From IMG/VR virus record IMGVR_UViG_3300020123_000589, positions 32,001 to 96,000 of that record: a stretch of 64,000 nt of DNA. One strand, given 5' to 3'. The DNA comes from a virus. The notes under the pieces are model-generated. The model worked only from the letters and a program-made list of their open reading frames with translations. It ran no database searches and was not told the origin of the DNA. How positions within the stretch are numbered: the first letter of the stretch is position 1; the number at the start of each line of letters is the position of its first letter. A program made the position numbers and the translations under genes. Of this stretch, positions 1 through 64,000 are shown piece after piece.

Positions 1-43
1 ATTCGACAATACTTTTATTTGTAGGGAAGATTGTCAAGTTTCT

Positions 44-241
44 ATGATGAAAGAGGATATCGATGTTCAAGTATCGGCTAAGCTTGGCAGACTTGTTACA
101 AAAGAATTTATAAATGAAACATGCAGAAATTGCGGATTGAATAATGCTTGTCAAAATCAAAAACTTGCAGATCAATTAGAAAAAGGATTACCAGGAGATA
201 ATAATGGGACACAACCAGAAGGGCCAGCTAAAACAAGATAG
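44..241 (+). CDS. small hypothetical protein (Cys-containing)
   Basis: 65-aa ORF with CRNC...C; overlaps the start of the next gene. Confidence 0.4.
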   Translation: MMKEDIDVQVSAKLGRLVTKEFINETCRNCGLNNACQNQKLADQLEKGLPGDNNGTQPEGPAKTR

Positions 242-860
242 CGACGAAGAAATTTCCCTTCCATCAAATGCCAATCCATTTGATGAATATGCTCACAATA
301 CGTATGAAGAATTACTAGAAGAACGCATCATACTTTTGAATGGGGATATCAGAGAAAACATAATTGAAAGAGCAGCTATCCCTCTCATGCAAATGGCGCA
401 AGAAAAAGGTCCCATTCAGATTTATGTGAATAGTTTTGGTGGGTCTATTAATGATAGCCAAGCCATCGTTGACATCATGCAAACGGTAGATAACCCAATT
501 ATAACGATGGCTTTTGGTAAAGCAATGAGTGCTGGCTTCGATATCTTTTTAGCGGGTGATTACAGAATTGCATATCCAAATAGTTTGTTTATGTGTCACT
601 CTGGGTCAGCTTCTTTGGGTCTTCAAACCCTCCCAGCATTAAATATTGAGGCCGAACTTCATAAAGAATACTTTAAACGTTGGTCATCGTTCTACGCATC
701 CCGAACCCAGATGTCAGAGAAGGAATGGTTAGATATTTTAAATGTGGGTAATAACAGATATTTCTTTCCAGAAGAAGCACTTAAGCTTGGAATTGTACAT
801 CATGTTGTTAGTCTTGGCAAGAAACCACCAATGAAACAAGTGCTTAAGATGAAATGGTAA
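204..860 (+). CDS. clpP: ClpP-family protease subunit
   Basis: ERIILLNGDI, IYVNSFGGS, AMSAG (catalytic Ser), FMCHS (His), EEALKLGIV motifs; SD GGAG upstream. Confidence 0.88.
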   Translation: MGHNQKGQLKQDSDEEISLPSNANPFDEYAHNTYEELLEERIILLNGDIRENIIERAAIPLMQMAQEKGPIQIYVNSFGGSINDSQAIVDIMQTVDNPIITMAFGKAMSAGFDIFLAGDYRIAYPNSLFMCHSGSASLGLQTLPALNIEAELHKEYFKRWSSFYASRTQMSEKEWLDILNVGNNRYFFPEEALKLGIVHHVVSLGKKPPMKQVLKMKW

Positions 861-864
861 TTTT

Positions 865-1122
865 ATGAAATTGTATATAGTGACTCTTTTCAGCCCCTCT
901 GGACTAAGTGACCAAATTATTAAAGTATTTTCCACCAAAGATAATTTGGATAAGTGGATGGAATGTGCTAGGTTGATGGATAGGGAGCTTTACGGAGATC
1001 AGGGTAGGGATGTAACGCAATCCTATAAGATTAAATCAGCCGATTTAGACAATCTTGATTTCATAGAGTTGTACGCTGATGCTAGAAGTCTTGGAGCCCA
1101 AGTTAAATCTAGTCAACCTTAG
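865..1122 (+). CDS. hypothetical protein
   Basis: 85-aa ORF directly after clpP. Confidence 0.65.
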   Translation: MKLYIVTLFSPSGLSDQIIKVFSTKDNLDKWMECARLMDRELYGDQGRDVTQSYKIKSADLDNLDFIELYADARSLGAQVKSSQP

Positions 1123-1135
1123 TGACGGAAACACC

Positions 1136-1170
1136 TTTAAAAATATAATAAAAACTGGTATAAGTAGGGA
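1136..1170 (+). promoter_or_regulatory. conserved intergenic motif copy 1 (putative phage late promoter)
   Basis: TATAATAAAAACTGGTATAAGTAGGGA; same core at 21871, 31475, 40578, 58651. Confidence 0.65.
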
Positions 1171-1224
1171 TTACAACATCTCTATGATTAATTTTATAAA
1201 AGGATCGACGAACTAGAGAGATTT

Positions 1225-1398
1225 ATGAGTAAGAAAGAAATCAAAATACGTAAGAAATGGCCCGTTCCAGATTTTGACCCAACAACAAAGGTTCACAAGG
1301 TTGACACTTCTTACCAACGTAAGAGCAATAAGAAATTGATTGAAGATGCTCTATTGGAAGCGGAAGAGGACGACCAAGATTTAGATTTTAATTTCTAA
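1225..1398 (+). CDS. small protein, basic N-terminus and acidic C-terminus (not in ORF track)
   Basis: ATG 1225 to TAA 1398: MSKKEIKIRKKWPVPDFDPTTKVHKVDTSYQRK...DLDFNF, 57 aa; fills the gap after the motif. Confidence 0.65.
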   Translation: MSKKEIKIRKKWPVPDFDPTTKVHKVDTSYQRKSNKKLIEDALLEAEEDDQDLDFNF

Positions 1399-1411
1399 TA
1401 GGAGACTCATC

Positions 1412-2470
1412 ATGAATTGGATTTCAGAGATGTTCGAAAATAAAGGTATAACCAAAGAAGCATCTACAGATGCTGCTCAAGAATTTCAAAAGAAAGTAAA
1501 AGCTTCTGGATGGGTTGAAGGTGCAATGGGTATTGATGAAACTTCCATAATCAAAGAAGCTGATGCTAAAATCGAAGCAGAGCTAAAAGTTCGTGACGAG
1601 TTGACCAAGGAAGCAGCCTATGAAGCTTTCCAAACAACTGAGGAAACCCTTAAACAAGATTACGCCAGGGACGCTTCTATATTGTCAGATTTTACTTTAG
1701 CATCCATGATCGCAGAAATGCGTGGACACGCTAAACAGGATTTTATGGAGAATGCAACAGAGTATTTTGAAAAGGCAAAGAAAGATGTCAAATCAGATCG
1801 CAAAGCTGCTGAGAAAGAACTTCTAGAGGGCACGGGAATGTCAGCTCAACTCGACTGGCGTAAATCTTTTGCTGATTATAAGAAAGATGAAACTCCTAAA
1901 CAGGCTACTGAGAAGGAACTTTACAATCCTAAGCTAAAAGATGTCAATGACGATCTTTCTAAGGGTGGAAAGGTTGATGCCTACGCTGAAACTGATGAAC
2001 AACACGCAAAAACTATGTTGGGCATTGGCCGTGAGGAGAAAGAGCGAACAGATGTTACAGCACAACCTGGAGAGATCCAGAAGGATGCCGCTCTCGTCCG
2101 TGACCCAGATACCGAACTCAAGGTTGGAACAATCATCCGTCTAGCTCGTTCCATCATGAGCCACGAAGGGCAGATTCTTAATGAAGGCACAAGCTGGGAA
2201 ATTACAAATATAGATGGATTTCATTATCGTCTTTCAGCTAATGGCCAAACACACGTAATCAGTTCTCATGACACACCAAAGTTTAATAAAATTGCTTCTC
2301 AAGAAATTGAGAATCACGCAACCAAAGAACAAATTATAACAAAACTAGCCGAAATTAATTCACCTTGGGCAGTAGTGGTTGATAAAGACGGAAAAGAAGT
2401 TGTAGCCCGTATTGCTGATGAACAAGTTTCAAAAGAATCTGAAGAAGAGTTAAAAGATTTAAATAAATAA
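1412..2470 (+). CDS. charged putative head-internal protein with K-x-A motifs
   Basis: SD AGGAG; repeated TKEAS/IKEAD/TKEAA/QKDAA/NKIAS; SH3-like segment LKVGTIIRL. Confidence 0.6.
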   Translation: MNWISEMFENKGITKEASTDAAQEFQKKVKASGWVEGAMGIDETSIIKEADAKIEAELKVRDELTKEAAYEAFQTTEETLKQDYARDASILSDFTLASMIAEMRGHAKQDFMENATEYFEKAKKDVKSDRKAAEKELLEGTGMSAQLDWRKSFADYKKDETPKQATEKELYNPKLKDVNDDLSKGGKVDAYAETDEQHAKTMLGIGREEKERTDVTAQPGEIQKDAALVRDPDTELKVGTIIRLARSIMSHEGQILNEGTSWEITNIDGFHYRLSANGQTHVISSHDTPKFNKIASQEIENHATKEQIITKLAEINSPWAVVVDKDGKEVVARIADEQVSKESEEELKDLNK

Positions 2471-2515
2471 GAAGTTGTCCCCTCCCCATTAAAAATATTG
2501 TAAAGGATACCTATT

Positions 2516-4108
2516 ATGGCTATTATTATACGTTCCGTCACCAACAATACACCTTATCTACTCACTTTAAAGGTTCCAAGTCTAGAAGCAAATCTTTCTC
2601 CAGTATCTGTTGCACCGTCAGCAACATTGGATCTTCTTTCAGTTGTTACCGAAGACGACCTGATTGCCATGCAACTTTATTTGGAAGGAATGGTTTCTAG
2701 AGGAAGTCTAACTGTTGCAGCTACGTTTGATACAGCTACATTAGAAGAGGGTTATAATGGTGGAGGTGGCGGCGGAGCTAATACGACGTTAAGTAATTTA
2801 ACGTCACCCACAGCACTAAACCAAGACATTCTTCCAGCTTCTGATGGTAGTCGATCTTTAGGAAGTTCTTCAGTACAATTTGGTCAACTCTATACTTACA
2901 ATGTTATTTCTAATAATGATGATTTGGATCTTACCTCAGCATTTAATGTTTATTTAGCTTCAGGACCCTCATCCGACATTATATTAAATGCGGGTTCAGG
3001 GCATATTAATGTAGATACACATAATATTACAAATATGGCAGACCCCGTTAATCCCCAAGACGCTGCCACAAAGAATTACGTTGATACGCATAGTGCAGCT
3101 CCCGCCGGAAATCCAAATGATATTCAGTTCAATAATGGTGGAGCTTTCGGTGCAAATGATGTTTTTTTCTGGGATAACAATACAGAAACGTTAAATGTTC
3201 CAAAAACAGGAATTGTAATTAGTCCGTTGGGTGGTGGCAATTCAGATGGATCAATTGGGGTTGATAATGGCCACAATCTTCAAATTGCTGCAAGTAATAC
3301 TAATTCTGCATCGTTAATTTTATTTGGTTTTACTCCTAACATGTTCTTAAATCCAACAGGAGCATCGGGTGTTAATGATACAAGTTCTTCTAATACTGCC
3401 GATCCTTCAGCAGCCTGGGATATTCAATCAACTACAAAAGGACTACTTCTCCCACGTCTAACAACAGTTCAAAGAGACGCTATAGTTTCTCCAGCAACAG
3501 GTCTTGAAATTTATAACACCGATACTAATCAGGATGAATATTATAACGGAACTACCTGGAACGCAATTGGAAATACAGCAGTTGCAGGTGCAAATACTCA
3601 GCTTCAATTTAATGCCAGTGGGAGTTTTGGTGCAGATTCCAATCTTGTATGGGATAATACGAACAAGGTTTTAACTGTTACCACTGGAGATTCACAGTTT
3701 TATGCTATTAGTGCCTCTCCCGCCATAAAAATTCTTGGACACGCCTTATCGCCGTCTGCCGAGTTAGATTTTTATAAGAGCGATAATAGTTTTGCTTTGG
3801 GATCTATTTTCACCGATGAAACGACAAATAACTTTGCCATTGCTGGTGGTAATTCAGCGGGGGATATTGTTATCAGTCCTTTTTCGGCTAAGGGTGTATT
3901 AATTAATAGTAACTCTTCTGCACATCCAGATGCGAGTGCAATGTTTGAAATAGATTCTACAACACAAGGTTTTCTCTCACCTAGAATGACAACGGTGCAA
4001 AAAGATGCAATAGCTTCTCCCGCTGAAGGATTAACAGTATACGATATAACACTGCATAAATTAAGTGTTTGGACTGGAGCAGCTTGGGAGACTGTAACAT
4101 CGGCGTAA
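2516..4108 (+). CDS. virion fibre/decoration protein
   Basis: Gly/Thr/Asn-rich; DPVNPQDAATKNYVD, IQFNNGGAFG and two PRxTTxQ(R/K)DAI repeats. Confidence 0.7.
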   Translation: MAIIIRSVTNNTPYLLTLKVPSLEANLSPVSVAPSATLDLLSVVTEDDLIAMQLYLEGMVSRGSLTVAATFDTATLEEGYNGGGGGGANTTLSNLTSPTALNQDILPASDGSRSLGSSSVQFGQLYTYNVISNNDDLDLTSAFNVYLASGPSSDIILNAGSGHINVDTHNITNMADPVNPQDAATKNYVDTHSAAPAGNPNDIQFNNGGAFGANDVFFWDNNTETLNVPKTGIVISPLGGGNSDGSIGVDNGHNLQIAASNTNSASLILFGFTPNMFLNPTGASGVNDTSSSNTADPSAAWDIQSTTKGLLLPRLTTVQRDAIVSPATGLEIYNTDTNQDEYYNGTTWNAIGNTAVAGANTQLQFNASGSFGADSNLVWDNTNKVLTVTTGDSQFYAISASPAIKILGHALSPSAELDFYKSDNSFALGSIFTDETTNNFAIAGGNSAGDIVISPFSAKGVLINSNSSAHPDASAMFEIDSTTQGFLSPRMTTVQKDAIASPAEGLTVYDITLHKLSVWTGAAWETVTSA

Positions 4109-4112
4109 TAAG

Positions 4113-4304
4113 TTGAGGTTGTTAGCTATGCTTTGTGACAAGGATAATGTCCCGTTAAAGATTGGTGACACTGTTACAAAGGATGGCTGTCTTTATATTG
4201 TTCGAGACGTTGTGGTTTATGAGTTGGCAGTAGAATTGGTATGTGAGGATAAATTAACAAGAAATTATAAATCCTTTCAGCCACGAGATGTAATGAAAAT
4301 TTAG
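4113..4304 (+). CDS. small hypothetical protein
   Basis: DKDNVPLKIGDTV motif; real start probably ATG 4128 after GAGG. Confidence 0.55.
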   Translation: MRLLAMLCDKDNVPLKIGDTVTKDGCLYIVRDVVVYELAVELVCEDKLTRNYKSFQPRDVMKI

Positions 4305-4316
4305 AGGGTAAATAGA

Positions 4317-6314
4317 ATGGGAACACTTTATACAGTTTCAAGTACTGATGGAAGTATTACTACAGCGGGAGCGATTACATCCACGTCAACAACTCATGGT
4401 TTTCAACCTCCCAGTATGACAACAACTCAGAGGAACGCCATTCCCACACCAGCCGATGGTTTGATTGTTTACGATACGACTCTTCATCAACTTTGGGAAT
4501 ATCAAAATGGAGCGTGGGCTGAAGTTGGTGGTGGTGGAAGTACTCCTCCAGCTGGCGCAAATACACAGGTTCAATTTAATAACTCAGGTGTTTTTGGTGC
4601 AAGTTCAAATTTTACATGGGATAACGGTGCTACGACACTTAGTTTAATTGGAACTTTACCAATTTTAAGTTTAAGATCAGATACAGAAGCAGCTGTTGCT
4701 TTTCAATCCGCCGATGGTTTAACTACTTTTGGAACATTGATTGATTTAGGAGCTACAGGAATTGGTTTAAGTCATCCCACTCTTGTAGATACAAATGTAG
4801 GAGCACTACATTTAAGTGTTGCTTCGACCCAAGCTTTTGTAACTGATGGTCCTGATACTCCTGATGATCCTAGTGCTATTTTTGAAATAACATCAACTAC
4901 TAAGGGTTTTCTTCCTCCCCGTCTAACTACATCTCAAAGAGATGCTATTGCTTCTCCTGCTACTGGATTAGAGATTTATAATACAGATACGAATGATGTA
5001 GAGAAATGGGATAGTACATCGTGGAAATCTATTGGTAGCGTAACAAGCAATGAAAAAATCTATTTGGGGAATTCAGATAATGCTTGGATTAAATTTGACA
5101 CGGGGATTAATCAGCTTCAATTTCATTCTAAAGCTAGTAATGTAGCCCAAAATTTTACTTTTGGGGCTGGAGAAGCTGTAGATGCAACTATAAATCTTTC
5201 GACTCTAAATGGAGGAACTGCTTCAGTTTCTTTAGAGAATTCTTCAGGATTTTTAGAATTGTTTGCAGGTACGAGTAATCAGATTAACCTAGAAGGTCAT
5301 GTTTATGTTGATCCTAATGAGAATGACATTCTTATGGACGCTTCTGCTGCTTTGCAAATAGATTCAACAACACAAGGATTCCTCCCTCCTAGAGTAACGA
5401 CAACGCAGAGAGATGCCATTTCAACCCCAGCAACTGGTTTACAAATTTATAATACAACTACAAATCAATCAGAATTTTATAACGGAACAATTTGGACATC
5501 TGGTGGAGGTGGTGGATCTCCTGGTGGAGCTAATACAGATATTCAATTTAATAACTCAGGGGCATTTGGTGGTGTATCCACTTTAACTTGGGATGGTACT
5601 TCAGTAAGTGCAACAGGTCTTTCTGTTGGTAATGGAATAATCGCTTTTCCTGGTGGGGATTTAAATATACAAACAGGTGGAAATTTAGCTATTACTGATG
5701 GCAGTAGTTTTGATATTAGTGGTGGTGGAAATATATTTGTTACTGGTGGTCAATTACAGGCCAGCACGAGTACTTTTTCCTCTAATCCTTCTGCTCTATG
5801 TCAATTAGATTCTACAACACAAGGTTTTCTCCCCCCAAGAATGACAACCACACAAAGGAATGCTATCAGTAGCCCAGCTACTGGATTGGTTGTTTATAAT
5901 ACTACTTTAAACGAAACAGATGTTTATAATGGGACAAGTTGGGTTTCAATTGGTAATGGTAATTTTCCATCAAGAGTATCTAATGTAGCATTAACAGCCC
6001 AACCTTCCGCTATTGCTACGACAACTTTATTTACTCCAACAACTACGGGAACTTACAGAGTCTCAGTATATATTGTAGATACAGCGGCTGGTAGTGCTGG
6101 AACGGTGGCAGCAACAATTGGGTGGACTGACGATGAACAAGCTCAGACAATTTCTACTTCTACTGTTCCATTGGCAACATTAGGTGCGTTTACGAACTCA
6201 ACATTTTTTATTGAAGCTACTTCAGGTAATAATGTTACGTATGCAACCACATTTGTAGGAGCCCTTGGAAGCCCACAATATTCATTATATGTAACGGCAG
6301 AAAGACTTTCATAA
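4317..6314 (+). CDS. virion fibre protein with four STTxGFxPPxxTTxQRxAI repeats
   Basis: repeats visible in translation; GANTQ/DxQFNNSG motifs shared with 2516..4108. Confidence 0.72.
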   Translation: MGTLYTVSSTDGSITTAGAITSTSTTHGFQPPSMTTTQRNAIPTPADGLIVYDTTLHQLWEYQNGAWAEVGGGGSTPPAGANTQVQFNNSGVFGASSNFTWDNGATTLSLIGTLPILSLRSDTEAAVAFQSADGLTTFGTLIDLGATGIGLSHPTLVDTNVGALHLSVASTQAFVTDGPDTPDDPSAIFEITSTTKGFLPPRLTTSQRDAIASPATGLEIYNTDTNDVEKWDSTSWKSIGSVTSNEKIYLGNSDNAWIKFDTGINQLQFHSKASNVAQNFTFGAGEAVDATINLSTLNGGTASVSLENSSGFLELFAGTSNQINLEGHVYVDPNENDILMDASAALQIDSTTQGFLPPRVTTTQRDAISTPATGLQIYNTTTNQSEFYNGTIWTSGGGGGSPGGANTDIQFNNSGAFGGVSTLTWDGTSVSATGLSVGNGIIAFPGGDLNIQTGGNLAITDGSSFDISGGGNIFVTGGQLQASTSTFSSNPSALCQLDSTTQGFLPPRMTTTQRNAISSPATGLVVYNTTLNETDVYNGTSWVSIGNGNFPSRVSNVALTAQPSAIATTTLFTPTTTGTYRVSVYIVDTAAGSAGTVAATIGWTDDEQAQTISTSTVPLATLGAFTNSTFFIEATSGNNVTYATTFVGALGSPQYSLYVTAERLS

Positions 6315-6336
6315 GAATTTATAAGAGGATAATTAT

Positions 6337-9300
6337 ATGCTCGATAAACTAGCTGGTTTGGCAACTCAGATACGCGATTTGGAACGCAGTCTTAAAGAGA
6401 TGGATACTAAGAAAGCAAATCCCACAAAGGTTAAAGAGATTACAGATGTAATCAAAGACCTGAAGAGTATGCTTGAAGAAAAAAAGCAGAAGAAAGAAGA
6501 GCGTAGAAAAAAGAAAGAAGAATCTGCCAAAGCTGAGCCAAAAGTTGAAGCCACTGTTCAGCCTACCGAGGTTGTTAAAGAATCTGCTCCAACTCCTACC
6601 GAAGAAGTAGTAAAAGAAGCTGATGTAAATAAATTTGCAATTGATTCTAAAGTGGAACCTATTCGCGGAACACCTGGAAGTTGGGGTGTCGTTATTCGTG
6701 AGGCAGGAATTAATGGAGATCCTCTTTGCTACGTGAAATGGCACGAAGGTACACTTAAGGAAGCCCACGGTGAATATGGTGCGTATTATCCAAGTGATTT
6801 GCGATTGAAAGCTGAAGTAATAGCTGAAGCTAAGGACCCAACAGATTACGTACCTCGTGAACAATTATACAATCTCGAAGCCGATCTTAAATCCAACTAT
6901 GAGAAAATGATTTCTGATTTACAGGAAGAGATCAAAACAGCCCAAGACAAAGGTGAATATGCTTGGGTTGGAAGGCTGGAAGAGAAGCTTGCTGATGCAC
7001 AAAAAGCTTATAAAGAGAAGTTTAGTGAGAAACACGCAGATTCACAATTTAAATGTGAAAACTGTGGTTCCGAACTTGGACCTCTTGGGCAATCCCATTT
7101 AGAGAATCTTCCAGGTGGAGAACAAAAGTGGACTTGTAATAAAAAGAAAGCAGAAGATGAAAATGGTTCTGGTGGAACTACACGTCTTAAAGTAGTTGAT
7201 CAGAATCCTCCATATGATAAAGATCCTCAAGAGAAATCAACAGGATATGGCGGTGATCGTCCAATGGGTGCTATGATCGCTCCTAATAGTGACGAAAACT
7301 CTTTACCTTTGGAATCTTCTTTAAATAAAGATGCAACACACACTCTTAAAATTAAGAGTCTCGATGATGCTCAAGCCGAGTGTTCAGAAGGTGATTGGCA
7401 TTTTAGTGGCACAGGGGCTAGAACAAAAGAAGAACTTGAAGAACAATTTAAGAAACATACACATAAGAAAGCGTCTCTAAAATTTGCCGACCTTGATCTA
7501 GACTCCATAGATAAACGTTGGGCTCTTTATGTTGATGGAAAGCTTGCTATTCGCACCCTCACCCGCTCTAAGGCAGAACGCATTGCTAAAGAAAGATTCC
7601 CAGAGCAAGTAGCTGCTGGTAAGTACGAAATTAAACGAGAAGATCATACACCCGTAGAAGCTTCTTTAGACAAACAAGCTATCAACATAACTGTAGGCGA
7701 AAAGCTTTTTGTTGTTAATCCTTTAGCTAAAACAGCAGATAACGAGTATTGCTACGATGTCAATTTAGCTAATGGTTCTAAACTGTTTAAAATTACTTCG
7801 AAAGAAGAAATGGGACAGGAACATCTCACTTATGTTATTGGCACAGAGCTTGGACAGAAGAAAGAAGCCAAAAATAAATGTGTAATTTGTAATATGGAGT
7901 TTGATACATGGCCAGAGTATGATGCACATAAGAAAGAAAAACATAGTCCAAAGATGGCTAAACTTACATCCAATCTCGCCTTTTTAAAGAAAGGTTCATT
8001 TGTTTCTATTCTAGATATTGATAATACTAAAAAGCAAGTTAAGTTTGCTTCCTTGGATGGTTCACTTAGAGGGTGGGCACCAATGCAAAAGTTTGCTACT
8101 ATGGATGTTCCAGAAGCTAATTTAATTGATCATGAAGGGCATAAAGATGAAGTATTGGCTGACAACGGTGGGAAAGAGATTCTTGTAATTTGCCCAGCCG
8201 GATCAGTTAATGTTGAGTGGCGAACTATTGAAGCTCCTCCAGCTACACCAGAGAGTTTGAATGATATTGAAGCAGCGGGACGATTGAAAGTCGGAGATCG
8301 TGTTCGTGTGTCGGAAGGTTCTGGACTTGAATCTGGGGTGACTGGAACCATCGTTTCTATGTGGGAATTTAACTCAAATATTGGAACAAATGAACGAGGG
8401 GTTCCAAATATTGAAGGATATTATAAACCCGTAGACTGGTCACGAGAAGTTCCTCTAAAACTTGATGATGGTTCATACATAACGATGTTTAAGAACAGAG
8501 TATGGCCAGTCAATCCTGATGTAACAGCCAAAGCAGAATTCCCAGGTGGGCAATGTGCTGGATGTGGTAAAGATCTTCCAACTGTTTGGGGCGAAACTTA
8601 TTGTAAAGAGTGCTCAGACAAAAAAGGTTTGCCACAGAAAAAAGCTGATGAAGAAATGCCAGAAAATGAACAATCCGAAGAGGATATTTATATTCATGAT
8701 GAACGTGGGCAAACTATTGCCTCAAGCCCCGCTCATGGTATTATTGCTAAACAAATTGGTGATGATTGGGAAATGCTTTATGCAGATATCGATCAGTGGA
8801 TGATTGACAATAATTTTTTTCCATCCGTTTGGTGGGTAAGTGACCACGGAAATGTTCATAAAGCAGAAAGTTTTTACGAGTGGACATCCAATAAAACTAA
8901 AACAGCATCATTAAACAAAGATGCCCACATTCGCCACGAAGATGGAAAATGGGTTATTTATAGTCATGACTTTAAAAAGAAGCTTGGAACATATGATTCT
9001 AAAGAAGCCGCAGAGAAACGCTTAAAGCAGATTGAATACTTTAAACATGAAGGATCTTTGCAGCCACTCTCGAAGAAAGAAGCAGTACAAAAAGAGGCTC
9101 TTGAGAATCAGCCTTGCGATGAGTCTGGATGCAATGAACCAGCCGTTCAATACGGTCATGGTGGTGTATGGTGTGCTAAACATAAAAAATCTTCTAATAA
9201 AGAAGCTTCATCTGAAGTTCCTATGCCAGCAGATAAATGTGAAGAATGTGGTAAGGAACTTGGTCCAGAAGCATTCCTTTCCAAATGGCCAGTTTGTGGT

Positions 9301-9843
9301 AAATGCACAAAGAAACGCCACGAGAAAGCTTTGGGTAAACATAAGAAAGCCGATCAAGATATTTCTTTGGAACAACAGGTTCAAGGATTTCGAGATCGCA
9401 TGAATGCTGTAACCGAAAGATTGGCTAACCCCCCTGCCAAAACAGCCGATTTAGAAACAACTCAGGATCTATCTAATGTGGATGTTAAGGATCTTTCCGA
9501 AGGTATTCTTCACATGATTGATATGATCGAATCTAAAGTGGGAGAGAATGTTTCAGCCGATCCAGAACTTCATCCAATGCTTGAGGATCTTGAGAATAAG
9601 GTTTACGAGATTGAAATGAAGCTTGGAATTAAACCCGAACTTCCCGAACATGAGAAGGCAGAGCCCGAACATAAAGAGATTGTTGAAGAAGTAGAAAAAG
9701 AATCTGCTGTTGAAGTTAAAGCCGATGATGTTAATACACCACCGCAAACACTTCCACCTACAGGATTCAAATATGCTTGGGACCCCAAGAACATGGCTTG
9801 GATTTTAGTTCAGATTACTGGTGCTCCAGGTGGCGGCTACTAA
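6337..9843 (+). CDS. large multi-module (polyvalent-like) putative head cargo protein
   Basis: 1168 aa; several CxxC zinc modules, SH3-like LKVGDRVRV and an HIRHEDGKW module, separated by K-x-A linkers; SD GAGG. Confidence 0.65.
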   Translation: MLDKLAGLATQIRDLERSLKEMDTKKANPTKVKEITDVIKDLKSMLEEKKQKKEERRKKKEESAKAEPKVEATVQPTEVVKESAPTPTEEVVKEADVNKFAIDSKVEPIRGTPGSWGVVIREAGINGDPLCYVKWHEGTLKEAHGEYGAYYPSDLRLKAEVIAEAKDPTDYVPREQLYNLEADLKSNYEKMISDLQEEIKTAQDKGEYAWVGRLEEKLADAQKAYKEKFSEKHADSQFKCENCGSELGPLGQSHLENLPGGEQKWTCNKKKAEDENGSGGTTRLKVVDQNPPYDKDPQEKSTGYGGDRPMGAMIAPNSDENSLPLESSLNKDATHTLKIKSLDDAQAECSEGDWHFSGTGARTKEELEEQFKKHTHKKASLKFADLDLDSIDKRWALYVDGKLAIRTLTRSKAERIAKERFPEQVAAGKYEIKREDHTPVEASLDKQAINITVGEKLFVVNPLAKTADNEYCYDVNLANGSKLFKITSKEEMGQEHLTYVIGTELGQKKEAKNKCVICNMEFDTWPEYDAHKKEKHSPKMAKLTSNLAFLKKGSFVSILDIDNTKKQVKFASLDGSLRGWAPMQKFATMDVPEANLIDHEGHKDEVLADNGGKEILVICPAGSVNVEWRTIEAPPATPESLNDIEAAGRLKVGDRVRVSEGSGLESGVTGTIVSMWEFNSNIGTNERGVPNIEGYYKPVDWSREVPLKLDDGSYITMFKNRVWPVNPDVTAKAEFPGGQCAGCGKDLPTVWGETYCKECSDKKGLPQKKADEEMPENEQSEEDIYIHDERGQTIASSPAHGIIAKQIGDDWEMLYADIDQWMIDNNFFPSVWWVSDHGNVHKAESFYEWTSNKTKTASLNKDAHIRHEDGKWVIYSHDFKKKLGTYDSKEAAEKRLKQIEYFKHEGSLQPLSKKEAVQKEALENQPCDESGCNEPAVQYGHGGVWCAKHKKSSNKEASSEVPMPADKCEECGKELGPEAFLSKWPVCGKCTKKRHEKALGKHKKADQDISLEQQVQGFRDRMNAVTERLANPPAKTADLETTQDLSNVDVKDLSEGILHMIDMIESKVGENVSADPELHPMLEDLENKVYEIEMKLGIKPELPEHEKAEPEHKEIVEEVEKESAVEVKADDVNTPPQTLPPTGFKYAWDPKNMAWILVQITGAPGGGY

Positions 9844-9855
9844 CAGGGGCAAATT

Positions 9856-10608
9856 ATGAAAGAAATGCCCACGGCAATCCTGCCAGCAGATTCTGAATAT
9901 GTTTATGTACCCGACACGGACAGTTGGAATGTTCAGAAAAAGTCAGGTAATAAAAAACTGTCCAAAAATGATTACGGCAAGGAAGCAATTTGTCCAATTT
10001 GTGGTGAATGGAAACCTTCCAAATATTCCCCCGCTGAATTACAAGAAATAGATTGGGCATGTTCCGACTGTCTTAGTAAACATCCTAAAGAAGTACAGGA
10101 ATTAGAACAAAAGGAAGAGATGGGAGAAGCTCCCCCTACGCTTCCATCAAAACCTACTCCCCCAGAAAATCGTGGTCAAAAAGAAATTACCAAATTTGAT
10201 CCAGAATTTGAATGGCTCCTTAAGCTTGTAAATGTTGCAATAAAAGCAGGAGTTCCCGCCTCTGAAATTAAAGCACTTTCTCAATCCCACCCTTTCAAAA
10301 CCATTGATGATGCTGGCGATTTAGCCGCGCAGATTTGGACACTTGCTACCGAAAAATATCAGATACCGCGAGAATATTTGATTAAGAAACTACCTGAAAA
10401 AAGATCCAGTTTAAAGACTGCTTATGAAGGTGGTTATCCTACCGAAAATGATGCTACAACTTGGGGTACTGCTGCTCCTGGTACTTATGCGTATCAACCA
10501 AATATTACACACGATGCTCCTACAGGATTACGTGAAGGTGATACTGGGGAACCGATCACCATTTGTCCTAAATGTAAATCAGATAGAGTTGAGCAGTGTG
10601 ATGATTAA
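9856..10608 (+). CDS. multi-module protein; probable N-terminal part of a gene split by an HNH insertion
   Basis: CPIC..CSDC zinc ribbon; ends with half a zinc ribbon (CPKC) just before the stop. Confidence 0.6.
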   Translation: MKEMPTAILPADSEYVYVPDTDSWNVQKKSGNKKLSKNDYGKEAICPICGEWKPSKYSPAELQEIDWACSDCLSKHPKEVQELEQKEEMGEAPPTLPSKPTPPENRGQKEITKFDPEFEWLLKLVNVAIKAGVPASEIKALSQSHPFKTIDDAGDLAAQIWTLATEKYQIPREYLIKKLPEKRSSLKTAYEGGYPTENDATTWGTAAPGTYAYQPNITHDAPTGLREGDTGEPITICPKCKSDRVEQCDD

Positions 10609-11482
10609 TTCTAAAATTACAGACTTAACAGGGAAAATATTTGGTAGACTCACAATTATTAAATTAGATAAGGTTGTAAATTATTGTTCTTATTGGTTAG
10701 CCAAGTGCTCTTGTGGAAACGTCATAAGTGCTCGAAGAAGTAATCTTATAAATGGACATATTCAATCTTGTGGATGTTTGTCGCATGAATTGCGCGTACA
10801 ACGTGGGAAAGACAATAAAATACATGGGATGGAAGGAACAAGGTTTTATAGAATTTGGCATGGAATGAAAGGTAGATGTTTAAATCCAAATGACAAGGAT
10901 TACCCAAAGTATGGTGGAAAGCTTTGTGAGAGGTGGTTTGAGTTTCTTAATTTTAGAAACGATTTATACAACAGCTATGTAAAGCACGTAGAAGAGTTTG
11001 GGGAGGAAAATACCAGTTTAGACAGGTTTCCTAATCAGATTGGCAATTATGAACTTAGCAACGTTCGCTGGGCGACTAGAGAAGAACAACAGCAAAATAC
11101 CAGAATGTCTGCAAAAACGGGTAATTACGAAAAACATATTTATTGGAAAAATCGGATTCAAGATACAATTTGTCAAGCATTAAAACGTCAAACAAATAGC
11201 CCAATACTTGAACAATATGTAGGATGCAATTTGAATGACCTTCGTAAACACATTGAATCCCAATTTCAAGAAGGAATGACTTGGAATAATCATGGACGTA
11301 GCTACGGGCAGTGGCAAATTGATCACATTATTGGTTGTAATAATTTTGATCTTTCTAATGAGGCAGAACGAAAGCAGTGTTTCTATTATGTTAACTTACG
11401 ACCGATGTGGAAAGAAGATCATGTAAAAAAGAGTGTTCGTAGATTACAAGTTACAAAAGAGATTGCCAATGCCAAAATTTAA
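10601..11482 (+). CDS. HNH-type homing endonuclease
   Basis: DLTGKIFGRL..CSCG..SCGC, W.GMK.RC, SLDR...NYELSNVRWAT, GMTWNNHG..WQIDH..NLRPMW; likely ATG 10601 overlaps the upstream stop. Confidence 0.85.
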   Translation: MINSKITDLTGKIFGRLTIIKLDKVVNYCSYWLAKCSCGNVISARRSNLINGHIQSCGCLSHELRVQRGKDNKIHGMEGTRFYRIWHGMKGRCLNPNDKDYPKYGGKLCERWFEFLNFRNDLYNSYVKHVEEFGEENTSLDRFPNQIGNYELSNVRWATREEQQQNTRMSAKTGNYEKHIYWKNRIQDTICQALKRQTNSPILEQYVGCNLNDLRKHIESQFQEGMTWNNHGRSYGQWQIDHIIGCNNFDLSNEAERKQCFYYVNLRPMWKEDHVKKSVRRLQVTKEIANAKI

Positions 11483-13697
11483 ATGCCAAGAGTGCAGCCA
11501 TATTTTTGATGTAGATCGTATCCCCAAGATTGATAGAGGGTCTGATGCTCCAACAGTGAATGATTATTCAGGCAATTTTTTTTGGGGTCCCCGTGACCTC
11601 GGAACGGTACATCAGCATAGTCCAGCAGACTCTGGTTGGGCTCCCGCAGGTACAGAAAATTACGATGGAGTTTCATCTAACGTGATGATGAGTTCTTTCA
11701 ACAGCTTTATGCACAAGCAATCAAATTTAAGCAAAGCAGCTCATTGTGGTCCCTGCTCCGTACTTAAGATGGAAGTTCTTCACATCCTCATTGATCTTTA
11801 TTACAAAGACAATTCTTTATTCCCCGAAGAAGTTATTGAAGAACTTTCTGTAGCTGCAACGGAACTCAATATTGATAATTTTAATGATATTTTAGAAAGC
11901 GTTATCACAGAATATTTAGAAGAGAAAGCCGAAAAGGTTGGAGACAAATTGCCAAAGCTTAAGAATCTTTTGGTTGCTTTGAAAGATATTTCGCCTAAGC
12001 TTGGCAAAGATATTGAGGTTGTTGATAAGCAGGAGAATGTGGATAAAGAAGCTTCATCACATGTGCAAAATATTAATGGTGTTCGTGTATACCGAAATCC
12101 TCAACCAGAACAAGCTGTTAATTTATTTAGACATTCAAAAGAACAAGCGTTACGTTATATTGCTACAGAATATGGGGATATTTATATGTGGGATGCTTTT
12201 GATGTTGAGCATTCACAAATGGCTGAAGATCTTGGTCTAACAGATGACCCAAACTGGTATGACGGTGCAGGTACAATTATCTCAGAGAAACAGGCATATG
12301 AGAGAGCAAAAACATTTAATCCATCTTCTTTAGAGCCCCAAGTAGCTAATTTAAAACAAGCAGCCAAAGAAGTTCCAGCCCTTTCAAACAAAGTAGTTAC
12401 AGATTTGATTCCGATGTTTGTTGATAAAACAGAACCCCCAGACCATAAGTGTAAGACATGTTCTTTTAAAATAGAGAAAGACGGCAAAGCCACTTGTGTG
12501 ATTATGAAAGGTGAAATCAATTTAGAAAAGGGAAGTTGTAATTATTGGTCTGAAAGAGAAGTACCACAAAATGCCAATTCGTCCAAGATGGAAAGAAAAA
12601 CTGCTGGATATGTAGAAGTAGATGGATTGATTAATTGTAGCACCTGCTCCTACTACGAACATGATTTTTGTAAACTCTGGCAGGGGTCTGTTAAAGACGA
12701 ACAATGTTGCATGGCTTGGGAAGGAACTACAACAAAAGAAGCAAGTATAAATTTTCAACAGGCCATGGAGAAAGCTACAAAAGAGTTGATGGGGGAATGC
12801 AAATTAAATGATATAAAAGATATCTCTGGTGGTTATTGTGAAGATTGGGTAGCAACCGTAAAAAAATATTTTCCAAATATTAAACGAGTGGATTATTCCA
12901 TTGGTAAATATATTCCGCATTCTGTAATTGAATATAACGGAAAATTTTATGATAGTGAAACACCACAAGGGGTTTCATCTTTAGATGAATTACCCTTTTC
13001 CAAACGATATGTAAATGAAGGACCAATTGCTTTGGAAGATTATACAAAAGAAGGATCATTAAATAAACAAGCCAATCCTCCGAGTAGATTTTGGATTGCA
13101 CCAAATGGGAAAGAGTTTGATGCAGGTACTAACCACGGAGCTTGGATTAAAGTAAATAAAGATTTGCTTGACAAACAATATGGAATAAAGAATCCAAATC
13201 TTGGATACGTATGGGATGCCTTGTTAAATAATGGTTGGGTTCGTGTATCAAATGAGCCAGCAGGAACAGGATTTCAAATTCAAGTTAAAAATTTAAAAAG
13301 CTTACCATCTTTTCTCGATGATTTTGTATCTCAAAATTTTAATGAGGGTAATCGTATTGAGATGGGAGATCAAAGCGGTAATTTAGTGCAAATTTATAAT
13401 CCCTTTCCCTCTCTTCAGAAAGCGGTCAATAGAGCGTTGTCATTAAGACAAACGGCAAATGCCAACTTAAAGCAAACATCCCTTCTCGATGAAGTATTGG
13501 ATCAAACGACCCAGGACGCTATTGCAGCTGAATACGGTCCTTCAATGCTCATTGCACTTAGATTCTATAATGATGCTGCACGTTATGGACAATCACCAGA
13601 TCGTGCGATGGCCTATGCTTTAGAAGAAGTAAAAAGAATGCATCGTCCATTGGAACAAAGAAAATTTTTAGAAGTGTTGGATACTTATTTTCAGTAA
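11469..13697 (+). CDS. multi-module protein (HiPIP-like pair, Cys-His-Asp module, WIxPxG module); probable C-terminal part of the split gene
   Basis: starts MPKFKCQEC (second half of a zinc ribbon); K-x-A linkers; alternative start GTG 11433. Confidence 0.62.
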   Translation: MPKFKCQECSHIFDVDRIPKIDRGSDAPTVNDYSGNFFWGPRDLGTVHQHSPADSGWAPAGTENYDGVSSNVMMSSFNSFMHKQSNLSKAAHCGPCSVLKMEVLHILIDLYYKDNSLFPEEVIEELSVAATELNIDNFNDILESVITEYLEEKAEKVGDKLPKLKNLLVALKDISPKLGKDIEVVDKQENVDKEASSHVQNINGVRVYRNPQPEQAVNLFRHSKEQALRYIATEYGDIYMWDAFDVEHSQMAEDLGLTDDPNWYDGAGTIISEKQAYERAKTFNPSSLEPQVANLKQAAKEVPALSNKVVTDLIPMFVDKTEPPDHKCKTCSFKIEKDGKATCVIMKGEINLEKGSCNYWSEREVPQNANSSKMERKTAGYVEVDGLINCSTCSYYEHDFCKLWQGSVKDEQCCMAWEGTTTKEASINFQQAMEKATKELMGECKLNDIKDISGGYCEDWVATVKKYFPNIKRVDYSIGKYIPHSVIEYNGKFYDSETPQGVSSLDELPFSKRYVNEGPIALEDYTKEGSLNKQANPPSRFWIAPNGKEFDAGTNHGAWIKVNKDLLDKQYGIKNPNLGYVWDALLNNGWVRVSNEPAGTGFQIQVKNLKSLPSFLDDFVSQNFNEGNRIEMGDQSGNLVQIYNPFPSLQKAVNRALSLRQTANANLKQTSLLDEVLDQTTQDAIAAEYGPSMLIALRFYNDAARYGQSPDRAMAYALEEVKRMHRPLEQRKFLEVLDTYFQ

Positions 13698-13700
13698 GAC

Positions 13701-13729
13701 TTGACTCCTTTCGATAAGTGTGGTATAAT
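13701..13729 (+). promoter_or_regulatory. sigma70-type promoter, probably giving a leaderless deoC mRNA
   Basis: TTGACT-17 nt-TATAAT with extended -10 TG; ATG follows 7 nt after the -10 box. Confidence 0.75.
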
Positions 13730-13736
13730 AGAGAGA

Positions 13737-14444
13737 ATGGAAATAAATAAACTGATTGATCATACTGAGTTGCAACCCAATAAGCCGCTTGGCCGTTATA
13801 CGGAGTTAGTACGAGAATCTATTTTTCATAAATTTCATTCTGTATGTGTTTCTAGTTTTCATACACCACTAGTTGCCAATTTTCTTCATTCATACGTCCA
13901 CACAGATATGAATTTAAATATTGCGGTAGCAACGACAATCGGATTCCCTTTAGGCACCAGCAGCATCCAAGCAAAAGTAGTTGAGATGCAACAAGCATTT
14001 AACGATGGTGCAACAGAGTTTGATTTTTGTATTAATACAGGTTTAGTGAAAACAAAAGAATGGAAGCACATTAAAGATGAATTTGTTACACTTCGTAATG
14101 CAATACCCACAACTGAAAAGTTTCATCCAATTTTGAAGGTTATTTTAGAAGTGGGGTTGTTGGAAGATGACGAGATAAAAAGAGCTTGTGATATTGCAGT
14201 TGCAGCAGGTTTGGATTTTGTCAAAACATCTTCAGGATTCCTTTCAAAATTAGAACCAAAACAGACCTCCAGATATGTCAAATTGATGTCCGATCAAGTT
14301 AAAGGTAGTGGGATGTTGGTTAAGGCCAGCGGTGGAATAAAGACTTTAAGTGATGTTAATTTGATGCTAGAAAACGGTGCGAATCGAATTGGCACGTCAA
14401 ATGGTGTATCAATAATGAAAGAAATAGAGGAGAATAAGAAGTGA
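13737..14444 (+). CDS. deoC: deoxyribose-phosphate aldolase
   Basis: IDHT.L, IGFPLG, GATEFD, LKVILE, FVKTSSG (Schiff-base Lys), [15 protein letters not shown]. Confidence 0.93.
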
Positions 14445-15097
14445 CAAGTAGACGAAAACAATTTTGCCCTAAAGGACATGACACATTTGTATTTGGACGT
14501 GATAGTAATTATAGATGCAATGCGTGTAGAAAGCCAGTTTCTTTAGGCATAAGAGCAGCTGAGCCAACTATAAAAAAGCAATTTTGTCCACAGGGGCATG
14601 ATACATTTATTGTGGGTAGGAATAAAAGTGGTGGGGGTTGTAAGGAATGTAGTAGAGAAAACAGACGGATTTCGTATAGAAAAACTGCAACTGGAAAGTC
14701 AGTTGGTCGGCCAAAATCTAGCAAAAACAAGCACATTAAACAAGTTTGTAGACGTGGACATGATCTTTCTATAATTGGAAGAGATCAGTTTGGTAATTGT
14801 AAAAGATGTATGAAGCTTTGCCATAGAGCGAATGCTGTTAAATATGCAATGGATAGACAACTTCGAGTACCAAAATTTGGTCAGCGAGGTATTTTACAAA
14901 TATATAAAAATTGCCCTAAGGATAAAACTGTAGATCACTACATCCCTCTGCGAGGCAAAAAAGTATCGGGTTTGCATGTAAGTTGGAATCTACAATATTT
15001 AACTATGATAGAAAATATTAAAAAGTCCAATAAAATAAATCTTTTGGAAGCTTCCGAATGGTATGGTAAATTGTTGGAAAAAGCGGAGCTAAAATAA
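14441..15097 (+). CDS. HNH endonuclease with N-terminal C-x-x-G-H zinc repeats
   Basis: three CxxGHD...CxxC repeats; [30 protein letters not shown] core. Confidence 0.85.
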
Positions 15098-15125
15098 CAG
15101 AAAAGAATTGAAAAGGAGATACGAA

Positions 15126-15557
15126 ATGGACAAATATTACGTCAGCGATGGTAACGGTGGGAAAGAGATTCCCATCATAAAGAAAGAAGACCCCTACAAA
15201 GCTATTCTAGCGAAGGCTGAGGCACCTACAAGCCGCGAAAAGGTACACGATGAGGTTGTAGCTGGTGATGCCACTACAAAAGAATACAAGACTTCTTTTG
15301 CTGGAAAAGAAGAATCTGTTGTTACAGAACCAGAAAAAGAACTCGTTTATGGTCATTGCAATAATTGTCGTGTTGAACTTACTGAAGATAAAGTAACAAA
15401 GAACGCCATTGATTATCAGAGAAATGAAGATGGAAGCCTTAGCAAAATCGCGTCTAGATTTAGTGTATTTTGTAAAAATTGTATGAAGTTTATTACAATA
15501 ATTGACAGGGATGCTGTTAAGATGCTCCAAGATATGATCAAAAAAGGTGTTCGATAA
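15126..15557 (+). CDS. hypothetical zinc-ribbon protein
   Basis: SD AGGAG before ATG 15126; CNNC...CKNC. Confidence 0.65.
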   Translation: MDKYYVSDGNGGKEIPIIKKEDPYKAILAKAEAPTSREKVHDEVVAGDATTKEYKTSFAGKEESVVTEPEKELVYGHCNNCRVELTEDKVTKNAIDYQRNEDGSLSKIASRFSVFCKNCMKFITIIDRDAVKMLQDMIKKGVR

Positions 15558-15580
15558 GAACAGGAGAAAGCACTAATTTT

Positions 15581-15805
15581 ATGATTGCATTAGCTGAAAG
15601 GAAGGTTGCCGTGAAGAAATATACCGATGCGTGGATCAAGTGCGAATTATGCCACTACGGAAACAATTTCATCATTGAAATTAAAAAGAATGACGATAAA
15701 TATTTCTATGCGGAAAAATGCCCACGCTGTAATTCTTACGGTGAATTTCGTGAATGTACTTGCCGTGAAGCATCAAAATATTTACTTTTGGACGACATGC
15801 CTTAA
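15581..15805 (+). CDS. small zinc-ribbon protein
   Basis: CELC...CPRC; AGGAG upstream. Confidence 0.55.
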   Translation: MIALAERKVAVKKYTDAWIKCELCHYGNNFIIEIKKNDDKYFYAEKCPRCNSYGEFRECTCREASKYLLLDDMP

Positions 15806-15848
15806 GCCGTACCCGCCCCACACAAATCTGCTGTATAAGGACTTCCAT

Positions 15849-16499
15849 ATGAAAAAGTTATTAGGCGTTGTTATTGCCTGTTCTTTGCTTTTGTCTGCCT
15901 GTTTACCTCGTGATATTGCTCTCGCTAGGCGTTGTCTTTCCTCCACAGTTTTAGTTCATATAAAAATTGCTAAAGGAGATAAGCGCGGCATGGGTACTTG
16001 CTCAGGTGTTTATGTAGCCCCCAATCTCATTTTAACAGCTAATCATTGTGTAGATATGGAAGATGGACTCGAATTAAAAGGAATTTGGATTCGAAATGTT
16101 TATGATGAAGCTGCAAAAGCAGAAATTGTAAAAGTAGATGCTGAGAAAGATTTGGCATTGCTCAAGACATCGCTTAAAGGCATTCCAGTTTCCTTAGCTA
16201 GGAAAGTAACAGTGGGAGAAGAAGTTTGGGTAATTGGGCAACCTCTCGGTTTAAAGTTTGTTGTAACTAAAGGCATCATTAGCAGCCTTAATGTTTCAAC
16301 TTTGAGTTTTCCAATAAATCATTTTATTACGGATGCTGTTGTTTTGCCAGGAAATTCGGGTGGACCCGCTTTCAATTCAAGGGGTCAGCTCGTAGGTATT
16401 TTAACAATGAGTACGTCTGTATTTGGGGTATTTGGTGCAGCTGGTTTAGGTATTGTAGTTCAAATCGACGAAGTGAGAAAATTTTTAAAACAAAAATAA
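15849..16499 (+). CDS. trypsin-like (S1/HtrA-type, no PDZ) serine protease, predicted lipoprotein
   Basis: TANHC, DLALL, GNSGGP triad motifs; MKK + hydrophobic stretch + LSAC lipobox; SD AAGGA. Confidence 0.88.
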   Translation: MKKLLGVVIACSLLLSACLPRDIALARRCLSSTVLVHIKIAKGDKRGMGTCSGVYVAPNLILTANHCVDMEDGLELKGIWIRNVYDEAAKAEIVKVDAEKDLALLKTSLKGIPVSLARKVTVGEEVWVIGQPLGLKFVVTKGIISSLNVSTLSFPINHFITDAVVLPGNSGGPAFNSRGQLVGILTMSTSVFGVFGAAGLGIVVQIDEVRKFLKQK

Positions 16500-16500
16500 C

Positions 16501-19500
16501 ATGCAAAAGAAAGCAAATATCCTCGACTGGCCTAAGCCATCTTTAGAGCCAGCTATTTGGAATCCAGATAATACTTTAAAGCCTGAAGTTAAGGAATTCA
16601 TTTTAGGTTTTATCCATTCCTTTGCCAAAGCGAATAATTTTAAAGATATTAATGCCTGGATAACAGATGTTAAATTTGTTGGTTCCCTAACAACAAATTG
16701 TTGGAATTCCAATTCTGATATGGATATTCATATCGCTGTAGATCTTTCCAAGTTTGTCGAAGTGGAACATCCCGAGATGTCTGAGCAAGAAGCCAGCGAT
16801 TATTTAGACGGTATTCGTAAACAGGTTGATCAAGTGAAAGCTAAAGTTCCAGGTACTGAGCATCCTACAGAAATCTATTTTGAAACAGAGTTTACCACAC
16901 ATGCCAGCCAGGAATTCTCTGGTACGTATTCAGTTTTGCAGGATAAGTGGCTCTTAGAACCCCATATTGTTGGACAAGATTTTGACATGTCCACGCTACA
17001 TCCCGACCTATTAAATTTAGCCAAGGAAACAGCATCAGAGTTGGATGCCTCTTTTGGTGAGCTTAAGAGAGATGTTCAGGATATTAAAGAGCTTGAAGAA
17101 ACTCTTAATTATTGGCCACCTGAGCAAAGGGAACTGCTTGAAAAGAAATTGCAAAAGAGATTAGATGAACTTGAACAGGATATTAAAGTACTCGTAGAGT
17201 TACGTGAGGATGTGGCGGAGAAGCGTAAGCATTATAAAGCTTTGTCTGAGCAAGAAGTTCGATTTAAATACTTGCAGAAGTACTTTTACATGCATGTCCT
17301 TACAGATCTTAAAACCCTTCTAAAACAATCCCCTGAACTATCTGTTAAAGATATTCCAATTGTTGAGAATATTATGCAGCAAGCCTCCTTAAAATTAGCC
17401 TACCAAGAAGAAGAGAATCGAATTTTGGTAGATATGGATGATACTATTTGTCATGAAGCTTCCGATGGTGAATGTGGAGAGCCTATGGAAGGGGTTAAAG
17501 AAGCCCTTACAAAGCTCAAAGAAATGGGTTACGAGATTGTAATTTTTAGCCATAGAGCAGATGATAAACATGGCGAAGATGAAATCAAAAAGTATCTAGA
17601 AGCTCATGAGATTCCCTATGATTCTATATATAAAGGTGAAAAACCTTTAGCCAGATTTCAGATAGATGATCGAGCGATCCATTTTGATAATTGGAATAGT
17701 GTATTAAAGCAGATTGAGAAATCAGCTTCTCTTTCAACCAAATATTGGATTGATCCTAATGGCAAAGAATATCAAGTGGGGACAGCTTTAGGGCATTACG
17801 GATGGGTTGCTAAGAACATTTTAAAAGTTGATGATGAAGCCGTTAAGAATGATAAAAATCTCTTAAATCAAGTTTATAATAAAACAGAGCAAATGATGGA
17901 AGAAGGTTGGGCAAGAATTTCTTCTGAAAGTGGGGGGCAATTTGCTATAGAAGTTAATAAGTTAGAAAACCTACCTTCTTATCTGGATAATTTTATTGCC
18001 GCACATTTTAATCAGGCAGAAGCTGAAAACGGTGTTGGTATTGAATTAGATGACCAACAGGGAAGCTTTGTAACAATTACAGATCCCTTTCCTAATATTC
18101 AACAAGCTGTTACAAAGAAACTTAATAATCAAATGTCAGTAGCAGCAAAAATCCTTTCCAAAAAAGAAGCTACTGCTTTCAATCCATACCAAGATGAATC
18201 CTTGAAACAAGGACCTCCTTATGCTATTTATATTGGAACACAGGAGATGGGGGAAGGATATGCTCCTGTTAAGCTTTACAATATTTTTGGGGAGCATCCC
18301 AGATTTGGAAGTACTGTGGCTGAAGAAACTCTACAGGAATTGGGCATTCCAATACGAGAAACCAAAACGGCACAGTTAGGCTCTGAATACGACTTCAGTT
18401 CCACACATTTTTTGTTGCCAAAAGAGATTGCTGAGAAAATAATTAGATGGGCTGTGGAAACCATCCCAGAAGATCAAATAGTTCATGATAGCAAAGATCC
18501 AGGAACTAAAGGGGTTCAACTAGAATCTCACATCACTTTAAAATATGGTTTGCTTACCGATGACTTTGAAGAGGTGAAGAAAGCCCTTGAAGGTGAGAAA
18601 GCTCCCCATCTAAAATTTGGTAAAACCTCTTTCTTTGAACCCGAAGGGAAGGATTACGATGTTGTAATTATTCCCGTAGAAAGTGAAGACCTTCAAAAAT
18701 TAAATGAGAAGCTTTGTTCTCAAGTAGAACATGATGATCTGCAATTTAAAGAGTACCATCCCCATGTGACAGTTGCCTACATTAAAAAAGGTTTGGGGCC
18801 AAAGTATGAAGGGAAAGATATTTTAGAAGGTGAAGAACTTGATTTAAATGTACTAACCTTCTCTCCCAAGGAAGGTTCTAAACAGGAAATGGAACTTGGT
18901 AAAGCAACAGAGAAAAGCTCTAGTTTTATGCCATCAAATACAGATTTGGCACCAAGTAATGATTGGATTTCTGAAACAGGCTACCCAGGCAATTCTGAAA
19001 TGGATGCACCACAGAATGTTTCCGACGAGTCCACTTGGTATTCACCAGAGAATGATCGACCAAGAACGAGGAATTTTTGGCAGAAGATGCTTAGCTTGTT
19101 TCAGAAGCCTTTAAGTAAGAAAGAACCTAAGAATATCGTGCCTGTGAAAGAGGCTTCCTCCAATGTTTTCATGCTAGATACTGATTCTGGATTACAAACC
19201 AAAGCGTTAAAAGATCCTACATCAGAACAAGCCGTAAATTTATTTAACAGTACTCGTGGAGAAATTCATCAGCTTCGCTGGTTTATTCCTGTTGATGGCC
19301 ATTTATATATGTGGGATGCTTATGATTTAACTCATTGGGATGCCATTAAACAAATCGGAATTCCAGCCACTCGATTAGCGGAAGATATAAATACAGGAGT
19401 TGCACGTACTGAATATGAAGCTGAAATAATTGCCGAAGAATTTAAAGAGTTTGGATTTGTTAATATGAATAAACAAGCAAAACAATGGGTTACACCAACC

Positions 19501-21870
19501 GAACATGTAAATCAGCCAGGAATGGCTTGGGGTTGGGCTGACTACATTTACAATTACGTAGAGGAAAACTGGCAGGATTTGTTAGTAGGTTGGTTAAATT
19601 TAGATCCTAAGAACTATGTGAAACCCGTTGTTCTAATTGAAAAGATTTATCAGGATGAGGGTGGAGTATCTGCTTGGGTTCATATTGAGTTTGTGAATAC
19701 AGCAGCCAATACAGATGCTTTCATGAAGCTTGTTATTTCTGCTCGTATTGAAGGTGAACAAAGTATTGAGCCTGAAGGCCCAGAATATTTTGAGCATTTA
19801 ACAGATTGGGAAATTGATGTGAAGGATTACGGAAAGAGTGATGAGTTGGAGAAATCGAGTAGCTATGGTCCAACCAACTATCAAGGCCCTTCTGTAGCCG
19901 ATCACGGATATCAGAATAGTGCGTGGGATGATATGAACGTCACTTATTCTCCTGAAGAAGATGAAAAGTTCCTAGATCAGAATGGTGCAGATGGATATCC
20001 TAATCGTTGGATGGGCAGACATCGTGGACCATACTATACGAATGAAGGTAAAGTAGTTAAGATGCTTGAAGATACTAAGCCGCAAAAGCAAACTTCTTTA
20101 GAAAATTTTCTTCCTGAACAAGAATTCATCCCAGAACATTTAAATGCTGGGACAGCTATTATGACAGATGATGGATCTATTTATTGGAGCGACGAGCCTC
20201 ATATGATTCATGTCAAATTAATTAAAGAATTGGGTATTCCCGTTGAGCACATTGTTTCTGGTGGTCGTATAGTAGATGGAGATTACCACGATTTAGGACC
20301 TCGCTCAGATGCAATGAGATATGTTGAAATGGAATTGGCTAAGCAGCGTGTTGAAAAAAAGAGAAAAGAGCGAAGAGCATTAGGAAAAAAAGATATTAAA
20401 GCCGATTTTACGGATAAAGGATATTGGGTTGATCCATCTGGAAAATTTTATTCAGTTAGAGAAAGTGGTGATGGTATAACTCATTCAATGTGGGCAGCGG
20501 AACACATTGATGCATTGTACCCAGATATATCTGATAATGAATATAACGATGCCTATGATTTTTTACTAGAACACGGATGGGTTAGAATTGGAGATTCAAG
20601 TGTGGCAGATTATGGAGTTGAGGCACTTGATCCCCTCAATCTACCTTCTTATGTTATTGATTGGGTGAATAACCACGTACATGGAAAAGTTGATATTGAA
20701 AAATATCCAGCCCGTAGGGGAACTAGAGCAGTCATTGAACTTCCCGTCGATGATTTACAAGAAACGATCAACAACGAATTCAAATTACAAAAATTAGCTC
20801 CCGTTGCTAAACAAGCAGCCATCTCAGGTCAAACAGTGAATACCATTCTAAAACTCATTGAGCAGAATGGCGGAGCTACTTACAATCTTGCAAGTAATAA
20901 AAACCTCGTCGGTACGGATGCTTTCTCGGTTGCAATTTATCCAGATCGAGAACAAATAGTAAACCTTGTAGATTATAATAATTTAGAAGGATACCTAGTT
21001 GAGAATGAAGATTTGTTATCCGACCCCAATAATTCTTTTGGAGCTTGGGTAAGTGGTGGGAAAACTTATTTGGATGTCGTAGCTACGATAAAAGATAAGA
21101 ATCAAGCTATGAAGCTTGGACAGGAACATAAACAACTTGCAATCTTCGACCTCAAGAATTTGGTTGAGATTCCATTGCAGAGAGTGGCTAAGCTTGCTGC
21201 TTTACTACGATCTTGGATTGATCCACAAGGAAAAGTTCATGATATTAGCCCCAATCCATCTCACAAAATGTGGGTTTATAAAAATCTTGTGGACCCCTCT
21301 ACGCCCATTCCTCAAGTCGAAGATGAAGTTTGGAAAAAAGTTGCTGAGATGTTTGAATCTGGTTGGACCAGAGTTTCTACAGATTCTCATAATATAGAAG
21401 CTTCGTTGGTTTTGGAAGTTAAAGATTTAAAACGACTACCTCCTTATTTAGATAATTTTGTAGCGGAGAATTTTCAGGAAGGTCGCCCAATAGAACTTGG
21501 AGACTCTAAAGGCAAAGTAGTTTTAGTTTATGATCCTTTTCCTTCTCTTCAAAACGCGGTAAATAAAGCTTCAAGACAGCCCAAGGTAGCTGCTGCTGTC
21601 AGCGACCGCGAACAACAGAAATATTATGATGAGATTTATTCAGATCGTTGGAGAGATGATTCAGATAAGATAGACGGCGGTAATGAATATTATGATTGGG
21701 CTGAGGGCGGAAGTAATGATTACCCCAATCCAAAAGATGAAGAAAAAGAACATTGTTTACTTGATCAGCTTGAGAAACCAATAAATCGTAACAACCCTGT
21801 AGGTCTTGGCGAATATGCCATAACTTACTACGACGCTTTTCCAGACCAGGGAGACAAAGGGGGCATTTAA
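16501..21870 (+). CDS. 1789-aa polyvalent protein: Pol-beta-type nucleotidyltransferase, HAD phosphatase, 2H phosphoesterase and repeated modules
   Basis: VGS...SDMDIH; ILVDMDDT...IDDRA; HITL...HVTV; modules bounded by K-x-A. Confidence 0.75.
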   Translation: MQKKANILDWPKPSLEPAIWNPDNTLKPEVKEFILGFIHSFAKANNFKDINAWITDVKFVGSLTTNCWNSNSDMDIHIAVDLSKFVEVEHPEMSEQEASDYLDGIRKQVDQVKAKVPGTEHPTEIYFETEFTTHASQEFSGTYSVLQDKWLLEPHIVGQDFDMSTLHPDLLNLAKETASELDASFGELKRDVQDIKELEETLNYWPPEQRELLEKKLQKRLDELEQDIKVLVELREDVAEKRKHYKALSEQEVRFKYLQKYFYMHVLTDLKTLLKQSPELSVKDIPIVENIMQQASLKLAYQEEENRILVDMDDTICHEASDGECGEPMEGVKEALTKLKEMGYEIVIFSHRADDKHGEDEIKKYLEAHEIPYDSIYKGEKPLARFQIDDRAIHFDNWNSVLKQIEKSASLSTKYWIDPNGKEYQVGTALGHYGWVAKNILKVDDEAVKNDKNLLNQVYNKTEQMMEEGWARISSESGGQFAIEVNKLENLPSYLDNFIAAHFNQAEAENGVGIELDDQQGSFVTITDPFPNIQQAVTKKLNNQMSVAAKILSKKEATAFNPYQDESLKQGPPYAIYIGTQEMGEGYAPVKLYNIFGEHPRFGSTVAEETLQELGIPIRETKTAQLGSEYDFSSTHFLLPKEIAEKIIRWAVETIPEDQIVHDSKDPGTKGVQLESHITLKYGLLTDDFEEVKKALEGEKAPHLKFGKTSFFEPEGKDYDVVIIPVESEDLQKLNEKLCSQVEHDDLQFKEYHPHVTVAYIKKGLGPKYEGKDILEGEELDLNVLTFSPKEGSKQEMELGKATEKSSSFMPSNTDLAPSNDWISETGYPGNSEMDAPQNVSDESTWYSPENDRPRTRNFWQKMLSLFQKPLSKKEPKNIVPVKEASSNVFMLDTDSGLQTKALKDPTSEQAVNLFNSTRGEIHQLRWFIPVDGHLYMWDAYDLTHWDAIKQIGIPATRLAEDINTGVARTEYEAEIIAEEFKEFGFVNMNKQAKQWVTPTEHVNQPGMAWGWADYIYNYVEENWQDLLVGWLNLDPKNYVKPVVLIEKIYQDEGGVSAWVHIEFVNTAANTDAFMKLVISARIEGEQSIEPEGPEYFEHLTDWEIDVKDYGKSDELEKSSSYGPTNYQGPSVADHGYQNSAWDDMNVTYSPEEDEKFLDQNGADGYPNRWMGRHRGPYYTNEGKVVKMLEDTKPQKQTSLENFLPEQEFIPEHLNAGTAIMTDDGSIYWSDEPHMIHVKLIKELGIPVEHIVSGGRIVDGDYHDLGPRSDAMRYVEMELAKQRVEKKRKERRALGKKDIKADFTDKGYWVDPSGKFYSVRESGDGITHSMWAAEHIDALYPDISDNEYNDAYDFLLEHGWVRIGDSSVADYGVEALDPLNLPSYVIDWVNNHVHGKVDIEKYPARRGTRAVIELPVDDLQETINNEFKLQKLAPVAKQAAISGQTVNTILKLIEQNGGATYNLASNKNLVGTDAFSVAIYPDREQIVNLVDYNNLEGYLVENEDLLSDPNNSFGAWVSGGKTYLDVVATIKDKNQAMKLGQEHKQLAIFDLKNLVEIPLQRVAKLAALLRSWIDPQGKVHDISPNPSHKMWVYKNLVDPSTPIPQVEDEVWKKVAEMFESGWTRVSTDSHNIEASLVLEVKDLKRLPPYLDNFVAENFQEGRPIELGDSKGKVVLVYDPFPSLQNAVNKASRQPKVAAAVSDREQQKYYDEIYSDRWRDDSDKIDGGNEYYDWAEGGSNDYPNPKDEEKEHCLLDQLEKPINRNNPVGLGEYAITYYDAFPDQGDKGGI

Positions 21871-21912
21871 AAACCCTCTTAAAAATATAATAAAATCAGG
21901 TATTATTAGGGA
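21871..21912 (+). promoter_or_regulatory. conserved intergenic motif copy 2
   Basis: AAACCCTCTTAAAAATATAATAAAATCAGGTATTATTAGGGA. Confidence 0.7.
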
Positions 21913-21980
21913 ATGCCGTATCTACGCCCATAATTTTTATTTTAGAAGTAATTTTAATCGATAGTTTTGGAGGCTTTAAA

Positions 21981-23144
21981 ATGCGAGACATTACAAAGTT
22001 TAACCGTGAATTTTCAGAGAATGCTTTGAAGAAACAAGCTGAAGAGCTTGCTAATAAAGTTGAGCCTACATCTGCTCCAATAGAGATTCAAGAGGTTGAA
22101 GCCGACCTTAAGGATTTTTCGCTTACAGATAGCGGAGCTTATCTAAATGTTTCTCATCCAGCATTGCATGATGCTACGATTGGTGTAGTATCTAAGAATG
22201 AATATTCCAATGGCAATAAAGAAGCTATTTTACGATCTGTTTTGGAAAGTAAGTTTGCAGAATATCAGAATACTCACAGTCTTAAAATTACTGGAAGCTT
22301 TGTTGAGCCCTCAATTAATCCCGCTCCCAAAGAAGAAGTTGTTATTATTCCTGTTGAAAAGAAAGCCTCTGAAGAAAAACAGATTGAACCAGCCAAAGAA
22401 ATTACCTCCGATCTTCCCCTCCTACGATCTTCCGATTCATTTAGACAGAATGTAGAAACAGTTGCTTTTCGAGCATCAGAAAAACTTAATCGTTTCGTTG
22501 CCGCTGCTACAAATGGTTTGGTTGATCATCTTCGAAGTTTGAAATACGATATGCCAAAGGTTAATGAAGTTGATGCTTCCGCCCTCTCTGAGAATGGCGA
22601 TAGCTTCAACGGTTTTATTACTGCTTCTGTTTCATTAGAAAATTCAACAGGCCCTAAATATTTGAACCTTCCAATTACCATTTCTGCTTCTAAAGTTGTT
22701 TACCCCAATGAGAAAGAAACCGCTGATTTTGTTTCTAAAGGTATTGATCTTCGATCTAAGCTTGAAGAGACTCTTGCTATTGAAGCTCTTACTGCCATGG
22801 CTAAAGTGGATGCCGATGAAGCTTGGGTAAAAGAAAATATTTCAAATATACTTTTCGAGAAGACTGCTGAAATTAAGAAAGAAGCCTCGGATTATACCGA
22901 TGGAATTTCTAGCACAGGACCTGGATCTCATATCAAATTGCAGAAGCACCTCTTACCTGGCGAATTAGCCGATTGGGAAGTGGGCGATACTATTTATAGC
23001 GATGGCAAAAAATGGAAACTCGTCAGTAAAGATGATGGCCTCGATAGTAATGATAAAAATGCTGGTTCCGCCAGTTTATGGGATTTCGTTGAATGTATGC
23101 CGGAAGAAGGTGATGAAAAAATAAAAGCTGACATCCCCCGCTAA
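21981..23144 (+). CDS. putative head-internal protein
   Basis: SD GGAGG; K-x-A motifs (KKQAE, EKKAS, EKTAE, KKEAS). Confidence 0.6.
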   Translation: MRDITKFNREFSENALKKQAEELANKVEPTSAPIEIQEVEADLKDFSLTDSGAYLNVSHPALHDATIGVVSKNEYSNGNKEAILRSVLESKFAEYQNTHSLKITGSFVEPSINPAPKEEVVIIPVEKKASEEKQIEPAKEITSDLPLLRSSDSFRQNVETVAFRASEKLNRFVAAATNGLVDHLRSLKYDMPKVNEVDASALSENGDSFNGFITASVSLENSTGPKYLNLPITISASKVVYPNEKETADFVSKGIDLRSKLEETLAIEALTAMAKVDADEAWVKENISNILFEKTAEIKKEASDYTDGISSTGPGSHIKLQKHLLPGELADWEVGDTIYSDGKKWKLVSKDDGLDSNDKNAGSASLWDFVECMPEEGDEKIKADIPR

Positions 23145-23173
23145 CCTACCGATTTGATTAGGAGTTTCAACAA

Positions 23174-26100
23174 ATGAAAAATTTACTTGCTTCTTGGTTC
23201 AGAAATCTTACTGCTTTTGATGACGGAGCAGTTAAAAAAGAATTCAGTATTGTCGATCCCACCGCTGCCCAAGCTGATGGATTGAATACTGTTATTCTTG
23301 CTGTTTCCCCATCAGACGGAAATTCTCCAACAATGGTTTCTTTATATTTTGATGGAACAGGTGTAAAATTGTTTGAGAAGAAATATCAAGACGATCAAGA
23401 TGCTCAAACTGAAATGTCAGCTATGGCACATGATTTAGAAGAAGCTGCTACACTAAGTAAAGAAGGTAAAACTGAAGAAGCTAAGAATTTAGCTACATCC
23501 CTATTTGATAAATATAAGAGAAGTTCCGATCCTCTCTCAAATGAACAACCCACACCAACCATGACACAAGCAAGTCAAAATGCTCCTCTCGTTTATAAAG
23601 GATTTTCTATAAAAAAACTTGAAGATGGTAGTTGGCAAGCATCTCAGGATGAGTTGGCATTTACAGCTGATTCTATTGATTCGGTTAAAGCCAAGGTTGA
23701 TAACATGCTTCGCAAGGCGTATGGTAAGAAGTTAGCCAAACGCGCCGAAATCGTAATGCAGAACCTTTTCTTTAGTACTCCCGACGAAGCTATGGAATAT
23801 CAAGAAAAAATGAAAAAGCTTCAAGGTCCAGAAGGTGGAGAAGGTAAACCACTCTGGGAGCAAATGAGTGGTGAAGAGCAAATAGCTCCTTCTAATGAAA
23901 CAGCACCCGAAGAAGATAATGAACTTGCACCTCCCTCTTTGAGTTTTGATCGTATTGAGAAAGACAAAGCTAAGTCTGATAAAGATATTGGCAAGAGAAT
24001 TAAAGAACAGGTTAAAACAGAAGTAGAATCTGCTCTTGAACAAAAAAGTGCATCTGTGTTTGGCCCAGATCAAGAAGATCTTGTTGAAGCTCTTCGAAAG
24101 AATGGACGCAATTGGGATGAAATTAAAAAGATTTTTACTAAAGAACTTTCTTATAATGAAGATGATACAACCGTATTTTTAGACAGTATTCGTCAGAAAG
24201 AAGAGGGTGGAATGTCTGAAGGATTGCCCATGGCTCCAAAGCCTCCAGAAGATTTGGTATCTCCAGAAACCCACGATAAATTGGTTAAAGAAATTGAAGA
24301 TAAATCCGAACCAAAGCCCGAACCTTTGCCCCTAGCTGATGAAATTGCTCGTGCAGATAATGCTGAAATTAGAAAGGTTGCTAGAGAGATGACTGAAGAT
24401 GAAAAATTATCTTGGGACAAAACCCAGGTTGGTGAATTTGGAAGAAATAAAGATGGTTCTCCTCGCCCATCTCTAGAAGAAGTAACTAAACGAAGGCATG
24501 AGAAAGAACGTAAAGAAAAAGAGAATAAAAGCAAGCAATCTTCTCAATCTAAAGTAGCACTAAACCCTCTCCAAGAGCCTCCAGCCGTTGGACAAAATCC
24601 TGGTCAGCCTTTGGCTGCTCCAGTTGAAGAAGCTCCAACATTTGATTCTCCAGTTCCTCCATCACAAGATTCCAATCCAGAACCTGAATTCCTAGAAGCA
24701 CCTAAAGAAGGTGACAGAGTTTATGTTATGGGAGATTATGAAACTGGTCAAGATGGATTTGAAGGAACAATGGTTTCTGACTATACAAGCAAAGGCGATG
24801 ATTATGCTGTTATTGCTAAAGATGATGGAGAGAATGCAGAAGTCGCTTTGCATCGCGTTGTGAAAGCTTCTCAGAAGAAAGTAGCTCAGGTTTATTATGA
24901 GAAGGTAGCTTCTGTTACAGATTCTAGCCGAGGTCGTAATTGGAAAGTTACTTATTATGATAAGAATGATAAAGTAATTTCGTCTCATATAATTAAAGAT
25001 CGTACTGAAGCTGAGGCTGAAAGAGAAGCAACAGGCGATATGCCTTCAGGTTGTGAAGATTGGAGTATGATGCCCGTCCAATCTAAGAAAGCCGCTAATG
25101 AAGATCGTTGGACTAAGCTTGTTTATGAGTGTCCTTCTTGCGAGACACAGTTTACTGAATCTAAGAAACCTATGAGTGCCTGTCCTATTTGTCGTACTCC
25201 TGCTGATAAAATAAAATTAATAAAAGAAGCTGAAGGACTTCCTGAAGGACAGAATAGATTGAGAACAATTAATCCCCATAATCGCTTTTGTGACAAATGC
25301 GGAGACAAATTAGACCCAAGTAATCCAAGTCCTCGTTGTGCCCATTGTTCCAAAGCAAAATCTTTTATTCCACCACTAACCGAACATGATCTTCAGGAAA
25401 AGGATGCCGATCTAGAAGTCGAAGGTAAAGGCAACGAAGATGTAATTAGAATGTTCATTGATAATTCTTTCCCAAAGGATAAAATGCCTGTTTGGGGAAC
25501 GCCTAATCTTAAAATTACCAAATATCCAAATGGTTGGGCTTTAGTTAATTATCAAACACCTATTTTATATCGCGGTAACAATAACCCAGATGTAGTTGTG
25601 TTTAATACACATAATTATTCAGTTACTACAAAGAAAATTCAAAATCAAATTCGTAGTATGTTTCGCGGTCAGTCTGTTAAAGAGACAGATGAGGCTGGAA
25701 TATATTCTGCAATCGACCAATCTAATTTGGCTGTTCCAGAACCTGAATTTGGTACAGAGCTTCAATCTCTTCATGAATCTGCTTTGAAAATTAAGGCTGA
25801 CCTAGAACACGAAGGCGAAATCGCTATTTATTTTCATAAAGAAGGAATTGAAAAGAAAGCTTCTGATGATTCTGCATTTGAAGGTAATGGCTGGTGCCGA
25901 GTTTGGATTCAAGATGATGAAATTTCTTCAGATAAAAGATATCCAGAAATTTTAAAATTAGCAGATGAAACCACTCGTATTGATGCTTTAAAAGATTTAG
26001 CACGAGAATTAGCACACGAGGCTTTACGACTTGCAGACAGCGCAGGAGCTAAAGTTGGAGTACAGGCGTGGTTTGAATCTTTACATCCTTCAGATCACGA

Positions 26101-27073
26101 CAGGATTGATTGGGTTGCTTTGGCTAATCCAACACAAGAGAATGTTGAATCTGCTCAAGATCCTAAGATTGAAAAGAAAGCAGCCGTTTTGCCAGAAGTT
26201 GTAAAACAAGAAGTTATGTCCATGACTCCTGATATGAATATGCGAGGAGCAACCGCGTATCGTTTCAGTGTTGAGGGTGACAAAATTTATCGTGGTGAAT
26301 GGCGTATGGGATTTGAAAAGGATGATTTTGGTCCGTATCAATTTATTTATGATTTAGAAACAAAAGAATTTAAAGAAAATCCAAGTTATCAACAGTCGGC
26401 ATTCGCATCGTTGAAACAAGCAGCAGAACCTCTCCTCGGACCAACGGGTGAACCATTGCCAGCGAAACCAGAGACTCCAACAACTTTTAAAAAGCATCTA
26501 AAAGCACCACCCTCAACAGACCGCGAGAAAGCTCAACCCGCTTCAATTGAACAAGCCCAGCTTGTTAAAGAAGTAGAAAGCTCCTTAACTAGTCTTGAAT
26601 CCATCAAATCGATGGTGGAACAAGCCAAGGCAAAGCTTAATGCCGAAATCAAAACAATTGAAGAGAAGGGTGGCAGAGTACAAATAGAAGGCGAACTCAA
26701 AGAGAAGATTGATCGTCTTTCTAAGATGGTTGAAGCTGTGCAAAATCAAATGATTTATGCTGGAGATACAATGGTTCGTTTGGTTCAAGAAACTAAAGAA
26801 AAACCTTTTAAACCTGGCGATAAATGGAAAATCGAGAAACTTACTGAACGCCTTTCTAAATATGAGGATGCCGCAGCATTTTTAAAGAAAGCAGAAGATG
26901 GAGCGCAACACTTAGCTACATCAGAAGATATTCGTGAATTGTATTTCTTTCCACGTAAGATGAGCAAACTTCATAAATCAGCTGGATTTTTAGAAACACT
27001 AGACTCCGTGTATAATGATGTACTAGAGGCTTTAAAATTAATTATTGGAAGTGAAGAACCAGCGGCGGTATAA
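23174..27073 (+). CDS. 1299-aa multi-module putative head cargo protein
   Basis: SD AGGAG; SH3-like KEGDRVYV, two CxxC..CxxC ribbons, coiled-coil C-terminus; many K-x-A linkers. Confidence 0.62.
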   Translation: MKNLLASWFRNLTAFDDGAVKKEFSIVDPTAAQADGLNTVILAVSPSDGNSPTMVSLYFDGTGVKLFEKKYQDDQDAQTEMSAMAHDLEEAATLSKEGKTEEAKNLATSLFDKYKRSSDPLSNEQPTPTMTQASQNAPLVYKGFSIKKLEDGSWQASQDELAFTADSIDSVKAKVDNMLRKAYGKKLAKRAEIVMQNLFFSTPDEAMEYQEKMKKLQGPEGGEGKPLWEQMSGEEQIAPSNETAPEEDNELAPPSLSFDRIEKDKAKSDKDIGKRIKEQVKTEVESALEQKSASVFGPDQEDLVEALRKNGRNWDEIKKIFTKELSYNEDDTTVFLDSIRQKEEGGMSEGLPMAPKPPEDLVSPETHDKLVKEIEDKSEPKPEPLPLADEIARADNAEIRKVAREMTEDEKLSWDKTQVGEFGRNKDGSPRPSLEEVTKRRHEKERKEKENKSKQSSQSKVALNPLQEPPAVGQNPGQPLAAPVEEAPTFDSPVPPSQDSNPEPEFLEAPKEGDRVYVMGDYETGQDGFEGTMVSDYTSKGDDYAVIAKDDGENAEVALHRVVKASQKKVAQVYYEKVASVTDSSRGRNWKVTYYDKNDKVISSHIIKDRTEAEAEREATGDMPSGCEDWSMMPVQSKKAANEDRWTKLVYECPSCETQFTESKKPMSACPICRTPADKIKLIKEAEGLPEGQNRLRTINPHNRFCDKCGDKLDPSNPSPRCAHCSKAKSFIPPLTEHDLQEKDADLEVEGKGNEDVIRMFIDNSFPKDKMPVWGTPNLKITKYPNGWALVNYQTPILYRGNNNPDVVVFNTHNYSVTTKKIQNQIRSMFRGQSVKETDEAGIYSAIDQSNLAVPEPEFGTELQSLHESALKIKADLEHEGEIAIYFHKEGIEKKASDDSAFEGNGWCRVWIQDDEISSDKRYPEILKLADETTRIDALKDLARELAHEALRLADSAGAKVGVQAWFESLHPSDHDRIDWVALANPTQENVESAQDPKIEKKAAVLPEVVKQEVMSMTPDMNMRGATAYRFSVEGDKIYRGEWRMGFEKDDFGPYQFIYDLETKEFKENPSYQQSAFASLKQAAEPLLGPTGEPLPAKPETPTTFKKHLKAPPSTDREKAQPASIEQAQLVKEVESSLTSLESIKSMVEQAKAKLNAEIKTIEEKGGRVQIEGELKEKIDRLSKMVEAVQNQMIYAGDTMVRLVQETKEKPFKPGDKWKIEKLTERLSKYEDAAAFLKKAEDGAQHLATSEDIRELYFFPRKMSKLHKSAGFLETLDSVYNDVLEALKLIIGSEEPAAV

Positions 27074-27075
27074 CC

Positions 27076-27330
27076 GTGGATACTCTTATAGAACTTCTTA
27101 GCAGTGTAAAAGTTATTGGACCCCTTGGTGTTGTAGCAGTTATTGAAGCGTGGGCTTTATATTCGTTGTTTAATAGACTTGAAGAAGCTCAGAATAAGAG
27201 GTTGGAAGATTGGCAAGCTATGAAAGATGAGTACACACAATTAAGTAGCGACATCAATAAAACTTTGGATGTATTAATTAAAACATTGGGCCGTAAAAAT
27301 GGCAACGGAAATGGTGGCTGCAATGGATAA
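27076..27330 (+). CDS. small membrane protein (holin-like)
   Basis: one N-terminal hydrophobic helix followed by a coiled coil. Confidence 0.5.
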   Translation: MDTLIELLSSVKVIGPLGVVAVIEAWALYSLFNRLEEAQNKRLEDWQAMKDEYTQLSSDINKTLDVLIKTLGRKNGNGNGGCNG

Positions 27331-27523
27331 AATAACCGTTAATGGATTGGATAAATCCAAATCAAAACTAGGATTAAATATGTCTACAAATGATAAATTG
27401 GTTAAACAGATACAAGAACAAATTTCTCTAGCTGGAGTACAGGTTAAGAAAAGAATGAAAAAAATACAGCTAGAACTTTTAGAGGAATTAAACGATGAGT
27501 CTGGAAACGGAGTTAGTTTGTAA
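27323..27523 (+). CDS. hypothetical protein
   Basis: ATG 27323 overlaps the upstream stop region. Confidence 0.5.
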   Translation: MDKITVNGLDKSKSKLGLNMSTNDKLVKQIQEQISLAGVQVKKRMKKIQLELLEELNDESGNGVSL

Positions 27524-27668
27524 GCATTGTGGGAATGAATATTTTTATATCGTTTACGATTTGTCAATAGGACACGTAGAGGGTAAAGAAACACAATTTG
27601 AATTACTGAAATGTATGGATTGTGGCACGATGAATACAAAAACATTTGAGACGACAAGAGAAAATTAA
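27495..27668 (+). CDS. small zinc-ribbon protein coupled to the terminase gene (not in ORF track)
   Basis: SD GAGGA; MSLETELVCKHCG...KCMDCG...REN*, 57 aa; TAATG overlap with the terminase start. Confidence 0.65.
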   Translation: MSLETELVCKHCGNEYFYIVYDLSIGHVEGKETQFELLKCMDCGTMNTKTFETTREN

Positions 27669-29296
27669 TGTACAATTTTGCAGAATTAGTTTCTTCATCC
27701 TACGATGAGACTAAAATATCTAATTTATCTAAAGCTGCCTATGATACAAGCTTTTGGTCCTTACAAAATTTAGGCGTAGATTTGTATGACAACCAAATTG
27801 ATATTGTAAATAGTGTCTGTGATATTGGAGAAAAATACCTAGCCATTCTTTGTGCTAGAGGTTCTGGAAAAACTCACGGTGTTGCTGTAGCTCTTGTAAA
27901 GCTTTGTTTGGATTACCCAGGTTTATCAGTTGGTATATTTGGTCCGAAAGAGGACCAAGCCAACCGTATTATTAAAGAAGAACTTCTCGGTCATCTTTTG
28001 CTTCCGTCCTCTCCTTGCTATAATTTCATTGAATGGGGTAAAACTTCTGGTTCATATGTGAGATTCAAGAATGGTTCATATATTGAATCTCATTCAGCAT
28101 CAGAACAGAGCCAGCAGGAAGGATACCACTATTCTATTGTTGTTGTAGATGAAGCCCATGCCGTTAGCGATGCAAGCATATCCACTCGTATTTCAGGAAT
28201 GTTGGGCTCCTTTAAAATTTCTAAACTTATTAAAATTGGTGTTGCAGTAGGTAGAAATCATTTTTGGAAAAGCTGTGCTGCCCCCAATACCGCCTTCAAA
28301 GTAATTGTTAAAGATTGGACACAATGCCCAATTCTTCTCAATCAGGGTTCCATAACCTATGAAGGCATGGAACTTCCAAAAGAGGTTATCGACAAAATGC
28401 CGATAACACTTAAGAGACAATATTTTCCAGACCGTTCTGATCTTCATTATGATTCTGTTGTAGGCATGACAGAATTAGATTTCAATTCCCATTATGCAAT
28501 GATATGGGAGAATGATGCAAATTTAGTTCTCAATGAAGAGAATCAAATCAGATTAGTTTCTGGTGATTTCGATCCACTTGAGAAAGCCAATAAAGCAAGA
28601 ATGGATAAGTATTTCTTTGGACTTGATACCGCTTCTGGATCTATTCTTCCTGGGCGTAGAGATAGAGACTTTAACAATTTAGCTATTTGGCGTAAGACCC
28701 ATGATAATATTTGTCAGAAAGTAGCTGTGTTTGAATGGCAGGACGTTCCTCCCTCAGATTTAATGGAAGATATTAAAGCCATTATTCATCCAGAAACAGG
28801 TTTGTTTCCTTGTGTATTTGGATTAGCCGATTTTAGTAACATTGCAATTAGCATGGTAGATTTTTTTAAGAAAGAGAAAATCCCCATAGATGGAATTCAA
28901 TATCAAGCCACTGAACCTACTACCCATAAAAACTATAAAAATGCAATGTTCGATCAGTATGTATTCGAACTTGAATGTGGTAGAATACAATATCCCAAAC
29001 TTGATAAATTTCAGAAGGATAAAGTTTTTAATAAATCCTACCAAGAATGGTGTTTTATTGAGCGGCATCAGAAACAAGGGATAAATGCCATTATTGAAGC
29101 TCCTTCAGCAGATTTTCATGATGATGCACCAAATGCTGATGTTCTAGCAGTTTGGGCCGCAACACGAGTGGAGAATTATCAGGGTACCTTTGCGACTCGT
29201 CCAATGATTTCCCCAGTTGGTGGTCCAGGTTCTGTAGCTTCACGAGGTATTCCAAATCCAGCAGATCAGTCTTTAAAAAGTAGATTTTTGAAATAA
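27668..29296 (+). CDS. terL: terminase large subunit
   Basis: Walker A ARGSGKT, Walker B VVVDEAH, nuclease FGLD...HDD; upstream of portal. Confidence 0.9.
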   Translation: MYNFAELVSSSYDETKISNLSKAAYDTSFWSLQNLGVDLYDNQIDIVNSVCDIGEKYLAILCARGSGKTHGVAVALVKLCLDYPGLSVGIFGPKEDQANRIIKEELLGHLLLPSSPCYNFIEWGKTSGSYVRFKNGSYIESHSASEQSQQEGYHYSIVVVDEAHAVSDASISTRISGMLGSFKISKLIKIGVAVGRNHFWKSCAAPNTAFKVIVKDWTQCPILLNQGSITYEGMELPKEVIDKMPITLKRQYFPDRSDLHYDSVVGMTELDFNSHYAMIWENDANLVLNEENQIRLVSGDFDPLEKANKARMDKYFFGLDTASGSILPGRRDRDFNNLAIWRKTHDNICQKVAVFEWQDVPPSDLMEDIKAIIHPETGLFPCVFGLADFSNIAISMVDFFKKEKIPIDGIQYQATEPTTHKNYKNAMFDQYVFELECGRIQYPKLDKFQKDKVFNKSYQEWCFIERHQKQGINAIIEAPSADFHDDAPNADVLAVWAATRVENYQGTFATRPMISPVGGPGSVASRGIPNPADQSLKSRFLK

Positions 29297-29305
29297 GGAT
29301 ATGAA

Positions 29306-29530
29306 ATGAGAAAAGAACGAGCATTGGAGGATTCAAAAAACTATTTAATTTCTGTGCATGATGCTCTTCGTACAGCCTTCAGAAATGCTACTCCAGCAGA
29401 ACAGGTATTTCTAACAAACGTTTTAGAGGGAATCGAGAAGGATGTAAAGCAACTTGAAGCGTTAAAAGAAATGATGGAAGTATGGAAGATCAAAAAAGAT
29501 AAGAAGTTAGAAATGACTACAGAGGAATAA
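29306..29530 (+). CDS. hypothetical coiled-coil protein
   Basis: SD AAGGA; lies between terL and portal. Confidence 0.65.
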   Translation: MRKERALEDSKNYLISVHDALRTAFRNATPAEQVFLTNVLEGIEKDVKQLEALKEMMEVWKIKKDKKLEMTTEE

Positions 29531-29532
29531 AA

Positions 29533-31227
29533 ATGAGCCGACCTAAAGGCAGTAAAAATATTTCTAAACAAGCCGAGAAGCAGGTTATTATTGGTGAGGG
29601 AATTAGTGGGTCCACTTCATCAAGTGGGATGGATGCTGGTCTGACCAAAATTGGTTCTCTTGCTAAGACTGCCAATTATGGCGTATCTCAGACTTCTTCA
29701 TTTTTCTACAGTCCTGAACTCACAACTGAGAGCTGGCTTCTCCCTAAATCACGTCAAGAAACTTGCCGTTGGGCGCGTGTATTCTATAATTTAAATCCTA
29801 TTGTGCATAGTGTAATTAACATGCATTCTAAGTATCCTTTTTCCAAATTTGAACTCGTTTGTGGAGATCCTACGGTTAAACAGTTTTATGAACAGATGGC
29901 ATTCAATAAGAATTTCAATTTGACCGATTTTATTGGACAAGCTTCGTTAAGTTATGAGAAATTTGGTGAGGCTCTTTGTTTTGGTACTATGGAGAAAAAG
30001 GGAGACAAATTTCAATGGACGAAGTTTGTTCTCCTTGAACCAGAACTTATCGATGTCAAATCAGATATGATGAGTGGTAAGCAAACCTTTGAGATGGTTC
30101 CAACAGCCGAACTTAAACAGCTTGTTACTTCTACTCGTCCTGAAGATGCAGATGCTCAAAAACAGTTAGAAGAGTGGTCCCCAGAAATTGTTAAAGCCAT
30201 TAAAGAAAATAGAAATATTCGTTTATCAGATGAGAACGTTTCTATCATTGCTAATCTTACTGATCCCTCAGCTACTCGTGGAACAAGCCGTATTCAATGT
30301 CTATTTAAAGATTTAATTTTAAATGATTTTATTCGTTTGGCACAGATGGCCTACGCCCAACGATATGTGTTTCCAGTTGAAATGTGGTCCATCGGGGATA
30401 TTGCTAACAACATTATTCCAAGTACAACAGATTTGCAGAATTGGAAACAGCTCATCAATCAATCAATTCAACAACCTCCATTCTCTCTCGTTACTCCTCC
30501 TTACGTTAAGTATGAAGCTTTGAGTACCGCAGGAAAAACATTTCCTGTAAATACAGAATGGTATGAATATACATTAAGTCAGTTGATGATTGGATTGGGT
30601 GTTAATAAGAATTTAATGACGGGGGATGGCCCTTCTTTCAGTGCAGGTCTTAAAGGTATGTCTCTTCATCGTTTGATGATGGAATATAAATTCGTAAGAG
30701 ATAAATTTGAAGATTGGATTATTCACAGATTTTTTGAACCCATTGCTGAAAAGAATGGTTTTTATACGACTGAGAATGGCGAGAAAAAATTAATTTTACC
30801 TGAAATTTCTTGGAAAAAATCTCTTGATATTGAGGATGCAGAAGCAGAACGCGACATGTTTGTAAAAATGTGGGAATCTGGAGTTATTAGTACAGAAACT
30901 TTGTTTACTAAATTCCCCACTCTTGATTTTAAAACGGAACAAAAGAAATTAGAACTTGAACGTGGAACAATTTATGATAAGGGTGATGGAGCAAGGTTGC
31001 CTGAGAAGATCCATAAATCAGTTGTAAAACCTGGAGGAGATACAGGATTTGGTGGAAAAGGCGGTGGTGGTGCACCAGGAGCTATTGTTCCAATTAAGCC
31101 CGTCAAACCAGTTAAACCAGGAGAAGAGCCAGAAGCTGGAGAAATTCCAGTTCCAGGTGCTCCAGAAAGTACCCCAGAAGGTGGTGGAGAAGCTACAGCT
31201 CCCACTTCCATCGCTCCAACAGTATAA
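29533..31227 (+). CDS. portal protein
   Basis: position after terL; 564 aa; W.R.FY..NP.V..VINMHS.YP, FGEA, RGTS.I motifs; Pro/Gly-rich tail. Confidence 0.8.
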   Translation: MSRPKGSKNISKQAEKQVIIGEGISGSTSSSGMDAGLTKIGSLAKTANYGVSQTSSFFYSPELTTESWLLPKSRQETCRWARVFYNLNPIVHSVINMHSKYPFSKFELVCGDPTVKQFYEQMAFNKNFNLTDFIGQASLSYEKFGEALCFGTMEKKGDKFQWTKFVLLEPELIDVKSDMMSGKQTFEMVPTAELKQLVTSTRPEDADAQKQLEEWSPEIVKAIKENRNIRLSDENVSIIANLTDPSATRGTSRIQCLFKDLILNDFIRLAQMAYAQRYVFPVEMWSIGDIANNIIPSTTDLQNWKQLINQSIQQPPFSLVTPPYVKYEALSTAGKTFPVNTEWYEYTLSQLMIGLGVNKNLMTGDGPSFSAGLKGMSLHRLMMEYKFVRDKFEDWIIHRFFEPIAEKNGFYTTENGEKKLILPEISWKKSLDIEDAEAERDMFVKMWESGVISTETLFTKFPTLDFKTEQKKLELERGTIYDKGDGARLPEKIHKSVVKPGGDTGFGGKGGGGAPGAIVPIKPVKPVKPGEEPEAGEIPVPGAPESTPEGGGEATAPTSIAPTV

Positions 31228-31231
31228 TACT

Positions 31232-31462
31232 ATGCTAAATAAAACAGGTTCTCCTACGAAATTAACAGTTGTTAAACAAGGTGCATTTGAGGTTGATTTA
31301 AACCTTTTAGCGTCGATGCTTAAAGAACAATGGCCAGATAAAACTTTAACAGTGAACAATCTGCACGAAGCCCTAAAAAGTATCGGTATTGTTGAATATA
31401 AGGCCGAAGATATGCAAGAACTTATTGGAAGATTACAAGCAATTGGTTTTGTGGTTAAGTAA
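31232..31462 (+). CDS. hypothetical protein
   Basis: ATG 31232 just after the portal stop (ORF-track start 31049 lies inside portal). Confidence 0.6.
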   Translation: MLNKTGSPTKLTVVKQGAFEVDLNLLASMLKEQWPDKTLTVNNLHEALKSIGIVEYKAEDMQELIGRLQAIGFVVK

Positions 31463-31474
31463 GAAAAAAACGTC

Positions 31475-31526
31475 TAAAACCCCCTTAAAAATATAATAAA
31501 ATCAGGTATTATTAGGGAGTAGTGTA
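31475..31526 (+). promoter_or_regulatory. conserved intergenic motif copy 3
   Basis: 52 bp identical to 58651..58702. Confidence 0.72.
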
Positions 31527-31563
31527 AAATAGTTATTTTAGAAGGATCAGAATCGATAGGAGA

Positions 31564-31836
31564 ATGTTTATGGCACCACAAGATAAGCCACGCAAAGAAA
31601 TAGATTTCGTAACCATCGGAGAAGATGGCAAAGAACATTTGAATTTACATATTTTTGTTGAGTCCCTTTTAACTCTTGCTATGGGTAAATCTCTTGATAT
31701 GGGACGATTGGCTATTCAACATAAAGAAGCTTTTGAACAATTTCAAAGAACAATCAAAGATGATTCATATGACCGTATTGAGTTTGCCAAACGAGTTTTG
31801 AAGAAATATGGATACGAGAGTAATATTCGTGAATAG
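31564..31836 (+). CDS. hypothetical protein
   Basis: SD AGGAG; start may be ATG 31570. Confidence 0.65.
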   Translation: MFMAPQDKPRKEIDFVTIGEDGKEHLNLHIFVESLLTLAMGKSLDMGRLAIQHKEAFEQFQRTIKDDSYDRIEFAKRVLKKYGYESNIRE

Positions 31837-31841
31837 CTAAT

Positions 31842-32501
31842 ATGACATTTGTTTTAATTCATGGGTTAGCGAAAACTAAATTTTATAAAGCATGGCAGTG
31901 TATGAAATCTCGCTGTTTAAGTAGTAATGATCCTTCATACGTTCATTATGGCGCACGAGGGATAAAAGTTTGTGATAGATGGCTAGGCAAAGATGGATTT
32001 AGTCATTTTAAAGTAGATATGTATGAAAGTTATCTCAAACACGTAGAAGAGTTTGGTGAAAAGAACACAAGTTTTGAACGTATCGATCCCAACAATAATT
32101 ATGAACCTTCTAATTGTAAATGGGCTACTTGGAATGAGCAAGCCAGAACTAAAAGAAGTTCTTCTAAAACAGCAGATCTTAATGTACACTTAAAAAAGAA
32201 ACACGCATTACATCAAGTTTTACGTTATTTAGTTAATGGCAAAATCTTGGTATCAAAGTATGAAAAATATTTTGGGTGTTCTTTAGTCCAGCTTAAACAA
32301 CATATAAAATCTCAATTTCTTCTTGGTATGACTTGGGATAATTATGGTAGAAATCCAGATCAGTGGCAAATTGATCACATTGTTGGCGTAAATAATTTTG
32401 ATCTTTCTAGAGACATGGATGTATACAAATGCTTTAATTTTAAAAATCTTAGACCGTTGTGGTTGAAGGATCACAAAAAGAAATCAACTTTGCGGGTGTA
32501 A
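31842..32501 (+). CDS. free-standing HNH-type homing endonuclease, paralogue of 10601..11482
   Basis: W.CMKSRC, YG.RGI.VC.RW, SY.KHVEEFGE.NTS, NYEPSNCKWAT, GMTWDNYG..WQIDH. Confidence 0.85.
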   Translation: MTFVLIHGLAKTKFYKAWQCMKSRCLSSNDPSYVHYGARGIKVCDRWLGKDGFSHFKVDMYESYLKHVEEFGEKNTSFERIDPNNNYEPSNCKWATWNEQARTKRSSSKTADLNVHLKKKHALHQVLRYLVNGKILVSKYEKYFGCSLVQLKQHIKSQFLLGMTWDNYGRNPDQWQIDHIVGVNNFDLSRDMDVYKCFNFKNLRPLWLKDHKKKSTLRV

Positions 32502-32502
32502 A

Positions 32503-32829
32503 ATGGAAAATTGGATAAACAATCTATCGGAAAAACACAGCATTCACAAAATAGCCGTAGAGACTGAAGTAAGTTTACCCACCTTCGAAAGATTACTAAA
32601 TGATGGATATACAATTGCTATTTGGAAGACAATTAATCCCATTCCTTGTATGCGTTGCCAAGATTTAGAAGCACAACAATTTAATTTTGCAGATTTTGTA
32701 AACAGTACGACGCATGAGGCCCCGATTTTTTCCCATTCGCACCCAAATTGTCATTGTGTAGTAATTTGCAGTGGCGACGGACTTCCTACAGTCCAGATTG
32801 ACTGGACTGGAAATATTTCAGAGGCTTAA
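32503..32829 (+). CDS. MuF/SPP1 gp7-like head morphogenesis protein (minimal)
   Basis: PCMRC...HSHPNCHC resembles the C-x2-C...HPNCRC signature; lies between portal and protease. Confidence 0.6.
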   Translation: MENWINNLSEKHSIHKIAVETEVSLPTFERLLNDGYTIAIWKTINPIPCMRCQDLEAQQFNFADFVNSTTHEAPIFSHSHPNCHCVVICSGDGLPTVQIDWTGNISEA

Positions 32830-32832
32830 TTT

Positions 32833-35800
32833 ATGGCACTATTTAAACGTGGGACTATTCTAAAGATTAATAAAACAGCCGCATCTGCCACAGAGCTTAT
32901 TATTGATCGTCCTCTAACTGAAGAAACAAAAGTTGTTGAGGGTAAGAATCCTGAATTTTTATATTTTGTAGCAAAAGCCATTGCCGCTGGTGACGAAGGT
33001 CCATTGGGCAAGAATGGTTCTAGAGAGTATAATTATAACGGAAATGGCGATTATTTTCCTAAGAAAGAAATTGAAGGTGCTTACCAAACTTTTATAGGAA
33101 AGGGAATTTATCTCGACCACAATGCTTCAAGTGTTATGTATTCTGTTGGGAAGATTATTGATGCTTTTCCTACGGTAGATCCAGACAATAAAGAATGGAG
33201 CATTTCCTGTCTTGCTAAGATTGACAGAAAGCTTCATCCTGAAATTGCTCGTAAAGTTGAAACTGGTGAATTGAATACCGTTTCCATGGGTTGTTCTTGT
33301 GGAGAATCCAAATGTTCAGTTTGTGGAACAATCCTTCGAACGGACGATGACCCTAAGTGTGAACATCTATCTCCTGGCAAATTGATGCACGAGTTTCAAG
33401 CAGAAATTGATATTCCAGAGTATGGAATTAATAAGGGCCAAACAGTAAAAAGTTTTGCAATTAATTCACAAATCAACTTCAATGAGTTGAGTTTGGTTGG
33501 TGTACCTGCATGGCCCCGCGCATTTGTTACCACAATTTTAAGTAACTTAAAGGCTAATATCAGTAAGAAAGCTTCTTTAACCAAAGAAGAACAACTTGAT
33601 TTAGTAGCGCAGTTTGAAAAGCTTGTAGACACTTTAGATTCTACTACAAAAGAACAGGTCAAAGCCGAATTTTGCGGTTGCCCAATTGTCAAGGAGAATA
33701 ACATGTCCGATACCCCCCAGAAACAATCGAACGATGAAGTAACAGATTTATTGAAGAAAGTGAGTGCTTATGAGATGGAGAAGCTTGAGAATTATATCCA
33801 ACATAAGACTCGCAAAGCAGAGGCAACCGCTGCCGCTGATACAAAGACCAATGATTCCAATTGGATGAATGGTATACTTGAGAAAGCAAAAAATACGGCT
33901 GCTGGTAAAGTATTTGCAAGAACGATTCAGCGATTGGCTGAGGAAGAAAAGAAGCCAGAGTTTGTATATGAGAAGGAAGCTACGTCCGAAACTACTCTTA
34001 AACCAGTTAAGAAATCTTCTCTCACAGCCATGTTTACAGTAAATAAAGAAGAACCAATGAAATCTTCTTGGGCTCTTTTAGACGGTAGTGATAAAGTTAT
34101 TTTAGATGCTTCACTCAATGAGATTTGGGGAGATCAGTTTGAAGCTAATCAAGATTTTGCAGTTAGTGAGGAATATGGTAGAGCAATTGCCGCACGATTT
34201 TTGGACCCTAAACTTGGTGGCGTTGAGAAACTTGCCGACCTTTGGGATGTTTCATATAAATTAAATAAAGAGGCTGACATGAATAAATCATCCGAACACG
34301 GCGAATTTTTCAAAGCTAAAGATTTCTTTGTACCTGGAAGTGATTCTTCTAATAAATACACTCCAGAGGAGATTAAACATATGCAAGAAAAAGAACACAC
34401 AGAAGCCAAAGGCAAAAAGGTTGAAGCTGGGCATATAGATGAAAAATTTGATATTACGGAAGGTAAGGGAAAGCTCTTTGATGCAAAGAATTTTTTTGAA
34501 CCTGGGTCAGATTCCTCAAATAAATGGAATGATAAACGAGTGAAGATTGAATACTCAATTAGCAAACCTGCTGGTGAGTTTTTCAAACCAGGCTCTGATT
34601 CCTCAAATAATTATAAAGCCACGGATGTAAAAATGGAATACAACATTCCAGGTAAAGCACCAGAAGCAGGTCAGAAAGGCCCAGCAGCCCCTAAACATGA
34701 AGATATTAAAACTACGTATGATTTTAAGAAACCTGAAGGGGAATTCGTTAATACAAATAAGAAAACCAAGCTTGACGAAGAACATGCCAAATCCGAAGAA
34801 AAAATTAAAACAGGATACAAAGGCGATTTGATGTACGATGAAGAGAAAAAGCTGGACGAAAAGGGTGGAAAGAAAGAATCAGCCCTTAAATCAGCTGCTA
34901 AGACTGTAGGTGATTCTCCTGAAAGTTCCGTAAAGGGCGATATCTATCCAGAAAAGAGTCCAAAGACTTCTGGAGATGAACCAGAGTCTTCTTATAATAA
35001 AACAGCCAAAACCGTTGGTGATGCTCCAGAAGGTTCTGTTGAAGAAAGTCAGTATCCCAAAGCTTCTGAGCCTAATAAGGACCCAGAGACATCAGCAAAA
35101 GATATGGAATATAAGCACGAAAAGAACATGACAAAAACTCCTGATTCTTCAGTTCAAGAGAAAATGCCAGCACCCGCTAAATCAGATAAAGATCCTGAGA
35201 CATCTGTAAAAGATACAAAATTTGAAAAACATCCTGATTTAACTAGTAAGCCTGAAACTTCCTCAAAAGAAGATCAGTACCCTACACCAGCTAATCCAGA
35301 TAAAGAACCAGATTCTTCTGTTCAAAAGGGTTCCAATCTAAAAGTTGCTAAAACTCCTGCTGGCTGGGAACACGCAGTTCGTGAGCTTAAGAAAACCGAT
35401 GTTGATAATCCATGGGCAGTAGTTAATTGGATGAAAGATAAAGGATATACACCACATAAGAAATCAGAGCTAGATATGAAAGCTGATGCTGAAATGTGTG
35501 ATAAGTGTTCAATGCCTCTTCATGAATGCGCTTGCATGGCCGCTCAGGAAAATATGGCTCCATCAATGGATGCTCCTAAACCAGAAATGGGTTCTGCCTT
35601 CGATAAAGTTGAAGAGAAACTTACAATTGGCGATGGATATGATGCTTCTAAGGATAAAGAAACTAAAGAGATTATCATTTCTAAAGATGGTAAGGAAATG
35701 AAGCGTCTCCCAGATGGTTTCGGTTCTGATGTTGCTTCTGTTACAAGTCTTCTAAAAGCTGTTCTTGGTCTTCCAACAACAGAAGAGAAGAAAGATGAAA

Positions 35801-36387
35801 AACCAGGAGAAACACTTTCTCCAGTTGAAGAAACTGTTGAAAAAGTAGAAGTTCATCCCGAAATGTCTTCTCCCTCTGAAATGCCTTCTATGAAAGCTTC
35901 TGCTCTAGAAGTAGAATTAAATAAGAAAGCTGCTGAACTAAAAGCTAAGGAAGAAGAGATTATTAAGAAAGAAACGGCTATTCTTGCAAAAGAAGCTGAA
36001 ATTAAGGCTGATAAATTCCAAAAAGCCGTCGCTTCCCGCACAGATCGTTGCCGCAGAGTGATTGAAGCTATGCTTGATAAAAACGTCCTATCAATGGATG
36101 ATGCAGTATTGAAGGAAAAACTACAAGAAGGAACTTATCTTTTGGATGCACGTAAAGCTGCCCTTGATCACGCCATTAGTGCAAAGCTAAAAGAACTTAT
36201 GGCATCCAATGATGTTGAATTGGCTGCAATAGAGAAAACTGTAGATGGCATTAAGCTTCCTGAACAGGAAGTTTCTAAGAAAGCCAATCGTATTCCATTT
36301 GTTAAATGGGATGCAATTCCAACAGAAGATGATGAAATTAAAGGCATCTTTGATCAAATGGGAAAACGCAGTCACTGGAATCAATAA
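32833..36387 (+). CDS. prohead maturation protease fused to a long scaffold region
   Basis: N-terminal NGDYF...TFIGK.IYLDHN...GKIID...VSMG...ELSLV..PA (HK97/herpes-type His/Ser); C-terminal repeats and coiled coil; precedes decoration gene and MCP. Confidence 0.75.
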   Translation: MALFKRGTILKINKTAASATELIIDRPLTEETKVVEGKNPEFLYFVAKAIAAGDEGPLGKNGSREYNYNGNGDYFPKKEIEGAYQTFIGKGIYLDHNASSVMYSVGKIIDAFPTVDPDNKEWSISCLAKIDRKLHPEIARKVETGELNTVSMGCSCGESKCSVCGTILRTDDDPKCEHLSPGKLMHEFQAEIDIPEYGINKGQTVKSFAINSQINFNELSLVGVPAWPRAFVTTILSNLKANISKKASLTKEEQLDLVAQFEKLVDTLDSTTKEQVKAEFCGCPIVKENNMSDTPQKQSNDEVTDLLKKVSAYEMEKLENYIQHKTRKAEATAAADTKTNDSNWMNGILEKAKNTAAGKVFARTIQRLAEEEKKPEFVYEKEATSETTLKPVKKSSLTAMFTVNKEEPMKSSWALLDGSDKVILDASLNEIWGDQFEANQDFAVSEEYGRAIAARFLDPKLGGVEKLADLWDVSYKLNKEADMNKSSEHGEFFKAKDFFVPGSDSSNKYTPEEIKHMQEKEHTEAKGKKVEAGHIDEKFDITEGKGKLFDAKNFFEPGSDSSNKWNDKRVKIEYSISKPAGEFFKPGSDSSNNYKATDVKMEYNIPGKAPEAGQKGPAAPKHEDIKTTYDFKKPEGEFVNTNKKTKLDEEHAKSEEKIKTGYKGDLMYDEEKKLDEKGGKKESALKSAAKTVGDSPESSVKGDIYPEKSPKTSGDEPESSYNKTAKTVGDAPEGSVEESQYPKASEPNKDPETSAKDMEYKHEKNMTKTPDSSVQEKMPAPAKSDKDPETSVKDTKFEKHPDLTSKPETSSKEDQYPTPANPDKEPDSSVQKGSNLKVAKTPAGWEHAVRELKKTDVDNPWAVVNWMKDKGYTPHKKSELDMKADAEMCDKCSMPLHECACMAAQENMAPSMDAPKPEMGSAFDKVEEKLTIGDGYDASKDKETKEIIISKDGKEMKRLPDGFGSDVASVTSLLKAVLGLPTTEEKKDEKPGETLSPVEETVEKVEVHPEMSSPSEMPSMKASALEVELNKKAAELKAKEEEIIKKETAILAKEAEIKADKFQKAVASRTDRCRRVIEAMLDKNVLSMDDAVLKEKLQEGTYLLDARKAALDHAISAKLKELMASNDVELAAIEKTVDGIKLPEQEVSKKANRIPFVKWDAIPTEDDEIKGIFDQMGKRSHWNQ

Positions 36388-36593
36388 TTTAAGAAGTAAA
36401 ATTTAACACGGCCAATTCAGAGAAAGTTGGTGCGTTAATTTGCTGAGATTAAAAGACTAAAAGCAAAAGATTTCTCTGACATAAATGGGAAGCAATCCAA
36501 GTTGTGAGTTTTCCTTGAAAAGCATTCCTAGAAAAATAAAGATAAGATTAACCAAGTTAACTCATGTTGTTAATTTAAATAAGGAGTTACAAA

Positions 36594-37082
36594 ATGGCTA
36601 TTACTATATGGAAAGAAGTAAATCGTTCACCTGGAGCACCAGTTCTTTCGGGAACTATCTCTGGTGGAACAGTTCTAGCTTGGGACCCAGCGAATACACA
36701 GAAGGTTCTTCCTTTTGGTTCCGCTACATCCACATCTCAGCCTTACGGCTTGGCTTGTGAATCCAACGTAATTCCTCCACTACAACCCGCATCCGGCCTC
36801 GTTGCTGGCCAGGGTTTTGACTACACCAACTTCAACCGCGATGGTTTGATGGGTGCATTCATTAACGGTGGAGAATTCCAGTTGTATGATGATGGTCTAG
36901 GCGCAGGAGCCCCTTACGAAGCAGGAACATATACCGTTGGTCAGCTAGTTTATGCCGATATTACTGCCACTACCGCAGCTAATATTACAGCAACAGCTGG
37001 TTCTAACGTTGCAATTGGTTCTGTTACATATGTGGATCAGAGCGTTAACCCAACACAGCTAAGAATTAAATTGTCTATCTAA
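36594..37082 (+). CDS. capsid decoration/cement protein
   Basis: 162 aa, beta-rich, YTVGQLVY motif, immediately upstream of MCP; SD AAGGAG. Confidence 0.65.
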   Translation: MAITIWKEVNRSPGAPVLSGTISGGTVLAWDPANTQKVLPFGSATSTSQPYGLACESNVIPPLQPASGLVAGQGFDYTNFNRDGLMGAFINGGEFQLYDDGLGAGAPYEAGTYTVGQLVYADITATTAANITATAGSNVAIGSVTYVDQSVNPTQLRIKLSI

Positions 37083-37103
37083 TTAATAGATAAAAAGCTT
37101 TAA

Positions 37104-37138
37104 ACAAGATTGACCGCGAGGTTGACTTGTATATTTTT
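37104..37138 (+). terminator. hairpin with U-rich tail between decoration gene and MCP (attenuator or stability element)
   Basis: ACAAGATTGACC-GCGA-GGTTGACTTGT followed by ATATTTTT. Confidence 0.4.
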
Positions 37139-37152
37139 CAAGGAGAATTATT

Positions 37153-38363
37153 ATGTCAGAACAAGTTACCAAAACCGCTTCTCCTGATGACATTTATGCC
37201 GCAGGGCTTAGTGCCGCTCAGGTTGAAGAAAAGCTAACTCGTTTGATGAACAGCCCAGGCGGATTGCAGAAGATTGCTCAGCAAATGTTGAGCCCTCTAA
37301 AGCGCGAACTTCTATATGAAGGTCGTATTCGCCAGTTGTTCCAGACGTACAAACTCGCTCTAGGCGAGGAAGCCGTGTTTGACGCAGACTTAGACGTTCC
37401 AGCAGCATCCATTTCCGTTCATGGTTTGCCACAGGAACTACAGGTCGAAGCAGATCGTATCCGCGTCGAAACTGGCCCCCTAGCAACCCGTCCCTTGATC
37501 CGATGGAACGAATCCAACTTCCGAAAGTACGATGTTCTTAATCGTACCCAAGAACGCGCAAAAGCTTCCATTATGCTTCAAGAAGACACAAAAGGTTTTC
37601 AGCTCATTGACTTTGCTGCTGGTCTAACAAATCAGACCCCAGTAAATTCACTATTTGGAACCTCTGCTGCAACCAATAACCCAACCGTGCTACCTGCGAC
37701 TGGTAAATTGGACATGCAGACACTAGTAACAGGTATCGTTACACTACGTTCAAAGTTGCTCGTAGCTTCAAAGATTTATTTGAACCCACTACGAACCGCT
37801 GATCTCATGCTCTTCAACACAACCACATCAGGAACAGGCGGAGCCGGAATTTTCGCTCCTAACTTCCAGGATATGGCATTGAAAGCAGGTCGCGTAGGTG
37901 GAATCTGGGGCGTTGATGTCCTAGAGTCCGTCGTTGTTCCTACAGCTAACACATACGTTCTAGCTCCTGCGGATTATCTTGGCGTTCTCGCCGTTCGTAC
38001 TGATATTTCCGTCGAGACAATGAAAGATGTTAACCAGATGGCCGACATTTTCGCAATCTGGGAAGATATCGGCTTCCTCATTCGCTACGCTAAATCGATA
38101 GTAAAAATCGTAGTTTCTTAAGTCCCTTGGCGTAGTAAAATTGGGCCGTATCGGTGAAACTCTTACCAAGTAATGTTGGAGACAATACCGAGGAAAGACT
38201 TGAAAAATTTCAAGTATCCGTAGAGACTAAACGCCCGACTCCGAAAGGATGAAGTTATAGTCCGACCTTCACAGAAATGTGAAGAGGTTTCCAGAAATGT
38301 GAAATCCATCTCGAAAGAGAAAGTAACAAATCGAAGGGCATTGTTAAAATTGTCGTTAGCTAA
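37153..38363 (+). CDS. major capsid protein; exon 1 37153..38091, exon 2 38334..38363 (the unspliced frame ends at 38121)
   Basis: position, size (322 aa), strong SD AAGGAG, distinct high-expression codon usage; P-domain-like G.IWG.DVL.S.VVP. Confidence 0.85.
38092..38333 (+). ncRNA. group I self-splicing intron, 242 nt, no internal endonuclease ORF
   Basis: P1: exon CTACGCT pairs with GGCGTAG (38129-35), U.G at the splice site; P10: CCCTT/AAGGG; P4 TCGGT/ACCGA; P7 GACTA (38225)/TAGTC (38258); GAAA-capped 3' hairpins; terminal G 38333. Confidence 0.9.
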
Positions 38364-38395
38364 GAATTAGGCGTATTATAGATGTGAATCTACTG

Positions 38396-38420
38396 GAGGG
38401 GTCAGTAATGACCCCTCTTG
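38396..38420 (+). terminator. stem-loop after the MCP gene
   Basis: GAGGGGTCA-GTAA-TGACCCCTC-TT. Confidence 0.65.
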
Positions 38421-38446
38421 ATAGACTCATAAAAGTATGTTATAAT
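38418..38446 (+). promoter_or_regulatory. sigma70-type promoter for the GIY-YIG gene, probably leaderless
   Basis: TTGATA-17 nt-TATAAT with extended TG; ATG 6 nt after the -10 box; no SD. Confidence 0.7.
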
Positions 38447-38452
38447 TAATAT

Positions 38453-39232
38453 ATGAAGCGAAAATGCTTAGGTTGTTCAATTGAGTTTGAAGTTACCTCC
38501 AAACAATTAGATAAAAGATTTTGTACTCAAAGATGTTGGGGTAAGTATCAAACTGAACATAAATTAAATATGAAGGCTGAATTACGAAATCGCCCAACGG
38601 TAGATGAAGTAAAGAAAGCTTTTTCAGAGCAAAGAATAAAATTGGTACAATCTTTAACTTTCGTTGATTTTGCTTTATCTGGTGTTTATATTATCATTAA
38701 TATTGTTAACAATATGATTTACATAGGTTCTTCCAAAGATATTGAAGCTCGATGGAGAGAACATGTGCATAAATTTTATGGAAATAGACACGAAAATGAT
38801 AAATTGCAGAAAGCTTGGAACAAATATGGGGAAAAGGCTTTCCAATTTAAAATTTTAGAAGTTGTTCAAGAGAAAAACCTTGTAGTCCGAGAACAATATT
38901 ATTTAGATTTGTATAAACCTTACGAAAGACATATCGGCTACAATTTATATAAAACAGCTTTTAGTCCTTTAGGAAATGTTTGGACGGAAGAACAGAAAGC
39001 AAATTTAAGAGTCGTTCGACATAATCAAAAACCTAGAAAATTATATTGTAAATGGTGCAAAACGGTTTTTATTGTAAAAGGCCAAAACGCTAAATTTTGT
39101 TCACATAAATGTCGAGACAAAGCCAGATGGCAGAAAGATAAAGCTAAAAACCATTCAGGAAAACGTAAGACATTAAAAGAACTATTTGATTCTTTAACTG
39201 ATGGTGAATTAGCAACAATTTTGGAAGACTAA
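38453..39232 (+). CDS. free-standing GIY-YIG homing endonuclease with flanking zinc modules
   Basis: SGVYII.N..N..IYIGSS..I..RW..H, LQKAWNKYG, REQ..LD, GYN; CxxC..FCxxxC at both ends. Confidence 0.9.
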   Translation: MKRKCLGCSIEFEVTSKQLDKRFCTQRCWGKYQTEHKLNMKAELRNRPTVDEVKKAFSEQRIKLVQSLTFVDFALSGVYIIINIVNNMIYIGSSKDIEARWREHVHKFYGNRHENDKLQKAWNKYGEKAFQFKILEVVQEKNLVVREQYYLDLYKPYERHIGYNLYKTAFSPLGNVWTEEQKANLRVVRHNQKPRKLYCKWCKTVFIVKGQNAKFCSHKCRDKARWQKDKAKNHSGKRKTLKELFDSLTDGELATILED

Positions 39233-39243
39233 GTTTCTTTTGT

Positions 39244-39315
39244 GGGCTTGTAACTCAGCGGGAGAGTGCTTGCTTTGCAAGCAAGAGGTCGCAGGTTCAA
39301 ATCCTGTCAGGTCCA
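39244..39315 (+). tRNA. tRNA-Ala(UGC)
   Basis: canonical cloverleaf; G3.U70; CTTGC-TTTGCAA-GCAAG anticodon arm; GGTTCAAATCC; CCA not encoded. Confidence 0.93.
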
Positions 39316-39327
39316 CTGAAGAAATTT

Positions 39328-39627
39328 ATGGATAACTTAAATCTGTCTATAACTATTGGTTCCTTTGTTCGACTTAAAGGCGAAAATATTCGTTACTTGG
39401 TTTTGAAAGTTAATGAACATCATGGTGTAAATCTTCTTCGTACTTATAATAGAAATCCAAAGAAATGGTATGTAAGGTTTGCACAACTAGAAGAAGTTAT
39501 TCCAGTAGAAGTTCCAAAAGTACGAATTGGTATTTTTAAAGAAGCTTTTCAGAACTTTTTTGAAAAACACGGTAATTTTTGGTTTGATAATTTAACTTAT
39601 ATTGAGATATTAGGTAAGCTGATTTAA
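39328..39627 (+). CDS. hypothetical protein
   Basis: 99-aa ORF inside the RNA cluster. Confidence 0.55.
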   Translation: MDNLNLSITIGSFVRLKGENIRYLVLKVNEHHGVNLLRTYNRNPKKWYVRFAQLEEVIPVEVPKVRIGIFKEAFQNFFEKHGNFWFDNLTYIEILGKLI

Positions 39628-39910
39628 TTTACTCCCCCATAGGTTTCGACCGTGGGCGCAGGGTTTCTGAATTGGGCTCGTTCCCAATAGTAGGAGCAAC
39701 TCTTGCATTGGGGCTCTGAAATATTTCATCCCCTAACAATTTTAATAATACATCGAGGGACAACAAGATTGCATTGAGGCCAGATTATTTGATACATGGA
39801 AAATGGGTCATGCCATTGGAAGTGACGGTTCAACCTCTCTTAGCCTTTACGGGCTGACCTCTGATCCTCTTGGAATGGGCGTAAACCCGAAACCCCAAGA
39901 AGGATGATTT

Positions 39911-39986
39911 CGCACCGAGAGGTTTTGGTAAACCTAGTTGTCTCATAAGCAACTGATTTGTGGTTCGATTCCACACGGCGCAACCA
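39911..39986 (+). tRNA. tRNA with CAU anticodon (Met/fMet-like, atypical)
   Basis: GTTGT-CTCATAA-GCAAC arm; TGTGG-TTCGATT-CCACA; encoded CCA; C1:A72 mismatch. Confidence 0.8.
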
Positions 39987-40453
39987 TATAAAGTGAGAAC
40001 GATAAGCGTTCTAGTAGGGAAAGCGGCCTATGCATGGGCAACTTAAATATGCTACCCTCTTCATCTAGACTGCTCACTTTTATTAATATGCAACCCGTAG
40101 CTTTTTAGCTACGCCGCAAGGATAGAGCTTAAGCTCAGTCATATCCTGCATTTTAGCCAGTTAGTCCTGCAATGTGGGGCCGATGTTCGAAGGAAGATTA
40201 GCTTGAGCATATCTAAAGGTCAAAAGCTTTTAGAAATATGTCCTGTTGTAGGCATGGCACAATTTTGAGATGATCCCGAAAGTAATTAGGGATATGGTTT
40301 ATAACGACCCAAACGTGCGTTTAGTTGGGTGAGAAGGTGGCATCTGGAACAATTGACCAGACTAAACTTCTGTAGCGTGGTTAAGGCCGACTTAACCCCA
40401 TTTGGAGCATAGCACTGCTTAAAGGAAATATTCCGCCAACTCTCAATTCAATT

Positions 40454-40530
40454 TTGCCTAAAGCTTTGCACCTGATGAAGCCCCTCATTTTAAGAGGGAA
40501 GAATCGAGAAGGGATACCTCGATAGGCAAT
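40454..40530 (+). ncRNA. tRNA-Lys(UUU)-like cloverleaf with a non-canonical T-loop
   Basis: TTGCCTA/TAGGCAA acceptor, GCTT/AAGC D stem, CCCTC-ATTTTAA-GAGGG arm, TCGAG-AAGGGATAC-CTCGA arm. Confidence 0.6.
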
Positions 40531-40577
40531 TAATTTTACCTTCCTGTCAAAATTCTTTAAATAATCAAAAAAAAGCC

Positions 40578-40606
40578 TATAATAAAATGTGGTATAAGTA
40601 GGGAGT
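40578..40606 (+). promoter_or_regulatory. conserved intergenic motif copy 4
   Basis: TATAATAAAATGTGGTATAAGTAGGGAGT. Confidence 0.65.
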
Positions 40607-40712
40607 ATTAGGTTTCTCCCGACGATAAAAGCAGTAAATTTGTCTAAAGGAAAGCTCCTAGAATTGGTTAGGGCCGAAAAGCCAAAATTAAACTAAGGAG
40701 ATTCAAATAATA

Positions 40713-41294
40713 ATGGTATTAATTACACGAAGTATTACAAATACAAGTTCCTCAAAAAGCTTGCCTCTATTCGTTCCAGGATATGATCCAGAAAATCCTG
40801 TGACAATTGCTCCAAGTGCTACGCTTGATTTACTATCTGTTATGTCAGGCGAAACACTTCATGCGATGCAGGGAGAGCTTGCTAAGCTTATTTCGGATGG
40901 TGCTGCAACACTTGCCGCTTCTATGGATTCTTCTAATCTATGGCCAGCCGCAATGTTGAGTTATATTGCTTCTAATGACACGCAGATTGTCTTCAATCCA
41001 ACGTCTGGTAGTGCAACACATACTGCTGGATTTACAGTGGCTATTCAAGTTGAAAATGCTGCTGGTGGAATTGACATATTTGATAGCTCTACGACAGTGG
41101 TTGTTACAGCAACACCTACTGGGGCTTCTGTGCCATTGCTAAATGGCCATGCTTCTCCAATTACGGTCACTATGACAAATGGAGTTGCACATGTTTTGGT
41201 TACAGCAAATATCGCTGATACTGAAACGTTGTCATTATCCGCACCCAGTCGTTCTTTGACTGTTTCTTCAACCGCAGTAATTACACTAAGCTAA
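40713..41294 (+). CDS. virion protein with a shared N-terminal domain and Ig-like C-terminus
   Basis: N-terminus similar to 2516 and 52317 (APSATLDLLSV shared with 2516); Thr/Val-rich beta C-terminus. Confidence 0.6.
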   Translation: MVLITRSITNTSSSKSLPLFVPGYDPENPVTIAPSATLDLLSVMSGETLHAMQGELAKLISDGAATLAASMDSSNLWPAAMLSYIASNDTQIVFNPTSGSATHTAGFTVAIQVENAAGGIDIFDSSTTVVVTATPTGASVPLLNGHASPITVTMTNGVAHVLVTANIADTETLSLSAPSRSLTVSSTAVITLS

Positions 41295-41311
41295 AAAATC
41301 TGTAAAAATAC

Positions 41312-41346
41312 TAGGGGAGATTCGCAAGAGTCTCCCTATGTATTTT
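41312..41346 (+). terminator. rho-independent terminator
   Basis: GGGAGATTC-GCAA-GAGTCTCCC followed by TATGTATTTT. Confidence 0.65.
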
Positions 41347-41374
41347 CACAAAAAGATAAGAAGAAGGACAGATA

Positions 41375-41647
41375 ATGATACAGAAAATAGCAGCATTTTT
41401 AACTAATTTATTAGATATTATTGACTTTCCTGGGTACACATTTTTAAACTTGTGGAGTTTGAGTTTATTAGTTGTATGTATTTGGGTTTGTATTATGACT
41501 AAATCAATACCAAATGCTGTAGCAGCCATATTTTCTAGTATTGTAATAGCATATTCTGCCAATAGTTTAGGTAACAAATATATATCTAAAAATAGTGATG
41601 ATTTGACTAAGGAGAAGAAAAGCAATGATATTATTGATCCTAAGTAA
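41375..41647 (+). CDS. holin-like membrane protein
   Basis: two hydrophobic helices and a charged C-terminus. Confidence 0.5.
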   Translation: MIQKIAAFLTNLLDIIDFPGYTFLNLWSLSLLVVCIWVCIMTKSIPNAVAAIFSSIVIAYSANSLGNKYISKNSDDLTKEKKSNDIIDPK

Positions 41648-42218
41648 GATTTACAATTTTATTAAATTACATTGGAAAACCATTCTTATGGTTTTAGGCG
41701 TATTTTTTCTCTTGAACTCGGCTAGGGGTTGTTATCATAAGATTGTGCCCTCTAAACCCATTTCTGACCATTCTAACCCCACTGTACCAGTGCTTCCAAA
41801 GGATGATAAAGAGATCATTACAACTAATCCTACTAATGGTACTACGACAGTTACTAATTCAGAAGGTAGTACGACCGTAACGGGTACAAGAGGTACCACC
41901 ATTGAAATTAAGAAAGATGGGACGGTAAAAGTAACTGAGAAAACCATAGGATTTTGTCACAATATAGTTTTAGGAGCTGCTGTAAATAATACAGGTCCAA
42001 AGGGAACTGTAGGTTTAGAATGGTTCTTCTACAAGCGGTTAGATGTTCTTTCAGGTCTTGGGGCAGATAAGTATCTTTCTCATACCTCTCTTTTTACATC
42101 CGTTGGTTATACTCCAGTTAATAAAATTTTCCATGGAAATACGAGTTTTTGGGTTGGAGGATCAATTGACACGACTGGTACGAAAAGCGCAATTACTGGT
42201 TTTAGTGTTAGAATTTAA
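41625..42218 (+). CDS. membrane-anchored protein (possible spanin-like)
   Basis: N-terminal TM segment; C-terminal alternating beta strands. Confidence 0.45.
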   Translation: MILLILSKIYNFIKLHWKTILMVLGVFFLLNSARGCYHKIVPSKPISDHSNPTVPVLPKDDKEIITTNPTNGTTTVTNSEGSTTVTGTRGTTIEIKKDGTVKVTEKTIGFCHNIVLGAAVNNTGPKGTVGLEWFFYKRLDVLSGLGADKYLSHTSLFTSVGYTPVNKIFHGNTSFWVGGSIDTTGTKSAITGFSVRI

Positions 42219-42242
42219 TTGTTTGTAAGATTGGAGCTAATT

Positions 42243-42365
42243 ATGGAATGTCCGGCATGTGGTTCTAAGTTGGTTTCTTTGTTAAGTTGTGGTTGTGAAG
42301 ATGTAAATTGTAAAGATCTCCTGGAATGTAATGAATGTCAACAAGTATTTAATATGGGAAATTAG
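42243..42365 (+). CDS. 40-aa zinc-ribbon protein (not in ORF track)
   Basis: SD GGAG; MECPACGS...ECNECQQVF. Confidence 0.55.
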   Translation: MECPACGSKLVSLLSCGCEDVNCKDLLECNECQQVFNMGN

Positions 42366-42830
42366 ATGGATTTGAATTCAATTTTACAGTTTATTTTGTC
42401 GCTGATAAGTAAAGCTAAAGTTGACAATCCTGCTCCAAATCAAACTACAAACGCAAATACGATTTTAATTCAGCGTGATCCACTTGAACCAACAGTAGGA
42501 ATTTTTGGAAATGGAAGTTTAACGTGGGATTCATTCACGTTTACATCATTAGAAAACGAAAAACTTTACATCCCAGCAGGGACTTACAAGCTAGAATGGC
42601 ATGAGTCTCCTCATCTGGGAAATGCTACGGTTCCTATGTTAATAGGAGTTCTTGGACGTTCAGAAATACTTCTACATTGGGGCAACGTTGAAAGCTGTTC
42701 AGATGGTTGTATACTTTGTGGTTCTATTAGAGATGGAAATGCAATAGATACAACACAGACGACATGTAAAGAACTTTTTGCGAAGATTAATATGATAGGC
42801 ATTGAGAACTGTCAAATAACGATACGATAA
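42366..42830 (+). CDS. DUF5675-like protein (putative cell-wall hydrolase)
   Basis: LEN...IPAGTY...V.GRSEILLHWGN...SDGCIL.G pattern. Confidence 0.65.
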   Translation: MDLNSILQFILSLISKAKVDNPAPNQTTNANTILIQRDPLEPTVGIFGNGSLTWDSFTFTSLENEKLYIPAGTYKLEWHESPHLGNATVPMLIGVLGRSEILLHWGNVESCSDGCILCGSIRDGNAIDTTQTTCKELFAKINMIGIENCQITIR

Positions 42831-42843
42831 AAGAGGTCACAAA

Positions 42844-43419
42844 ATGGCCGAAGAGAAGACGCGATACAGAGTTAAAATTAAAAATTCCAAAGACAATTTA
42901 GTGTATGTCCCTTTCCCAGATCTTGTTGTAAAGTACACTAACGGTTGGGCAGAGCCGCTTAAAATTTTAGAAGGACAAGAAATCCCCTTAGCTGCATGTG
43001 ACCCAGAAGATGTTCGTAAAAGTTGGTTGGTTGGGTCACTTAAACGATATACAGATAGTGGATGGATCGAAGAATTTATTGTTAAACCAGAGCCAAAACC
43101 ACTTACAGAAAAAGAACTCAAATTTTTAGAAGCACTTAAACCTATTCAAGGTACTGGAGATATTCCTCTAATACCCATCCCCCCAAAACAAGTTTCTGAT
43201 GTATCAGAAGTTAAAGAAGTAAAACCAAATTTGCCAGAAGCACAAAATACTTTGTCCAATTTCAGTCTCGTTAATTCGTATGAAGATTTTAGCAAACTAA
43301 GTTACTTCCTTAAGCTCAGATTCATCAAGGAATCCAACAATAAAGAATTACTTAAAACCATTTTAGAAAAAACCGATAGTCACCAATTTAAAAATAACAT
43401 ACAAGTAAGACTTTCATAG
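42844..43419 (+). CDS. hypothetical protein
   Basis: SD GAGG; 191 aa. Confidence 0.65.
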   Translation: MAEEKTRYRVKIKNSKDNLVYVPFPDLVVKYTNGWAEPLKILEGQEIPLAACDPEDVRKSWLVGSLKRYTDSGWIEEFIVKPEPKPLTEKELKFLEALKPIQGTGDIPLIPIPPKQVSDVSEVKEVKPNLPEAQNTLSNFSLVNSYEDFSKLSYFLKLRFIKESNNKELLKTILEKTDSHQFKNNIQVRLS

Positions 43420-43434
43420 TAAGAGGAATCCATT

Positions 43435-44148
43435 ATGGGTGCAGTAATACCACCAGAATTTGGAGTTCCCCTTACAGCCGACGAATTGATGTCTACAATT
43501 CCAACGTCGATTCTGTATGGGGTTACGCCATCAAACGAATTTATCCCCATCAAAATTGCAAATGATGGAACGGTAGCTACTAATGCCACTTTTACAGGCT
43601 CCATTACTATTGGCGAAATTGGTGTTGATGATAAAACTCCATTTGTCTATGGAACTTCATTAGAACAGCCAATTGGCGGTGTTTATCAAGATACAAGTCC
43701 AACCCTTTCTTCTGGACAAACGGGAGCTGCAAGATTAACTGCTTATAGAGCATTTCATACAAATTTAAGAGACTCAAGTGGTAATGAAATATTTCCAGCT
43801 ACGGAAGTAACAGCAACATCTATTTTAGCAGATTTAGACAAATTTACTTTTTTAAGTACCCGACTGTTAGTGGATGGTAGCCAAGTTACTCAGCCAATTT
43901 CTGCAATTTCTCTTCCACTTCCAACAAATGCATCAAAAGAAACTGGTGGAAATTTAGATTCCATAAATGCTGGAATCGAGACATTAAATTCATTGGTTCC
44001 ATCTGTTTATGATTATATTGCTTTAAGTTATACAGGCAGCAATTTAACTCAAGCAGTTTATAAATTGGGTGGTGCAGGAGGTACAACAGTATCTACACTT
44101 ACAATTGCGTATAGTGGCAGTAATATTTCTTCAGTGACAAGGACTTAA
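43435..44148 (+). CDS. virion structural/fibre-associated protein
   Basis: shares the GGVYQD.SP.L..G.TGA.RLT..R..HTNLRDSSGNE module with 44410..47448. Confidence 0.6.
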   Translation: MGAVIPPEFGVPLTADELMSTIPTSILYGVTPSNEFIPIKIANDGTVATNATFTGSITIGEIGVDDKTPFVYGTSLEQPIGGVYQDTSPTLSSGQTGAARLTAYRAFHTNLRDSSGNEIFPATEVTATSILADLDKFTFLSTRLLVDGSQVTQPISAISLPLPTNASKETGGNLDSINAGIETLNSLVPSVYDYIALSYTGSNLTQAVYKLGGAGGTTVSTLTIAYSGSNISSVTRT

Positions 44149-44149
44149 T

Positions 44150-44410
44150 ATGTCCCTTCAAATTGTTTTCAACCCATTTACAGGTAAATTTGATTTTGTA
44201 AATTCGACTAATACAACTATTCCTGAAGTTACTATGGACCCCTCTTCTCCAACGGCTGGAGAAACGTGGGTTTTAATGAGTAGTGTTGGTTTGGCTGGTG
44301 AAGCTATGGGAGTATTGGGATTAACTTATTCGGGTGATGCAGCACATAGTACCTATCAATTAAGTTACTACACGACAGAAGGGACGACGGTTAGAACGGA
44401 GCTTTCATAA
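44150..44410 (+). CDS. small virion protein
   Basis: FNPFTGKFDF and DPSSPTAGETW fibre-type motifs. Confidence 0.55.
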   Translation: MSLQIVFNPFTGKFDFVNSTNTTIPEVTMDPSSPTAGETWVLMSSVGLAGEAMGVLGLTYSGDAAHSTYQLSYYTTEGTTVRTELS

Positions 44411-47400
44411 TGACTAATTTTCAGATAACTCAAGGAACGGGAACGATCATTGCTACTGATACAGGTGGTGGTGGTGAAAATTATCAAAAAATTAAATTAA
44501 TTGATGCTACTTTAAGTTCTACTTCTCCTACTGGAGTAGCAGCTAATCCTTTACAGGTTTCATTAGCAAATACTGGAGCCAATGCCACTGCTATTACGGT
44601 GGATGGATCTGGAGTAACACAACCAATAAGTGGTACTGTGACGGCCAATCAAGGTGGTATTTGGAATGTTACAAATATTACTGGGACAATTTCTCTCCCA
44701 ACTGGTGCTGCTACTGAAACTACACTAACTGCAATTAAAACAGACACAGATAAATTGACTTTTGTAGCAAGTAGATTACTTGTGGATGGAAGTGGAGTTA
44801 CGCAACCAGTAAGTGGTACCATAACGGCGAATGCAGGAACTGGAAATTTTACTGTTGTTCAAAGTGTCGGTGCTAATTTACATGTTGATGTAGATAATTT
44901 TCCAGCTAAACAAACTGTTGCTATTTCTCAATCCGGCACAGATAATAATGTTTCAATAACCAATTTCCCAGCTACCCAGCCAGTTTCTGGTACTGTAACA
45001 GCACAAATTGAAGATTCTTCTGGTGGAAGTTTAACTTCAACAGGTGGGTCCCTCAATGTTAATATTACAGGTGGTGCCTCAAGTGGAGCCGTGCCTGATG
45101 GAACCTCCTTTGTCTATGGAATCACAAATGAAACTCCCGTTGGTGGAGTATATCAGGACGCATCTCCAGCTTTAACAGGCGGTAAAACAGGTGCTTTAAG
45201 ATTAACACAATTTAGAGGTTTGCACACAAATTTAAGAGATTCTAGTGGAAATGAATTATTAGGACAACAAGTTTCTGCTGATTCCATACCTGTTGTTATT
45301 GCTTCAAATCAGTCAGCCGTACCAGTATCAGGGACCGTAGCAGCAACTCAAAGTGGAAGTTGGACGGTTTCTTTAACAAGTGAAAGTATTGAAATTGGTA
45401 CTGTAGATCAGGGTACGCCTAATACAATTGCAAACGCTTGGCCAGTTCTTCCTACGGATGGAACAAACTCTCAATCATTTACTGCTTCTGGAGAAGCAAA
45501 AGTAACTGTTAATACTGCATTACCTGCCGGAACAAATGTAATTGGTCACGTAATAACAGATTCTGGTTCAACAACAGCCGTTACGGGTACCGTTGCAGCT
45601 ACTCAATCCGGCACATGGAATATAAATAATGTTTCTGGTACCGTATCGTTACCTACGGGAGCTTCTACATCTGCTAATCAGACCAATGGAAATCAAAAAA
45701 CTCAAATTGTAGATGGTAGCGGCAATGTTATTTCTAGTACTTCCAATTCTTTAAATGTTAATGTTACAAATACAGAACCCATTTCTGGTACTGTCACTTC
45801 AAATCAGGGAACTCCAAACACATTAGCAAATGCATGGCCAGTGGAATTATCTGATGGTACAAATTTATTAGGGACTTCGGCACATCCAGTAAGAATTGAT
45901 CCAACTGGTACTACTACACAACCAGTTAGTTTGGCCAGCACTACTATTACAGGGACTGTGGCAGTTACTCAGTCTACCTCACCATGGGTAGTTTCTGGAA
46001 CAGTAACAGCTAATATTGGTACAACTAATGGTTTAGCATTAGATACTTCGGTCAATGGCATTTTAGTTTCTCAAGGATCTACAACTTCTGGAGAGAAAGG
46101 TCCATTAATTCAAGGTGCAGTAACAACATCTTCACCATCTTATACAACAGCGCAAACTAGTCCACTCTCATTAACTACTTCTGGTGCATTGAGAACTGAT
46201 AGTAGTGCAACAACTCAGCCAATTTCTGCAATTTCTCTTCCACTTCCAACTGGTGCATCTACTTCAGCTAATCAAACAAATGGTTCTCAACAAACCCAGA
46301 TTGTTCAGGGCGGTAATACAGCAATTGTTGATGCAGCTGGTGATCTTCAGGTCGATATCAATAATTTCCCAGCTACTCAAACTGTAGCTGGAACGGTCAC
46401 ATCAAATCAAGGAGCTGCTGCGGCATTAGCTGGAGCGTGGCCAGTTGAAATAACAGATGGGACTAATATACTTGGTACTTCTAGTCATCCCGTAAGAATA
46501 GATCCTACAGGAACTACAACTCAACCCGTCAGTGGTACAGTAACAGCTAACGCTGGTACGGGAACTTTTAATATTCAAGCTAATGCCTCTGTAAATGTAA
46601 CTCAGATAAATGGTAATTCTGTAGTAACAGGTGGAGCTAACGGGTTGTTGGCTGTTTCTGGACCTGTAGCATCTGGATCAACTAATGCAGATAACCCATT
46701 AAAAACTGGTTCTGTATTTAATACTACGCAACCCACTGTAACCAATGGACAAATTGTTGATAATCAAGCTACAGCTCGTGGAGCACAAATTGTAGCCACA
46801 GGCGTAGACACATTTAATGTAACTGTTAATACTGCATTACCTGCCGGAACAAATGTAATTGGTCACGTAATAACAGATTCTGGTTCAACAACAGCCGTTA
46901 CGGGAAATGTTACTGTTGTTCAATCTACAGCAGCTAATTTAAATGCAACTGTTGTAGGACCTACGTTAACTAAAGGTACACAAGGTGCTACTGGATTCTC
47001 GGTACAAAATTTAAAAGACGCTGGACGTACTTATGTAACCTTTACCTCAGATGCTGTTGCTGGAGTAACATCTGAAACATTGTTAACCATGACACAAAAT
47101 CGTCAGGGTTCTACATCAAGCGCAAGTACTTATACTCCTACAAGTGGAAAAACCTTACGAATACAATCCATTACAGTGGGTGTTCAATCGGGGGCTGGTG
47201 CTGGAGAGTGGGTGCGTGTAAAATTCCGTCATAATACTGCTGGAGCTACAACTACATCGTCAGCGTTAGTTTATACAGTAGCTTGTGGTACTCCACAAAA
47301 TCAGGCAGCTACGGGGGGACAGGTTACTGCACCTATTCCTGACGGGTTAGAAATTTTTGGTGACGGTACTCAAACAATCGGATTTTCACACATTAGTTCT

Positions 47401-47448
47401 GCTACAACCAACGTAGAATCTATAACAATATGTGGGTATGAGTATTAA
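44410..47448 (+). CDS. long Thr/Gly/Ser-rich repeat fibre protein
   Basis: recurring TQPVSGTVTA, SLPTGASTSANQT, NAWPV and ALPAGTNVIGHV repeats. Confidence 0.72.
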   Translation: MTNFQITQGTGTIIATDTGGGGENYQKIKLIDATLSSTSPTGVAANPLQVSLANTGANATAITVDGSGVTQPISGTVTANQGGIWNVTNITGTISLPTGAATETTLTAIKTDTDKLTFVASRLLVDGSGVTQPVSGTITANAGTGNFTVVQSVGANLHVDVDNFPAKQTVAISQSGTDNNVSITNFPATQPVSGTVTAQIEDSSGGSLTSTGGSLNVNITGGASSGAVPDGTSFVYGITNETPVGGVYQDASPALTGGKTGALRLTQFRGLHTNLRDSSGNELLGQQVSADSIPVVIASNQSAVPVSGTVAATQSGSWTVSLTSESIEIGTVDQGTPNTIANAWPVLPTDGTNSQSFTASGEAKVTVNTALPAGTNVIGHVITDSGSTTAVTGTVAATQSGTWNINNVSGTVSLPTGASTSANQTNGNQKTQIVDGSGNVISSTSNSLNVNVTNTEPISGTVTSNQGTPNTLANAWPVELSDGTNLLGTSAHPVRIDPTGTTTQPVSLASTTITGTVAVTQSTSPWVVSGTVTANIGTTNGLALDTSVNGILVSQGSTTSGEKGPLIQGAVTTSSPSYTTAQTSPLSLTTSGALRTDSSATTQPISAISLPLPTGASTSANQTNGSQQTQIVQGGNTAIVDAAGDLQVDINNFPATQTVAGTVTSNQGAAAALAGAWPVEITDGTNILGTSSHPVRIDPTGTTTQPVSGTVTANAGTGTFNIQANASVNVTQINGNSVVTGGANGLLAVSGPVASGSTNADNPLKTGSVFNTTQPTVTNGQIVDNQATARGAQIVATGVDTFNVTVNTALPAGTNVIGHVITDSGSTTAVTGNVTVVQSTAANLNATVVGPTLTKGTQGATGFSVQNLKDAGRTYVTFTSDAVAGVTSETLLTMTQNRQGSTSSASTYTPTSGKTLRIQSITVGVQSGAGAGEWVRVKFRHNTAGATTTSSALVYTVACGTPQNQAATGGQVTAPIPDGLEIFGDGTQTIGFSHISSATTNVESITICGYEY
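45502..45587 (+). repeat. 86-bp exact direct repeat, copy 1
   Basis: identical to 46819..46904. Confidence 0.9.
46819..46904 (+). repeat. 86-bp exact direct repeat, copy 2
   Basis: identical to 45502..45587. Confidence 0.9.
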
Positions 47449-47460
47449 TAAAGGATTATT

Positions 47461-48105
47461 ATGAAAAATGCTTATGTTGATTATGCTACATTTTGGTCCC
47501 TTGTGACATCTAAAACTTTACTCGCACAATATGTAGATGCTACAGATACGTATCTTATATTTGCTATCGAGGATAGCATTTCATGGGAAGTGAATGTTTT
47601 AAAAGGTACTGATGATGCAATAGATTTTGAAACAAATCATAAATCTTCCTGTAACCAACCTTTAGAATATAGAAGTGTTGATGGTTTACCTAAGTATGCT
47701 TCTGCCATGTTTGTTGATAATTTATCATACTGGGTTGATGGATCTAATGGTAATTTAACAATCTCAGCTAATTCCACAGGCTATTTAAAAACTCATTTTT
47801 CTGTACCATTTAAATTAAACGGCGTAGATATTCACTGGGAAAATGCTAACTTCGGTGACAGTATTAATTTTGAAATAGGAATATACAGTGGTAATGATCC
47901 ATCGAATGAATCTAGTTTTGTTGCATTAGGACAATTTGCAAACCAATACAAAATTATGGGAACTGACACAAAAATGTTTCAAGTAGATACAGTTAAAACA
48001 ATTCCAGCATCTTATAATAATTTAGATATTTATATTCGTACTACATATTTTAATATTGGAAATAACTCAGTCAATATTTGCGTTAATTTATTGGGTTACA
48101 AATAG
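47461..48105 (+). CDS. hypothetical virion protein
   Basis: SD AAGGA; within the structural operon. Confidence 0.6.
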   Translation: MKNAYVDYATFWSLVTSKTLLAQYVDATDTYLIFAIEDSISWEVNVLKGTDDAIDFETNHKSSCNQPLEYRSVDGLPKYASAMFVDNLSYWVDGSNGNLTISANSTGYLKTHFSVPFKLNGVDIHWENANFGDSINFEIGIYSGNDPSNESSFVALGQFANQYKIMGTDTKMFQVDTVKTIPASYNNLDIYIRTTYFNIGNNSVNICVNLLGYK

Positions 48106-48118
48106 GGAGGAAGAAAAC

Positions 48119-48460
48119 ATGGCTTCAGTTACTTTACATGCTAGTGGAACAGAAACAAGCAGTGGAACTAGTGCGGATATACAGGCTCCCAGCACTACTT
48201 TAGTAGGAATGTTTGTTCATATTTCAGCGGTGTCTGGAGTACTTCCAACACTCGTAGTTAAATTACAAGAAAGTCCTAATGGAGGCATTGATTGGTATGA
48301 TGTTCCTGGCATTGTTAATGGAAGTGCATTAACTCTAGTAAGTCTTACAAATCTTTTGCCCTCAAGCACACAATTTATTGCTGATGATATTCGCGTAGTA
48401 TGGACAATTGGAGGAGTAGGTGCCAGTTTTACATTTGAAGTAATAGTGTTAACTACTTGA
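48119..48460 (+). CDS. small beta-sandwich virion protein
   Basis: SD GGAGG before ATG 48119; V.LQESPNGG.DWYD and IRV.WTI motifs. Confidence 0.6.
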   Translation: MASVTLHASGTETSSGTSADIQAPSTTLVGMFVHISAVSGVLPTLVVKLQESPNGGIDWYDVPGIVNGSALTLVSLTNLLPSSTQFIADDIRVVWTIGGVGASFTFEVIVLTT

Positions 48461-48464
48461 TAAA

Positions 48465-48962
48465 ATGCTCACACAAATAGATCTTCATTCTGGTGATATT
48501 CTTCTATTTAAAGTGAAGCCCTCTTCATCTATTTTCTCCAAGTTAATTGGATTAGGGCAGAAGATTTTGGGTCATGCCCCCACCAAGGCAGAATATTGTC
48601 ACGTAGCACTTGTAGCTTTTGATTCTACTTTTGTAATGGAAGCACGTTGGCCAAAAACTAAAATCTCTAAAATAGATTGGACAAATTGGAACGAAGAATA
48701 CGATCTTCAACTTTTCAGAGTAAATAATGTTAAGCCCAGACAAATTTTAGATACTATACATTGGGCAGAAGATCATCTTAATGAATGGTATGATGTATTG
48801 GAATTATTGGGTGGGTGGATTAATATACGACATGCAGAAATTTGCAGTACGTATGTGCAAAAAGCCTGGAAAGCAGCTGGGATTGAATTTAAAACAAATG
48901 AAAATGGTTTTATAACGCCAGATGAGATTGCAGCATCAAATTTGATTTGGAGAGTTAAATGA
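48465..48962 (+). CDS. permuted papain-like (YiiX/YaeF, NlpC/P60) enzyme
   Basis: GDILLF...HVAL...EA...YD...ICS..V..AW...G...TPDEI; His precedes Cys. Confidence 0.75.
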   Translation: MLTQIDLHSGDILLFKVKPSSSIFSKLIGLGQKILGHAPTKAEYCHVALVAFDSTFVMEARWPKTKISKIDWTNWNEEYDLQLFRVNNVKPRQILDTIHWAEDHLNEWYDVLELLGGWINIRHAEICSTYVQKAWKAAGIEFKTNENGFITPDEIAASNLIWRVK

Positions 48963-49204
48963 TTAGAGAAGAAAATGAGACAAAAGAAGTTGCAGTAATA
49001 AAAGATGTTCTTTGTAATAAATGTGGTGTTAGTTGTTTATGTCATACTACATGTGGTTTTTCTTACGCTTCCTTGAACGTTCATTGGGGATATGGTAGCA
49101 CTAGGGATATGGAAGTTCATGAAGCTCAACTATGTCAAAATTGTTGGGAAGAAATTATAAAGACTTTTAAGTATCCAGATTTAGTAGCAGATAACATATT
49201 ATAA
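48959..49204 (+). CDS. small zinc-binding protein
   Basis: CNKCG...WGYGS.RD...LCQNC. Confidence 0.65.
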   Translation: MIREENETKEVAVIKDVLCNKCGVSCLCHTTCGFSYASLNVHWGYGSTRDMEVHEAQLCQNCWEEIIKTFKYPDLVADNIL

Positions 49205-49215
49205 CGGAGAATATT

Positions 49216-49482
49216 ATGGCTAACGTGCAAATATACAATTTAACTTATACCGAGTGGAAAGCCAAAACAGGTACTGCCTATTATATTGATTACGGAAGTT
49301 CCTATCAACTCTATAAAGTTGATTCAACCCTCGCTAATCAAATTCTTTGGGCAGCGCATATTTTTTATGTTCCTCCCCTTACTACCGATCAACAAGCGGA
49401 TTTGACTGATTTTAACACAAATGTTTTAGGAACTGCTACACAAGTTGATACAGTGGATGAGGTTGTAAGTGATAATTTCTAA
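49216..49482 (+). CDS. hypothetical protein
   Basis: SD GGAG. Confidence 0.6.
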   Translation: MANVQIYNLTYTEWKAKTGTAYYIDYGSSYQLYKVDSTLANQILWAAHIFYVPPLTTDQQADLTDFNTNVLGTATQVDTVDEVVSDNF

Positions 49483-49492
49483 GGAATAAATC

Positions 49493-50305
49493 ATGCCTTT
49501 AAATTTGCCAACAGCTCCAATAATTTCTGGGATTTCCAGCACCCTTTTTACTGTCTCAATAGGTCTAGACAGCAATCCTCCTGGAACTTTTTATTCCTTT
49601 CGTGTAATAACGAATGGTATTATAAATTATATTACCAGCAGTGGAATTCTCTCTTCTGCGAATATGTATAATAATATACAGACGATCACAACTGTTAATG
49701 TGTCTCCAGGAACACAGTTTATTATTTCCGTGTCTGCTGCGACAGATGCCCAAGGATCTAATGCTACAGCATATGGGCCTTTTACTACTTTTTCCACATT
49801 AACAGCAGCAGTTTCTCCGCAGGGAAGATTTACACCGCAGCAACAAGCTATTATTGAGCAAAGTAGATTACTGATGCCGCAGAAATTTAGTGTGAATTGT
49901 AGTGATGAACGAATTTTAGCATTTGCTGAAGTAGTATTGGCGGATATTAATCTTTTTCCACCTCTTCAAGGATTTACGACAGATACGTTAATTCCTGTAG
50001 CACTTCCCCTTCTATATTTTGGGATTAGTTTGATGGCTGAGTTATTTTTTCAGATGTCAGCTACATTACAAGATTTCAATTATAATGACAATGGATTGGC
50101 TTTGAATATTGATCAGACAGGTAAAATTAACCAAAGTTACGTAAATATGTTGGAATTTTATAGACACATGATTACTAATTTTAAGAAGACACAGATTTTT
50201 GCACAGGGAGCCTTTGGAATTTCAAGCCCAAGATATCAAAGTCAGATTGGACAATTCCTAAAAATCAGCCTTGGTTCTTCATTTAATTGGAACTCCCCAA
50301 ATTAA
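49493..50305 (+). CDS. head-tail connector/neck protein with FN3-like N-terminus
   Basis: DINLFPP and DFNYNDNGL.L.ID motifs; N-terminus paralogous to 50920. Confidence 0.55.
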   Translation: MPLNLPTAPIISGISSTLFTVSIGLDSNPPGTFYSFRVITNGIINYITSSGILSSANMYNNIQTITTVNVSPGTQFIISVSAATDAQGSNATAYGPFTTFSTLTAAVSPQGRFTPQQQAIIEQSRLLMPQKFSVNCSDERILAFAEVVLADINLFPPLQGFTTDTLIPVALPLLYFGISLMAELFFQMSATLQDFNYNDNGLALNIDQTGKINQSYVNMLEFYRHMITNFKKTQIFAQGAFGISSPRYQSQIGQFLKISLGSSFNWNSPN

Positions 50306-50359
50306 TTTTTTTAAGTTGCAATAAGCTAGATTAAAATTCCCCAATACAGGAGCAGTACT

Positions 50360-50920
50360 ATGAGTGATAATAGTAAACTTCCTTTCAGTGAGGCCAGTGG
50401 TCGCAAGACTTTACATGGCACCTATAAAGTATCCTTCCTAATAGATATTGATTCGGAAGATGGTATTCTTGCTTCTGATTTTGGTTTGTTCGTTACTCAA
50501 GGTTTTGGGGAAAATCTTGTAAACAAAGTTGCTTCTCTTGACGTAGAAAAAATTTATAAAACAGCTAAAGTAGAATTAAAACCTGGAGATCTAGTTTATT
50601 TAAATCGTGACATGGATATTAAAGCATCGGTAGTTAAAGATAATAATGGTATTTATTGTGTAGGATCTTTTGGACAGCCTATTTGTGAAGAGTACAATTT
50701 ACCATTGCAACGAGGTTTGATAGCCCAAGTTAATAAAGTTACTGAAGGGCAAGCTGAATTAATAGGATTTGATAATTTAATTGAAGCTTCTTTTATAGAT
50801 CCTGAAACAGATGAACCATTTTGGGAGAATGTTCGTATTGATAGAATTGCTGTTGATCTTGATGCCGTTGAAAAAATAGACAATACATCAAAGTCCGTGG
50901 ATATTGTGGAGGAAATCTAA
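50360..50920 (+). CDS. hypothetical protein
   Basis: SD AGGAG; contains NKVAS and YKTAK. Confidence 0.6.
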   Translation: MSDNSKLPFSEASGRKTLHGTYKVSFLIDIDSEDGILASDFGLFVTQGFGENLVNKVASLDVEKIYKTAKVELKPGDLVYLNRDMDIKASVVKDNNGIYCVGSFGQPICEEYNLPLQRGLIAQVNKVTEGQAELIGFDNLIEASFIDPETDEPFWENVRIDRIAVDLDAVEKIDNTSKSVDIVEEI

Positions 50921-52263
50921 TGCCTTTAAATACTCCAGTTGCTCCTACAATTTCTTCAATTAATTCTTCTGGCTTTACTGTTACTAAAAATGTTGATGGT
51001 AATCCTGGAGGTACTTATTATTTATGGATGGTATCTTTTGATACATCAACTTTTTACTGTGATGGATCAGGAGGACTATCAAGCACCCCAATTTTTATTA
51101 TTGGCAGTTCACAAACAGTTTCGAGTCTTCCTCCAAATACAGTTGCTTCTGTTGCATTAGAAGCAGCATTAGATGCTATGGGTAATGGACATACTGCTTT
51201 TGGACCCGCAGCCTCTGCTACTACGTCTGCTACTTCACCCATTAATCAGCCTTACCAAGCTATTTTTTCTACTACAGTTACGTCTTTTTGGCTTCCTAAT
51301 GGCAATCCAAGTGGAACATTATTTGATGTACAACTTTCTCCAGATCCTAGCTTTACAACTGGATTAATTGATTCGGGTTGGATCACAGCACAAACATATG
51401 AATTCATTAATCTGCTACCAAGCACTATTTATTATGGTCAAGTAAAAGCTAGAAATGCGGTGCTTGTAGAAACTCCCTTTGTTTCTTTGGGTCCAGTTAC
51501 TACGTTAGCAGGTCCAGCCAATGTTCGAGCACTACAAGTAACAAATTTATTAGACAACAGAGGATTTTTGTTGCAATGGGCACCAAATATTGAAAATAAT
51601 ATTATTGCTTACAAAATTTATCGCAGCAATTCTCCAACAGATGTTAGTTCTTTTGCTCTTATTAATAGTACTGCCGCAAATGTTACTTCTTATATTGATA
51701 ATGTACCATTTACTTTTGGTATAGTTTATTATTACATTGTTACTGCATTGGATAATGGTGGAAATGAGAGTAGTTTAGATACGGCAAATCCAACGCAAGA
51801 TATGAGTTTTCATTCATTTGAAGAGCAACCATTTCCCACTGTTATTTTAGCTGGAGATGTTATTAATAATGAAACTCCAAGTGGTTCGATTAATGGAATA
51901 AGTACAACCATTACTTCAGTTACAGATTCCACACATTTAGTTGTTGGGTCTACGGCGGGTTGGACGGCTGGATATGCAGCCGATTCCACTACAAATATAG
52001 GTTTTAATGTCGTTTCAATAACTGATTCCACACATTTAGTAGTTTCTTCTACAGTTGGATTGCATGGTGGAGATACGATTGTTCGTGGAAATGCATTATT
52101 TACAACAGCGTATCCGTATAAAAATCAAACGCTCTCAGTTTTCGTTGGTGGATCTAAGAAAACACTTTCTTCAGATTATGTGCTGAATTTGCCACAACAA
52201 TTCACATTTGTAGTGCCGCCTCTTACTGGATCTGTGCTTCGTATCGAATACGTAAGATATTAA
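50920..52263 (+). CDS. fibronectin type III repeat virion protein
   Basis: LLPSTIYYGQVKARN, LQW...YKIYRS, YYYIVTALD..GNES. Confidence 0.78.
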   Translation: MPLNTPVAPTISSINSSGFTVTKNVDGNPGGTYYLWMVSFDTSTFYCDGSGGLSSTPIFIIGSSQTVSSLPPNTVASVALEAALDAMGNGHTAFGPAASATTSATSPINQPYQAIFSTTVTSFWLPNGNPSGTLFDVQLSPDPSFTTGLIDSGWITAQTYEFINLLPSTIYYGQVKARNAVLVETPFVSLGPVTTLAGPANVRALQVTNLLDNRGFLLQWAPNIENNIIAYKIYRSNSPTDVSSFALINSTAANVTSYIDNVPFTFGIVYYYIVTALDNGGNESSLDTANPTQDMSFHSFEEQPFPTVILAGDVINNETPSGSINGISTTITSVTDSTHLVVGSTAGWTAGYAADSTTNIGFNVVSITDSTHLVVSSTVGLHGGDTIVRGNALFTTAYPYKNQTLSVFVGGSKKTLSSDYVLNLPQQFTFVVPPLTGSVLRIEYVRY

Positions 52264-52316
52264 TTGAAATAAGAAAGAAAGATACTATAGAATTTTATAC
52301 TGAGAGATAAGAGGAT

Positions 52317-52895
52317 ATGTCAACTGTAATTACAGGAATTACGAATAACACAAATACAGATTTTAGGTTATTGGTTCCTGGTTACAATACCAGTAGACCT
52401 GATATTCTACTTAATGCGTTAACTACGTATAATCTTTTTGAATTTTTAACACCAGATGAAATATGGGCCATGCAGGTAGCTCTTGAACCTTTAGTTAGAG
52501 ATGGAACTTTATCTATTACAGCTACAAGCATATTTCCTTTTACCCCCGTTACAAGTTTACGAGCAGACAATAATAATGAAATAGTTGGAAAAATTCAACT
52601 AATTTCAGGTTCGAATGTTACTTTGACTCAGCTAGGTGCTGCCATTGCCATAAATGTTCCAGGCGGTGGTTTATCTCCATCAAATTTTGTAATTGGTGAT
52701 GATCTTACTAGTCAAATTGGGACAAATATTTTCACGTTAACATATGTTCCACTTCTAGGAACTACATCAATCTATGTAAACGGTCTTAGACAAAGAGTTG
52801 GACTTAGTAATGATTACACGATTTCAGGAAGAATTGTCACAATGACGTATACACCCAATATTGGTGATTCAATATTGGCTGATTATTTAATGTAA
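52317..52895 (+). CDS. virion protein (shared N-terminal domain plus VNGLRQ..DY C-terminal module)
   Basis: modules shared with 40713 and 52961. Confidence 0.6.
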   Translation: MSTVITGITNNTNTDFRLLVPGYNTSRPDILLNALTTYNLFEFLTPDEIWAMQVALEPLVRDGTLSITATSIFPFTPVTSLRADNNNEIVGKIQLISGSNVTLTQLGAAIAINVPGGGLSPSNFVIGDDLTSQIGTNIFTLTYVPLLGTTSIYVNGLRQRVGLSNDYTISGRIVTMTYTPNIGDSILADYLM

Positions 52896-52960
52896 AAGAT
52901 TTGATTTAACAGAATTGGATTAGGAAAGCCAATTTTATAAATTTAAGGAGACATAAAATT

Positions 52961-54640
52961 ATGTCAGTTACACAAATTCGTGGTGATACACAATTACAAA
53001 ACGATACACTTACTTCTGATCAAATTGGAAGTAGAACAACGGACCTTACACTTTATCCTTTTGCCGATACTACAACGGCTGTTAAGATAACTAAGGCGGA
53101 TAAATCAACTCCGATTATTACTGTTGATACAACTAACAATAAGTTATTGTTGACAAATGGCGGAATTACAGCAGTTTTTCAAGCCAATAGTTCATTTGGT
53201 GGTATTGATGTTGATGATGGCACTGGAGCTGGCGGAGAAATAGATGGTATCCAAGCAGGAGGATATTTAGTTTTGGGCAGCGAACCAGGAGCCCCAACCG
53301 CTCTTTATTTAAATCCTACTGAAGCTCATATTGTGACTGGGGATGGAACCACCCGTTTAAAATTAGATGGTACAACGGTAGATGCAAGAACACAAAGAAT
53401 TATTAATGTTGTAGATCCAACATCCGCTCAAGACGCTGCTACAAAGAATTACGTTGATAGTATTTCTGCGGGACTCGATCCAAAAGCCTCTAGTCGAGTT
53501 GGTACACTTGTCAACGTTCCTGGATATACAACTTCGCCAGATAATGGTGAATTAACTATTCCAAATGCAAATGCCACATATTTTCCTAATGCAGGAGCTG
53601 CTGTTGTTATTGATGGTGTGACATTAAATACAGGAGATCGTGTTCTCGTTAAAAATCAGACCGACCCTAAACAAAATGGTATTTATAGTGTTGCAGATCC
53701 TGGTGTTCAAGGAACAACAGATGCTGTCCTTAATCGTTCCACCGACATGGACGGAACACCTGCTAATGAAGTTTCTGGCGGTAATTTTACATTTGTTGAA
53801 GCTGGAACACAAGCTGGAACAGGTTGGGTCGTTGTCTGGGACGGTACAATTACATTAAATACTGATCCAGTTAATTGGACACAATTCAGCAGTTCTACAT
53901 CAGTTGTTTATTTAGCTGGTGCAGGTATGACACAAACTGGAACCAGTACGGTTACATTTGATGTTGTATCTTCAAATACTGGTATTACTGTAAATGCTAA
54001 TGATATTGCTTTAACGCTCAATACTGTAAGCGGTTTAGAAATTTCTACAGGTTTACGAATCAAAACTGATACTACAACTGCAAATACCATTGGTACAACA
54101 ATTACTTCCAATGGTGCGGGTATGAAGTTTGATGCAAATTCATTTGCAGACAGTGGATCTGAGACATTAGCTCTTGCTTCTGGTGTCGCTGGGGATGGTT
54201 TAGCTCTTACGTCTGGCGTACTATCAGTTAATGTTTCTTCTACTGGTGGTCTTCAGATTGTAACTGATAATTTATCAATCAAACCAGATACAACTACTGC
54301 TAATACGATTGCTATTACTACCACTTCTAATGGGGCTGGTATTTTGTATAGTAGCACAAACTTCTCAGAAAGTTCTGAAACACTTCAGTTAAAAACTGCT
54401 GGTGTATTGTATGCTAATACAAACATTGTAACCAGAGAAGTTCCTACAGGAGCTATCAATGGTTCAAATACATCCTATACTCTTGCTACTACTTATGTCA
54501 ATGGAGCAGAACAAGTATATTTGAATGGTCTGCTACAAAATGCTGGAGGCAATGACTATACTGGAAATGGTACAACGATTGTATTTACATCAGCACCTCA
54601 AACTGGAAGTGTAATCTTAGTAACATATTGGAAAGCATAA
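52961..54640 (+). CDS. tail/collar fibre protein
   Basis: DPTSAQDAATKNYVD, DGVTL..GDRVLVKNQ....NGIY, AGDGL repeats. Confidence 0.75.
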   Translation: MSVTQIRGDTQLQNDTLTSDQIGSRTTDLTLYPFADTTTAVKITKADKSTPIITVDTTNNKLLLTNGGITAVFQANSSFGGIDVDDGTGAGGEIDGIQAGGYLVLGSEPGAPTALYLNPTEAHIVTGDGTTRLKLDGTTVDARTQRIINVVDPTSAQDAATKNYVDSISAGLDPKASSRVGTLVNVPGYTTSPDNGELTIPNANATYFPNAGAAVVIDGVTLNTGDRVLVKNQTDPKQNGIYSVADPGVQGTTDAVLNRSTDMDGTPANEVSGGNFTFVEAGTQAGTGWVVVWDGTITLNTDPVNWTQFSSSTSVVYLAGAGMTQTGTSTVTFDVVSSNTGITVNANDIALTLNTVSGLEISTGLRIKTDTTTANTIGTTITSNGAGMKFDANSFADSGSETLALASGVAGDGLALTSGVLSVNVSSTGGLQIVTDNLSIKPDTTTANTIAITTTSNGAGILYSSTNFSESSETLQLKTAGVLYANTNIVTREVPTGAINGSNTSYTLATTYVNGAEQVYLNGLLQNAGGNDYTGNGTTIVFTSAPQTGSVILVTYWKA

Positions 54641-54651
54641 TTAAATAAAAT

Positions 54652-54697
54652 TACCACATGGGAGATCTAAAAAATTTCCCATGTTGGTAGTTGTTTT
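54652..54697 (+). terminator. terminator hairpin
   Basis: TACCACATGGGAGAT...ATTTCCCATGTTGGTA followed by GTTGTTTT. Confidence 0.6.
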
Positions 54698-54719
54698 TAC
54701 AGATAAGGTATGGTATAGT
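54691..54719 (+). promoter_or_regulatory. possible sigma70-type promoter
   Basis: TTGTTT-17 nt-TATAGT with extended TG. Confidence 0.45.
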
Positions 54720-54756
54720 ATTAACGGAGTACAATAACTATAGGAGAGAAAAGACC

Positions 54757-55005
54757 ATGAATGAAAACGATAATGTACAAGACGCTCAAGTAGTAGAAAA
54801 GCCAATGGTTCATAAAGATACCGTTGCTTTGGAAGCTCTTAAAACTAATGTTACAAATTCTCGTGATAGTTTCAAAAAGCAACTTTCTGACGTTAAAGAT
54901 GCAATTGAAACTCGTGAAGAAGAGATTAATATTTTGACTATCAAAAAACATAAACTTTCAGGGGCTATTGAAGCTTCAGATTTATATTTAAAGCCGTCTA
55001 AGTAA
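54757..55005 (+). CDS. small coiled-coil protein
   Basis: SD AGGAG; heptad pattern. Confidence 0.6.
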   Translation: MNENDNVQDAQVVEKPMVHKDTVALEALKTNVTNSRDSFKKQLSDVKDAIETREEEINILTIKKHKLSGAIEASDLYLKPSK

Positions 55006-55034
55006 ATTAGTTTTTATATTTGTAGTCTTGAAAT

Positions 55035-55070
55035 CTTTCATTGCTTAAAAGCAATGAGAGGTTTCTATTT
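55035..55070 (+). terminator. terminator hairpin
   Basis: CTTTCATTGCT-TAAA-AGCAATGAGAG followed by GTTTCTATTT. Confidence 0.55.
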
Positions 55071-55092
55071 GTATTTTGATTTTGGAGAAGGT

Positions 55093-56841
55093 ATGGCAAA
55101 AACTGAAATTAATGACACCCAAATATTTCCAGGAAGTAGTAATCAAATTTTAGGTGTAAATAATGCTGGAACTTCAGATGAATACAAAACTCTCTCGGGT
55201 ACTTCTAATGAAATTACTGTAACTCATGGAGTTGGGAGTATTACGCTTTCTACCCCCCAGGCAATAGCAACAACCAGTTCTCCTTCTTTTCAACAAATTA
55301 CTTTAGGTTCTACCTCATTAGGTGGAGTGGTATTTAATGACACGGAAGCTACTTCAAAAACTGTTACGTTAGAAGCTCCAACTACCATTACAAGTTCGTA
55401 TGTTCTTAAACTACCTACTTCTCAAAGTAGTGGCACACAGATTTTAACAAACGATGGATCTGGTAATTTAAGTTGGTCTACGAGTTCTGGTTCTGGAACC
55501 GTGAATAGCGGTACTGCTGGAAGATTTTCTTTATATTCTACATCAACAAATGCAGTTTCTGATACGTATGTTCAGAATACACATAATATTACGTTAGCCA
55601 TTGCTTCTCAAGGAAGCCGTTCAGCAGATTTAGCCATAACTATTCCAAATCCTGGAAATGCTGTTACGACAGCTAATATTTTATCTGATACGGATACAAA
55701 TTCTTATACTTTATCTGGGACCTACACGTTGTCAAATGCCCTTACAATTACTCCAACAACTAACCAATTAATACTAGGTACTACACGAACAGCCACTATT
55801 TCAGCTGTTCAACCTGCGACGGCATCTCGTACTTATACTTTTCCAGATTTATCTGGAAATTATAATGTGGTAGGAGATAGCGGAACTCAAACTATTGGAG
55901 GAACCAAGACTTTCAGTTCTGCTTTGACCATTAATCCTACTACGAATCAATTAGTGTTGGGTGGGTCTAGTGGCAATTCAAATACAATTTCTTCTACAGC
56001 TCCTGCTACAACCAGTAGAACGTGGACTATACCAGATATATCTGGAAATGCTACATTTTCTGCATTAGAAGGCACACAGACATTCAGTGGCAGTAAAACT
56101 TTTAGTTCTACCCTTACAATGTCTGGTGCTACTATTGCGATGGGGTCCAATAAAATTACTGGACTTGCAGCTGCATCTGCTTCAGGAGATGCTTTATCGT
56201 GGGGTAATGCTTTTACAATTCCCGCTATTACAGTTAGTACGACCGCAGCTGCTGAAACTGCAATACATTTTCAAGACAATGGGACAAATACTTTTGAATA
56301 TTATTCACAAAGAGCTGGAGGTACTACAGACCATTTAAGGGTGTTTGGATATCTTAATAATAAAATTCTTCTCGATATAGTAAACACAGCAACAACGTCT
56401 CAAGTGGCTATTACTGGAACTAATACAAATGATAGTGCTGCCTCTGGGAATGTTGGAGAATATATTTCTGCCACAGTTCTTCGTGCCGCTGCAATTACTA
56501 CTACTAATTCCACAGCATTCCAATCCCTAACAAGCATTTCTTTGACGGCAGGAGATTGGGATGTGACTGGTGTGGCTGCTGAGTTTGGTGGAACAGCTAC
56601 GACAGGATTTGATTTAGAAGTATATGTTGGAACAAGTGCAACGGCAGCTGATGGTGCCTATGCAGTTAATATTGGAGAAACTACATCTACTTCTAATGGT
56701 AATGGAGACAGTGGTACGTGTATTCCCAATGTTCGGATTTCTTTATCAACAACAACCACAGTTTACATTATGGTGGTAACACAATTTACTACTGGAACGG
56801 GAAAAGTCTATGGACGTATTTCTGCACGGAGGATAAGATAA
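55093..56841 (+). CDS. tail fibre protein
   Basis: SD GGAG; LTNDGSGNLSW, SRTYTFPD, QT..G.KTFS repeats, GTNTNDSA..G.VGEY, SLTAGDWDV. Confidence 0.75.
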   Translation: MAKTEINDTQIFPGSSNQILGVNNAGTSDEYKTLSGTSNEITVTHGVGSITLSTPQAIATTSSPSFQQITLGSTSLGGVVFNDTEATSKTVTLEAPTTITSSYVLKLPTSQSSGTQILTNDGSGNLSWSTSSGSGTVNSGTAGRFSLYSTSTNAVSDTYVQNTHNITLAIASQGSRSADLAITIPNPGNAVTTANILSDTDTNSYTLSGTYTLSNALTITPTTNQLILGTTRTATISAVQPATASRTYTFPDLSGNYNVVGDSGTQTIGGTKTFSSALTINPTTNQLVLGGSSGNSNTISSTAPATTSRTWTIPDISGNATFSALEGTQTFSGSKTFSSTLTMSGATIAMGSNKITGLAAASASGDALSWGNAFTIPAITVSTTAAAETAIHFQDNGTNTFEYYSQRAGGTTDHLRVFGYLNNKILLDIVNTATTSQVAITGTNTNDSAASGNVGEYISATVLRAAAITTTNSTAFQSLTSISLTAGDWDVTGVAAEFGGTATTGFDLEVYVGTSATAADGAYAVNIGETTSTSNGNGDSGTCIPNVRISLSTTTTVYIMVVTQFTTGTGKVYGRISARRIR

Positions 56842-56990
56842 TGCCAATACTTTATACTTCAGATGGTTGTATGTACGAAGGAATGGATTCAACTACTGTG
56901 ATAGCATTGCGTACTGAGCTAGGGCATTCTACTACCTTTGTAGATAAAGCTACATTTGATGCTTTCATAGCTGCAAATTCTGGTAGATAA
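56841..56990 (+). CDS. small fibre-associated protein
   Basis: ATG overlaps the fibre stop; GGAGG upstream. Confidence 0.5.
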   Translation: MPILYTSDGCMYEGMDSTTVIALRTELGHSTTFVDKATFDAFIAANSGR

Positions 56991-57053
56991 AAGAAACATT
57001 GCTGTATAAGTTTTCCAGACAAATTAAAAATATTAAACCGAGGTAAAAAAGTA

Positions 57054-57653
57054 ATGGGCCACATAATGGAAATTTTGCCAGATGTCACCAATAACGGGCC
57101 GACAAATTTTGAGTATTATTTTACCTCAATTCGTGATCGTTTAAAATGGTTGGCCGCAGCTGGGCATGAACGGGTATTGCTCTTGAAACGAAGATATGAT
57201 GGCCAGCTTTGTCCATTTACTTCAACTATTCGCCACTCAAGTCAACAGCATGTGCAGGATACTATTTGTTATGGAACAAATTTTATTAATCCAAATGTTG
57301 TTTTAACAAACACTCCAGGTTTTAATCCAGATAGTGCTACTTCAATCGCCCTTCCAGATGGTTTAGGGGGTTACTATCATTCAATAGAAATAACAGCTTC
57401 ATTAATGGCGGGTGGATATAATAACATTAACGATAAAGATCCAGGTTGGAAGAGGGAATATACTCCAAAATCGTGGACTTTGTGGGAACCCACATTAGAA
57501 AAAGGTGATGTTATTGTTCGTAGAAATGGGCAACGATTTATGATTACGCAGGTGGATCAGTGCCGTTGGAGGCATTTTGTTACACACCAAAAATTTGATA
57601 TTACTTTACTCGAAACAAATCATCCAGTTTATCAGCTTCCTTTAGGACTTTAA
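57054..57653 (+). CDS. head-closure/neck protein
   Basis: G.ERV.LL.R...G..CP...CYGT.F..GYY...WT..EP.L..GD.IV pattern; upstream of tail genes. Confidence 0.55.
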   Translation: MGHIMEILPDVTNNGPTNFEYYFTSIRDRLKWLAAAGHERVLLLKRRYDGQLCPFTSTIRHSSQQHVQDTICYGTNFINPNVVLTNTPGFNPDSATSIALPDGLGGYYHSIEITASLMAGGYNNINDKDPGWKREYTPKSWTLWEPTLEKGDVIVRRNGQRFMITQVDQCRWRHFVTHQKFDITLLETNHPVYQLPLGL

Positions 57654-57654
57654 C

Positions 57655-58653
57655 ATGGGTTATACACCAGATTATACAGTACGATCACAGATTGTCACGA
57701 AGATTCGTGATCAATTTATAAATAATATTCGTCGAATTCTTTCGACAGATTCAAAATATACATACGTTGAACTTCCTAATGGAGAGTATGACTTTTCTCA
57801 AACGAAGGTTATCATTTCAGATATTTTTCCCCAGGATCATGCTTTTTATCCGGCCATTGTGGTTGAGAATATTAGTGGGGCTGAAGAACGTTATTTAGGT
57901 CCAGAATCAGAACAGATAATTAAAAGTTTGCCTCCTTCAGCAGAAGATAATACAACATCCACCCCTTTTAATGTTACAGCCGTAATAGATTCTACTCATT
58001 TAGGTGTAAATTCCCTTACAGGTCTTAACATTGGGGATGTTATTACTCAAGGATCTAATACTACGACGATTGCTTTTGTTGGTTTACCAATTACTATCAC
58101 AAGTATTCCAGATTCAACTCATATAGCTGTTTCATCAGTAGCAGGAATTAAGATTGGTGATACAATTGTACAGGGAGTGAATAGCACTACTGTTGTTGTC
58201 GATTCACTGCCATTAGGTCCTAATGTTTTGCAGGTATCTAGTTCGGCTGGTTTTGTAGCCGGAATTGCATATGATACAAATGTTCCTAAGATTACAGTTG
58301 GAAGTACAGCAGGATGGGCAGTGACAACGACCAATTTAGCTGGTAATGAATCACTTTTTGCTAGTGTGGTTTCCACTGTAACAATCAATATTTATACAAT
58401 CGATGACTCTATCCAGAGGGATGAGCTTACGGATTTGATATATAATGATTTTAAATATACAACCACAGATTTAGCTAATTTTGGCATCGAAATCATAAAG
58501 ACTTCTTTTCCAACTTTTACATCTGCATACAATGAAGGTCGTTGGTTTTTTGCAGGTAAACTTATTATCGATGTATATAGTGAATGGGACGGAGTAGTTG
58601 CCCCAGCCGTGAACATAACAGCCAATAATGTTTCAATAAGTTTAAGTGAATAA
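57655..58653 (+). CDS. tail completion/terminator-like protein with an inserted beta-repeat module
   Basis: YPAIVV...TINIYT....RDELTD fold-like segments flank DSTH repeats; precedes sheath. Confidence 0.5.
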   Translation: MGYTPDYTVRSQIVTKIRDQFINNIRRILSTDSKYTYVELPNGEYDFSQTKVIISDIFPQDHAFYPAIVVENISGAEERYLGPESEQIIKSLPPSAEDNTTSTPFNVTAVIDSTHLGVNSLTGLNIGDVITQGSNTTTIAFVGLPITITSIPDSTHIAVSSVAGIKIGDTIVQGVNSTTVVVDSLPLGPNVLQVSSSAGFVAGIAYDTNVPKITVGSTAGWAVTTTNLAGNESLFASVVSTVTINIYTIDDSIQRDELTDLIYNDFKYTTTDLANFGIEIIKTSFPTFTSAYNEGRWFFAGKLIIDVYSEWDGVVAPAVNITANNVSISLSE

Positions 58654-58702
58654 AACCCCCTTAAAAATATAATAAAATCAGGTATTATTAGGGAGTAGTG
58701 TA
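58651..58702 (+). promoter_or_regulatory. conserved intergenic motif copy 5
   Basis: 52 bp identical to 31475..31526. Confidence 0.72.
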
Positions 58703-58807
58703 TTCTCTTTTAAAATAAACTATTTTAAATACTTAATTCGGTATGAAACTGGTGGTAGAACTAGAAGGCTACCACCAGTGGAATACCACCTTCTAGGAGT
58801 TAAAGTT

Positions 58808-59422
58808 ATGAACAAGAATCGTTTTGGTATTTTAGCCAAACCCGCTATTTACAAGATTGTAAACACCTTTAATGGGTTGCTTTATATCGGTTCATCTTTG
58901 AATGCTTTAAAAAGATGGAATAATCATTTGTATGCACTTAGGCACAATAAGCACGATTCATCTCTTTTGCAAAATGCATGGAATAAATATGGTGAAGAAG
59001 CCTTTATTTGTGAAGTCCTTGAATATGTAGAAAAACCAACGAAAAAGAATATGGTTGCAAAAGAACAACATTGGTTAGATTTTTACCAGAGCTATGAAAG
59101 AGCCAAGGGATACAACGCTTGTCGAAAGGCTGACAGCCCAATTGGTGTAGAAAGAACCCCAGAGCATCGAAAGAAAATTAGTGACACCCTAAAACGTAAG
59201 TATAGAACTGGAGAAATACAGGTAAATTTTAAGGGGCATCACCATACAAATAAAACCAAAAGAATATCTGGTAATAAAATTAGATTGTGGTGGGGACAGC
59301 CAGAGAATAGAGAAAAAATGAAAAAGATTTTTGCCTGTCCTGAAACTAGGAAGAAGAAGTTAAAAGCAGTTGCTAAAGCTAGAAAAGTTCAAAAAGATTT
59401 AAGAAATAAACGTAAGCAATAA
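58808..59422 (+). CDS. free-standing GIY-YIG homing endonuclease
   Basis: AIYKIVN..N...YIGSS....RW..H, LQNAWNKYG, GYN, NUMOD3-like EHRKKIS; SD AGGAG before ATG 58808. Confidence 0.9.
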   Translation: MNKNRFGILAKPAIYKIVNTFNGLLYIGSSLNALKRWNNHLYALRHNKHDSSLLQNAWNKYGEEAFICEVLEYVEKPTKKNMVAKEQHWLDFYQSYERAKGYNACRKADSPIGVERTPEHRKKISDTLKRKYRTGEIQVNFKGHHHTNKTKRISGNKIRLWWGQPENREKMKKIFACPETRKKKLKAVAKARKVQKDLRNKRKQ

Positions 59423-59443
59423 ATTTTTTAGAGGAGATCCAAA

Positions 59444-61141
59444 ATGCCTTCAATTAATAATCAGCCAACTCTTCCTGGTGTGTATTCGCAAGTGCAGCAA
59501 CAGCTACTCCCCTCAGTAACGGGCGGTATCCGTGTTGCAGCATTTATTGGAACAGGCCGTCTAACAAATTTAGTTACGGGCGAAGCCGTAACTCGCGGTT
59601 CTGGTAATAATGATGCTCTCGCCCACACTGCAACAATTCTTGATGGAACTACCATTACTGATCAGAATTTCGCTGTGTACGAATCAGGTGCGGATTATAA
59701 TTCATCTCCTGTTTCAGGTGGAATAGGTTGGCTTACTGGTGCTGCTCAAATCACAGGGACAACTTCCGCTCCTTATGCAGACCAAGCCACAAAAACTTTC
59801 TCGTTTAAAGTTGGAAATACTACACCTACCGTCGTAACATTCACAACTCCAGCTATTACTCTTACTGAAGTTGTAACTCAAATTAATACCGCTTATGGTG
59901 ACACAATAGCTTCTGCAAATGGTTCTAGCCTAGAACTTAGCACAGGAACATTAACTGTTCCAGTGTTATTTAATACATCAATCACAATCGAAAATGGAAC
60001 AGCAGCATCTGCTCTAGGATTTACTCCTGGATCATTGGTTTCTGCTCCTTCTCGTCCAGCTCTTGGAGTTGTTTATTTTGTCAATTACGAGTGGGCCAAA
60101 GCAGTAGGCGATGGTCAAAACTCTTTTGAACCACAGTTTTTCTTTTTACAAAACTTCAGCACGATCACCAATGCTATGGGATCTGTTGGTGGTGGAGATT
60201 CTCAAACTGCTAATATGAACGGCGCGTGGACTCTTCCTGTTGCTGCTCAGCTTGCTCAGCAAAATGGAGCCAGCATTATTTGTTTGATGCAGATGAATCC
60301 TGTTGATGGTGCTAATGCTTCTCAAGTTCGTTCAGCACTTACAAAACTTTTTATTCCTAATATTAACATTGTAGTTTCATTAGATGCAGCAGATAATGCG
60401 ATGTTAATTCCTGATATTACGAATCATGTGGAAGAGGCATCTAGCACAATTAATCGATTAGAGAGAACAGCATTTATTGGATTCTCAGCACTTTCAAATC
60501 CAAGTGATGCTACTATGCTTGGATATGCAACGGCTGCTTCTAGCAATCGCGTTGTTGTCGTCAACCAAACAAATACCACATATACGATGTTTGTTGGTAC
60601 TAATACACTTCCATCCACCGTTGATGGTACGATGATGGCTGCTGCTCTTGCTGCTTTAAGAACAAATCCAGCCTTTGATGTTGCCCAGCCACTTACTCGT
60701 GAAATAGTTTCTGGTATTGCCACTACGAATACGTTAGCACAATCAGAAAAGACTATCTTTGCAAATCAAGGTGTATTGGTTGTTGATAATATTTCAGGGT
60801 CAGCCAAGGTTGTATTTGGAACGACAACCGAGTTTGCCGATATTCTTGATCAGCTTTATCAGGTTGTTGAGATTAGTGATTATTGTGCTCAAACTATTCG
60901 CGGATTGTTAGATCCTATTTTCATCGGACAAAAATTGCTTGCAAATACACCTTCACAGGTTGAGACAGTTACTTCAGCAATTCTATCGGATATTGAATCC
61001 AGTAATATTATTGAGTCATTTACACAACCAACGGCTACAGTAAATCCATTGCAACCTACGCAGATCCTAGTTAATGTTGGAGTACAGCCTGTACTCGAAC
61101 TCGATACTATTTTCATTACGTTAGGTTTGAATTTGGCATAA
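59444..61141 (+). CDS. tail sheath protein
   Basis: PGVYS N-terminus; AAALAA...PLT, NQGV.V, FIGQK and V.V.VQPV..LD.I C-terminal sheath motifs. Confidence 0.88.
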   Translation: MPSINNQPTLPGVYSQVQQQLLPSVTGGIRVAAFIGTGRLTNLVTGEAVTRGSGNNDALAHTATILDGTTITDQNFAVYESGADYNSSPVSGGIGWLTGAAQITGTTSAPYADQATKTFSFKVGNTTPTVVTFTTPAITLTEVVTQINTAYGDTIASANGSSLELSTGTLTVPVLFNTSITIENGTAASALGFTPGSLVSAPSRPALGVVYFVNYEWAKAVGDGQNSFEPQFFFLQNFSTITNAMGSVGGGDSQTANMNGAWTLPVAAQLAQQNGASIICLMQMNPVDGANASQVRSALTKLFIPNINIVVSLDAADNAMLIPDITNHVEEASSTINRLERTAFIGFSALSNPSDATMLGYATAASSNRVVVVNQTNTTYTMFVGTNTLPSTVDGTMMAAALAALRTNPAFDVAQPLTREIVSGIATTNTLAQSEKTIFANQGVLVVDNISGSAKVVFGTTTEFADILDQLYQVVEISDYCAQTIRGLLDPIFIGQKLLANTPSQVETVTSAILSDIESSNIIESFTQPTATVNPLQPTQILVNVGVQPVLELDTIFITLGLNLA

Positions 61142-61183
61142 TAGTAGCAAAAATTTTAAAAGGTACTTTTAAGGAGAACCACC

Positions 61184-61714
61184 ATGGCAGAGCTTGGCAA
61201 TACAAATGCGCGACTTAGTACTTCAGTATCACTTTTTCTATTACCACAGAGTCTAAATGCAACGACTTTGAATAATCCAGCTGCTCTTCTTTCTTTAGCG
61301 CAACAGTCTACGAAGATCGGAGCAGTTCAATCTTTTACACAAACTCAAAGACGAGATACAGATTTTCGATTTGAGTTGGATTCTGATCAGCAAGGCAAGC
61401 CAGTTGAAAGATTGCCCCGCACAGTGAGTGAATACAGCCTTCGTGCTGACCGAGTTATGTTGTATCTATCAGATGCTCTTGAAGTGTTGGGTATTTCTGG
61501 TGATGACATTGTGAATAACAATGCTCCAATTGGTATTTTGAAACAGGAAATCGCACCTGCCGGATCTTCAGCTCCCACAAAGTCCACGATTTTTACGGGA
61601 GTGTGGATTCATTCAGTTTCTGCCACATACAATATCGCTGGTGGAGATTTAAGAATTTTGGAAGGTGTGGATTTTGGATATACATCGTCTACAGTGGTCG
61701 GAGAGCCAGTATAA
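61184..61714 (+). CDS. tail tube protein
   Basis: follows sheath; IGAVQSF...R...FEL...P, FTGVWI.S. Confidence 0.78.
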   Translation: MAELGNTNARLSTSVSLFLLPQSLNATTLNNPAALLSLAQQSTKIGAVQSFTQTQRRDTDFRFELDSDQQGKPVERLPRTVSEYSLRADRVMLYLSDALEVLGISGDDIVNNNAPIGILKQEIAPAGSSAPTKSTIFTGVWIHSVSATYNIAGGDLRILEGVDFGYTSSTVVGEPV

Positions 61715-61761
61715 GATTAGTTCCTAGAATAGTAAAAAGATAAGAGAGTAAAGGAGTTACA

Positions 61762-62109
61762 ATGGACTTGAAAAGCTTCGCAGCATTAGGGCTTGTTTCT
61801 AAGGAATTCGAGATTGTAAAAGATTTAAAAGTATCAATGCACACGCTTTCTGTTTTGCAGCAACAGCAAGCATTGTCTGAATTGATTGTTTCTCCCGCAG
61901 GACAAGATCCAGCCCTTCGCACTGTGGTTTTGCAGCAAGCCTTGTTGGTTTATGCTTTGGATACAATCAACGGTGCAAAAGTTACATTGCAAGAAGCAAA
62001 AGATTTCATTCAAAATTTACAAGCTCCAATCTTTAATGAAATTTACAATTGTTATGATTTGATGGCTCAAGAACAGGATAATACCCTTACTGAATTAAAA
62101 AAAAAATAG
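61762..62109 (+). CDS. tail assembly chaperone (G-like)
   Basis: between tube and tape measure; ends in an A10 slippery run. Confidence 0.75.
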   Translation: MDLKSFAALGLVSKEFEIVKDLKVSMHTLSVLQQQQALSELIVSPAGQDPALRTVVLQQALLVYALDTINGAKVTLQEAKDFIQNLQAPIFNEIYNCYDLMAQEQDNTLTELKKK

Positions 62110-62474
62110 AAAATCCCTCTGATATACTTCCCTTCCGCGATCTCTGGATCGTAGCTAAAGCTCTCCGTGTTTCTCCCTTTTCTGAAACCATTTCTTCTCT
62201 TTCTCCAGCCGAATTTACATGGGTTTTAATGAATCATTCTAAAGATGAAGAAGAAGAATGGAAAAAATTTGAATACCTTTGTCGATTTATAAATCCTCAA
62301 GCTGCTACCGAAGTATTTGATCAAAAAGTTATTGAAAAGACCGTTAGCACAGAAGATGTACTCTTCGAGCAAATGAGCAAAGACCTTAAGGGTAAATACA
62401 GCCCTAAAGAATTGAAAGCAATAATGGAAGACCCAAAACATCATAGCGAATTGGATAGGATTGAACGAGTTTAA
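62106..62474 (+). CDS. -1 frameshift extension of the chaperone (GT-like)
   Basis: the -1 frame is open from the A-run (IENPSDILPFRDLW...) into ORF 62229..62474. Confidence 0.75.
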   Translation: MENPSDILPFRDLWIVAKALRVSPFSETISSLSPAEFTWVLMNHSKDEEEEWKKFEYLCRFINPQAATEVFDQKVIEKTVSTEDVLFEQMSKDLKGKYSPKELKAIMEDPKHHSELDRIERV

Positions 62475-62499
62475 CTTTTCTTTACATAAAATAAACCCC

Positions 62500-62528
62500 T
62501 TGACAAGTTCTCCTTTTTCTGCTAGACT
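62500..62528 (+). promoter_or_regulatory. sigma70-type promoter of a moron-like gene
   Basis: TTGACA-17 nt-TAGACT with extended TG. Confidence 0.7.
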
Positions 62529-62552
62529 CATAGTAGAGAGGAGATAATTAAA

Positions 62553-62726
62553 ATGATTATTGTAGGTATTATTTTTGTTCTATGTGTTTACATTGTTGCT
62601 CTTATTGGTAAGATATTTAATTTACGTGATGGAACTATGGCTGGTTTATGTATGTGGGTTTTTTTAGTAGTTTTAGGTTCAATATTTTATTTGCTATCTT
62701 CTGTACCTGTAGAAACATTTCGCTAA
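62553..62726 (+). CDS. 57-aa two-TM membrane protein (moron-like; not in ORF track)
   Basis: SD GAGGAG; MIIVGIIFVLCVYIVALIGK...AGLCMWVFLVVLGSIFYLLS. Confidence 0.7.
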   Translation: MIIVGIIFVLCVYIVALIGKIFNLRDGTMAGLCMWVFLVVLGSIFYLLSSVPVETFR

Positions 62727-62781
62727 TTCGTACTGTTTTAGTAGTTCCAACCTAACGTAGTAAAATTCCGAGGATATTCCA

Positions 62782-64000
62782 TTGGCAGATATTTTAGGCC
62801 CTTCTGGGCAACCCTTACCTCCATCTAATCCATTTTTATCTCAGCAGGGCGTAAGTTCTACTGCGTCTGTTAATACTACCCAAGCGCAAAAGGCTTTCGC
62901 TGAATTACAGCGAGTTTTAGATAATATTATGAAGTCCTTTAGTGGCAATTGGGACAAAATGACCACGGATAGGCTTAAATCTGAGGAGCGTTTTTACCGT
63001 GCGGTAGGAGACAAAGCTAAAGAACGACAGGTAATGCTTCAGCGATATAGCAAGGAAGCTCTTGATTCCATAGAAGCTGAAAAACGTGCCGGATTAGAAG
63101 CTTTGAGTATGCAGGGATTGGCCAAAGAAGAACTTGAAAAACGAAAAACAGAAATTACCCGCAGAGCTTCTGAAGAACGAGCAAATATTGAAAAAGAAAC
63201 GGCTAAAAAATTGGCGCAGGATCGCGGAGTTGGCGGAGCAATTCGAGGTGTAACATCTTTTGTAGGTGGGCAATTAGGTGGTTCTGTGGGGGGTCTTATT
63301 GCAGGAGTTGGTTCACTTATTGCAAATCCAGCCATGGCCATCCCCGCAGCTATCCTTGGATCATTGTTGGAGATGGCGAATACTAAAGCAGCTTTTACTA
63401 AAACAGGTGCCCAACTTGCAGGAGCAGGTTTACGTCTTGGAGCTGGTGGTGGCGGTGGTTTAGGATTCGCTACAAGTTTATTTGGAGGTCCTTTTGGGGC
63501 TTTAGGACAGGCATTGGGAGCAGATCAACAGCGCGAGATTATTGGTATGATGGCTGGATCTCGCACCATGATAGATCAAGCTCGTTCTGGGGGCGGTTTT
63601 GGGGCCATACGTGGCAATCTAGGGCTCTTTGCCAATATCCTTCCTGATGCTACAAAAGAGATGGAGTTGTTTACGGATGCTACTAAAGGCTTGGGAATGT
63701 CCCAACGCGATATTACAAATACTTTTGTTTCTTCCAGGGTTAATGCAGAACGGCTTAAAATTACGCAAATTGATGCTATTAACACACAAATGGAAATGCA
63801 AAAAGCCCTTCGTAACATTACAAATGATGGGGCTGTTGCGGCCAATGTGCTTTCCAATATTACAGGGTACTTAAATAAAATAGGTGCAAGTGAGGCTGAA
63901 AAGATTAGAATCGGCGGAGCTATAGGGCAAGCAGGAGCTAATCTTTCGTTTTCTTCTATTGTTGGCATGTCTGCTTTTCTTAATAATGGAAAAATTCCAA
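62782..64000 (+). CDS. tape measure protein (5' part, runs off the window)
   Basis: TTG 62782 after GAGGA; frame appears open to the window end; charged helical then Gly/Ala-rich; canonical position. Confidence 0.8.
   Translation, partial: MADILGPSGQPLPPSNPFLSQQGVSSTASVNTTQAQKAFAELQRVLDNIMKSFSGNWDKMTTDRLKSEERFYRAVGDKAKERQVMLQRYSKEALDSIEAEKRAGLEALSMQGLAKEELEKRKTEITRRASEERANIEKETAKKLAQDRGVGGAIRGVTSFVGGQLGGSVGGLIAGVGSLIANPAMAIPAAILGSLLEMANTKAAFTKTGAQLAGAGLRLGAGGGGGLGFATSLFGGPFGALGQALGADQQREIIGMMAGSRTMIDQARSGGGFGAIRGNLGLFANILPDATKEMELFTDATKGLGMSQRDITNTFVSSRVNAERLKITQIDAINTQMEMQKALRNITNDGAVAANVLSNITGYLNKIGASEAEKIRIGGAIGQAGANLSFSSIVGMSAFLNNGKIP

Follow-up and report, generated by a model that had tools for sequence, protein, structure and literature searches.

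A short Leu/Ile-x-Lys-x-Ala peptide in head and modular cargo proteins of a soil phage as the likely cutting site of its capsid-maturation protease

An uncultured soil phage with a 151-kb genome carries a recurring short peptide, Leu/Ile-x-Lys-x-Ala with Ser-Leu in many cases after it, in its capsid, portal and scaffold proteins as well as at the joints of several neighbouring huge multi-module proteins. That this motif is common to canonical maturation substrates and to the joints of modular proteins, and is conserved in relatives, is supported by the comparison of sequences presented here for a 64,000-nt stretch of the genome (the window, to whose positions all coordinates refer). The capsid-maturation protease most likely cuts at this motif, and the big proteins would then probably enter the capsid and be split into separate modules. 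The interpretation given in the initial annotation of the window, a prohead protease cutting packaged polyproteins at K-x-A, is partly supported as a whole.

Form and enrichment of the motif

The peptides listed earlier are all present in the genes concerned (named here by first nucleotide): SSLNKDA, ASLKFA, ASLDKQA and ASLNKDA at residues 327, 379, 442 and 857 of the 6337 protein, SSLKTA at residue 184 of the 9856 protein, ANLKQA and GSLNKQA at residues 305 and 541 of the 11433 frame, ASLKLA at residue 295 of the 16501 protein, ASLKQA at residue 1078 of the 23174 protein and SNLKVA at residue 834 of the 32833 protein. The N-terminal occurrences were also found (VTKTA-S in the capsid protein, INKTA-A in the protease, SLAKTA-N in the portal, IHKIA in a 108-aa protein and NLSKAA in the terminase). 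Of the proposed bare K-x-A specificity, non-randomness stood, but the tripeptide is part of a longer determinant, [L/I/M]-x-[K/R]-x-[A/G]. Ser/Ala and often Leu usually come next, and Ser-Leu is often found after or before it; the tandem form A-S-L-x-K-x-A is frequent. Lys is not obligatory, given that some of the relatives' capsid proteins carry V or T in its place, the third position before Ala (LNVEA|S, KVTPA|D). The codons of the motif vary synonymously and both Ser codon families are used, which points to selection at the peptide level.

Expected counts were taken from per-protein shuffles that keep composition. The eight large Lys/Glu-rich cargo proteins (8-13% Lys, 6-10% Ala) contain 87 K.A against 45.1 ± 6.1 expected (observed/expected, O/E, 1.93), so that the suspected enrichment over composition-shuffled controls is borne out at z above 5; roughly half of the bare tripeptides are composition background. 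The portal, 108-aa protein, protease-scaffold and capsid protein together have 20 against 18.0 expected, and no enrichment is seen in tail proteins (21 versus 25.6) or in the other Lys-rich proteins of the remaining genome (69 versus 83.8; O/E 0.82-0.84). The rarity of the motif in fibre, sheath and tube proteins, noted by eye in the initial annotation, is mostly due to their low lysine content and is not a specific depletion (O/E 0.82). In unbiased gapped k-mer counting, L.K.A, I.K.A, K.AS and K.A rank just under the zinc-ribbon CxxC among the most over-represented patterns. For the extended motif [AGS]-[SN]-L-x(0,1)-K-x-[AG], the head module has 14 instances against 0.49 expected, about 30 times over, and the rest of the same genome has none (1.1 expected); head regions of four related phages are enriched 6-9 times. 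As a non-circular test, a position-specific scoring matrix (PSSM) was trained only on relatives' sites from three places, the N-termini of protease and capsid protein and the protease/scaffold junction. It gave 31 matches in the cargo proteins against 8.4 in shuffles at threshold 6 and 8 against 0.8 at threshold 10, a 4-10 times excess, and no excess in the remaining genome (42 versus 39 and 3 versus 3.1, respectively).

The protease-scaffold gene and canonical head substrates

The relevant features of the head module are as follows.

29533..31227, plus strand: portal protein (phrog_16240, E = 8e-38)
32503..32829, plus strand: 108-aa head-module protein, leader MENWINNL...I-H-K-I-A18|V (conservation)
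32833..36387, plus strand: 1184-aa fusion of prohead protease and scaffold (match to phrog_18299, head maturation protease, E = 5e-15)
32839..32883, plus strand: tandem protease N-terminal sites L-F-K-R-G7|T and I-N-K-T-A16|A (conservation)
33559..33579, plus strand: release-type site I-S-K-K-A247|S-L, end of protease domain (conservation, PSSM, AF2)
33703..36387, plus strand: nested in-frame scaffold gene, internal start M291 (AAGGAG 6-7 nt before the start)
36271..36288, plus strand: maturation-type site V-S-K-K-A1151|N, about 33 residues from the scaffold C-terminus (conservation)
37153..38121, plus strand: major capsid protein (phrog_2522, E = 1e-35)

The 32833 product comprises a protease domain (residues ~40-232) with a zinc-ribbon insert (C161-H178), followed by a Lys/Glu-rich helical scaffold that runs to the C-terminus. 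The AF2 model of the protease (core pLDDT 76-95) aligns best with T4 gp21 (5jbl_A, Z 11.6, rmsd 2.7 over 141 residues; VIA-align) and next with herpesvirus assemblins (Z 5-6.8), and H96, S151 and H178 are invariant among 20 relatives, S151 being the VSMG serine. The N-terminal domain is thus a prohead serine protease, as had been proposed; the same gene had also been counted among the cargo strings, and this did not hold, since it is a protease-scaffold fusion with 14 K.A against 13.8 expected.

Within this gene, K5 and G7 are invariant and the N-terminal I-x-[KR]-x-[AG]|[SA]-[LF] is kept in 30/32 aligned relatives, down to 34% identity. At the release-type site most relatives keep [IVML]-S-K-x-[AG]|S-L; its PSSM score (18.4) is the highest in the genome, and residues 245-247 have pLDDT below 50 and are flanked by two helices. 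The maturation-type column reads [KR]-x-A in nearly all relatives and precedes a conserved C-terminal tail. The AAGGAG of the nested start, a Shine-Dalgarno sequence also used by the capsid gene, is kept together with the ATG in about 21 relatives despite differing coded residues. This arrangement, nested scaffold start included, resembles that of herpesvirus UL26/UL26.5.

The short leader of the capsid protein ends in V-T-K-T-A9|S (nt 37165-37182), and relatives have INKEA|[AS], IEKEA|S or LNVEA|S at the equivalent position before the conserved core. In the portal, a variable 47-residue leader ends in the tandem sites K-I-G41|S-L-A-K-T-A47|N (nt 29647-29676), and portal relatives of 48-57% identity have GKTA|SLDKTA|G and variants directly ahead of a conserved SFFYSPEL core. 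About 20 relatives of the 108-aa protein conserve L-N-K-E-A|A; the earlier description of this protein as MuF-like has a weak Phage_Mu_F match behind it (Pfam E = 0.008, below cut-off). Sites are conserved while flanks diverge in the capsid and portal leaders, at the protease N-terminus and junction and at the scaffold C-terminal site. By analogy with related systems, these are the positions at which a maturation protease would be expected to cut.

Cargo proteins and module edges

Upstream of the terminase lie the proposed cargo genes, with a small Lys-rich gene between them.

1412..2470, plus strand: cargo protein, 352 aa (K.A 8 versus 4.1 expected)
6337..9843, plus strand: cargo polyprotein, 1168 aa (K.A 29 versus 10.1 expected)
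9856..13697, plus strand: cargo polyprotein, split by an HNH endonuclease ORF at 10424-11482 (ORF intact in relative G001)
15108..15557, plus strand: small Lys-rich protein, 149 aa, with the motif G-S-L-S-K-I-A at nt 15432-15452
16501..21870, plus strand: polyvalent cargo protein, 1789 aa (PHROG and Pfam matches)
21981..23144, plus strand: cargo protein, 387 aa, N-terminal site L-K-K-Q-A20|E plus others further in (K.A 7 versus 3.2 expected)
23174..27073, plus strand: cargo polyprotein, 1299 aa (K.A 18 versus 11.0 expected)

The 1412 protein has a leader (MNWISEMF...I-T-K-E-A17|S) that is conserved with its K-E-A in four relatives, and further sites I-I-K-E-A and I-Q-K-D-A (PSSM 10.5-11.9). 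A conserved N-terminal site is also found in the 21981 protein, in which the site at 300 scores 13.8. For the 6337 protein, AF2 models zinc ribbons and small domains, beta or helical, with low-confidence linkers between them, and the protein carries extended motifs at nt 7315-7335, 7471-7488, 7660-7680 and 8905-8925. Motifs lie at nt 10405-10422, 12345-12362 and 13053-13073 of 9856..13697, into which a frame with an H-N-H-type motif is inserted; the relative has a single uninterrupted 1479-aa ORF in its place. The 16501 protein combines nucleotidyltransferase-like (~14-204), HAD/PNK-type phosphatase (~299-409) and 2H phosphoesterase (~627-810) domains with three copies of a ~135-aa YW[IV]DPxG domain. 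Sites in the 23174 protein include I-E-K-K-A at 894 and 1001 and A-S-L-K-Q-A at nt 26405-26422 (PSSM 12.5-14.2). Among profile matches (PHROG, Pfam) to the cargo proteins there is none to a known capsid-targeting domain such as MuF.

The claim that the motif sits at module boundaries holds for the edges of homology blocks: 27/73 of these lie no more than 6 residues from a K.A, where random placement gives 14.7 ± 3.1. About half of the bare tripeptides are background inside folded domains. In the 16501 protein, K-x-A at 298, 407, 622, 1431/1437, 1564 and 1695 coincides with block edges, and other phages encode its modules as separate genes, whose edges (15-204, 307-417, 627-810) fall at sites; block edges at 567-579, 899 and 1069-1078 of the 23174 protein likewise coincide with sites. 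Among copies of the ~135-aa domain, 12/15 have [KR].[AG] within 16 residues upstream. The close relative lacks residues 378-439 and 647-856 of the 6337 protein, every deletion edge lying at a motif, and in relatives entire motif-flanked modules are missing or relocated; the earlier idea that modules are recruited with a linker agrees with this gain and loss of modules together with linkers. On the 6337 model, low-confidence linkers hold 48% of the bare tripeptides and 43% of all residues, which is no enrichment, and 10/29 K-x-A are inside confident helices or strands. The best-conserved site, K569-F-A571, lies within a beta-strand of a conserved small domain, which implies that some conserved K-x-A are structural.

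Alternative readings and a model of head maturation

We think it fairly probable that the phage's own capsid-maturation protease recognizes [L/I/M]-x-[K/R]-x-[A/G] and that this enzyme cuts packaged cargo. Counting against this explanation are the scaffold part of the 32833 product, which shows no K.A enrichment over shuffles, and the terminase, which bears the motif and is not a prohead component; conservation of SNLSKAA near the terminase N-terminus is limited to closer relatives, and it is perhaps not a substrate site. The K-x-A within folded elements, the V or T in some capsid proteins of the related phages, the lack of a match to a known capsid-targeting domain and the presence of two other protease genes nearby also weigh against it as an explanation. 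That the pattern lacks function and results from a Lys/Ala/Glu-rich helical composition or from repeated DNA is highly improbable and already disfavoured: these proteins are indeed Lys/Ala-rich and about half of the tripeptides equal shuffled expectation, yet composition-keeping shuffles are exceeded, other Lys-rich proteins of the genome stand at O/E 0.82, the extended motif far surpasses expectation, and codons vary and flanks diverge around conserved sites. It is unlikely, in our view, that the motif functions without cleavage, as a flexible joint or a docking or targeting peptide (binding scaffold or portal, for example) that moves with shuffled modules while the large proteins stay whole as polyvalent proteins. 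The N4 virion RNA polymerase, a polyvalent protein, is packaged unprocessed (PMC5512222), several K-x-A lie inside folded elements, and leaders with a common NW[IL] pattern (1412 and 32503 families) could themselves be targeting signals; however, the motif occupies known cleavage positions of related systems (protease/scaffold junction, near the scaffold C-terminus, capsid and portal leaders), and Ala/Gly then Ser agrees with assemblin-type specificity (PMC4498786).

Two further protease genes, left out of the earlier account, lie in the region.

204..860, plus strand: ClpP-family protease gene, immediately ahead of the cargo cluster (Pfam CLP_protease, E = 4e-28)
15849..16499, plus strand: HtrA/DegP-like S1 protease with lipoprotein signal peptide (Pfam Trypsin_2, E = 3e-24; PDB DegP/DegQ, E = 2e-17)

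That one of these two enzymes or a host protease cuts the sites seems quite unlikely to us. In its favour, a host protease of Prp type is known to trim short capsid leaders in Staphylococcus phages. Relatives keep both genes in the head/cargo region, and the HtrA/DegP family prefers small aliphatic P1 residues. ClpP and ClpX are reported in phage G virions (PMC12484599). Against this, ClpP is processive and without motif specificity, and the HtrA-like protein is probably exported: all relatives begin MKK...L-[LS]-[SP]-A-C, a lipoprotein signal peptide, so that it would be expected to work outside the cytoplasm, and proheads assemble inside. Moreover, copies of the motif at the N-terminus of the assemblin-fold protease and at its scaffold junction bracket this enzyme, which fits self-processing.

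Cleavage by the maturation protease would have precedents, since many head proteins are cut at short motifs by T4 gp21 (L/I-x-E), phiKZ gp175 (S/A-x-E) and SPN3US gp245 (A-x-E; Ser is preferred at P1') (PMC9026906, PMC10052503). The phage shares with them the protease fold, a short three-position motif that recurs in the protease itself, in the capsid and portal proteins and in many internal proteins of the head and, as predicted from sequence, several sites per substrate, N-terminal leaders and self-processing. It differs in having Ala/Gly rather than Glu before the presumed cut, with Lys two and Leu/Ile four positions earlier, in a capsid-protein leader of only 9 residues, and in substrates that are strings of exchangeable modules with joint sites rather than single proteins with one propeptide. 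Herpesvirus pUL26/pUL26.5 are likewise an N-terminal protease fused to scaffold with a nested in-frame scaffold start, with R and M sites cut after Ala (YLQA-T, VQA-S) (PMC4498786), one directly after the protease domain and one about 25-40 residues from the C-terminus, typically before Ser and with an aliphatic residue upstream; by this analogy, the phage bond would be cut after Ala/Gly, and after Ala rather than after Lys. Unlike assemblins, the phage enzyme is structurally closer to gp21 and has a zinc-ribbon insert, a Lys preference, a much longer scaffold (about 890 aa) and sites on non-scaffold cargo. Bacillus phage G (gp14 portal, gp19 protease, gp27 capsid) has a homologous capsid protein (29% identity to gp27) and protease, with VKTA|A and KVA|S at corresponding positions of gp19 (N-terminus and after the catalytic domain), K-x-A before the portal core and enrichment of the motif in neighbouring head-region proteins (15 PSSM matches versus 5.3 expected); its protease is a separate 300-aa protein without a long scaffold, and the 29 kb examined hold no comparable multi-module giants. 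Similar to polyvalent proteins (Iyer et al. 2017, PMC5512222), the cargo proteins are very large, combine unrelated enzymatic and binding domains, have the portal and terminase genes as neighbours and are predicted to enter the capsid, possibly with processing, but the zincin-like metallopeptidase and MuF anchor are not found in them, and they differ in predicted prohead-protease processing at a defined linker common to capsid proteins.

In the model that we favour, the protease would enter the prohead fused to the long scaffold, which would also be made separately from M291. It would release itself at A247|S248, trim the presumed shell-binding scaffold tail at A1151|N1152 and remove the 9-residue leader of the capsid protein and the ~47-residue leader of the portal. 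The 1412, 6337, 9856/11433, 16501, 21981 and 23174 proteins, encoded upstream of the terminase, would be cut both after short N-terminal leaders and at inter-module joints, so that their modules (zinc ribbons, small beta domains, nucleotidyltransferase, HAD phosphatase, 2H phosphoesterase and the repeated 135-aa domain) would become separate small proteins inside the head. We infer that the large proteins are packaged in this way and that the pieces would be delivered to the host.

Gene order and relatives of the head region

The initial annotation had noted that a tripeptide, K-x-A, recurs at module boundaries of large charged proteins near the head genes, and had proposed that a prohead protease cuts these packaged polyproteins for injection. 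The window covers bases 32001–96000 of a single 151,359-bp phage contig, which no cultured phage closely matches (megablast with 10 kb of head-module sequence gave no hit). Bacillus phage G has a capsid protein (gp27) that shares 29% identity with the one encoded here, cluster C mycobacteriophages being more distant kin, and 59 related loci in IMG/VR, whose capsid proteins are 48–99% identical to that of the window, supplied most of the comparative material. Genes are named here by the nucleotide at which they start.

Features of the head region (window coordinates)
204–860: ClpP-family protease (Pfam CLP_protease, E 4e-28), directly upstream of the cargo cluster
Starts 1412, 6337, 9856/11433, 15108, 16501, 21981 and 23174: Lys/Glu/Ala-rich proteins (the putative cargo proteins)
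Starts 2516 and 4317: two Lys-poor fibre-like proteins interspersed among the cargo genes
Start 27668: large terminase
29533–31227: portal
Start 31842: HNH endonuclease
Start 32503: 108-aa protein
32833–36387: 1184-aa protein with an N-terminus matching head maturation proteases
Start 36594: 162-aa protein
37153–38121: major capsid protein

The cargo cluster also holds a DeoC/LacD-family aldolase-like protein (13701–14444; Pfam E 1e-10) and a Cys-rich protein with an endonuclease VII-like PHROG match (14441–15097), both of which are kept in relatives. An HNH-type endonuclease ORF (10424–11482) lies in another frame between two halves of a cargo gene (9856–10608 and 11427–13697) that forms one uninterrupted ORF of 1479 aa in G001, a close relative. 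An Rfam search of the surroundings of this insertion in the 9856/11433 gene, run at gathering thresholds, yielded only two tRNAs and no group I intron; the halves may be spliced or separately expressed, or the gene may be broken. Two tRNA genes (39244–39315 and 39912–39982) follow the capsid gene and its GIY-YIG endonuclease ORF (38453–39232). Lys-poor fibre-like proteins at 2516–4108, 40713–41294 and 52317–52895 are similar over their N-terminal ~50 residues (common pattern M..I.RS[IV]TN...L.VP....P....AP SATLDLLSV), which may represent a shared attachment module on different fibres.

Protease, scaffold and core head proteins

A profile of 20 protease homologues matched no PDB sequence at E up to 1. 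The AlphaFold2 (AF2) model built from 20 homologues was confident for residues 40–222 (core pLDDT 76–95), and VIA-align superposed it on T4 gp21 (5jbl_A; Z 11.6, r.m.s.d. 2.7 Å, 141/165 residues), the next matches all being herpesvirus proteases (varicella-zoster, pseudorabies, cytomegalovirus, herpes simplex and Epstein-Barr; Z 5–6.8). Foldseek also put the gp21 and herpesvirus families first, but weakly (E about 0.03); the fold call comes from VIA-align: on this model, the N-terminal domain of the 32833 protein has the gp21/assemblin β-barrel fold (MEROPS clan SH). The candidate catalytic residues H96, S151 (the Ser of VSMG) and H178 do not vary across an alignment of 20 relatives, a zinc ribbon (C161...C176, H178) follows the Ser as an insertion, and the gene lies between those for the portal and the capsid protein, as in gp21/assemblin-fold prohead proteases. 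At three related loci (L040:5095–9348, L055:3082–8025 and L057:2341–7047), the protease gene carries a large insertion right behind an SMGC catalytic-Ser motif (the protein continuing as CFKAGT...), apparently an intein within the region of the active site.

Although the 32833 protein had originally been listed among the cargo strings, its layout points to a different role. The end of the protease domain carries NISKKA247↓SLTKEEQ (arrows mark presumed cuts), which is kept in most relatives, has the top score in the genome for the position matrix described below and is modelled at pLDDT <50 between two helices; 33 residues before the C-terminus, VSKKA1151↓NRI is likewise conserved, as is the tail behind it. 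At nt 33703, an in-frame ATG (M291) stands 43 residues past the A247 site, with AAGGAG 6–7 nt upstream. Both the nested ATG and this ribosome-binding sequence, which the capsid gene shares, are kept in about 21 relatives despite differing encoded residues, and the nested start probably yields a separate scaffold of 894 aa, co-terminal with the protease fusion. Herpesviruses likewise encode the protease as a fusion with the scaffold and use a nested start to produce scaffold on its own; at their release and maturation sites, cleavage follows Ala (in pseudorabies virus, YLQA-T and VQA-S) (PMC4498786). The phage gene thus resembles UL26/UL26.5 at the sequence level, with protease and scaffold in one frame, an internal in-frame start, one site after the protease domain, another near the C-terminus and Ala before the presumed cut. 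Given this layout, we read the remainder of the 32833 protein as scaffold rather than cargo; its K-x-A count is at expectation (14 versus 13.8), and scaffold bodies across clades show little enrichment ([KR].A observed/expected 1.22).

Comparable sites precede the conserved parts of other head proteins. The capsid protein begins MSEQVTKTA↓SPDD, its conserved core starting at about residue 19, and relatives have MNDINKEA↓[AS]LEV, EKIEKEA↓SLYD or MNDKLNVEA↓SMEV ahead of that core, Lys being usual at this site and Val possible. The portal has a variable Lys/Gly/Ser-rich leader ending in TKIG↓SLAKTA↓N; in relatives, GKTA↓SLDKTA↓G, SKAG↓SIDKTA↓N, MQKTA↓T or IIKEA↓S stands immediately ahead of a conserved SFFYSPEL block. 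Tandem sites mark the N-terminus of the protease (LFKRG↓T and INKTA↓A), with K5 and G7 invariant and the second site kept as I-x-[KR]-x-[AG]↓[SA]-[LF] down to 34% identity, and the 108-aa protein has IHKIA↓V, which is LNKEA↓A in about 20 relatives.

The pattern extends to Bacillus phage G. Its gp19 aligns with the window protease (LGLVKTA↓AKVVKIA↓PKEDDFLYVRVRAVSAG) and has EKVA↓S and LLKIA↓S past the catalytic domain, its portal has QRKMA↓S ahead of the conserved core, and the small head-region proteins gp13 and gp38 have near-identical leaders ending in the motif (MKRLISKTA↓A and MKRLIKKA↓S). Across gp9–gp54, 15 matrix sites were found (5.3 expected). As phage G shares the motif, the predicted cut sites are testable in a cultivable phage.

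Motif and joints of the cargo proteins

All of the peptides originally listed are present in the window, and the proposed enrichment holds against per-protein shuffles that keep composition, with 87 K-x-A tripeptides in eight cargo proteins (45.1 ± 6.1 expected). The corresponding counts are 20 (18.0 expected) in the portal, 108-aa protein, protease-scaffold and capsid protein together, 21 (25.6) in 39 tail, baseplate and fibre proteins, and 69 (83.8) in a further 84 Lys-rich proteins encoded by this genome; the natural proteins of this phage thus slightly avoid the tripeptide, and enrichment is confined to the cargo set. Unbiased gapped counting of all 3- to 5-residue patterns placed L.K.A (20 versus 4.5), K.AS (18 versus 4.5), I.K.A (15 versus 3.5) and K.A.L next in rank to the zinc-ribbon CxxC patterns. 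An extended motif, [AGS]-[SN]-L-x(0,1)-K-x-[AG], has 14 instances in the head module, for an expectation of 0.49, and none in the remaining 32,677 residues of the genome (1.1 expected), and is 6–9-fold enriched in the head regions of four relatives. Because codons differ among the 14 sites (Ser is encoded from both of its codon families, Leu by four codons and Ala by all four of its own), it is the peptide that is conserved, not a DNA repeat.

A position matrix provided a non-circular comparison, as it was trained only on presumed protease sites of relatives (at the N-termini of the protease and the capsid protein and where the protease domain ends), with the window and the three relatives nearest to it excluded. 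In the cargo proteins, matches exceeded shuffles at scores of 6 (31 versus 8.4), 8 (14 versus 2.9) and 10 (8 versus 0.8), whereas the rest of the genome gave 42 versus 39.3, 10 versus 11.8 and 3 versus 3.1. The cargo proteins therefore share with the canonical substrates a signal that is seen nowhere else in the genome.

The association of the motif with module joints also stood up. Among four complete or near-complete relatives searched with the 6337 protein, the closest is without residues 378–439 and 647–856, and more distant ones have its blocks in a different order or in different proteins; the deletion edges coincide with KKA↓SLKFA↓ (377–384), ASLDKQA↓ (442–448) and KTA↓SLNKDA↓ (855–863). 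Over six cargo proteins, K-x-A lies within 6 residues of 27 of the 73 clustered homology-block ends (14.7 ± 3.1 for random placement), and almost all well-supported boundaries are at sites. In the 16501 protein, these are at residues 298, 407, 555, 622, 693, 883, 1431/1437, 1564 and 1695, and sites at 298–300, 407–409 and 622–624 adjoin the edges of domains that are separate genes in other phages.

Domains of the 16501 protein (residues)
15–204: nucleotidyltransferase-like domain
307–417: HAD/PNK-type phosphatase
627–810: 2H phosphoesterase

A repeated domain of ~135 aa that starts [YF]-W-[IV]-x-P-x-G has [KR].[AG] no more than 16 residues upstream in 12 of its 15 copies in five phages, the other three having an upstream variant that ends in Ala. 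Pfam gave no match in the 1412, 6337, 11433, 21981 or 23174 proteins or in the protease, and tblastn left the 23174 protein unmatched in 50,697 phage records. Most cargo proteins begin with a short leader that ends in the motif and is conserved in orthologues (MNWISEMF...ITKEA↓S, MLDKLA↓G, MQKKA↓N and ...LKKQA↓E), and [KR].[AG] falls within the first 25 residues of 8 of 12 head and cargo proteins versus 34 of 115 others. The 1412 and 32503 proteins and their orthologues have in common M-(x)-N-W-[IL]-x-x-[LMF] in front of their first K-x-A (nt 1412–1465 and 32503–32556), a candidate capsid-targeting leader.

An AF2 model of the 6337 protein (24 sequences, mean pLDDT 58), with about a dozen small folded units between low-confidence stretches, limits what the bare tripeptide can be taken to mean. 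The low-confidence stretches contain all four extended motifs and most of the sites with high scores, but bare K-x-A was not significantly enriched there (48% of sites versus 43% of residues): 10 of the 29 sites are in confident helices or strands, about the composition expectation (10.1), and the most conserved, K569-F-A571, is in a strand of a conserved β domain. The expectation that sites fall only in linkers is thus retained for the extended motif and rejected for the tripeptide, which by itself over-calls sites roughly twofold.

Candidate processing enzymes and a possible load-and-cut rule

Two further proteases are encoded near the cargo genes. The ORF at 15627 has an HtrA/DegP-like domain (Pfam Trypsin_2, E 3e-24; DegP/DegQ structures, E 2e-17), and its alignment with 18 relatives places the true start at M75 (nt 15849; gene 15849–16499), giving a lipoprotein signal peptide (MKK...LL[SP]-A-C) in all 18. 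Export of the product is therefore expected, which makes a part in processing prohead contents unlikely, and we set the protein aside as the processing enzyme on the basis of this conserved signal. It is without PDZ domains and is kept in the head/cargo region of all relatives examined. The ClpP-family protease, the gene for which is also found in G001, is a less specific candidate; ClpP and ClpX have been reported from virions of phage G (PMC12484599). For the gp21/assemblin-fold protease, we infer that the bond after Ala or Gly is the one cut, given that this residue is small and often precedes Ser, and by analogy with assemblin.

Processing of many substrates at a three-position motif, always after Glu, is known from T4, phiKZ, 201phi2-1 and SPN3US (PMC9026906, PMC10052503). 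T4 gp21 has the same fold as the window protease, yet the T4 cleavage motif is L/I-x-E, whereas the motif here ends in Ala or Gly with Lys at the third position back; the short conserved cargo leaders that end in the motif recall the capsid-targeting sequences of T4 (PMC9026906). Iyer et al. put forward the idea of packaged polyvalent proteins, which might be processed (PMC5512222). The 16501 protein (nucleotidyltransferase-like, HAD/PNK phosphatase, 2H phosphoesterase and repeat domains) and the 6337 protein (at least 8 small domains), both upstream of terminase and portal, fit that description (that is, two to fifteen unrelated domains in a packaging-gene context), but the zincin-like metallopeptidase or MuF-type head anchor of polyvalent proteins had no Pfam or PHROG match in the cargo proteins; Phage_Mu_F matched only below threshold, in the separate 108-aa protein. 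What appears to be new, judged from sequence, is that a phage protease of the gp21 fold combines a Lys-x-Ala/Gly rule with a herpesvirus-like layout and that this rule also applies at the exchangeable joints of giant modular proteins.

We tentatively suggest, as a possibility rather than the probable case, that a phage clade reaching out to the cultivable Bacillus phage G follows a general 'load and cut' rule, in which modules joined by A-S-L-x-K-x-A are packaged, released and injected, making a natural programmable cargo system. A module that gained such a joint in a head-targeted chain would be carried into the prohead and freed there by the assemblin-like protease with its herpesvirus-like Ala↓Ser specificity. 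The product would be a fast-reshuffling library of injected enzymes and zinc-finger proteins, including enzymes that modify RNA or nucleotide signals.

If the proposed reading of the motif holds, mature ends are predicted for the capsid protein, the portal, the scaffold and some dozens of cargo fragments, and the code of leader and joint could load foreign proteins into capsids, a use to which the T4 capsid-targeting sequence has already been put. The specificity of a phage maturation protease would be defined as cutting after Ala or Gly and not Glu. Polyvalent proteins, so far a computational idea, would gain a testable mechanism (that is, dissection by a capsid protease instead of a built-in metallopeptidase), and the joint peptide would explain the swapping of modules between relatives. 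As both site logic and gene layout would mirror herpesvirus assemblin, the link between phages and herpesviruses would be strengthened in substrate recognition, beyond the shared fold.

Follow-up and report, generated by a model that had tools for sequence, protein, structure and literature searches.

What would a bacteriophage gain from carrying a nucleotidyltransferase (NT), a HAD phosphatase and a 2H phosphoesterase in one giant reading frame, and how would such enzymes be separated to act? The question is raised by an uncultured, soil-type phage with a genome of 151 kb, which is known from metagenomes alone and has no DNA match in the cultured-phage collection. We analysed a window of 64,000 nucleotides of this genome (positions 32,001 to 96,000 of IMG/VR record IMGVR_UViG_3300020123_000589), in which a polyprotein of 204 kDa, with a pI of 4.8 and about 14 modules, is encoded (Table 1). 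A sequence-only reading of this DNA had placed the three enzymes in one head-region protein and proposed that they form a virion-delivered kit for anti-defence signal degradation or RNA 3'-end repair. That they share one protein is established by the single frame of 1,789 residues. The words "head-region protein" are accurate as a description of position only: some 5.8 kb downstream of the gene, in the same orientation, come those for terminase, portal, protease and capsid protein (starts at 27668, 29533, 32833 and 37153, respectively, an order also found in the related locus L001). Genomic context was read from L001-L004 and from IMG/VR loci.

Table 1. Features of the polyprotein locus and its head genes, in window coordinates.
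Feature	Residues	Coordinates	Strand	Description and basis
HtrA/DegP-like serine peptidase		15849..16499	+	lipobox L-S-A-C; stop one base ahead of the polyprotein ATG
Polyvalent protein gene	1-1789	16501..21870	+	1,789 aa, one uninterrupted frame (ORF list and translation)
NT module	1-297	16501..17391	+	Pol-beta core, residues ~28-155; C-terminal helical bundle, residues ~163-295
NT/HAD joint	K298-L-A300	17392..17400	+	K-x-A site
HAD module	299-410	17395..17730	+	minimal capless HAD phosphatase (predicted; motifs, PHROG, TIGR, PDB profile)
HAD/R1 joint	K407-S-A409	17719..17727	+	K-x-A site
R1 module	408-556	17722..18168	+	repeated domain; alignment and model
X module	556-624	18166..18372	+	small; bounded by K555-E-A557 and K622-T-A624
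2H module	623-808	18367..18924	+	2H phosphoesterase (predicted; motifs, PF13563)
L1, M1, M2, M3, M4 modules	805-1295	18913..20385	+	module map; low-complexity in part
R2 module	1290-1436	20368..20808	+	second copy of the R domain
Y module	1437-1566	20809..21198	+	matches PHROG 17808 (function not annotated)
R3 module	1565-1697	21193..21591	+	third copy of the R domain
C module	1696-1789	21586..21867	+	acidic, conserved, C-terminal; K1695-V-A1697 just before
Head-maturation protease with long Lys-rich tail		32833..36387	+	PHROG 18299, 5e-15, residues 82-230
Major capsid protein		37153..38121	+	PHROG 2522; 29% identity to the Bacillus phage G capsid protein

Module borders were mapped by BLAST and phmmer against 19, then about 100, homologues. 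The architecture differs in every homologue compared, with multiple unrelated effector domains per chain: the domain order NT, HAD, 2H is constant among relatives, and the remaining modules are inserted, lost or multiplied. Of the 103 proteins retrieved with 450 or more residues, 35 contain NT, HAD and 2H, six contain NT and 2H, and five contain NT and HAD; recurring NT-2H fusions are also seen in distant proteins. Such domains had been said to occur in phage polyvalent proteins, and the polyprotein, being multi-domain, shuffled and linked to head genes, fits this class. It is a phage polyvalent (putative "cargo") protein whose modules fold independently, and a new variant within the known class.

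The NT module begins with K3-K-A5 and holds the Pol-beta motifs that had been picked out as a GS..DMD pattern: G61-S62, 10 residues and D73-M-D75 (nt 16681-16725), fitting hG[GS]x10DxD. The third carboxylate, E124, sits on strand 122-128 of the AlphaFold model (pLDDT 93.2). D73 and D75 are present in 149/149 family members, G61 in 95% and S62 in 97%; position 124 is Glu in 85% and Asp in another 5%, and W150 is invariant in the family. The predicted structure agrees with the fold assignment, since the top Foldseek matches (LinB, CdnE, ANT(6), AadA, GlnE, MNT) are all Pol-beta nucleotidyltransferases, each of them weak (best, LinB, E 3.8e-3). Two further structural searches of the model, an all-against-all and a second-look alignment, were dominated by helical-bundle matches over residues 162-297 and thus left the catalytic core uninformed. 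The sequence alone reaches 15.8-19.2 bits, under every curated cut-off (21-27). Family members do better, 23 of 38 matching MTPAP-like_central or NTP_transf_2 at E ≤ 0.1 (best 3.8e-6), and in the PDB profile search the family's strongest matches are still weak (DrrA, 0.058; MNT-like nucleotidyltransferase, 0.08). Relatives amount to 1,453 representative clusters at E ≤ 1e-3, and in ESM Atlas the closest clusters are viral NTP_transf_2. As judged from these relatives, the NT module is a member of a large viral nucleotidyltransferase family without a name; the solved structures nearest to it, each scoring weakly, include CD-NTases as well as nucleotidyltransferases that act on antibiotics or proteins. 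Stand-alone relatives of NT, like those of HAD, are all unnamed or "hypothetical"; one NT homologue lies between two tRNA genes in Caulobacter phage Cr30, and others lie among early and replication genes in T4-like phages. A CCA-adding or RlaP-type enzyme, the former a comparison raised by the sequence-only reading, was ruled out: Pfam models for CCA/PolyA_pol and RlaP do not match the polyprotein at E ≤ 1, and neither is among the 25 families listed, of 60 matched in all, for 38 NT relatives at E ≤ 0.1.

The nucleotidyltransferase may instead modify a protein or small molecule, AMPylating a host effector such as a HEPN RNase in the manner of MNT antitoxins or DrrA, with 2H and HAD cleaning the resulting RNA ends. 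The DrrA and MNT-like profile matches point this way, as do the highest Foldseek probabilities, which belong to MNT antitoxin structures (0.92 and 0.77), and the overall shape of a nucleotidyltransferase joined to a helical bundle, which resembles LinB, ANT and KNTase. Moreover, Pol-beta nucleotidyltransferases of polyvalent proteins have been grouped with protein-modifying enzymes, as relatives of the HEPN-linked MNTs (Iyer et al., PMC5512222). We nevertheless consider this quite improbable: all such matches are weak (E at least 3.8e-3, TM about 0.2) and so do not discriminate between nucleotidyltransferase subfamilies, the published polyvalent enzymes are minimal ones from firmicute conjugative elements and not a 300-aa viral family (PMC5512222), and a HEPN partner is not known.

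The HAD motifs, first noticed as DMDDT...DD from nt 17431, are complete: D311-x-D313-x-T315, S350, K381 and D389-D390. D311, D313, T315 and D389 are kept in 40/40 relatives, as is S/T350, with K381 in 39/40 and D390 in 38/40. The module matches PHROG 1238 at 1e-21 and, in a profile search, PDB 1xpj at 1.2e-9. Its best subfamily is TIGR01689 (EcbF-BcbF; 1e-11, 45 bits against a cut-off of 162), and HAD-IIIA TIGR01662 is matched at 6e-5 (23 bits against 44.6). EcbF/BcbF-type and BT0820-type phosphatases are its best relatives. These motifs and profiles argue that it is a minimal capless HAD phosphatase with intact active-site residues. Comparison with the PNKP phosphatase gave a divided answer: the phage "polynucleotide kinase" PHROG 415 is matched at 5.6e-6, but Pnkp1 (4xrp) gives E 0.51, behind the EcbF/BcbF type, and HMM searches gave no HAD_SAK or PNK-HAD family membership.

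The 2H module carries the two expected motifs where they had been read, H677-I-T679 (HITL, nt 18529) and H755-V-T757 (HVTV, nt 18763). Both histidines and T757 are found in 42/42 relatives; position 679 is Thr in 40 and Ser in two. The module scores 37-42 bits (37.2-41.7) against PF13563, above the Pfam cut-off of 27. TIGR02258 (RNA 2',3'-cyclic phosphodiesterase) matches at 6e-8, its 32.8 bits being below the equivalog cut-off of 65.7, and the PDB profile search retrieves 2fyh (LigT-like) at 1.9e-6, 2d4g (YjcG) at 7e-6 and CPDase 1fsi at 2e-4. PF22547 (2H-SAK), which we take to be the "Swiss Army Knife" repair proteins, matches weakly (E 0.004) and in 5/18 alignment members. A pattern scan with the 2H alignment over 185,579 bacterial and archaeal genomes found no relative.

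The main rival to a role in RNA repair is drawn from the same module. The 2H enzyme may cleave cyclic oligonucleotide alarms (CBASS, type III CRISPR or 2'-5' oligoadenylate-like) at DNA entry, as Acb1 and the poxvirus cGAMP phosphodiesterases do; HAD would dephosphorylate the products against re-use or sensing, and the nucleotidyltransferase would modify or cap nucleotides or make a decoy. All 18 of 18 2H alignment members match Pfam Acb1 (best E 2.9e-7), PF23474 matches are precomputed on two homologues, and the PDB profile search retrieves Acb1 structures at 1.5e-4 to 2.8e-3, among them 9q2g (1.5e-4) and 7t26 (2.5e-3), and the penguinpox cGAMP phosphodiesterase (6e-4). Foldseek places CD-NTases high among its matches to the NT model, and a pre-packed enzyme would be apt against a defence that has to be stopped early. 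Signal degradation has also been predicted for polyvalent 2H domains, which were argued to be likelier RNases or signal-degrading enzymes because they are never associated with RNA ligases (Iyer et al. 2017, PMC5512222). However, the polyprotein's own 2H reaches 14.8-21.3 bits against PF23474, under the cut-off of 27, and LigT-type models score higher; the relatives that BLAST finds in cultured phages bear the annotation 2'-5' RNA ligase, and T4 Acb1 is not among them. The Acb1 connection made by the sequence-only reading is thus outscored by 2fyh and 2d4g, and, on these profiles, 2H appears no nearer to Acb1 than to the LigT/YjcG-type cyclic phosphodiesterases. Since the counter-signalling reading moreover gives no clear role to NTase and HAD, the most persistently linked partners, we regard it as unlikely.

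The protein holds further modules beside the three enzymes. The R domain of about 150 residues, absent from the sequence-only reading, accounts for about half of the otherwise unexplained sequence in 16501-18900; we count 136 copies in 41 proteins, from 1 to 10 or more per polyprotein. The alignment identifies W416, G421, H432, G469-W470 and R472 of R1 as invariant. The R1 model (pLDDT 94.9) finds nothing convincing with Foldseek against the PDB (best E 0.79), with an all-against-all structural aligner (best Z 3.6) or in BFVD (best E 0.025, to an unnamed protein), nor does the sequence have a convincing relative in Pfam, PHROGs, NCBIfam, PDB profile or ESM Atlas searches. As modelled, R is therefore a confidently folded module that matches no known structure. 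Module X, present in 12/19 first-round homologues, is without a match in Pfam and further family searches. The L1-M4 region, with internal joints at K883-E-A885 and K991-Q-A993, has no Pfam or PDB match, and residues 805-1789 as a whole gave none in a PDB sequence search.

How the modules would be separated is suggested by the joints. The K-x-A linkers between domains, which had also been noticed from the raw sequence, prove to be a property of module borders: 101/150 homologue junctions contain the tag against 14.6% of equal-width random windows (4.6-fold; binomial P about 2e-48). The polyprotein itself (P0001) has 14 K-x-A, 10 of them at module borders, where shuffled sequences have 8.8 +/- 2.8. 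K.A is in excess within the family (z = 7.1), flanked as in S-x-K-[EQ]-A-[SA]-L; at the joints the tag is Lys-x-Ala followed by Ser, Ala or Gln. As K.L and L.K are enriched in the family as strongly as K.A, part of this excess reflects helices. High-scoring sites are confined to the protease fusion and to the giant ORFs that precede the terminase.

The same tag recurs on head proteins (a downward arrow marks the predicted cut). The capsid protein has K7-T-A9↓S10 directly before its conserved fold, and in 9/25 distinct N-termini of related capsid proteins, sequences that are not independent, K-x-A lies within the first 6-12 residues; INKEA↓SL, for example, reproduces the joint consensus exactly. 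Two sites, K12-Q-A and K45-T-A, are found in the portal. In the protease fusion the sites are K14-T-A16 and K245-K-A247↓S, the latter where the protease domain ends; the long scaffold-like tail of the fusion has no K-x-A excess (14 against 13.5 expected), unlike the T4 and phiKZ scaffolds, which are full of sites for their own protease. Polyprotein N-termini read M-K-K-x-A↓S-I-L-D exactly in 21/47 and, with an Ala/Ser variant, in 34/47, against 5/40 among stand-alone NT proteins. The head-maturation protease, to which Pfam and PDB searches assigned no peptidase family, is by these sites a candidate enzyme for the K-x-A cuts. Because capsid, portal and head protease all bear the joint tag, it is reasonable to suppose that the polyprotein is processed within the capsid and hence travels with the DNA; it is probably cleaved there and brought into the host as a kit for RNA-end repair or counter-defence.

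A second peptidase is encoded directly 5' of the polyprotein gene. This HtrA-like protein (Pfam Trypsin_2, 3e-24; TIGR02037, 9e-29) also occupies that place, lipobox included, in the related loci L001 and L003, and therefore in three lineages. We rejected it as the processing enzyme, since its conserved lipoprotein signal (L-S-A-C, F-S-G-C) means that it is probably exported, away from cytoplasmic substrates. It still has a part in another explanation, in which the polyprotein is a late cytoplasmic multi-enzyme protein and not a virion component, staying whole or being processed outside the capsid, with K-x-A serving as a helix cap or linker or as the site of another protease such as the HtrA-like one. 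HtrA-type enzymes favour small aliphatic P1 residues, and the gene of this one adjoins that of the polyprotein. Packaging is argued from gene position and a three-residue tag only, the enrichment of K.L and L.K applies here too, the R model places the tag at the end of its C-terminal helix, and the stand-alone NT homologues of T4-like phages belong to early and replication regions. But the tag is concentrated at junctions and returns at the N-termini of capsid, portal, protease and polyprotein, which a linker preference leaves unexplained; the lipoprotein signal should export the peptidase; and in small podophage-like contigs stand-alone 2H and R genes lie between capsid and adaptor genes. We therefore think this explanation improbable.

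We thus propose, as the best explanation although one held at a little short of even confidence, that the polyprotein is a virion-delivered cargo, cut by the head protease and acting on RNA 3' ends. The tags at the capsid and portal N-termini, and the one that closes the protease domain, lead us to infer that the chain would enter the procapsid, be cut after the Ala of K-x-A by the head-maturation protease into pieces of 7-50 kDa, and be ejected with the DNA into the next host. There the three enzymes would act one after another on RNA 3' ends that metal-independent RNases of the host have damaged: 2H would open the 2',3'-cyclic phosphate, HAD would then strip the remaining phosphate and the nucleotidyltransferase would restore nucleotides, all before any phage gene is expressed. 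Internal breaks could be sealed by the Rnl1 ligase and HD-kinase that the phage makes later; both are encoded separately in this genome (Rnl1 and an HD+kinase healing protein), about 28-38 kb from the polyprotein. We favour healing and re-tailing of RNA 3' ends over signal degradation. For the proposal as a whole it speaks that: (i), LigT-like/YjcG proteins and TIGR02258 are closest to 2H, and HAD matches PHROG 415; (ii), the ligase and HD+kinase are present in the same genome, and the Cr30 homologue of NT is beside tRNA genes; (iii), 2H, HAD phosphatase, Pol-beta nucleotidyltransferase and ligase follow one another in the RNA repair scheme of jumbo phages (Iyer et al., PMC7824862) and (iv), polyvalent proteins with 2H and Pol-beta nucleotidyltransferase domains have been predicted to be packaged (PMC5512222). 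Against it stand the failure of NT to match the CCA or RlaP types and the greater nearness of HAD to EcbF/BcbF/BT0820 types than to Pnkp1; in addition, with the HD-kinase the phage already possesses a healing enzyme, and the need for a second set is not evident. The original idea of a kit is accordingly retained in part, for its three superfamilies, conserved catalytic residues and polyvalent class, and is unsupported where it would need a specifically Acb1-like 2H or a CCA-type nucleotidyltransferase.

If K-x-A cutting and co-delivery with the DNA are true, phage head maturation would have a new protease specificity, phages would pre-load a complete RNA-end-healing or signal-destroying pathway ahead of gene expression, and a simple sequence rule would be at hand to read cargo modules from the giant ORFs of uncultured phages. 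Attention would also be drawn to two large uncharacterised families, the R module and the viral nucleotidyltransferase of 300 aa. It is tempting to go further and to speculate, doubtful as this wider picture is, that a clade of soil and freshwater phages, whose capsid protein distantly resembles that of Bacillus phage G, encodes recombining libraries of capsid cargo as giant polyproteins and unpacks them with a head protease whose Lys-x-Ala↓Ser specificity has not been described before. Among the contents would be the nucleotidyltransferase family of more than 1,400 clusters and the multi-copy 150-residue W/H/GWxR domain, which has no PDB relative and may be a new class of injected effector or an RNA-binding partner of 2H.

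Comparison with other cargo systems sets these predictions in context. T4 and SPN3US head proteases cleave after Glu, at L/I-x-E and A-x-E respectively, whereas the predicted site here is K-x-A followed by Ser, Ala or Gln; in form, K-x-A↓S resembles the A↓S sites of herpesvirus assemblin. T4 IPI-III and Alt and the SPN3US/phiKZ-type ejection proteins are trimmed by the prohead protease and injected, and some such capsid-borne proteins are enzymes or anti-defence factors (PMC9026906, PMC10052503, PMC5694885). Those systems and the present one have in common a short head-protease motif that also processes the capsid protein, predicted here from the genes; the cargo units are separate genes there and form one chain here.

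The individual enzymes can be compared likewise. The LigT/ThpR and YjcG enzymes (2fyh, 2d4g), which give the best profile matches, share with the 2H module its size and its pair of H-x-T/S motifs; the module differs from LigT/ThpR in being embedded in a polyprotein and in falling under the TIGR02258 equivalog cut-off. Acb1 (PF23474; 7t26, 9q2g) is also a phage 2H enzyme of similar size, to which the present family has sub-threshold to moderate matches; the module here differs in its score (21.3 bits against 27), in being weaker in this match than in the LigT-type ones and in having no BLAST link to T4 Acb1. RNA repair sets of jumbo phages combine a 2H or cRec domain, a HAD or HD phosphatase, an RlaP/CCA nucleotidyltransferase and Rnl/RtcB (Iyer et al. 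2021, PMC7824862). The three chemistries occur here in the same logical order; those sets, however, are separate early genes linked to ligases, whereas the enzymes here are fused, late and head-linked, with the ligase and kinase 28-38 kb away and a nucleotidyltransferase that is not of the RlaP/CCA type.

The closest parallel is provided by the polyvalent proteins of Iyer, Burroughs, Anand, de Souza and Aravind (2017), whose domain list includes a 2H phosphoesterase and a Pol-beta nucleotidyltransferase and for which release of domains by proteolysis was proposed (PMC5512222). Many unrelated effector domains per chain, a portal-terminase neighbourhood, and predicted packaging and delivery are common to both. 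Pfam finds no zincin-like MPTase, MuF, ArdC-N or other polyvalent hallmark domain in the polyprotein. The nucleotidyltransferase here is a 300-aa viral enzyme instead of a minimal one as in firmicutes, the conserved core includes a HAD phosphatase, a module without known fold is present in 1 to 10+ copies, and the joint tags are common to head proteins, which indicates a head protease over autoproteolysis. Our results thus do not overturn current ideas but extend the 2017 polyvalent-protein concept.

All three motif sets reported by the sequence-only reading, a nucleotidyltransferase (NTase) GS..DMD pattern, a HAD phosphatase DMDDT...DD pattern and the HITL/HVTV pair of a 2H phosphoesterase, lie inside a single ORF of 1,789 residues (204 kDa, pI 4.8), hereafter the polyprotein, and family alignments of 40 to 149 sequences confirm that they are real and conserved. 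D73 and D75 of the NTase (NT) module are present in 149/149 sequences, with G61 in 95%, S62 in 97% and E124 in 85%; in the HAD module, D311, D313, T315 and D389 are invariant (40/40), position 350 is Ser or Thr in 40/40, K381 is kept in 39/40 and D390 in 38/40; both 2H histidines and T757 are found in 42/42 sequences, position 679 being Thr in 40 and Ser in 2. Judged from these alignments, the three modules look like active enzymes held under purifying selection. The genes surrounding the polyprotein in the source IMG/VR record (151,359 bp, completeness estimate 79%; the window covers its bases 32001-96000) are phage-like, and the capsid protein shares 29% identity with its Bacillus phage G counterpart and ~25% with those of cluster C mycobacteriophages. 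No DNA-level relatives were found among cultured phages, a pattern scan of 185,579 bacterial and archaeal genomes with the 2H alignment returned no relative, and every relative is an unnamed metagenomic protein. The aldolase-like gene nearby is an odd neighbour for head genes.

Features of the polyprotein locus and of related loci (window coordinates unless marked; the arrow denotes a predicted cut after Ala)
Feature	Position	Strand	Remark
Giant multi-module ORFs and HNH endonucleases	upstream of polyprotein	+	
Tag-rich ORF	6337-9843		1,168 aa
R copy in ORF 11433-13697	13041-13484		
DeoC/LacD-type aldolase-like gene	13701-14444	+	conserved a few genes 5' of polyprotein in window and related loci L001, L002
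HtrA/DegP-type serine peptidase	15849-16499	+	no PDZ domain; stop codon one base ahead of polyprotein ATG
Polyprotein	16501-21870	+	
NTase pattern	16681-16725		G61-S62, 10 residues, D73-M-D75
HAD motif I	from 17431		D311-M-D313-D-T315; plus S350, K381, D389-D390
R copies in polyprotein	17722-18168 (R1), 20368-20808, 21193-21591		
2H motifs	18529; 18763		H677-I-T679; H755-V-T757
Two further large ORFs	downstream of polyprotein, before terminase	+	
Terminase	27668	+	
Portal	29533	+	tags K12-Q-A (29566-29574) and K45-T-A
Head-maturation protease + long tail fusion	32833-36387	+	tags K14-T-A (32872-32880) and K245-K-A↓S (33565-33576)
Major capsid protein	37153	+	N-terminus M-S-E-Q-V-T-K-T-A↓S (K7-T-A9↓S10; 37153-37182)
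tRNA-Ala(TGC)	39244-39316		just 3' of capsid gene
tRNA-Met(CAT)	39911-39986		just 3' of capsid gene
T4 Rnl1-type RNA ligase (PF09511, 4e-26) and 394-aa HD-phosphohydrolase + P-loop-kinase fusion	~11171-12298 / ~19483-20667 of full phage genome (G000:C1), outside window		pair; fusion resembles HD-Pnk end-healing enzymes
Stand-alone R-like and 2H genes, example contig L015	5074-5448 and 5938-6441 of L015		
Stand-alone NT homologue, Caulobacter phage Cr30 (L129)	151786-152493 of Cr30		between tRNA-Pro and tRNA-Met, near DNA polymerase gene

Comparison with homologues by BLAST and phmmer resolved the polyprotein into ~14 modules (NT, HAD, R1, X, 2H, L1, M1-M4, R2, Y, R3, C). Their arrangement differs in every homologue, and the number of inserted R modules ranges from 1 to 10 or more, while the order NT, HAD, 2H, L1 is kept. 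Of the 103 proteins retrieved with a length of 450 aa or more, 35 combine NT, HAD and 2H, six NT and 2H, and five NT and HAD; in shorter, distant proteins, too, NT is found directly before 2H. That these modules stay linked so persistently is the strongest argument for the three enzymes acting on one pathway.

The proposal that K-x-A linkers delimit the modules was borne out: when only homologues are counted, the window's own protein being left out, K-x-A occurs in 101 of 150 module junctions against 14.6% of equal-width random windows (binomial P ~2e-48). When every a-x-b pair was scanned without bias, K.A came out as one of the most enriched (z = 7.1), its surroundings reading S-x-K-[E/Q]-A-[S/A]-L. 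With a weight matrix trained on the homologue joints, the only ORFs to show high-scoring sites were the giant ones 5' of the terminase and the protease fusion; tail and other genes had none. The strongest enrichment of the window (29 K-x-A vs 10.2 +/- 2.8 expected) falls in the 1,168-aa upstream ORF, which fits the same tag-jointed design. Head proteins carry the tag as well. That of the capsid protein stands just before the capsid homology begins, and related capsid proteins, which are non-independent observations, have K-x-A within residues 3-13 in 9 of 25 distinct N-termini (e.g. I-E-K-E-A↓S, and I-N-K-E-A↓S-L, which matches the joint consensus exactly), most others showing x-x-A↓S/D variants. 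The second tag of the protease fusion falls precisely where the protease domain ends; the scaffold-like tail of this fusion has no K-x-A enrichment. Polyproteins themselves start with M-K-K-x-A↓S-I-L-D in 21/47 cases exactly and in 34/47 with an A/S variant, compared with 5/40 stand-alone NT proteins. From their position, the tags of the capsid, portal, protease fusion and polyproteins lie where cutting by a head protease would be expected. We obtained no peptidase-family placement for the protease of the fusion, and the literature searched contained no description of a K-x-A↓S specificity. The HtrA-like peptidase, encoded directly 5' of the polyprotein in three phage lineages, bears a conserved lipoprotein signal (lipobox L-S-A-C or F-S-G-C); it is thus probably exported and unlikely to be the processing enzyme.

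The R module was absent from the sequence-only reading, although R1 fills ~150 residues of the interval that it covered. We counted 136 copies in 41 relatives, with invariant W416, G421, H432, G469-W470 and R472 (W, G, H, GWxR). Its predicted model (pLDDT 94.9) found no convincing partner in the PDB, either by Foldseek (best E 0.79) or with an all-against-all structural aligner (best Z 3.6, no chain at Z>=5), and its best match in BFVD (E 0.025) is an unnamed protein; R may represent a new fold. Among IMG/VR contigs of small, podophage-like type (L010-L043), a stand-alone R-like gene of 125 aa precedes a stand-alone 2H gene by one or two genes, and both lie between the genes for the major capsid protein and the head-tail adaptor. 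Their adjacency hints at a functional partnership of R and 2H outside polyproteins and at a virion context.

We accept the NT module as a member of the Pol-beta NTase superfamily. The window sequence alone falls under every curated threshold; among 38 aligned members, 23 match MTPAP-like_central or NTP_transf_2 (best E 3.8e-6). In an exhaustive search, 1,453 representative clusters matched at E<=1e-3; stand-alone proteins of ~300 aa are frequent among them, and so are N-terminal positions in giant proteins. In the AlphaFold model (pLDDT 93.2), a helix-strand-[GS]-strand(DxD)...strand(E) core precedes a helical bundle with conserved R190, R242, K256 and Y263. The top Foldseek matches of this model (LinB, CdnE, ANT(6), AadA, GlnE, DrrA, FAM46 and MNT) are all two-domain Pol-beta NTases, none better than E 3.8e-3; in the ESM Atlas, viral NTP_transf_2 proteins form the nearest clusters (score 0.96). 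CCA/poly(A) and RlaP models gave no match. In a third reading of the polyprotein, its NTase would AMPylate a host protein, as MNT or DrrA do. The placement of a stand-alone NT homologue between tRNA genes of Cr30, a T4-like phage, hints weakly at a role connected with tRNA.

The HAD module appears from its sequence to be a minimal capless HAD: it matches PHROG 1238 at 1e-21, PHROG 415 'polynucleotide kinase' at 5.6e-6 and, both short of cut-offs, TIGR01689 EcbF/BcbF (1e-11) and HAD-IIIA (6e-5), and its profile finds 1xpj at 1.2e-9 and Pnkp1 at just 0.51. The 2H module scores 37-42 bits with PF13563 (gathering score 27) and 6e-8 with TIGR02258 'RNA 2',3'-cyclic phosphodiesterase'. The main rival to the RNA-end repair preferred below is an Acb1-like destruction of cyclic-nucleotide alarm signals, and a profile built from 18 relatives does match Acb1 (9q2g, 1.5e-4) and the penguinpox cGAMP phosphodiesterase (6e-4), together with plant CPDase (1fsi, 2e-4). 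The same profile finds LigT-like 2fyh (1.9e-6) and B. subtilis YjcG (2d4g, 7e-6) better than Acb1, the window's domain stays under the Pfam Acb1 cut-off (21 vs 27 bits), and its BLAST relatives in cultured phages are annotated as 2'-5' RNA ligase, never as Acb1. It is therefore a 2H enzyme that is not demonstrably of the Acb1 family.

We prefer a mechanism in which RNA 3' ends are healed and re-tailed. The 2H would open 2',3'-cyclic phosphates made by metal-independent RNases, the HAD would then take off the remaining phosphate and the NTase would restore nucleotides; a pre-packed set would act ahead of the expression of the phage ligase and kinase genes. Such a 2H/HAD/NTase scheme was laid out for separate jumbo-phage genes (Iyer et al., PMC7824862). 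The Rnl1-type ligase and the HD-kinase protein, encoded ~28-38 kb upstream of the polyprotein gene, give the phage a separate classical RNA repair pair, and either could complete the repair. Several points argue against RNA-end repair: the NTase and HAD subfamilies differ from known repair types, RNase or signal-degrading roles are favoured for the 2H domains of polyvalent proteins (Iyer et al. 2017, PMC5512222), and the phage already carries a healing enzyme. What the sequence-only reading observed is confirmed, the Pol-beta NTase, HAD phosphatase and 2H assignments all standing, and its interpretation, a virion-delivered kit for signal degradation or RNA 3'-end repair, finds partial support; CCA models gave no match for the NTase, the HAD scores poorly with Pnkp1, and Acb1 family membership of the 2H is not demonstrable. 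What the comparisons establish is a chain of three intact enzymes in conserved order, jointed by tags, shuffling its other modules and adjoining the head genes.

In every feature testable here, the polyprotein is a member of the polyvalent-protein class: its domains are many and unrelated, the architecture is shuffled among homologues and the gene is linked to head genes. What sets it apart from the described members is the conserved NT-HAD-2H core, the R module, joints that borrow the tag of the head proteins, and the absence of MPTase, MuF or ArdC domains, which are usual in the class. The proteases of T4 and phiKZ/SPN3US cut at Glu-type sites, from which the predicted K-x-A↓S site differs.

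Follow-up and report, generated by a model that had tools for sequence, protein, structure and literature searches.

Group I introns in protein-coding genes are usually thought to be tolerated only through efficient splicing. Phage group I introns include those of the T4 genes td, nrdB, and sunY, and for the T4 introns it is established that translation across the 5' splice site interferes with splicing; we know of no report that the peptide read through into a T4 intron resembles the displaced exon. Introns without an open reading frame can spread by collaborative homing, in which a free-standing endonuclease serves the intron, as F-CphI does for the psbA intron of cyanophage S-PM2, with a DNA polymerase intron of T3/T7-like phages as another example; collaborative homing was reportedly described by Zeng, Bonocora and Shub in 2009.

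Group I introns of capsid genes have been documented in the lactococcal phage Tuc2009 and the mycobacteriophage LittleE (PMC3706429). In fungal mitochondria, endonuclease-borne replacement C-termini are known from atp6 of Allomyces, atp6 and cox2 of Phlebia radiata, and rps3 of Ophiostoma (PMC4019555). Here we report, from the major capsid protein gene of a large phage, a group I intron the P1 loop of which re-encodes in frame the C-terminal exon that the intron displaced. As judged by comparison of related sequences, this spare ending is real and recurrent, and it is apparently under selection. Our search of the published literature found no description of a group I intron P1 loop that re-encodes the displaced exon.

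The window, i.e., the whole stretch of 64,000 nt that was analyzed, covers positions 32,001 to 96,000 of the IMG/VR virus record IMGVR_UViG_3300020123_000589, a contig of 151 kb; the contigs of its relatives reach ~210 kb. The unspliced capsid open reading frame (37153-38121, 322 aa) matches the PHROG 2522 major head protein (E 1e-35), and its AlphaFold model (mean pLDDT 69) resembles HK97, T5, and other HK97-fold shells with a probability of 1.00. In this model, the last beta strand of the fold comprises residues 316-321, and the turn that precedes it is R-Y-A-K-G. The end of the gene is arranged as a substitute ending (38092-38121), the rest of the insert (38122-38333), and the original ending (38334-38363), with the following features.

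37153..38091, + strand: exon 1 of the major capsid protein gene, 313 codons, from the list of open reading frames; its 3' end reads ..CGC TAC GCT, with 38091 as the last base
38092..38121, + strand: in-frame copy of the displaced exon, KSIVKIVVS + TAA, in the P1 loop, read from the sequence and recurring in seven relatives
38092..38333, + strand: group I intron of 242 nt with no ORF inside, identified by RF00028, covariation, and its absence in the alleles L004 and L005
38334..38363, + strand: exon 2, the native C-terminus KGIVKIVVS + TAA, from the sequence and the intronless alleles

The codons of the copy are AAA TCG ATA GTA AAA ATC GTA GTT TCT TAA, and those of exon 2 are AAG GGC ATT GTT AAA ATT GTC GTT AGC TAA. 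The two endings share 8 of 9 residues and the position of the stop codon and differ at 11 of 30 nt. The stop codon of the copy (38119-38121) lies two bases 5' of the guide sequence, and the predicted read-through product has 322 aa and differs from the native protein only by Gly315Ser. Scanning the window in all six frames for the 9 residues of KGIVKIVVS before a stop gave only two matches at 7 or more residues, namely the copy and exon 2; nothing else exceeded 5/9, and the maximum in 30 shuffled windows was 6/9.

A covariance-model scan, suggested in the initial annotation, returned an RF00028 match at 38073-38284, the sole one in the whole record, with a score of 47.2 bits, i.e., 2.8 bits below the curated cut-off of 50 bits (E 5.9e-11 in a 551-nt stretch and 3.9e-12 in the whole record). 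Homologous introns scored 50.1 (L148), 58.9 (intron 1 of L059), 48.6, 41.6, and 38.7 bits. The parts of the ribozyme are as follows; P1 was also recovered by a local fold.

38086..38091, + strand: 5' strand of P1, UACGCU, pairing with GGCGUA at 38129-38134, with U38091.G38129 at the 5' splice site
38124..38134, + strand: internal guide sequence, composed of CCCUU (the P10 partner, overlapping the P1 extension) and GGCGUA (the 3' strand of P1)
38141..38320, + strand: ribozyme core and periphery, from the Rfam alignment and hand-drawn helices tested by pair counts
38141-46/38233-38, + strand: P3
38151-56/38186-91, + strand: P4
38161-69/38176-82, + strand: P5
38192-38219, + strand: P6-P6a
38223-28/38259-63, + strand: P7
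38240-49, + strand: P8
38267-84, + strand: P9
38286-38307, + strand: P9.1
38309-20, + strand: P9.2
38333, + strand: terminal (omega) G, with the 3' splice site directly after it; the intron ends in ..AAATCG

The initial annotation had placed a 242-nt group I intron 9 codons before the stop of the capsid gene, and our coordinates, P1 with its U.G pair at 38091, P10, P7, and the terminal G agree with it; the residue, stop, and nucleotide counts that it had given for the two endings were likewise borne out on re-reading.

For the covariation test, nine capsid-gene introns were aligned, and 50 hand-drawn pairs were compared with 500 shuffles and with slid controls. Across the nine introns, 91.2% of the cells were paired and both sides had changed at 18 of the 50 pairs; none of the 500 shuffles equalled this, and the slid controls gave 36-51%. 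Compensatory changes were found among the related introns in P1, P3, P5, P6a, P7, P8, P9, and P10. P1 pairs exon UAUGCU with guide GGCAUA in L148 versus UACGCU with GGCGUA in the window, and AUUGGAU with GUCCAAU in L207 versus AUCGGAU with GUCCGAU in L208, where the guide tracks a synonymous Ile codon. P10 covaries as well, being AAGGG (38334-38) with CCCUU (38124-28) in the window, AAAGG with CUUUU in L204, and AUUUGG with CCAAAU in intron 4 of L059, and P7 of L204 shows a compensatory change from G-C to A-U. The guide sequences differ among the three insertion sites described below; P10 is weak at one of them, site B (2-4 bp), and P3 of L094 is poorly paired.

The two intronless alleles, L004 and L005, encode capsid proteins with 98% identity to that of the window at only ~83% DNA identity. 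The comparison of alleles with and without the intron, another check named in the initial annotation, showed that L004 and L005 lack exactly 38092-38333 and that their tail, ..YAKGIVKIVVS followed by a stop, is identical to the spliced product that had been predicted for the window. More generally, the predicted spliced tails equal those of the intronless members of the clade in all seven alleles with exon 2 available.

Relatives were collected by a protein-guided scan of IMG/VR (59 capsid loci), a search of metagenome contigs for the core motif (119 loci, of which two lay within capsid genes), and a protein search (121 homologues, with further ones from cluster members). A two-block core pattern was needed for the introns, the exact 20-21-nt intron patterns having matched in IMG/VR only the contig of L003. 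Seven further intron-bearing alleles with a copy were found, which together with the window make eight alleles from three capsid clades and two insertion sites (A and B); an intron without a usable copy marks a third site (C).

Site A, between YA and KG, 9 codons before the stop: window, L003, L204, L148
Site B, GGN U / UY, 16 codons before the stop: L207, L208, L183, L094
Site C, between FA and IW, 21 codons before the stop: intron 4 of L059

The copies, and the spliced tails where they are given, read as follows, each being followed by a stop.

Window and L003 (site A): copy KSIVKIVVS
L204 (site A): copy KSICKIVIS
L148 (site A): copy KSLVKITLP; spliced KGIVKVTLP
L207 (site B): copy FLVRYCKGICKIVVS; spliced FLIRYAKGIVKIVVS
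L208 (site B): copy FLVRYCKGIVKIVVS; spliced FLIRYAKGIVKIVVS
L183 (site B): copy FLVRFSRSIVKINIV; spliced FLIRFAKGIVKINIV
L094 (site B): copy FACRYSKAICKITLP; the contig ends within the intron

The capsid gene of L059 holds four group I introns. The P1 loop of the fourth reads KIKQVCKKLYLQMVK and a stop, which is not a usable copy; its K-x-V-C-K may be a remnant of one. Read-through peptides unrelated to the displaced exon are found with a different intron family inserted between NQMA and DIFA (L206) and with insertions near WED (P0155 and P0166). Capsid introns located farther upstream in relatives contain no copy, so an intron can be maintained in this gene even if it lacks a spare ending. 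In 138 other introns with the same core motif, a tail copy matching the downstream stop-terminated peptide was found in none outside capsid genes.

Among the 97 homologues whose tails contain the RYxK motif, 94 have Gly after the Lys. The three exceptions are P0001 and P0002, both from the window's own cluster, and P0086, which is the intronless L185 with Ser; thus, Ser at the position of Gly315 occurs naturally in one intronless relative. Another homologue, P0014, with Ser after Arg, is also intron-bearing. The native A-K-G motif is altered in all of the copies (S; S; C; S-R-S; S..A), often by swaps of several bases such as GGN to TCG or GCA, GCN to TGC, AGC, or TCG, and AAG to CGC. The copies of L207 and L208 alone keep the Gly codon, with Ala replaced by Cys. 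We had supposed that every copy lacks the invariant Gly, which was true for the first five alleles and was abandoned with L207 and L208. Two explanations of the altered residues were also rejected. Loss of Gly might keep an extended P1 from competing with P10, but this would account for site A only, since at site B the A-K-G codons lie in the middle of the loop. Residue changes that build a stabilizing hairpin in the P1 loop were not significant: folding energies of the copies were -1.1 to -13.6 kcal/mol, and although five of the seven folded more stably than their own exon 2, all were within the range of 30-33 real tails.

The initial annotation had concluded that the unspliced frame is under selection because, in this one genome, the copy and exon 2 agree in protein and diverge at synonymous positions. 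That argument is insufficient, since real tails encoding the same peptide in different alleles already differ at 7 of 30 nt (exon 2 of the window versus L004), so that synonymous divergence within one genome does not demonstrate selection, and the same appearance is expected of a tail taken up from another allele; synonymous sites between the copy and exon 2 are saturated, with pS of 0.8-1.0 equal to the average between real tails, which makes this comparison uninformative alone. The conclusion itself has gained comparative support. The P1-loop frame is preserved in all eight alleles at sites A and B, where the copy is as long as the exon that it duplicates (9 or 15-16 codons), with zero indels and the same stop codon, next to a spacer that varies from 1 to 13 nt between the stop of the copy and the guide and a 3' terminal segment that is also variable. 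The copies match the clade-specific last residues VVS, TLP, and NIV in all three clades. Differences between copies fall at codon positions 1/2/3 as 7/3/16 in independent pairs covering 33 codons (chi-square p=0.006), or as 2/1/7 between the copies of the window and L204 alone (Fisher p=0.004), and exon 2 differences between intron-bearing alleles as 4/2/15 (p=0.0009); these codon-position tests have little power, being based on short tails of eight alleles from about four lineages, and they assume common descent of the copies. The copies of the window and L003 are identical at 30 of 30 positions with ~5% change nearby, which by a rough estimate is not significant (P ~0.16). From the full-length copies, the clade-specific ends, the codon-position pattern, the constraint on exon 2, and the compensated ribozyme, it appears that the spliced and unspliced readings are both under selection. 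The suggestion that splicing may be optional is not supported by this comparison: the helices of the ribozyme are compensated, exon 2 is constrained as coding sequence, and the copies always differ in the otherwise near-invariant A-K-G motif, which argues that splicing is not dispensable.

We therefore favor, with a probability of roughly 0.68, the reading that this is a self-splicing group I intron without an ORF that carries a diverged spare ending, both readings of the gene being selected, such that read-through gives a near-normal subunit and splicing supplies the native form. Since translation interferes with splicing, the heavily translated capsid mRNA should give much read-through product. 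A ribosome that crosses the 5' splice site before P1 forms would read KSIVKIVVS and stop at 38119-38121, and this unspliced route would yield a 322-aa capsid subunit with Ser315. On transcripts in which P1 and P10 have formed, the ribozyme would join exon 1 to 38334, and the spliced frame would encode the native protein, also of 322 aa. We infer that both forms are translated and that assembly benefits, the spare ending making the read-through subunit near-normal rather than a mis-tailed one that disturbs assembly; splicing would still be needed for the native A-K-G form.

The capsid gene is followed by a putative mobility gene, with these features.

38396..38417, + strand: GC-rich hairpin after exon 2, GAGGGGUCA-GUAA-UGACCCCUC, read from the sequence, the probable 3' end of the capsid transcript
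38418..38446, + strand: promoter-like site TTGATA-17-TATAAT, 11/12 matches, with TG, before the nuclease gene
38453..39232, + strand: free-standing gene for a GIY-YIG homing-endonuclease-like protein of 259 aa (Pfam PF01541, E 3e-12; PHROG homing endonuclease families)

A terminator scan did not call the hairpin at 38396..38417, which has no U run; L207, L208, and L206 have a hairpin of different sequence in the same place. All 7 intron-bearing loci that could be assessed have a nuclease gene behind the capsid gene, compared with 10 of the 47 loci without an intron (p ~1e-4, uncorrected for relatedness). Alleles at site A have the window's GIY-YIG type and two alleles at site B a GIY-YIG/NUMOD3 type; L183 is followed by a different ORF with a weak match to endonuclease I. 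The intron would travel with a free-standing nuclease gene just downstream, with a presumed role of the nuclease in its mobility.

This neighborhood suggests a broader proposal, which we hold tentatively and regard as rather doubtful in its full form, namely a "home-and-rescue" cassette of intron and nuclease that invades the end of the essential capsid gene and in which the recoded copy both keeps unspliced RNA productive and shields the contiguous exon 1-plus-copy DNA from the neighboring nuclease. The multi-base swaps in A-K-G (GGN to TCG, GCN to TGC or AGC, AAG to CGC) would confer immunity to the nuclease, and splicing would restore the native protein. Such immunity is an attractive candidate reason for the recoding of A-K-G.

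A functionless copy is an unlikely alternative to the selected spare ending, although several observations fit it. The copy would be left over from the recombination event by which the cassette of intron and nuclease came to lie behind a complete capsid ORF, it would be refreshed by the real tails of co-infecting relatives, and the read-through protein would be irrelevant. The collinear alignment of an intronless allele with exon 1 continues into the copy as far as 38115, so that crossovers can fall inside the copy; recombination-promoting nuclease genes adjoin; and real tails within one clade already differ at the 7 of 30 synonymous positions noted above. Between the window and L204, the copy is more diverged (67% identity) than exon 1 (94%), exon 2 (93%), and the rest of the intron (89%), and V/C variants in the copies are common to alleles of sites A and B, which makes exchange by recombination probable. 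The copies thus have a history of their own, and some of their coding-type pattern could have been imported without selection in place. The codon choice, however, speaks against refreshment from real tails. In the window's clade the final Ser is TCN (TCT or TCA) in all copies (four alleles, five loci) and never AGC, which is the codon in 8 of 8 real tails. The copies also share codons across clades, namely AAR TCG (AAA or AAG TCG) at site A and TT TTA GTG at site B, the latter as TTTTAGTG, and these are absent from real tails; hence the copies descend as copies and were not captured afresh. Furthermore, none of the eight copies has an indel or a lost stop, though the adjoining spacer shows both kinds of change, and refreshment would restore the native A-K-G, which is intact in no copy. 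A related idea, that at each invasion the tail of the recipient itself stayed in place as the copy, was rejected, because it agrees neither with the TCN codons where real tails have AGC nor with the TCG and TTTTAGTG that copies have in common.

It is quite improbable that the two endings are deliberate isoforms, with Ser315 (unspliced) and Gly315 (spliced) subunits having distinct roles in the shell at a ratio set by the splicing rate. Both forms are conserved and the copies differ not at random but in A-K-G, immediately ahead of the last strand, as such isoforms would, but the replacement varies by lineage (L207 and L208 retain Gly, the others have Ser or Ala), most relatives are intronless and build their capsids from one form, and we found no structural reason for two forms. 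Least credible is a dead ribozyme, with the KS tail as the true C-terminus and the downstream KG tail as a displaced relic like those of fungal mitochondria: the layout of open reading frame, replacement tail with stop, mobile insert, and second tail fits that fungal class (PMC4019555), the Rfam score of the window is just below the cut-off, and P3 of L094 pairs poorly, but compensatory changes occur from P1 through P10 in the helices listed above, the exon 2 sequences of seven alleles match the consensus of their clade exactly and their changes are almost confined to third codon positions, and the Gly is supplied by exon 2 only and varies once (P0086, Ser) among the non-intron tails scored.

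If the favored reading holds, good splicing would not be the only means by which a selfish element can be harmless, as the intron itself would encode a substitute for the displaced exon. This would also be a rare case in which the same codons are kept twice, in the loop of a ribozyme helix and in an exon, under joint RNA and protein constraints. The reading predicts mixed capsids with two C-terminal forms, and it would explain complete-looking capsid ORFs from gene callers that hide an intron. With introns at three sites in the last 21 codons and others just upstream, these genes offer a good system for the study of intron site change. The arrangement has a parallel in those engineered gene drives in which a recoded copy of the target is carried along as a rescue.

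Compared with the described phage group I introns, the present one is alike in being small, in occupying an essential and highly expressed gene, and in having a stop codon in frame a short way past the 5' splice site. Like the introns of collaborative homing systems, it lacks an ORF and has a free-standing GIY-YIG gene downstream, which is preceded by a promoter-like site of its own; unlike them, it carries a spare exon, and here homologues of the nuclease gene also stand behind intronless capsid genes, as the 10 of 47 loci above show. For the capsid introns of Tuc2009 and LittleE, a read-through peptide resembling the displaced exon was not reported (PMC3706429), whereas here the whole exon is re-encoded. 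In the fungal replacement C-termini, as at this locus, an essential gene is interrupted close to its 3' end by a mobile element that supplies a stop-terminated, in-frame substitute for the ending of the gene, and the ending that it replaces lies farther downstream. In the fungal genes, however, the downstream copy is displaced or alternative and no ribozyme rejoins it (PMC4019555), while here the substitute ending lies inside the P1 loop of an intron, a ribozyme is predicted to restore the native ending, and both endings are conserved. Rather than an unused remnant, the downstream ending here has the clade consensus sequence, differences distributed as 4/2/15 over codon positions, and a conserved ribozyme that would join it to exon 1. 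The group I intron, the homing cassette, and the replacement C-terminus are all kinds of element already known, and the combination found here is a variant of these.

The final ~27 codons of the capsid gene are a hot spot for introns. No fewer than five or six separate sites in this segment carry insertions across related loci (L183, L094, L207, L208, L059, and L206) and related capsid proteins (P0155 and P0166), and some of these sites are occupied by a single intron family in which the guide sequence has been altered.

Insertion points at the end of the capsid gene (a slash marks the point of insertion)
NQMA/D
FA/IW, site C, 21 codons before the stop
WED/
WEDV/
GGNU/UY, site B, 16 codons before the stop
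YA/KG, site A, 9 codons before the stop, used in the window

In L059:1359-4072 (IMGVR_UViG_3300036766_000678), a single capsid allele is interrupted by four group I introns, which were located by the following Rfam matches.

1387-1708, intron 1
2809-2954, intron 2
3443-3679, intron 3
3769-3954, intron 4 (site C)

Introns 3 and 4 are separated by a mini-exon of 27 nt (3735-3761) encoding VNKMADVFA, and a ~1-kb intron of this allele probably holds an ORF. The site B intron of L094:1-265 (minus strand), a contig that runs out within the intron, has a poorly paired P3 with three unpaired cells, and its tail copy, the in-frame re-encoding of the displaced exon and stop at the intron start, is the most diverged. 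This intron may be a decaying ribozyme, with its phage relying on the tail copy.

The block at window positions 38116-39661, which is missing from the intronless alleles L004 and L005, comprises the intron, exon 2, a free-standing GIY-YIG homing-endonuclease-like gene, the first of two tRNA genes, and a 99-aa ORF.

38396-38446, hairpin 3' of exon 2, then a promoter-like site (TTGATA-17-TATAAT, near-consensus extended -10)
38453-39232 (+), nuclease gene
39244-39315, tRNA gene just downstream of the nuclease gene, 69 bits
39912-39982, tRNA gene just downstream of the nuclease gene, 34 bits

The hairpin and promoter-like site ahead of the nuclease gene are conserved in position in L003, L206, L207, and L208, although the hairpin sequences differ. 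In a comparison of capsid tails, the site B codons read GGG TTT CTT in intronless alleles with the downstream GIY-YIG gene (L010, L011, L013, L022, L029, and L059) but mostly GGA TTC TTG in alleles without it (L014-L033), a difference that could reflect linkage or target-site immunity.

A separate observation concerns an intronless relative with 59% protein identity (L185:3937-3975), where a natural Ser (AAA AGT) replaces an otherwise invariant Gly and a terminator-like hairpin lies directly 3' of the capsid tail.

The same P7/J8-7 core motif occurs on more than 119 environmental metagenome contigs (L063-L181), mostly with a spacer of 38 nt instead of 23 nt. The introns there form a family widespread in other genes; a simple screen of these contigs found no tail copy. 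The intron's P4-P6 region (window 38149-38192) shares 95% identity across 44 nt with L002:2501-2544, part of an unannotated intron interrupting nrdB (g298 / g299 / g300) of the 354-kb Yersinia jumbo phage fHe-Yen9-04, whose exon 1 ORF likewise ends right at the intron start.
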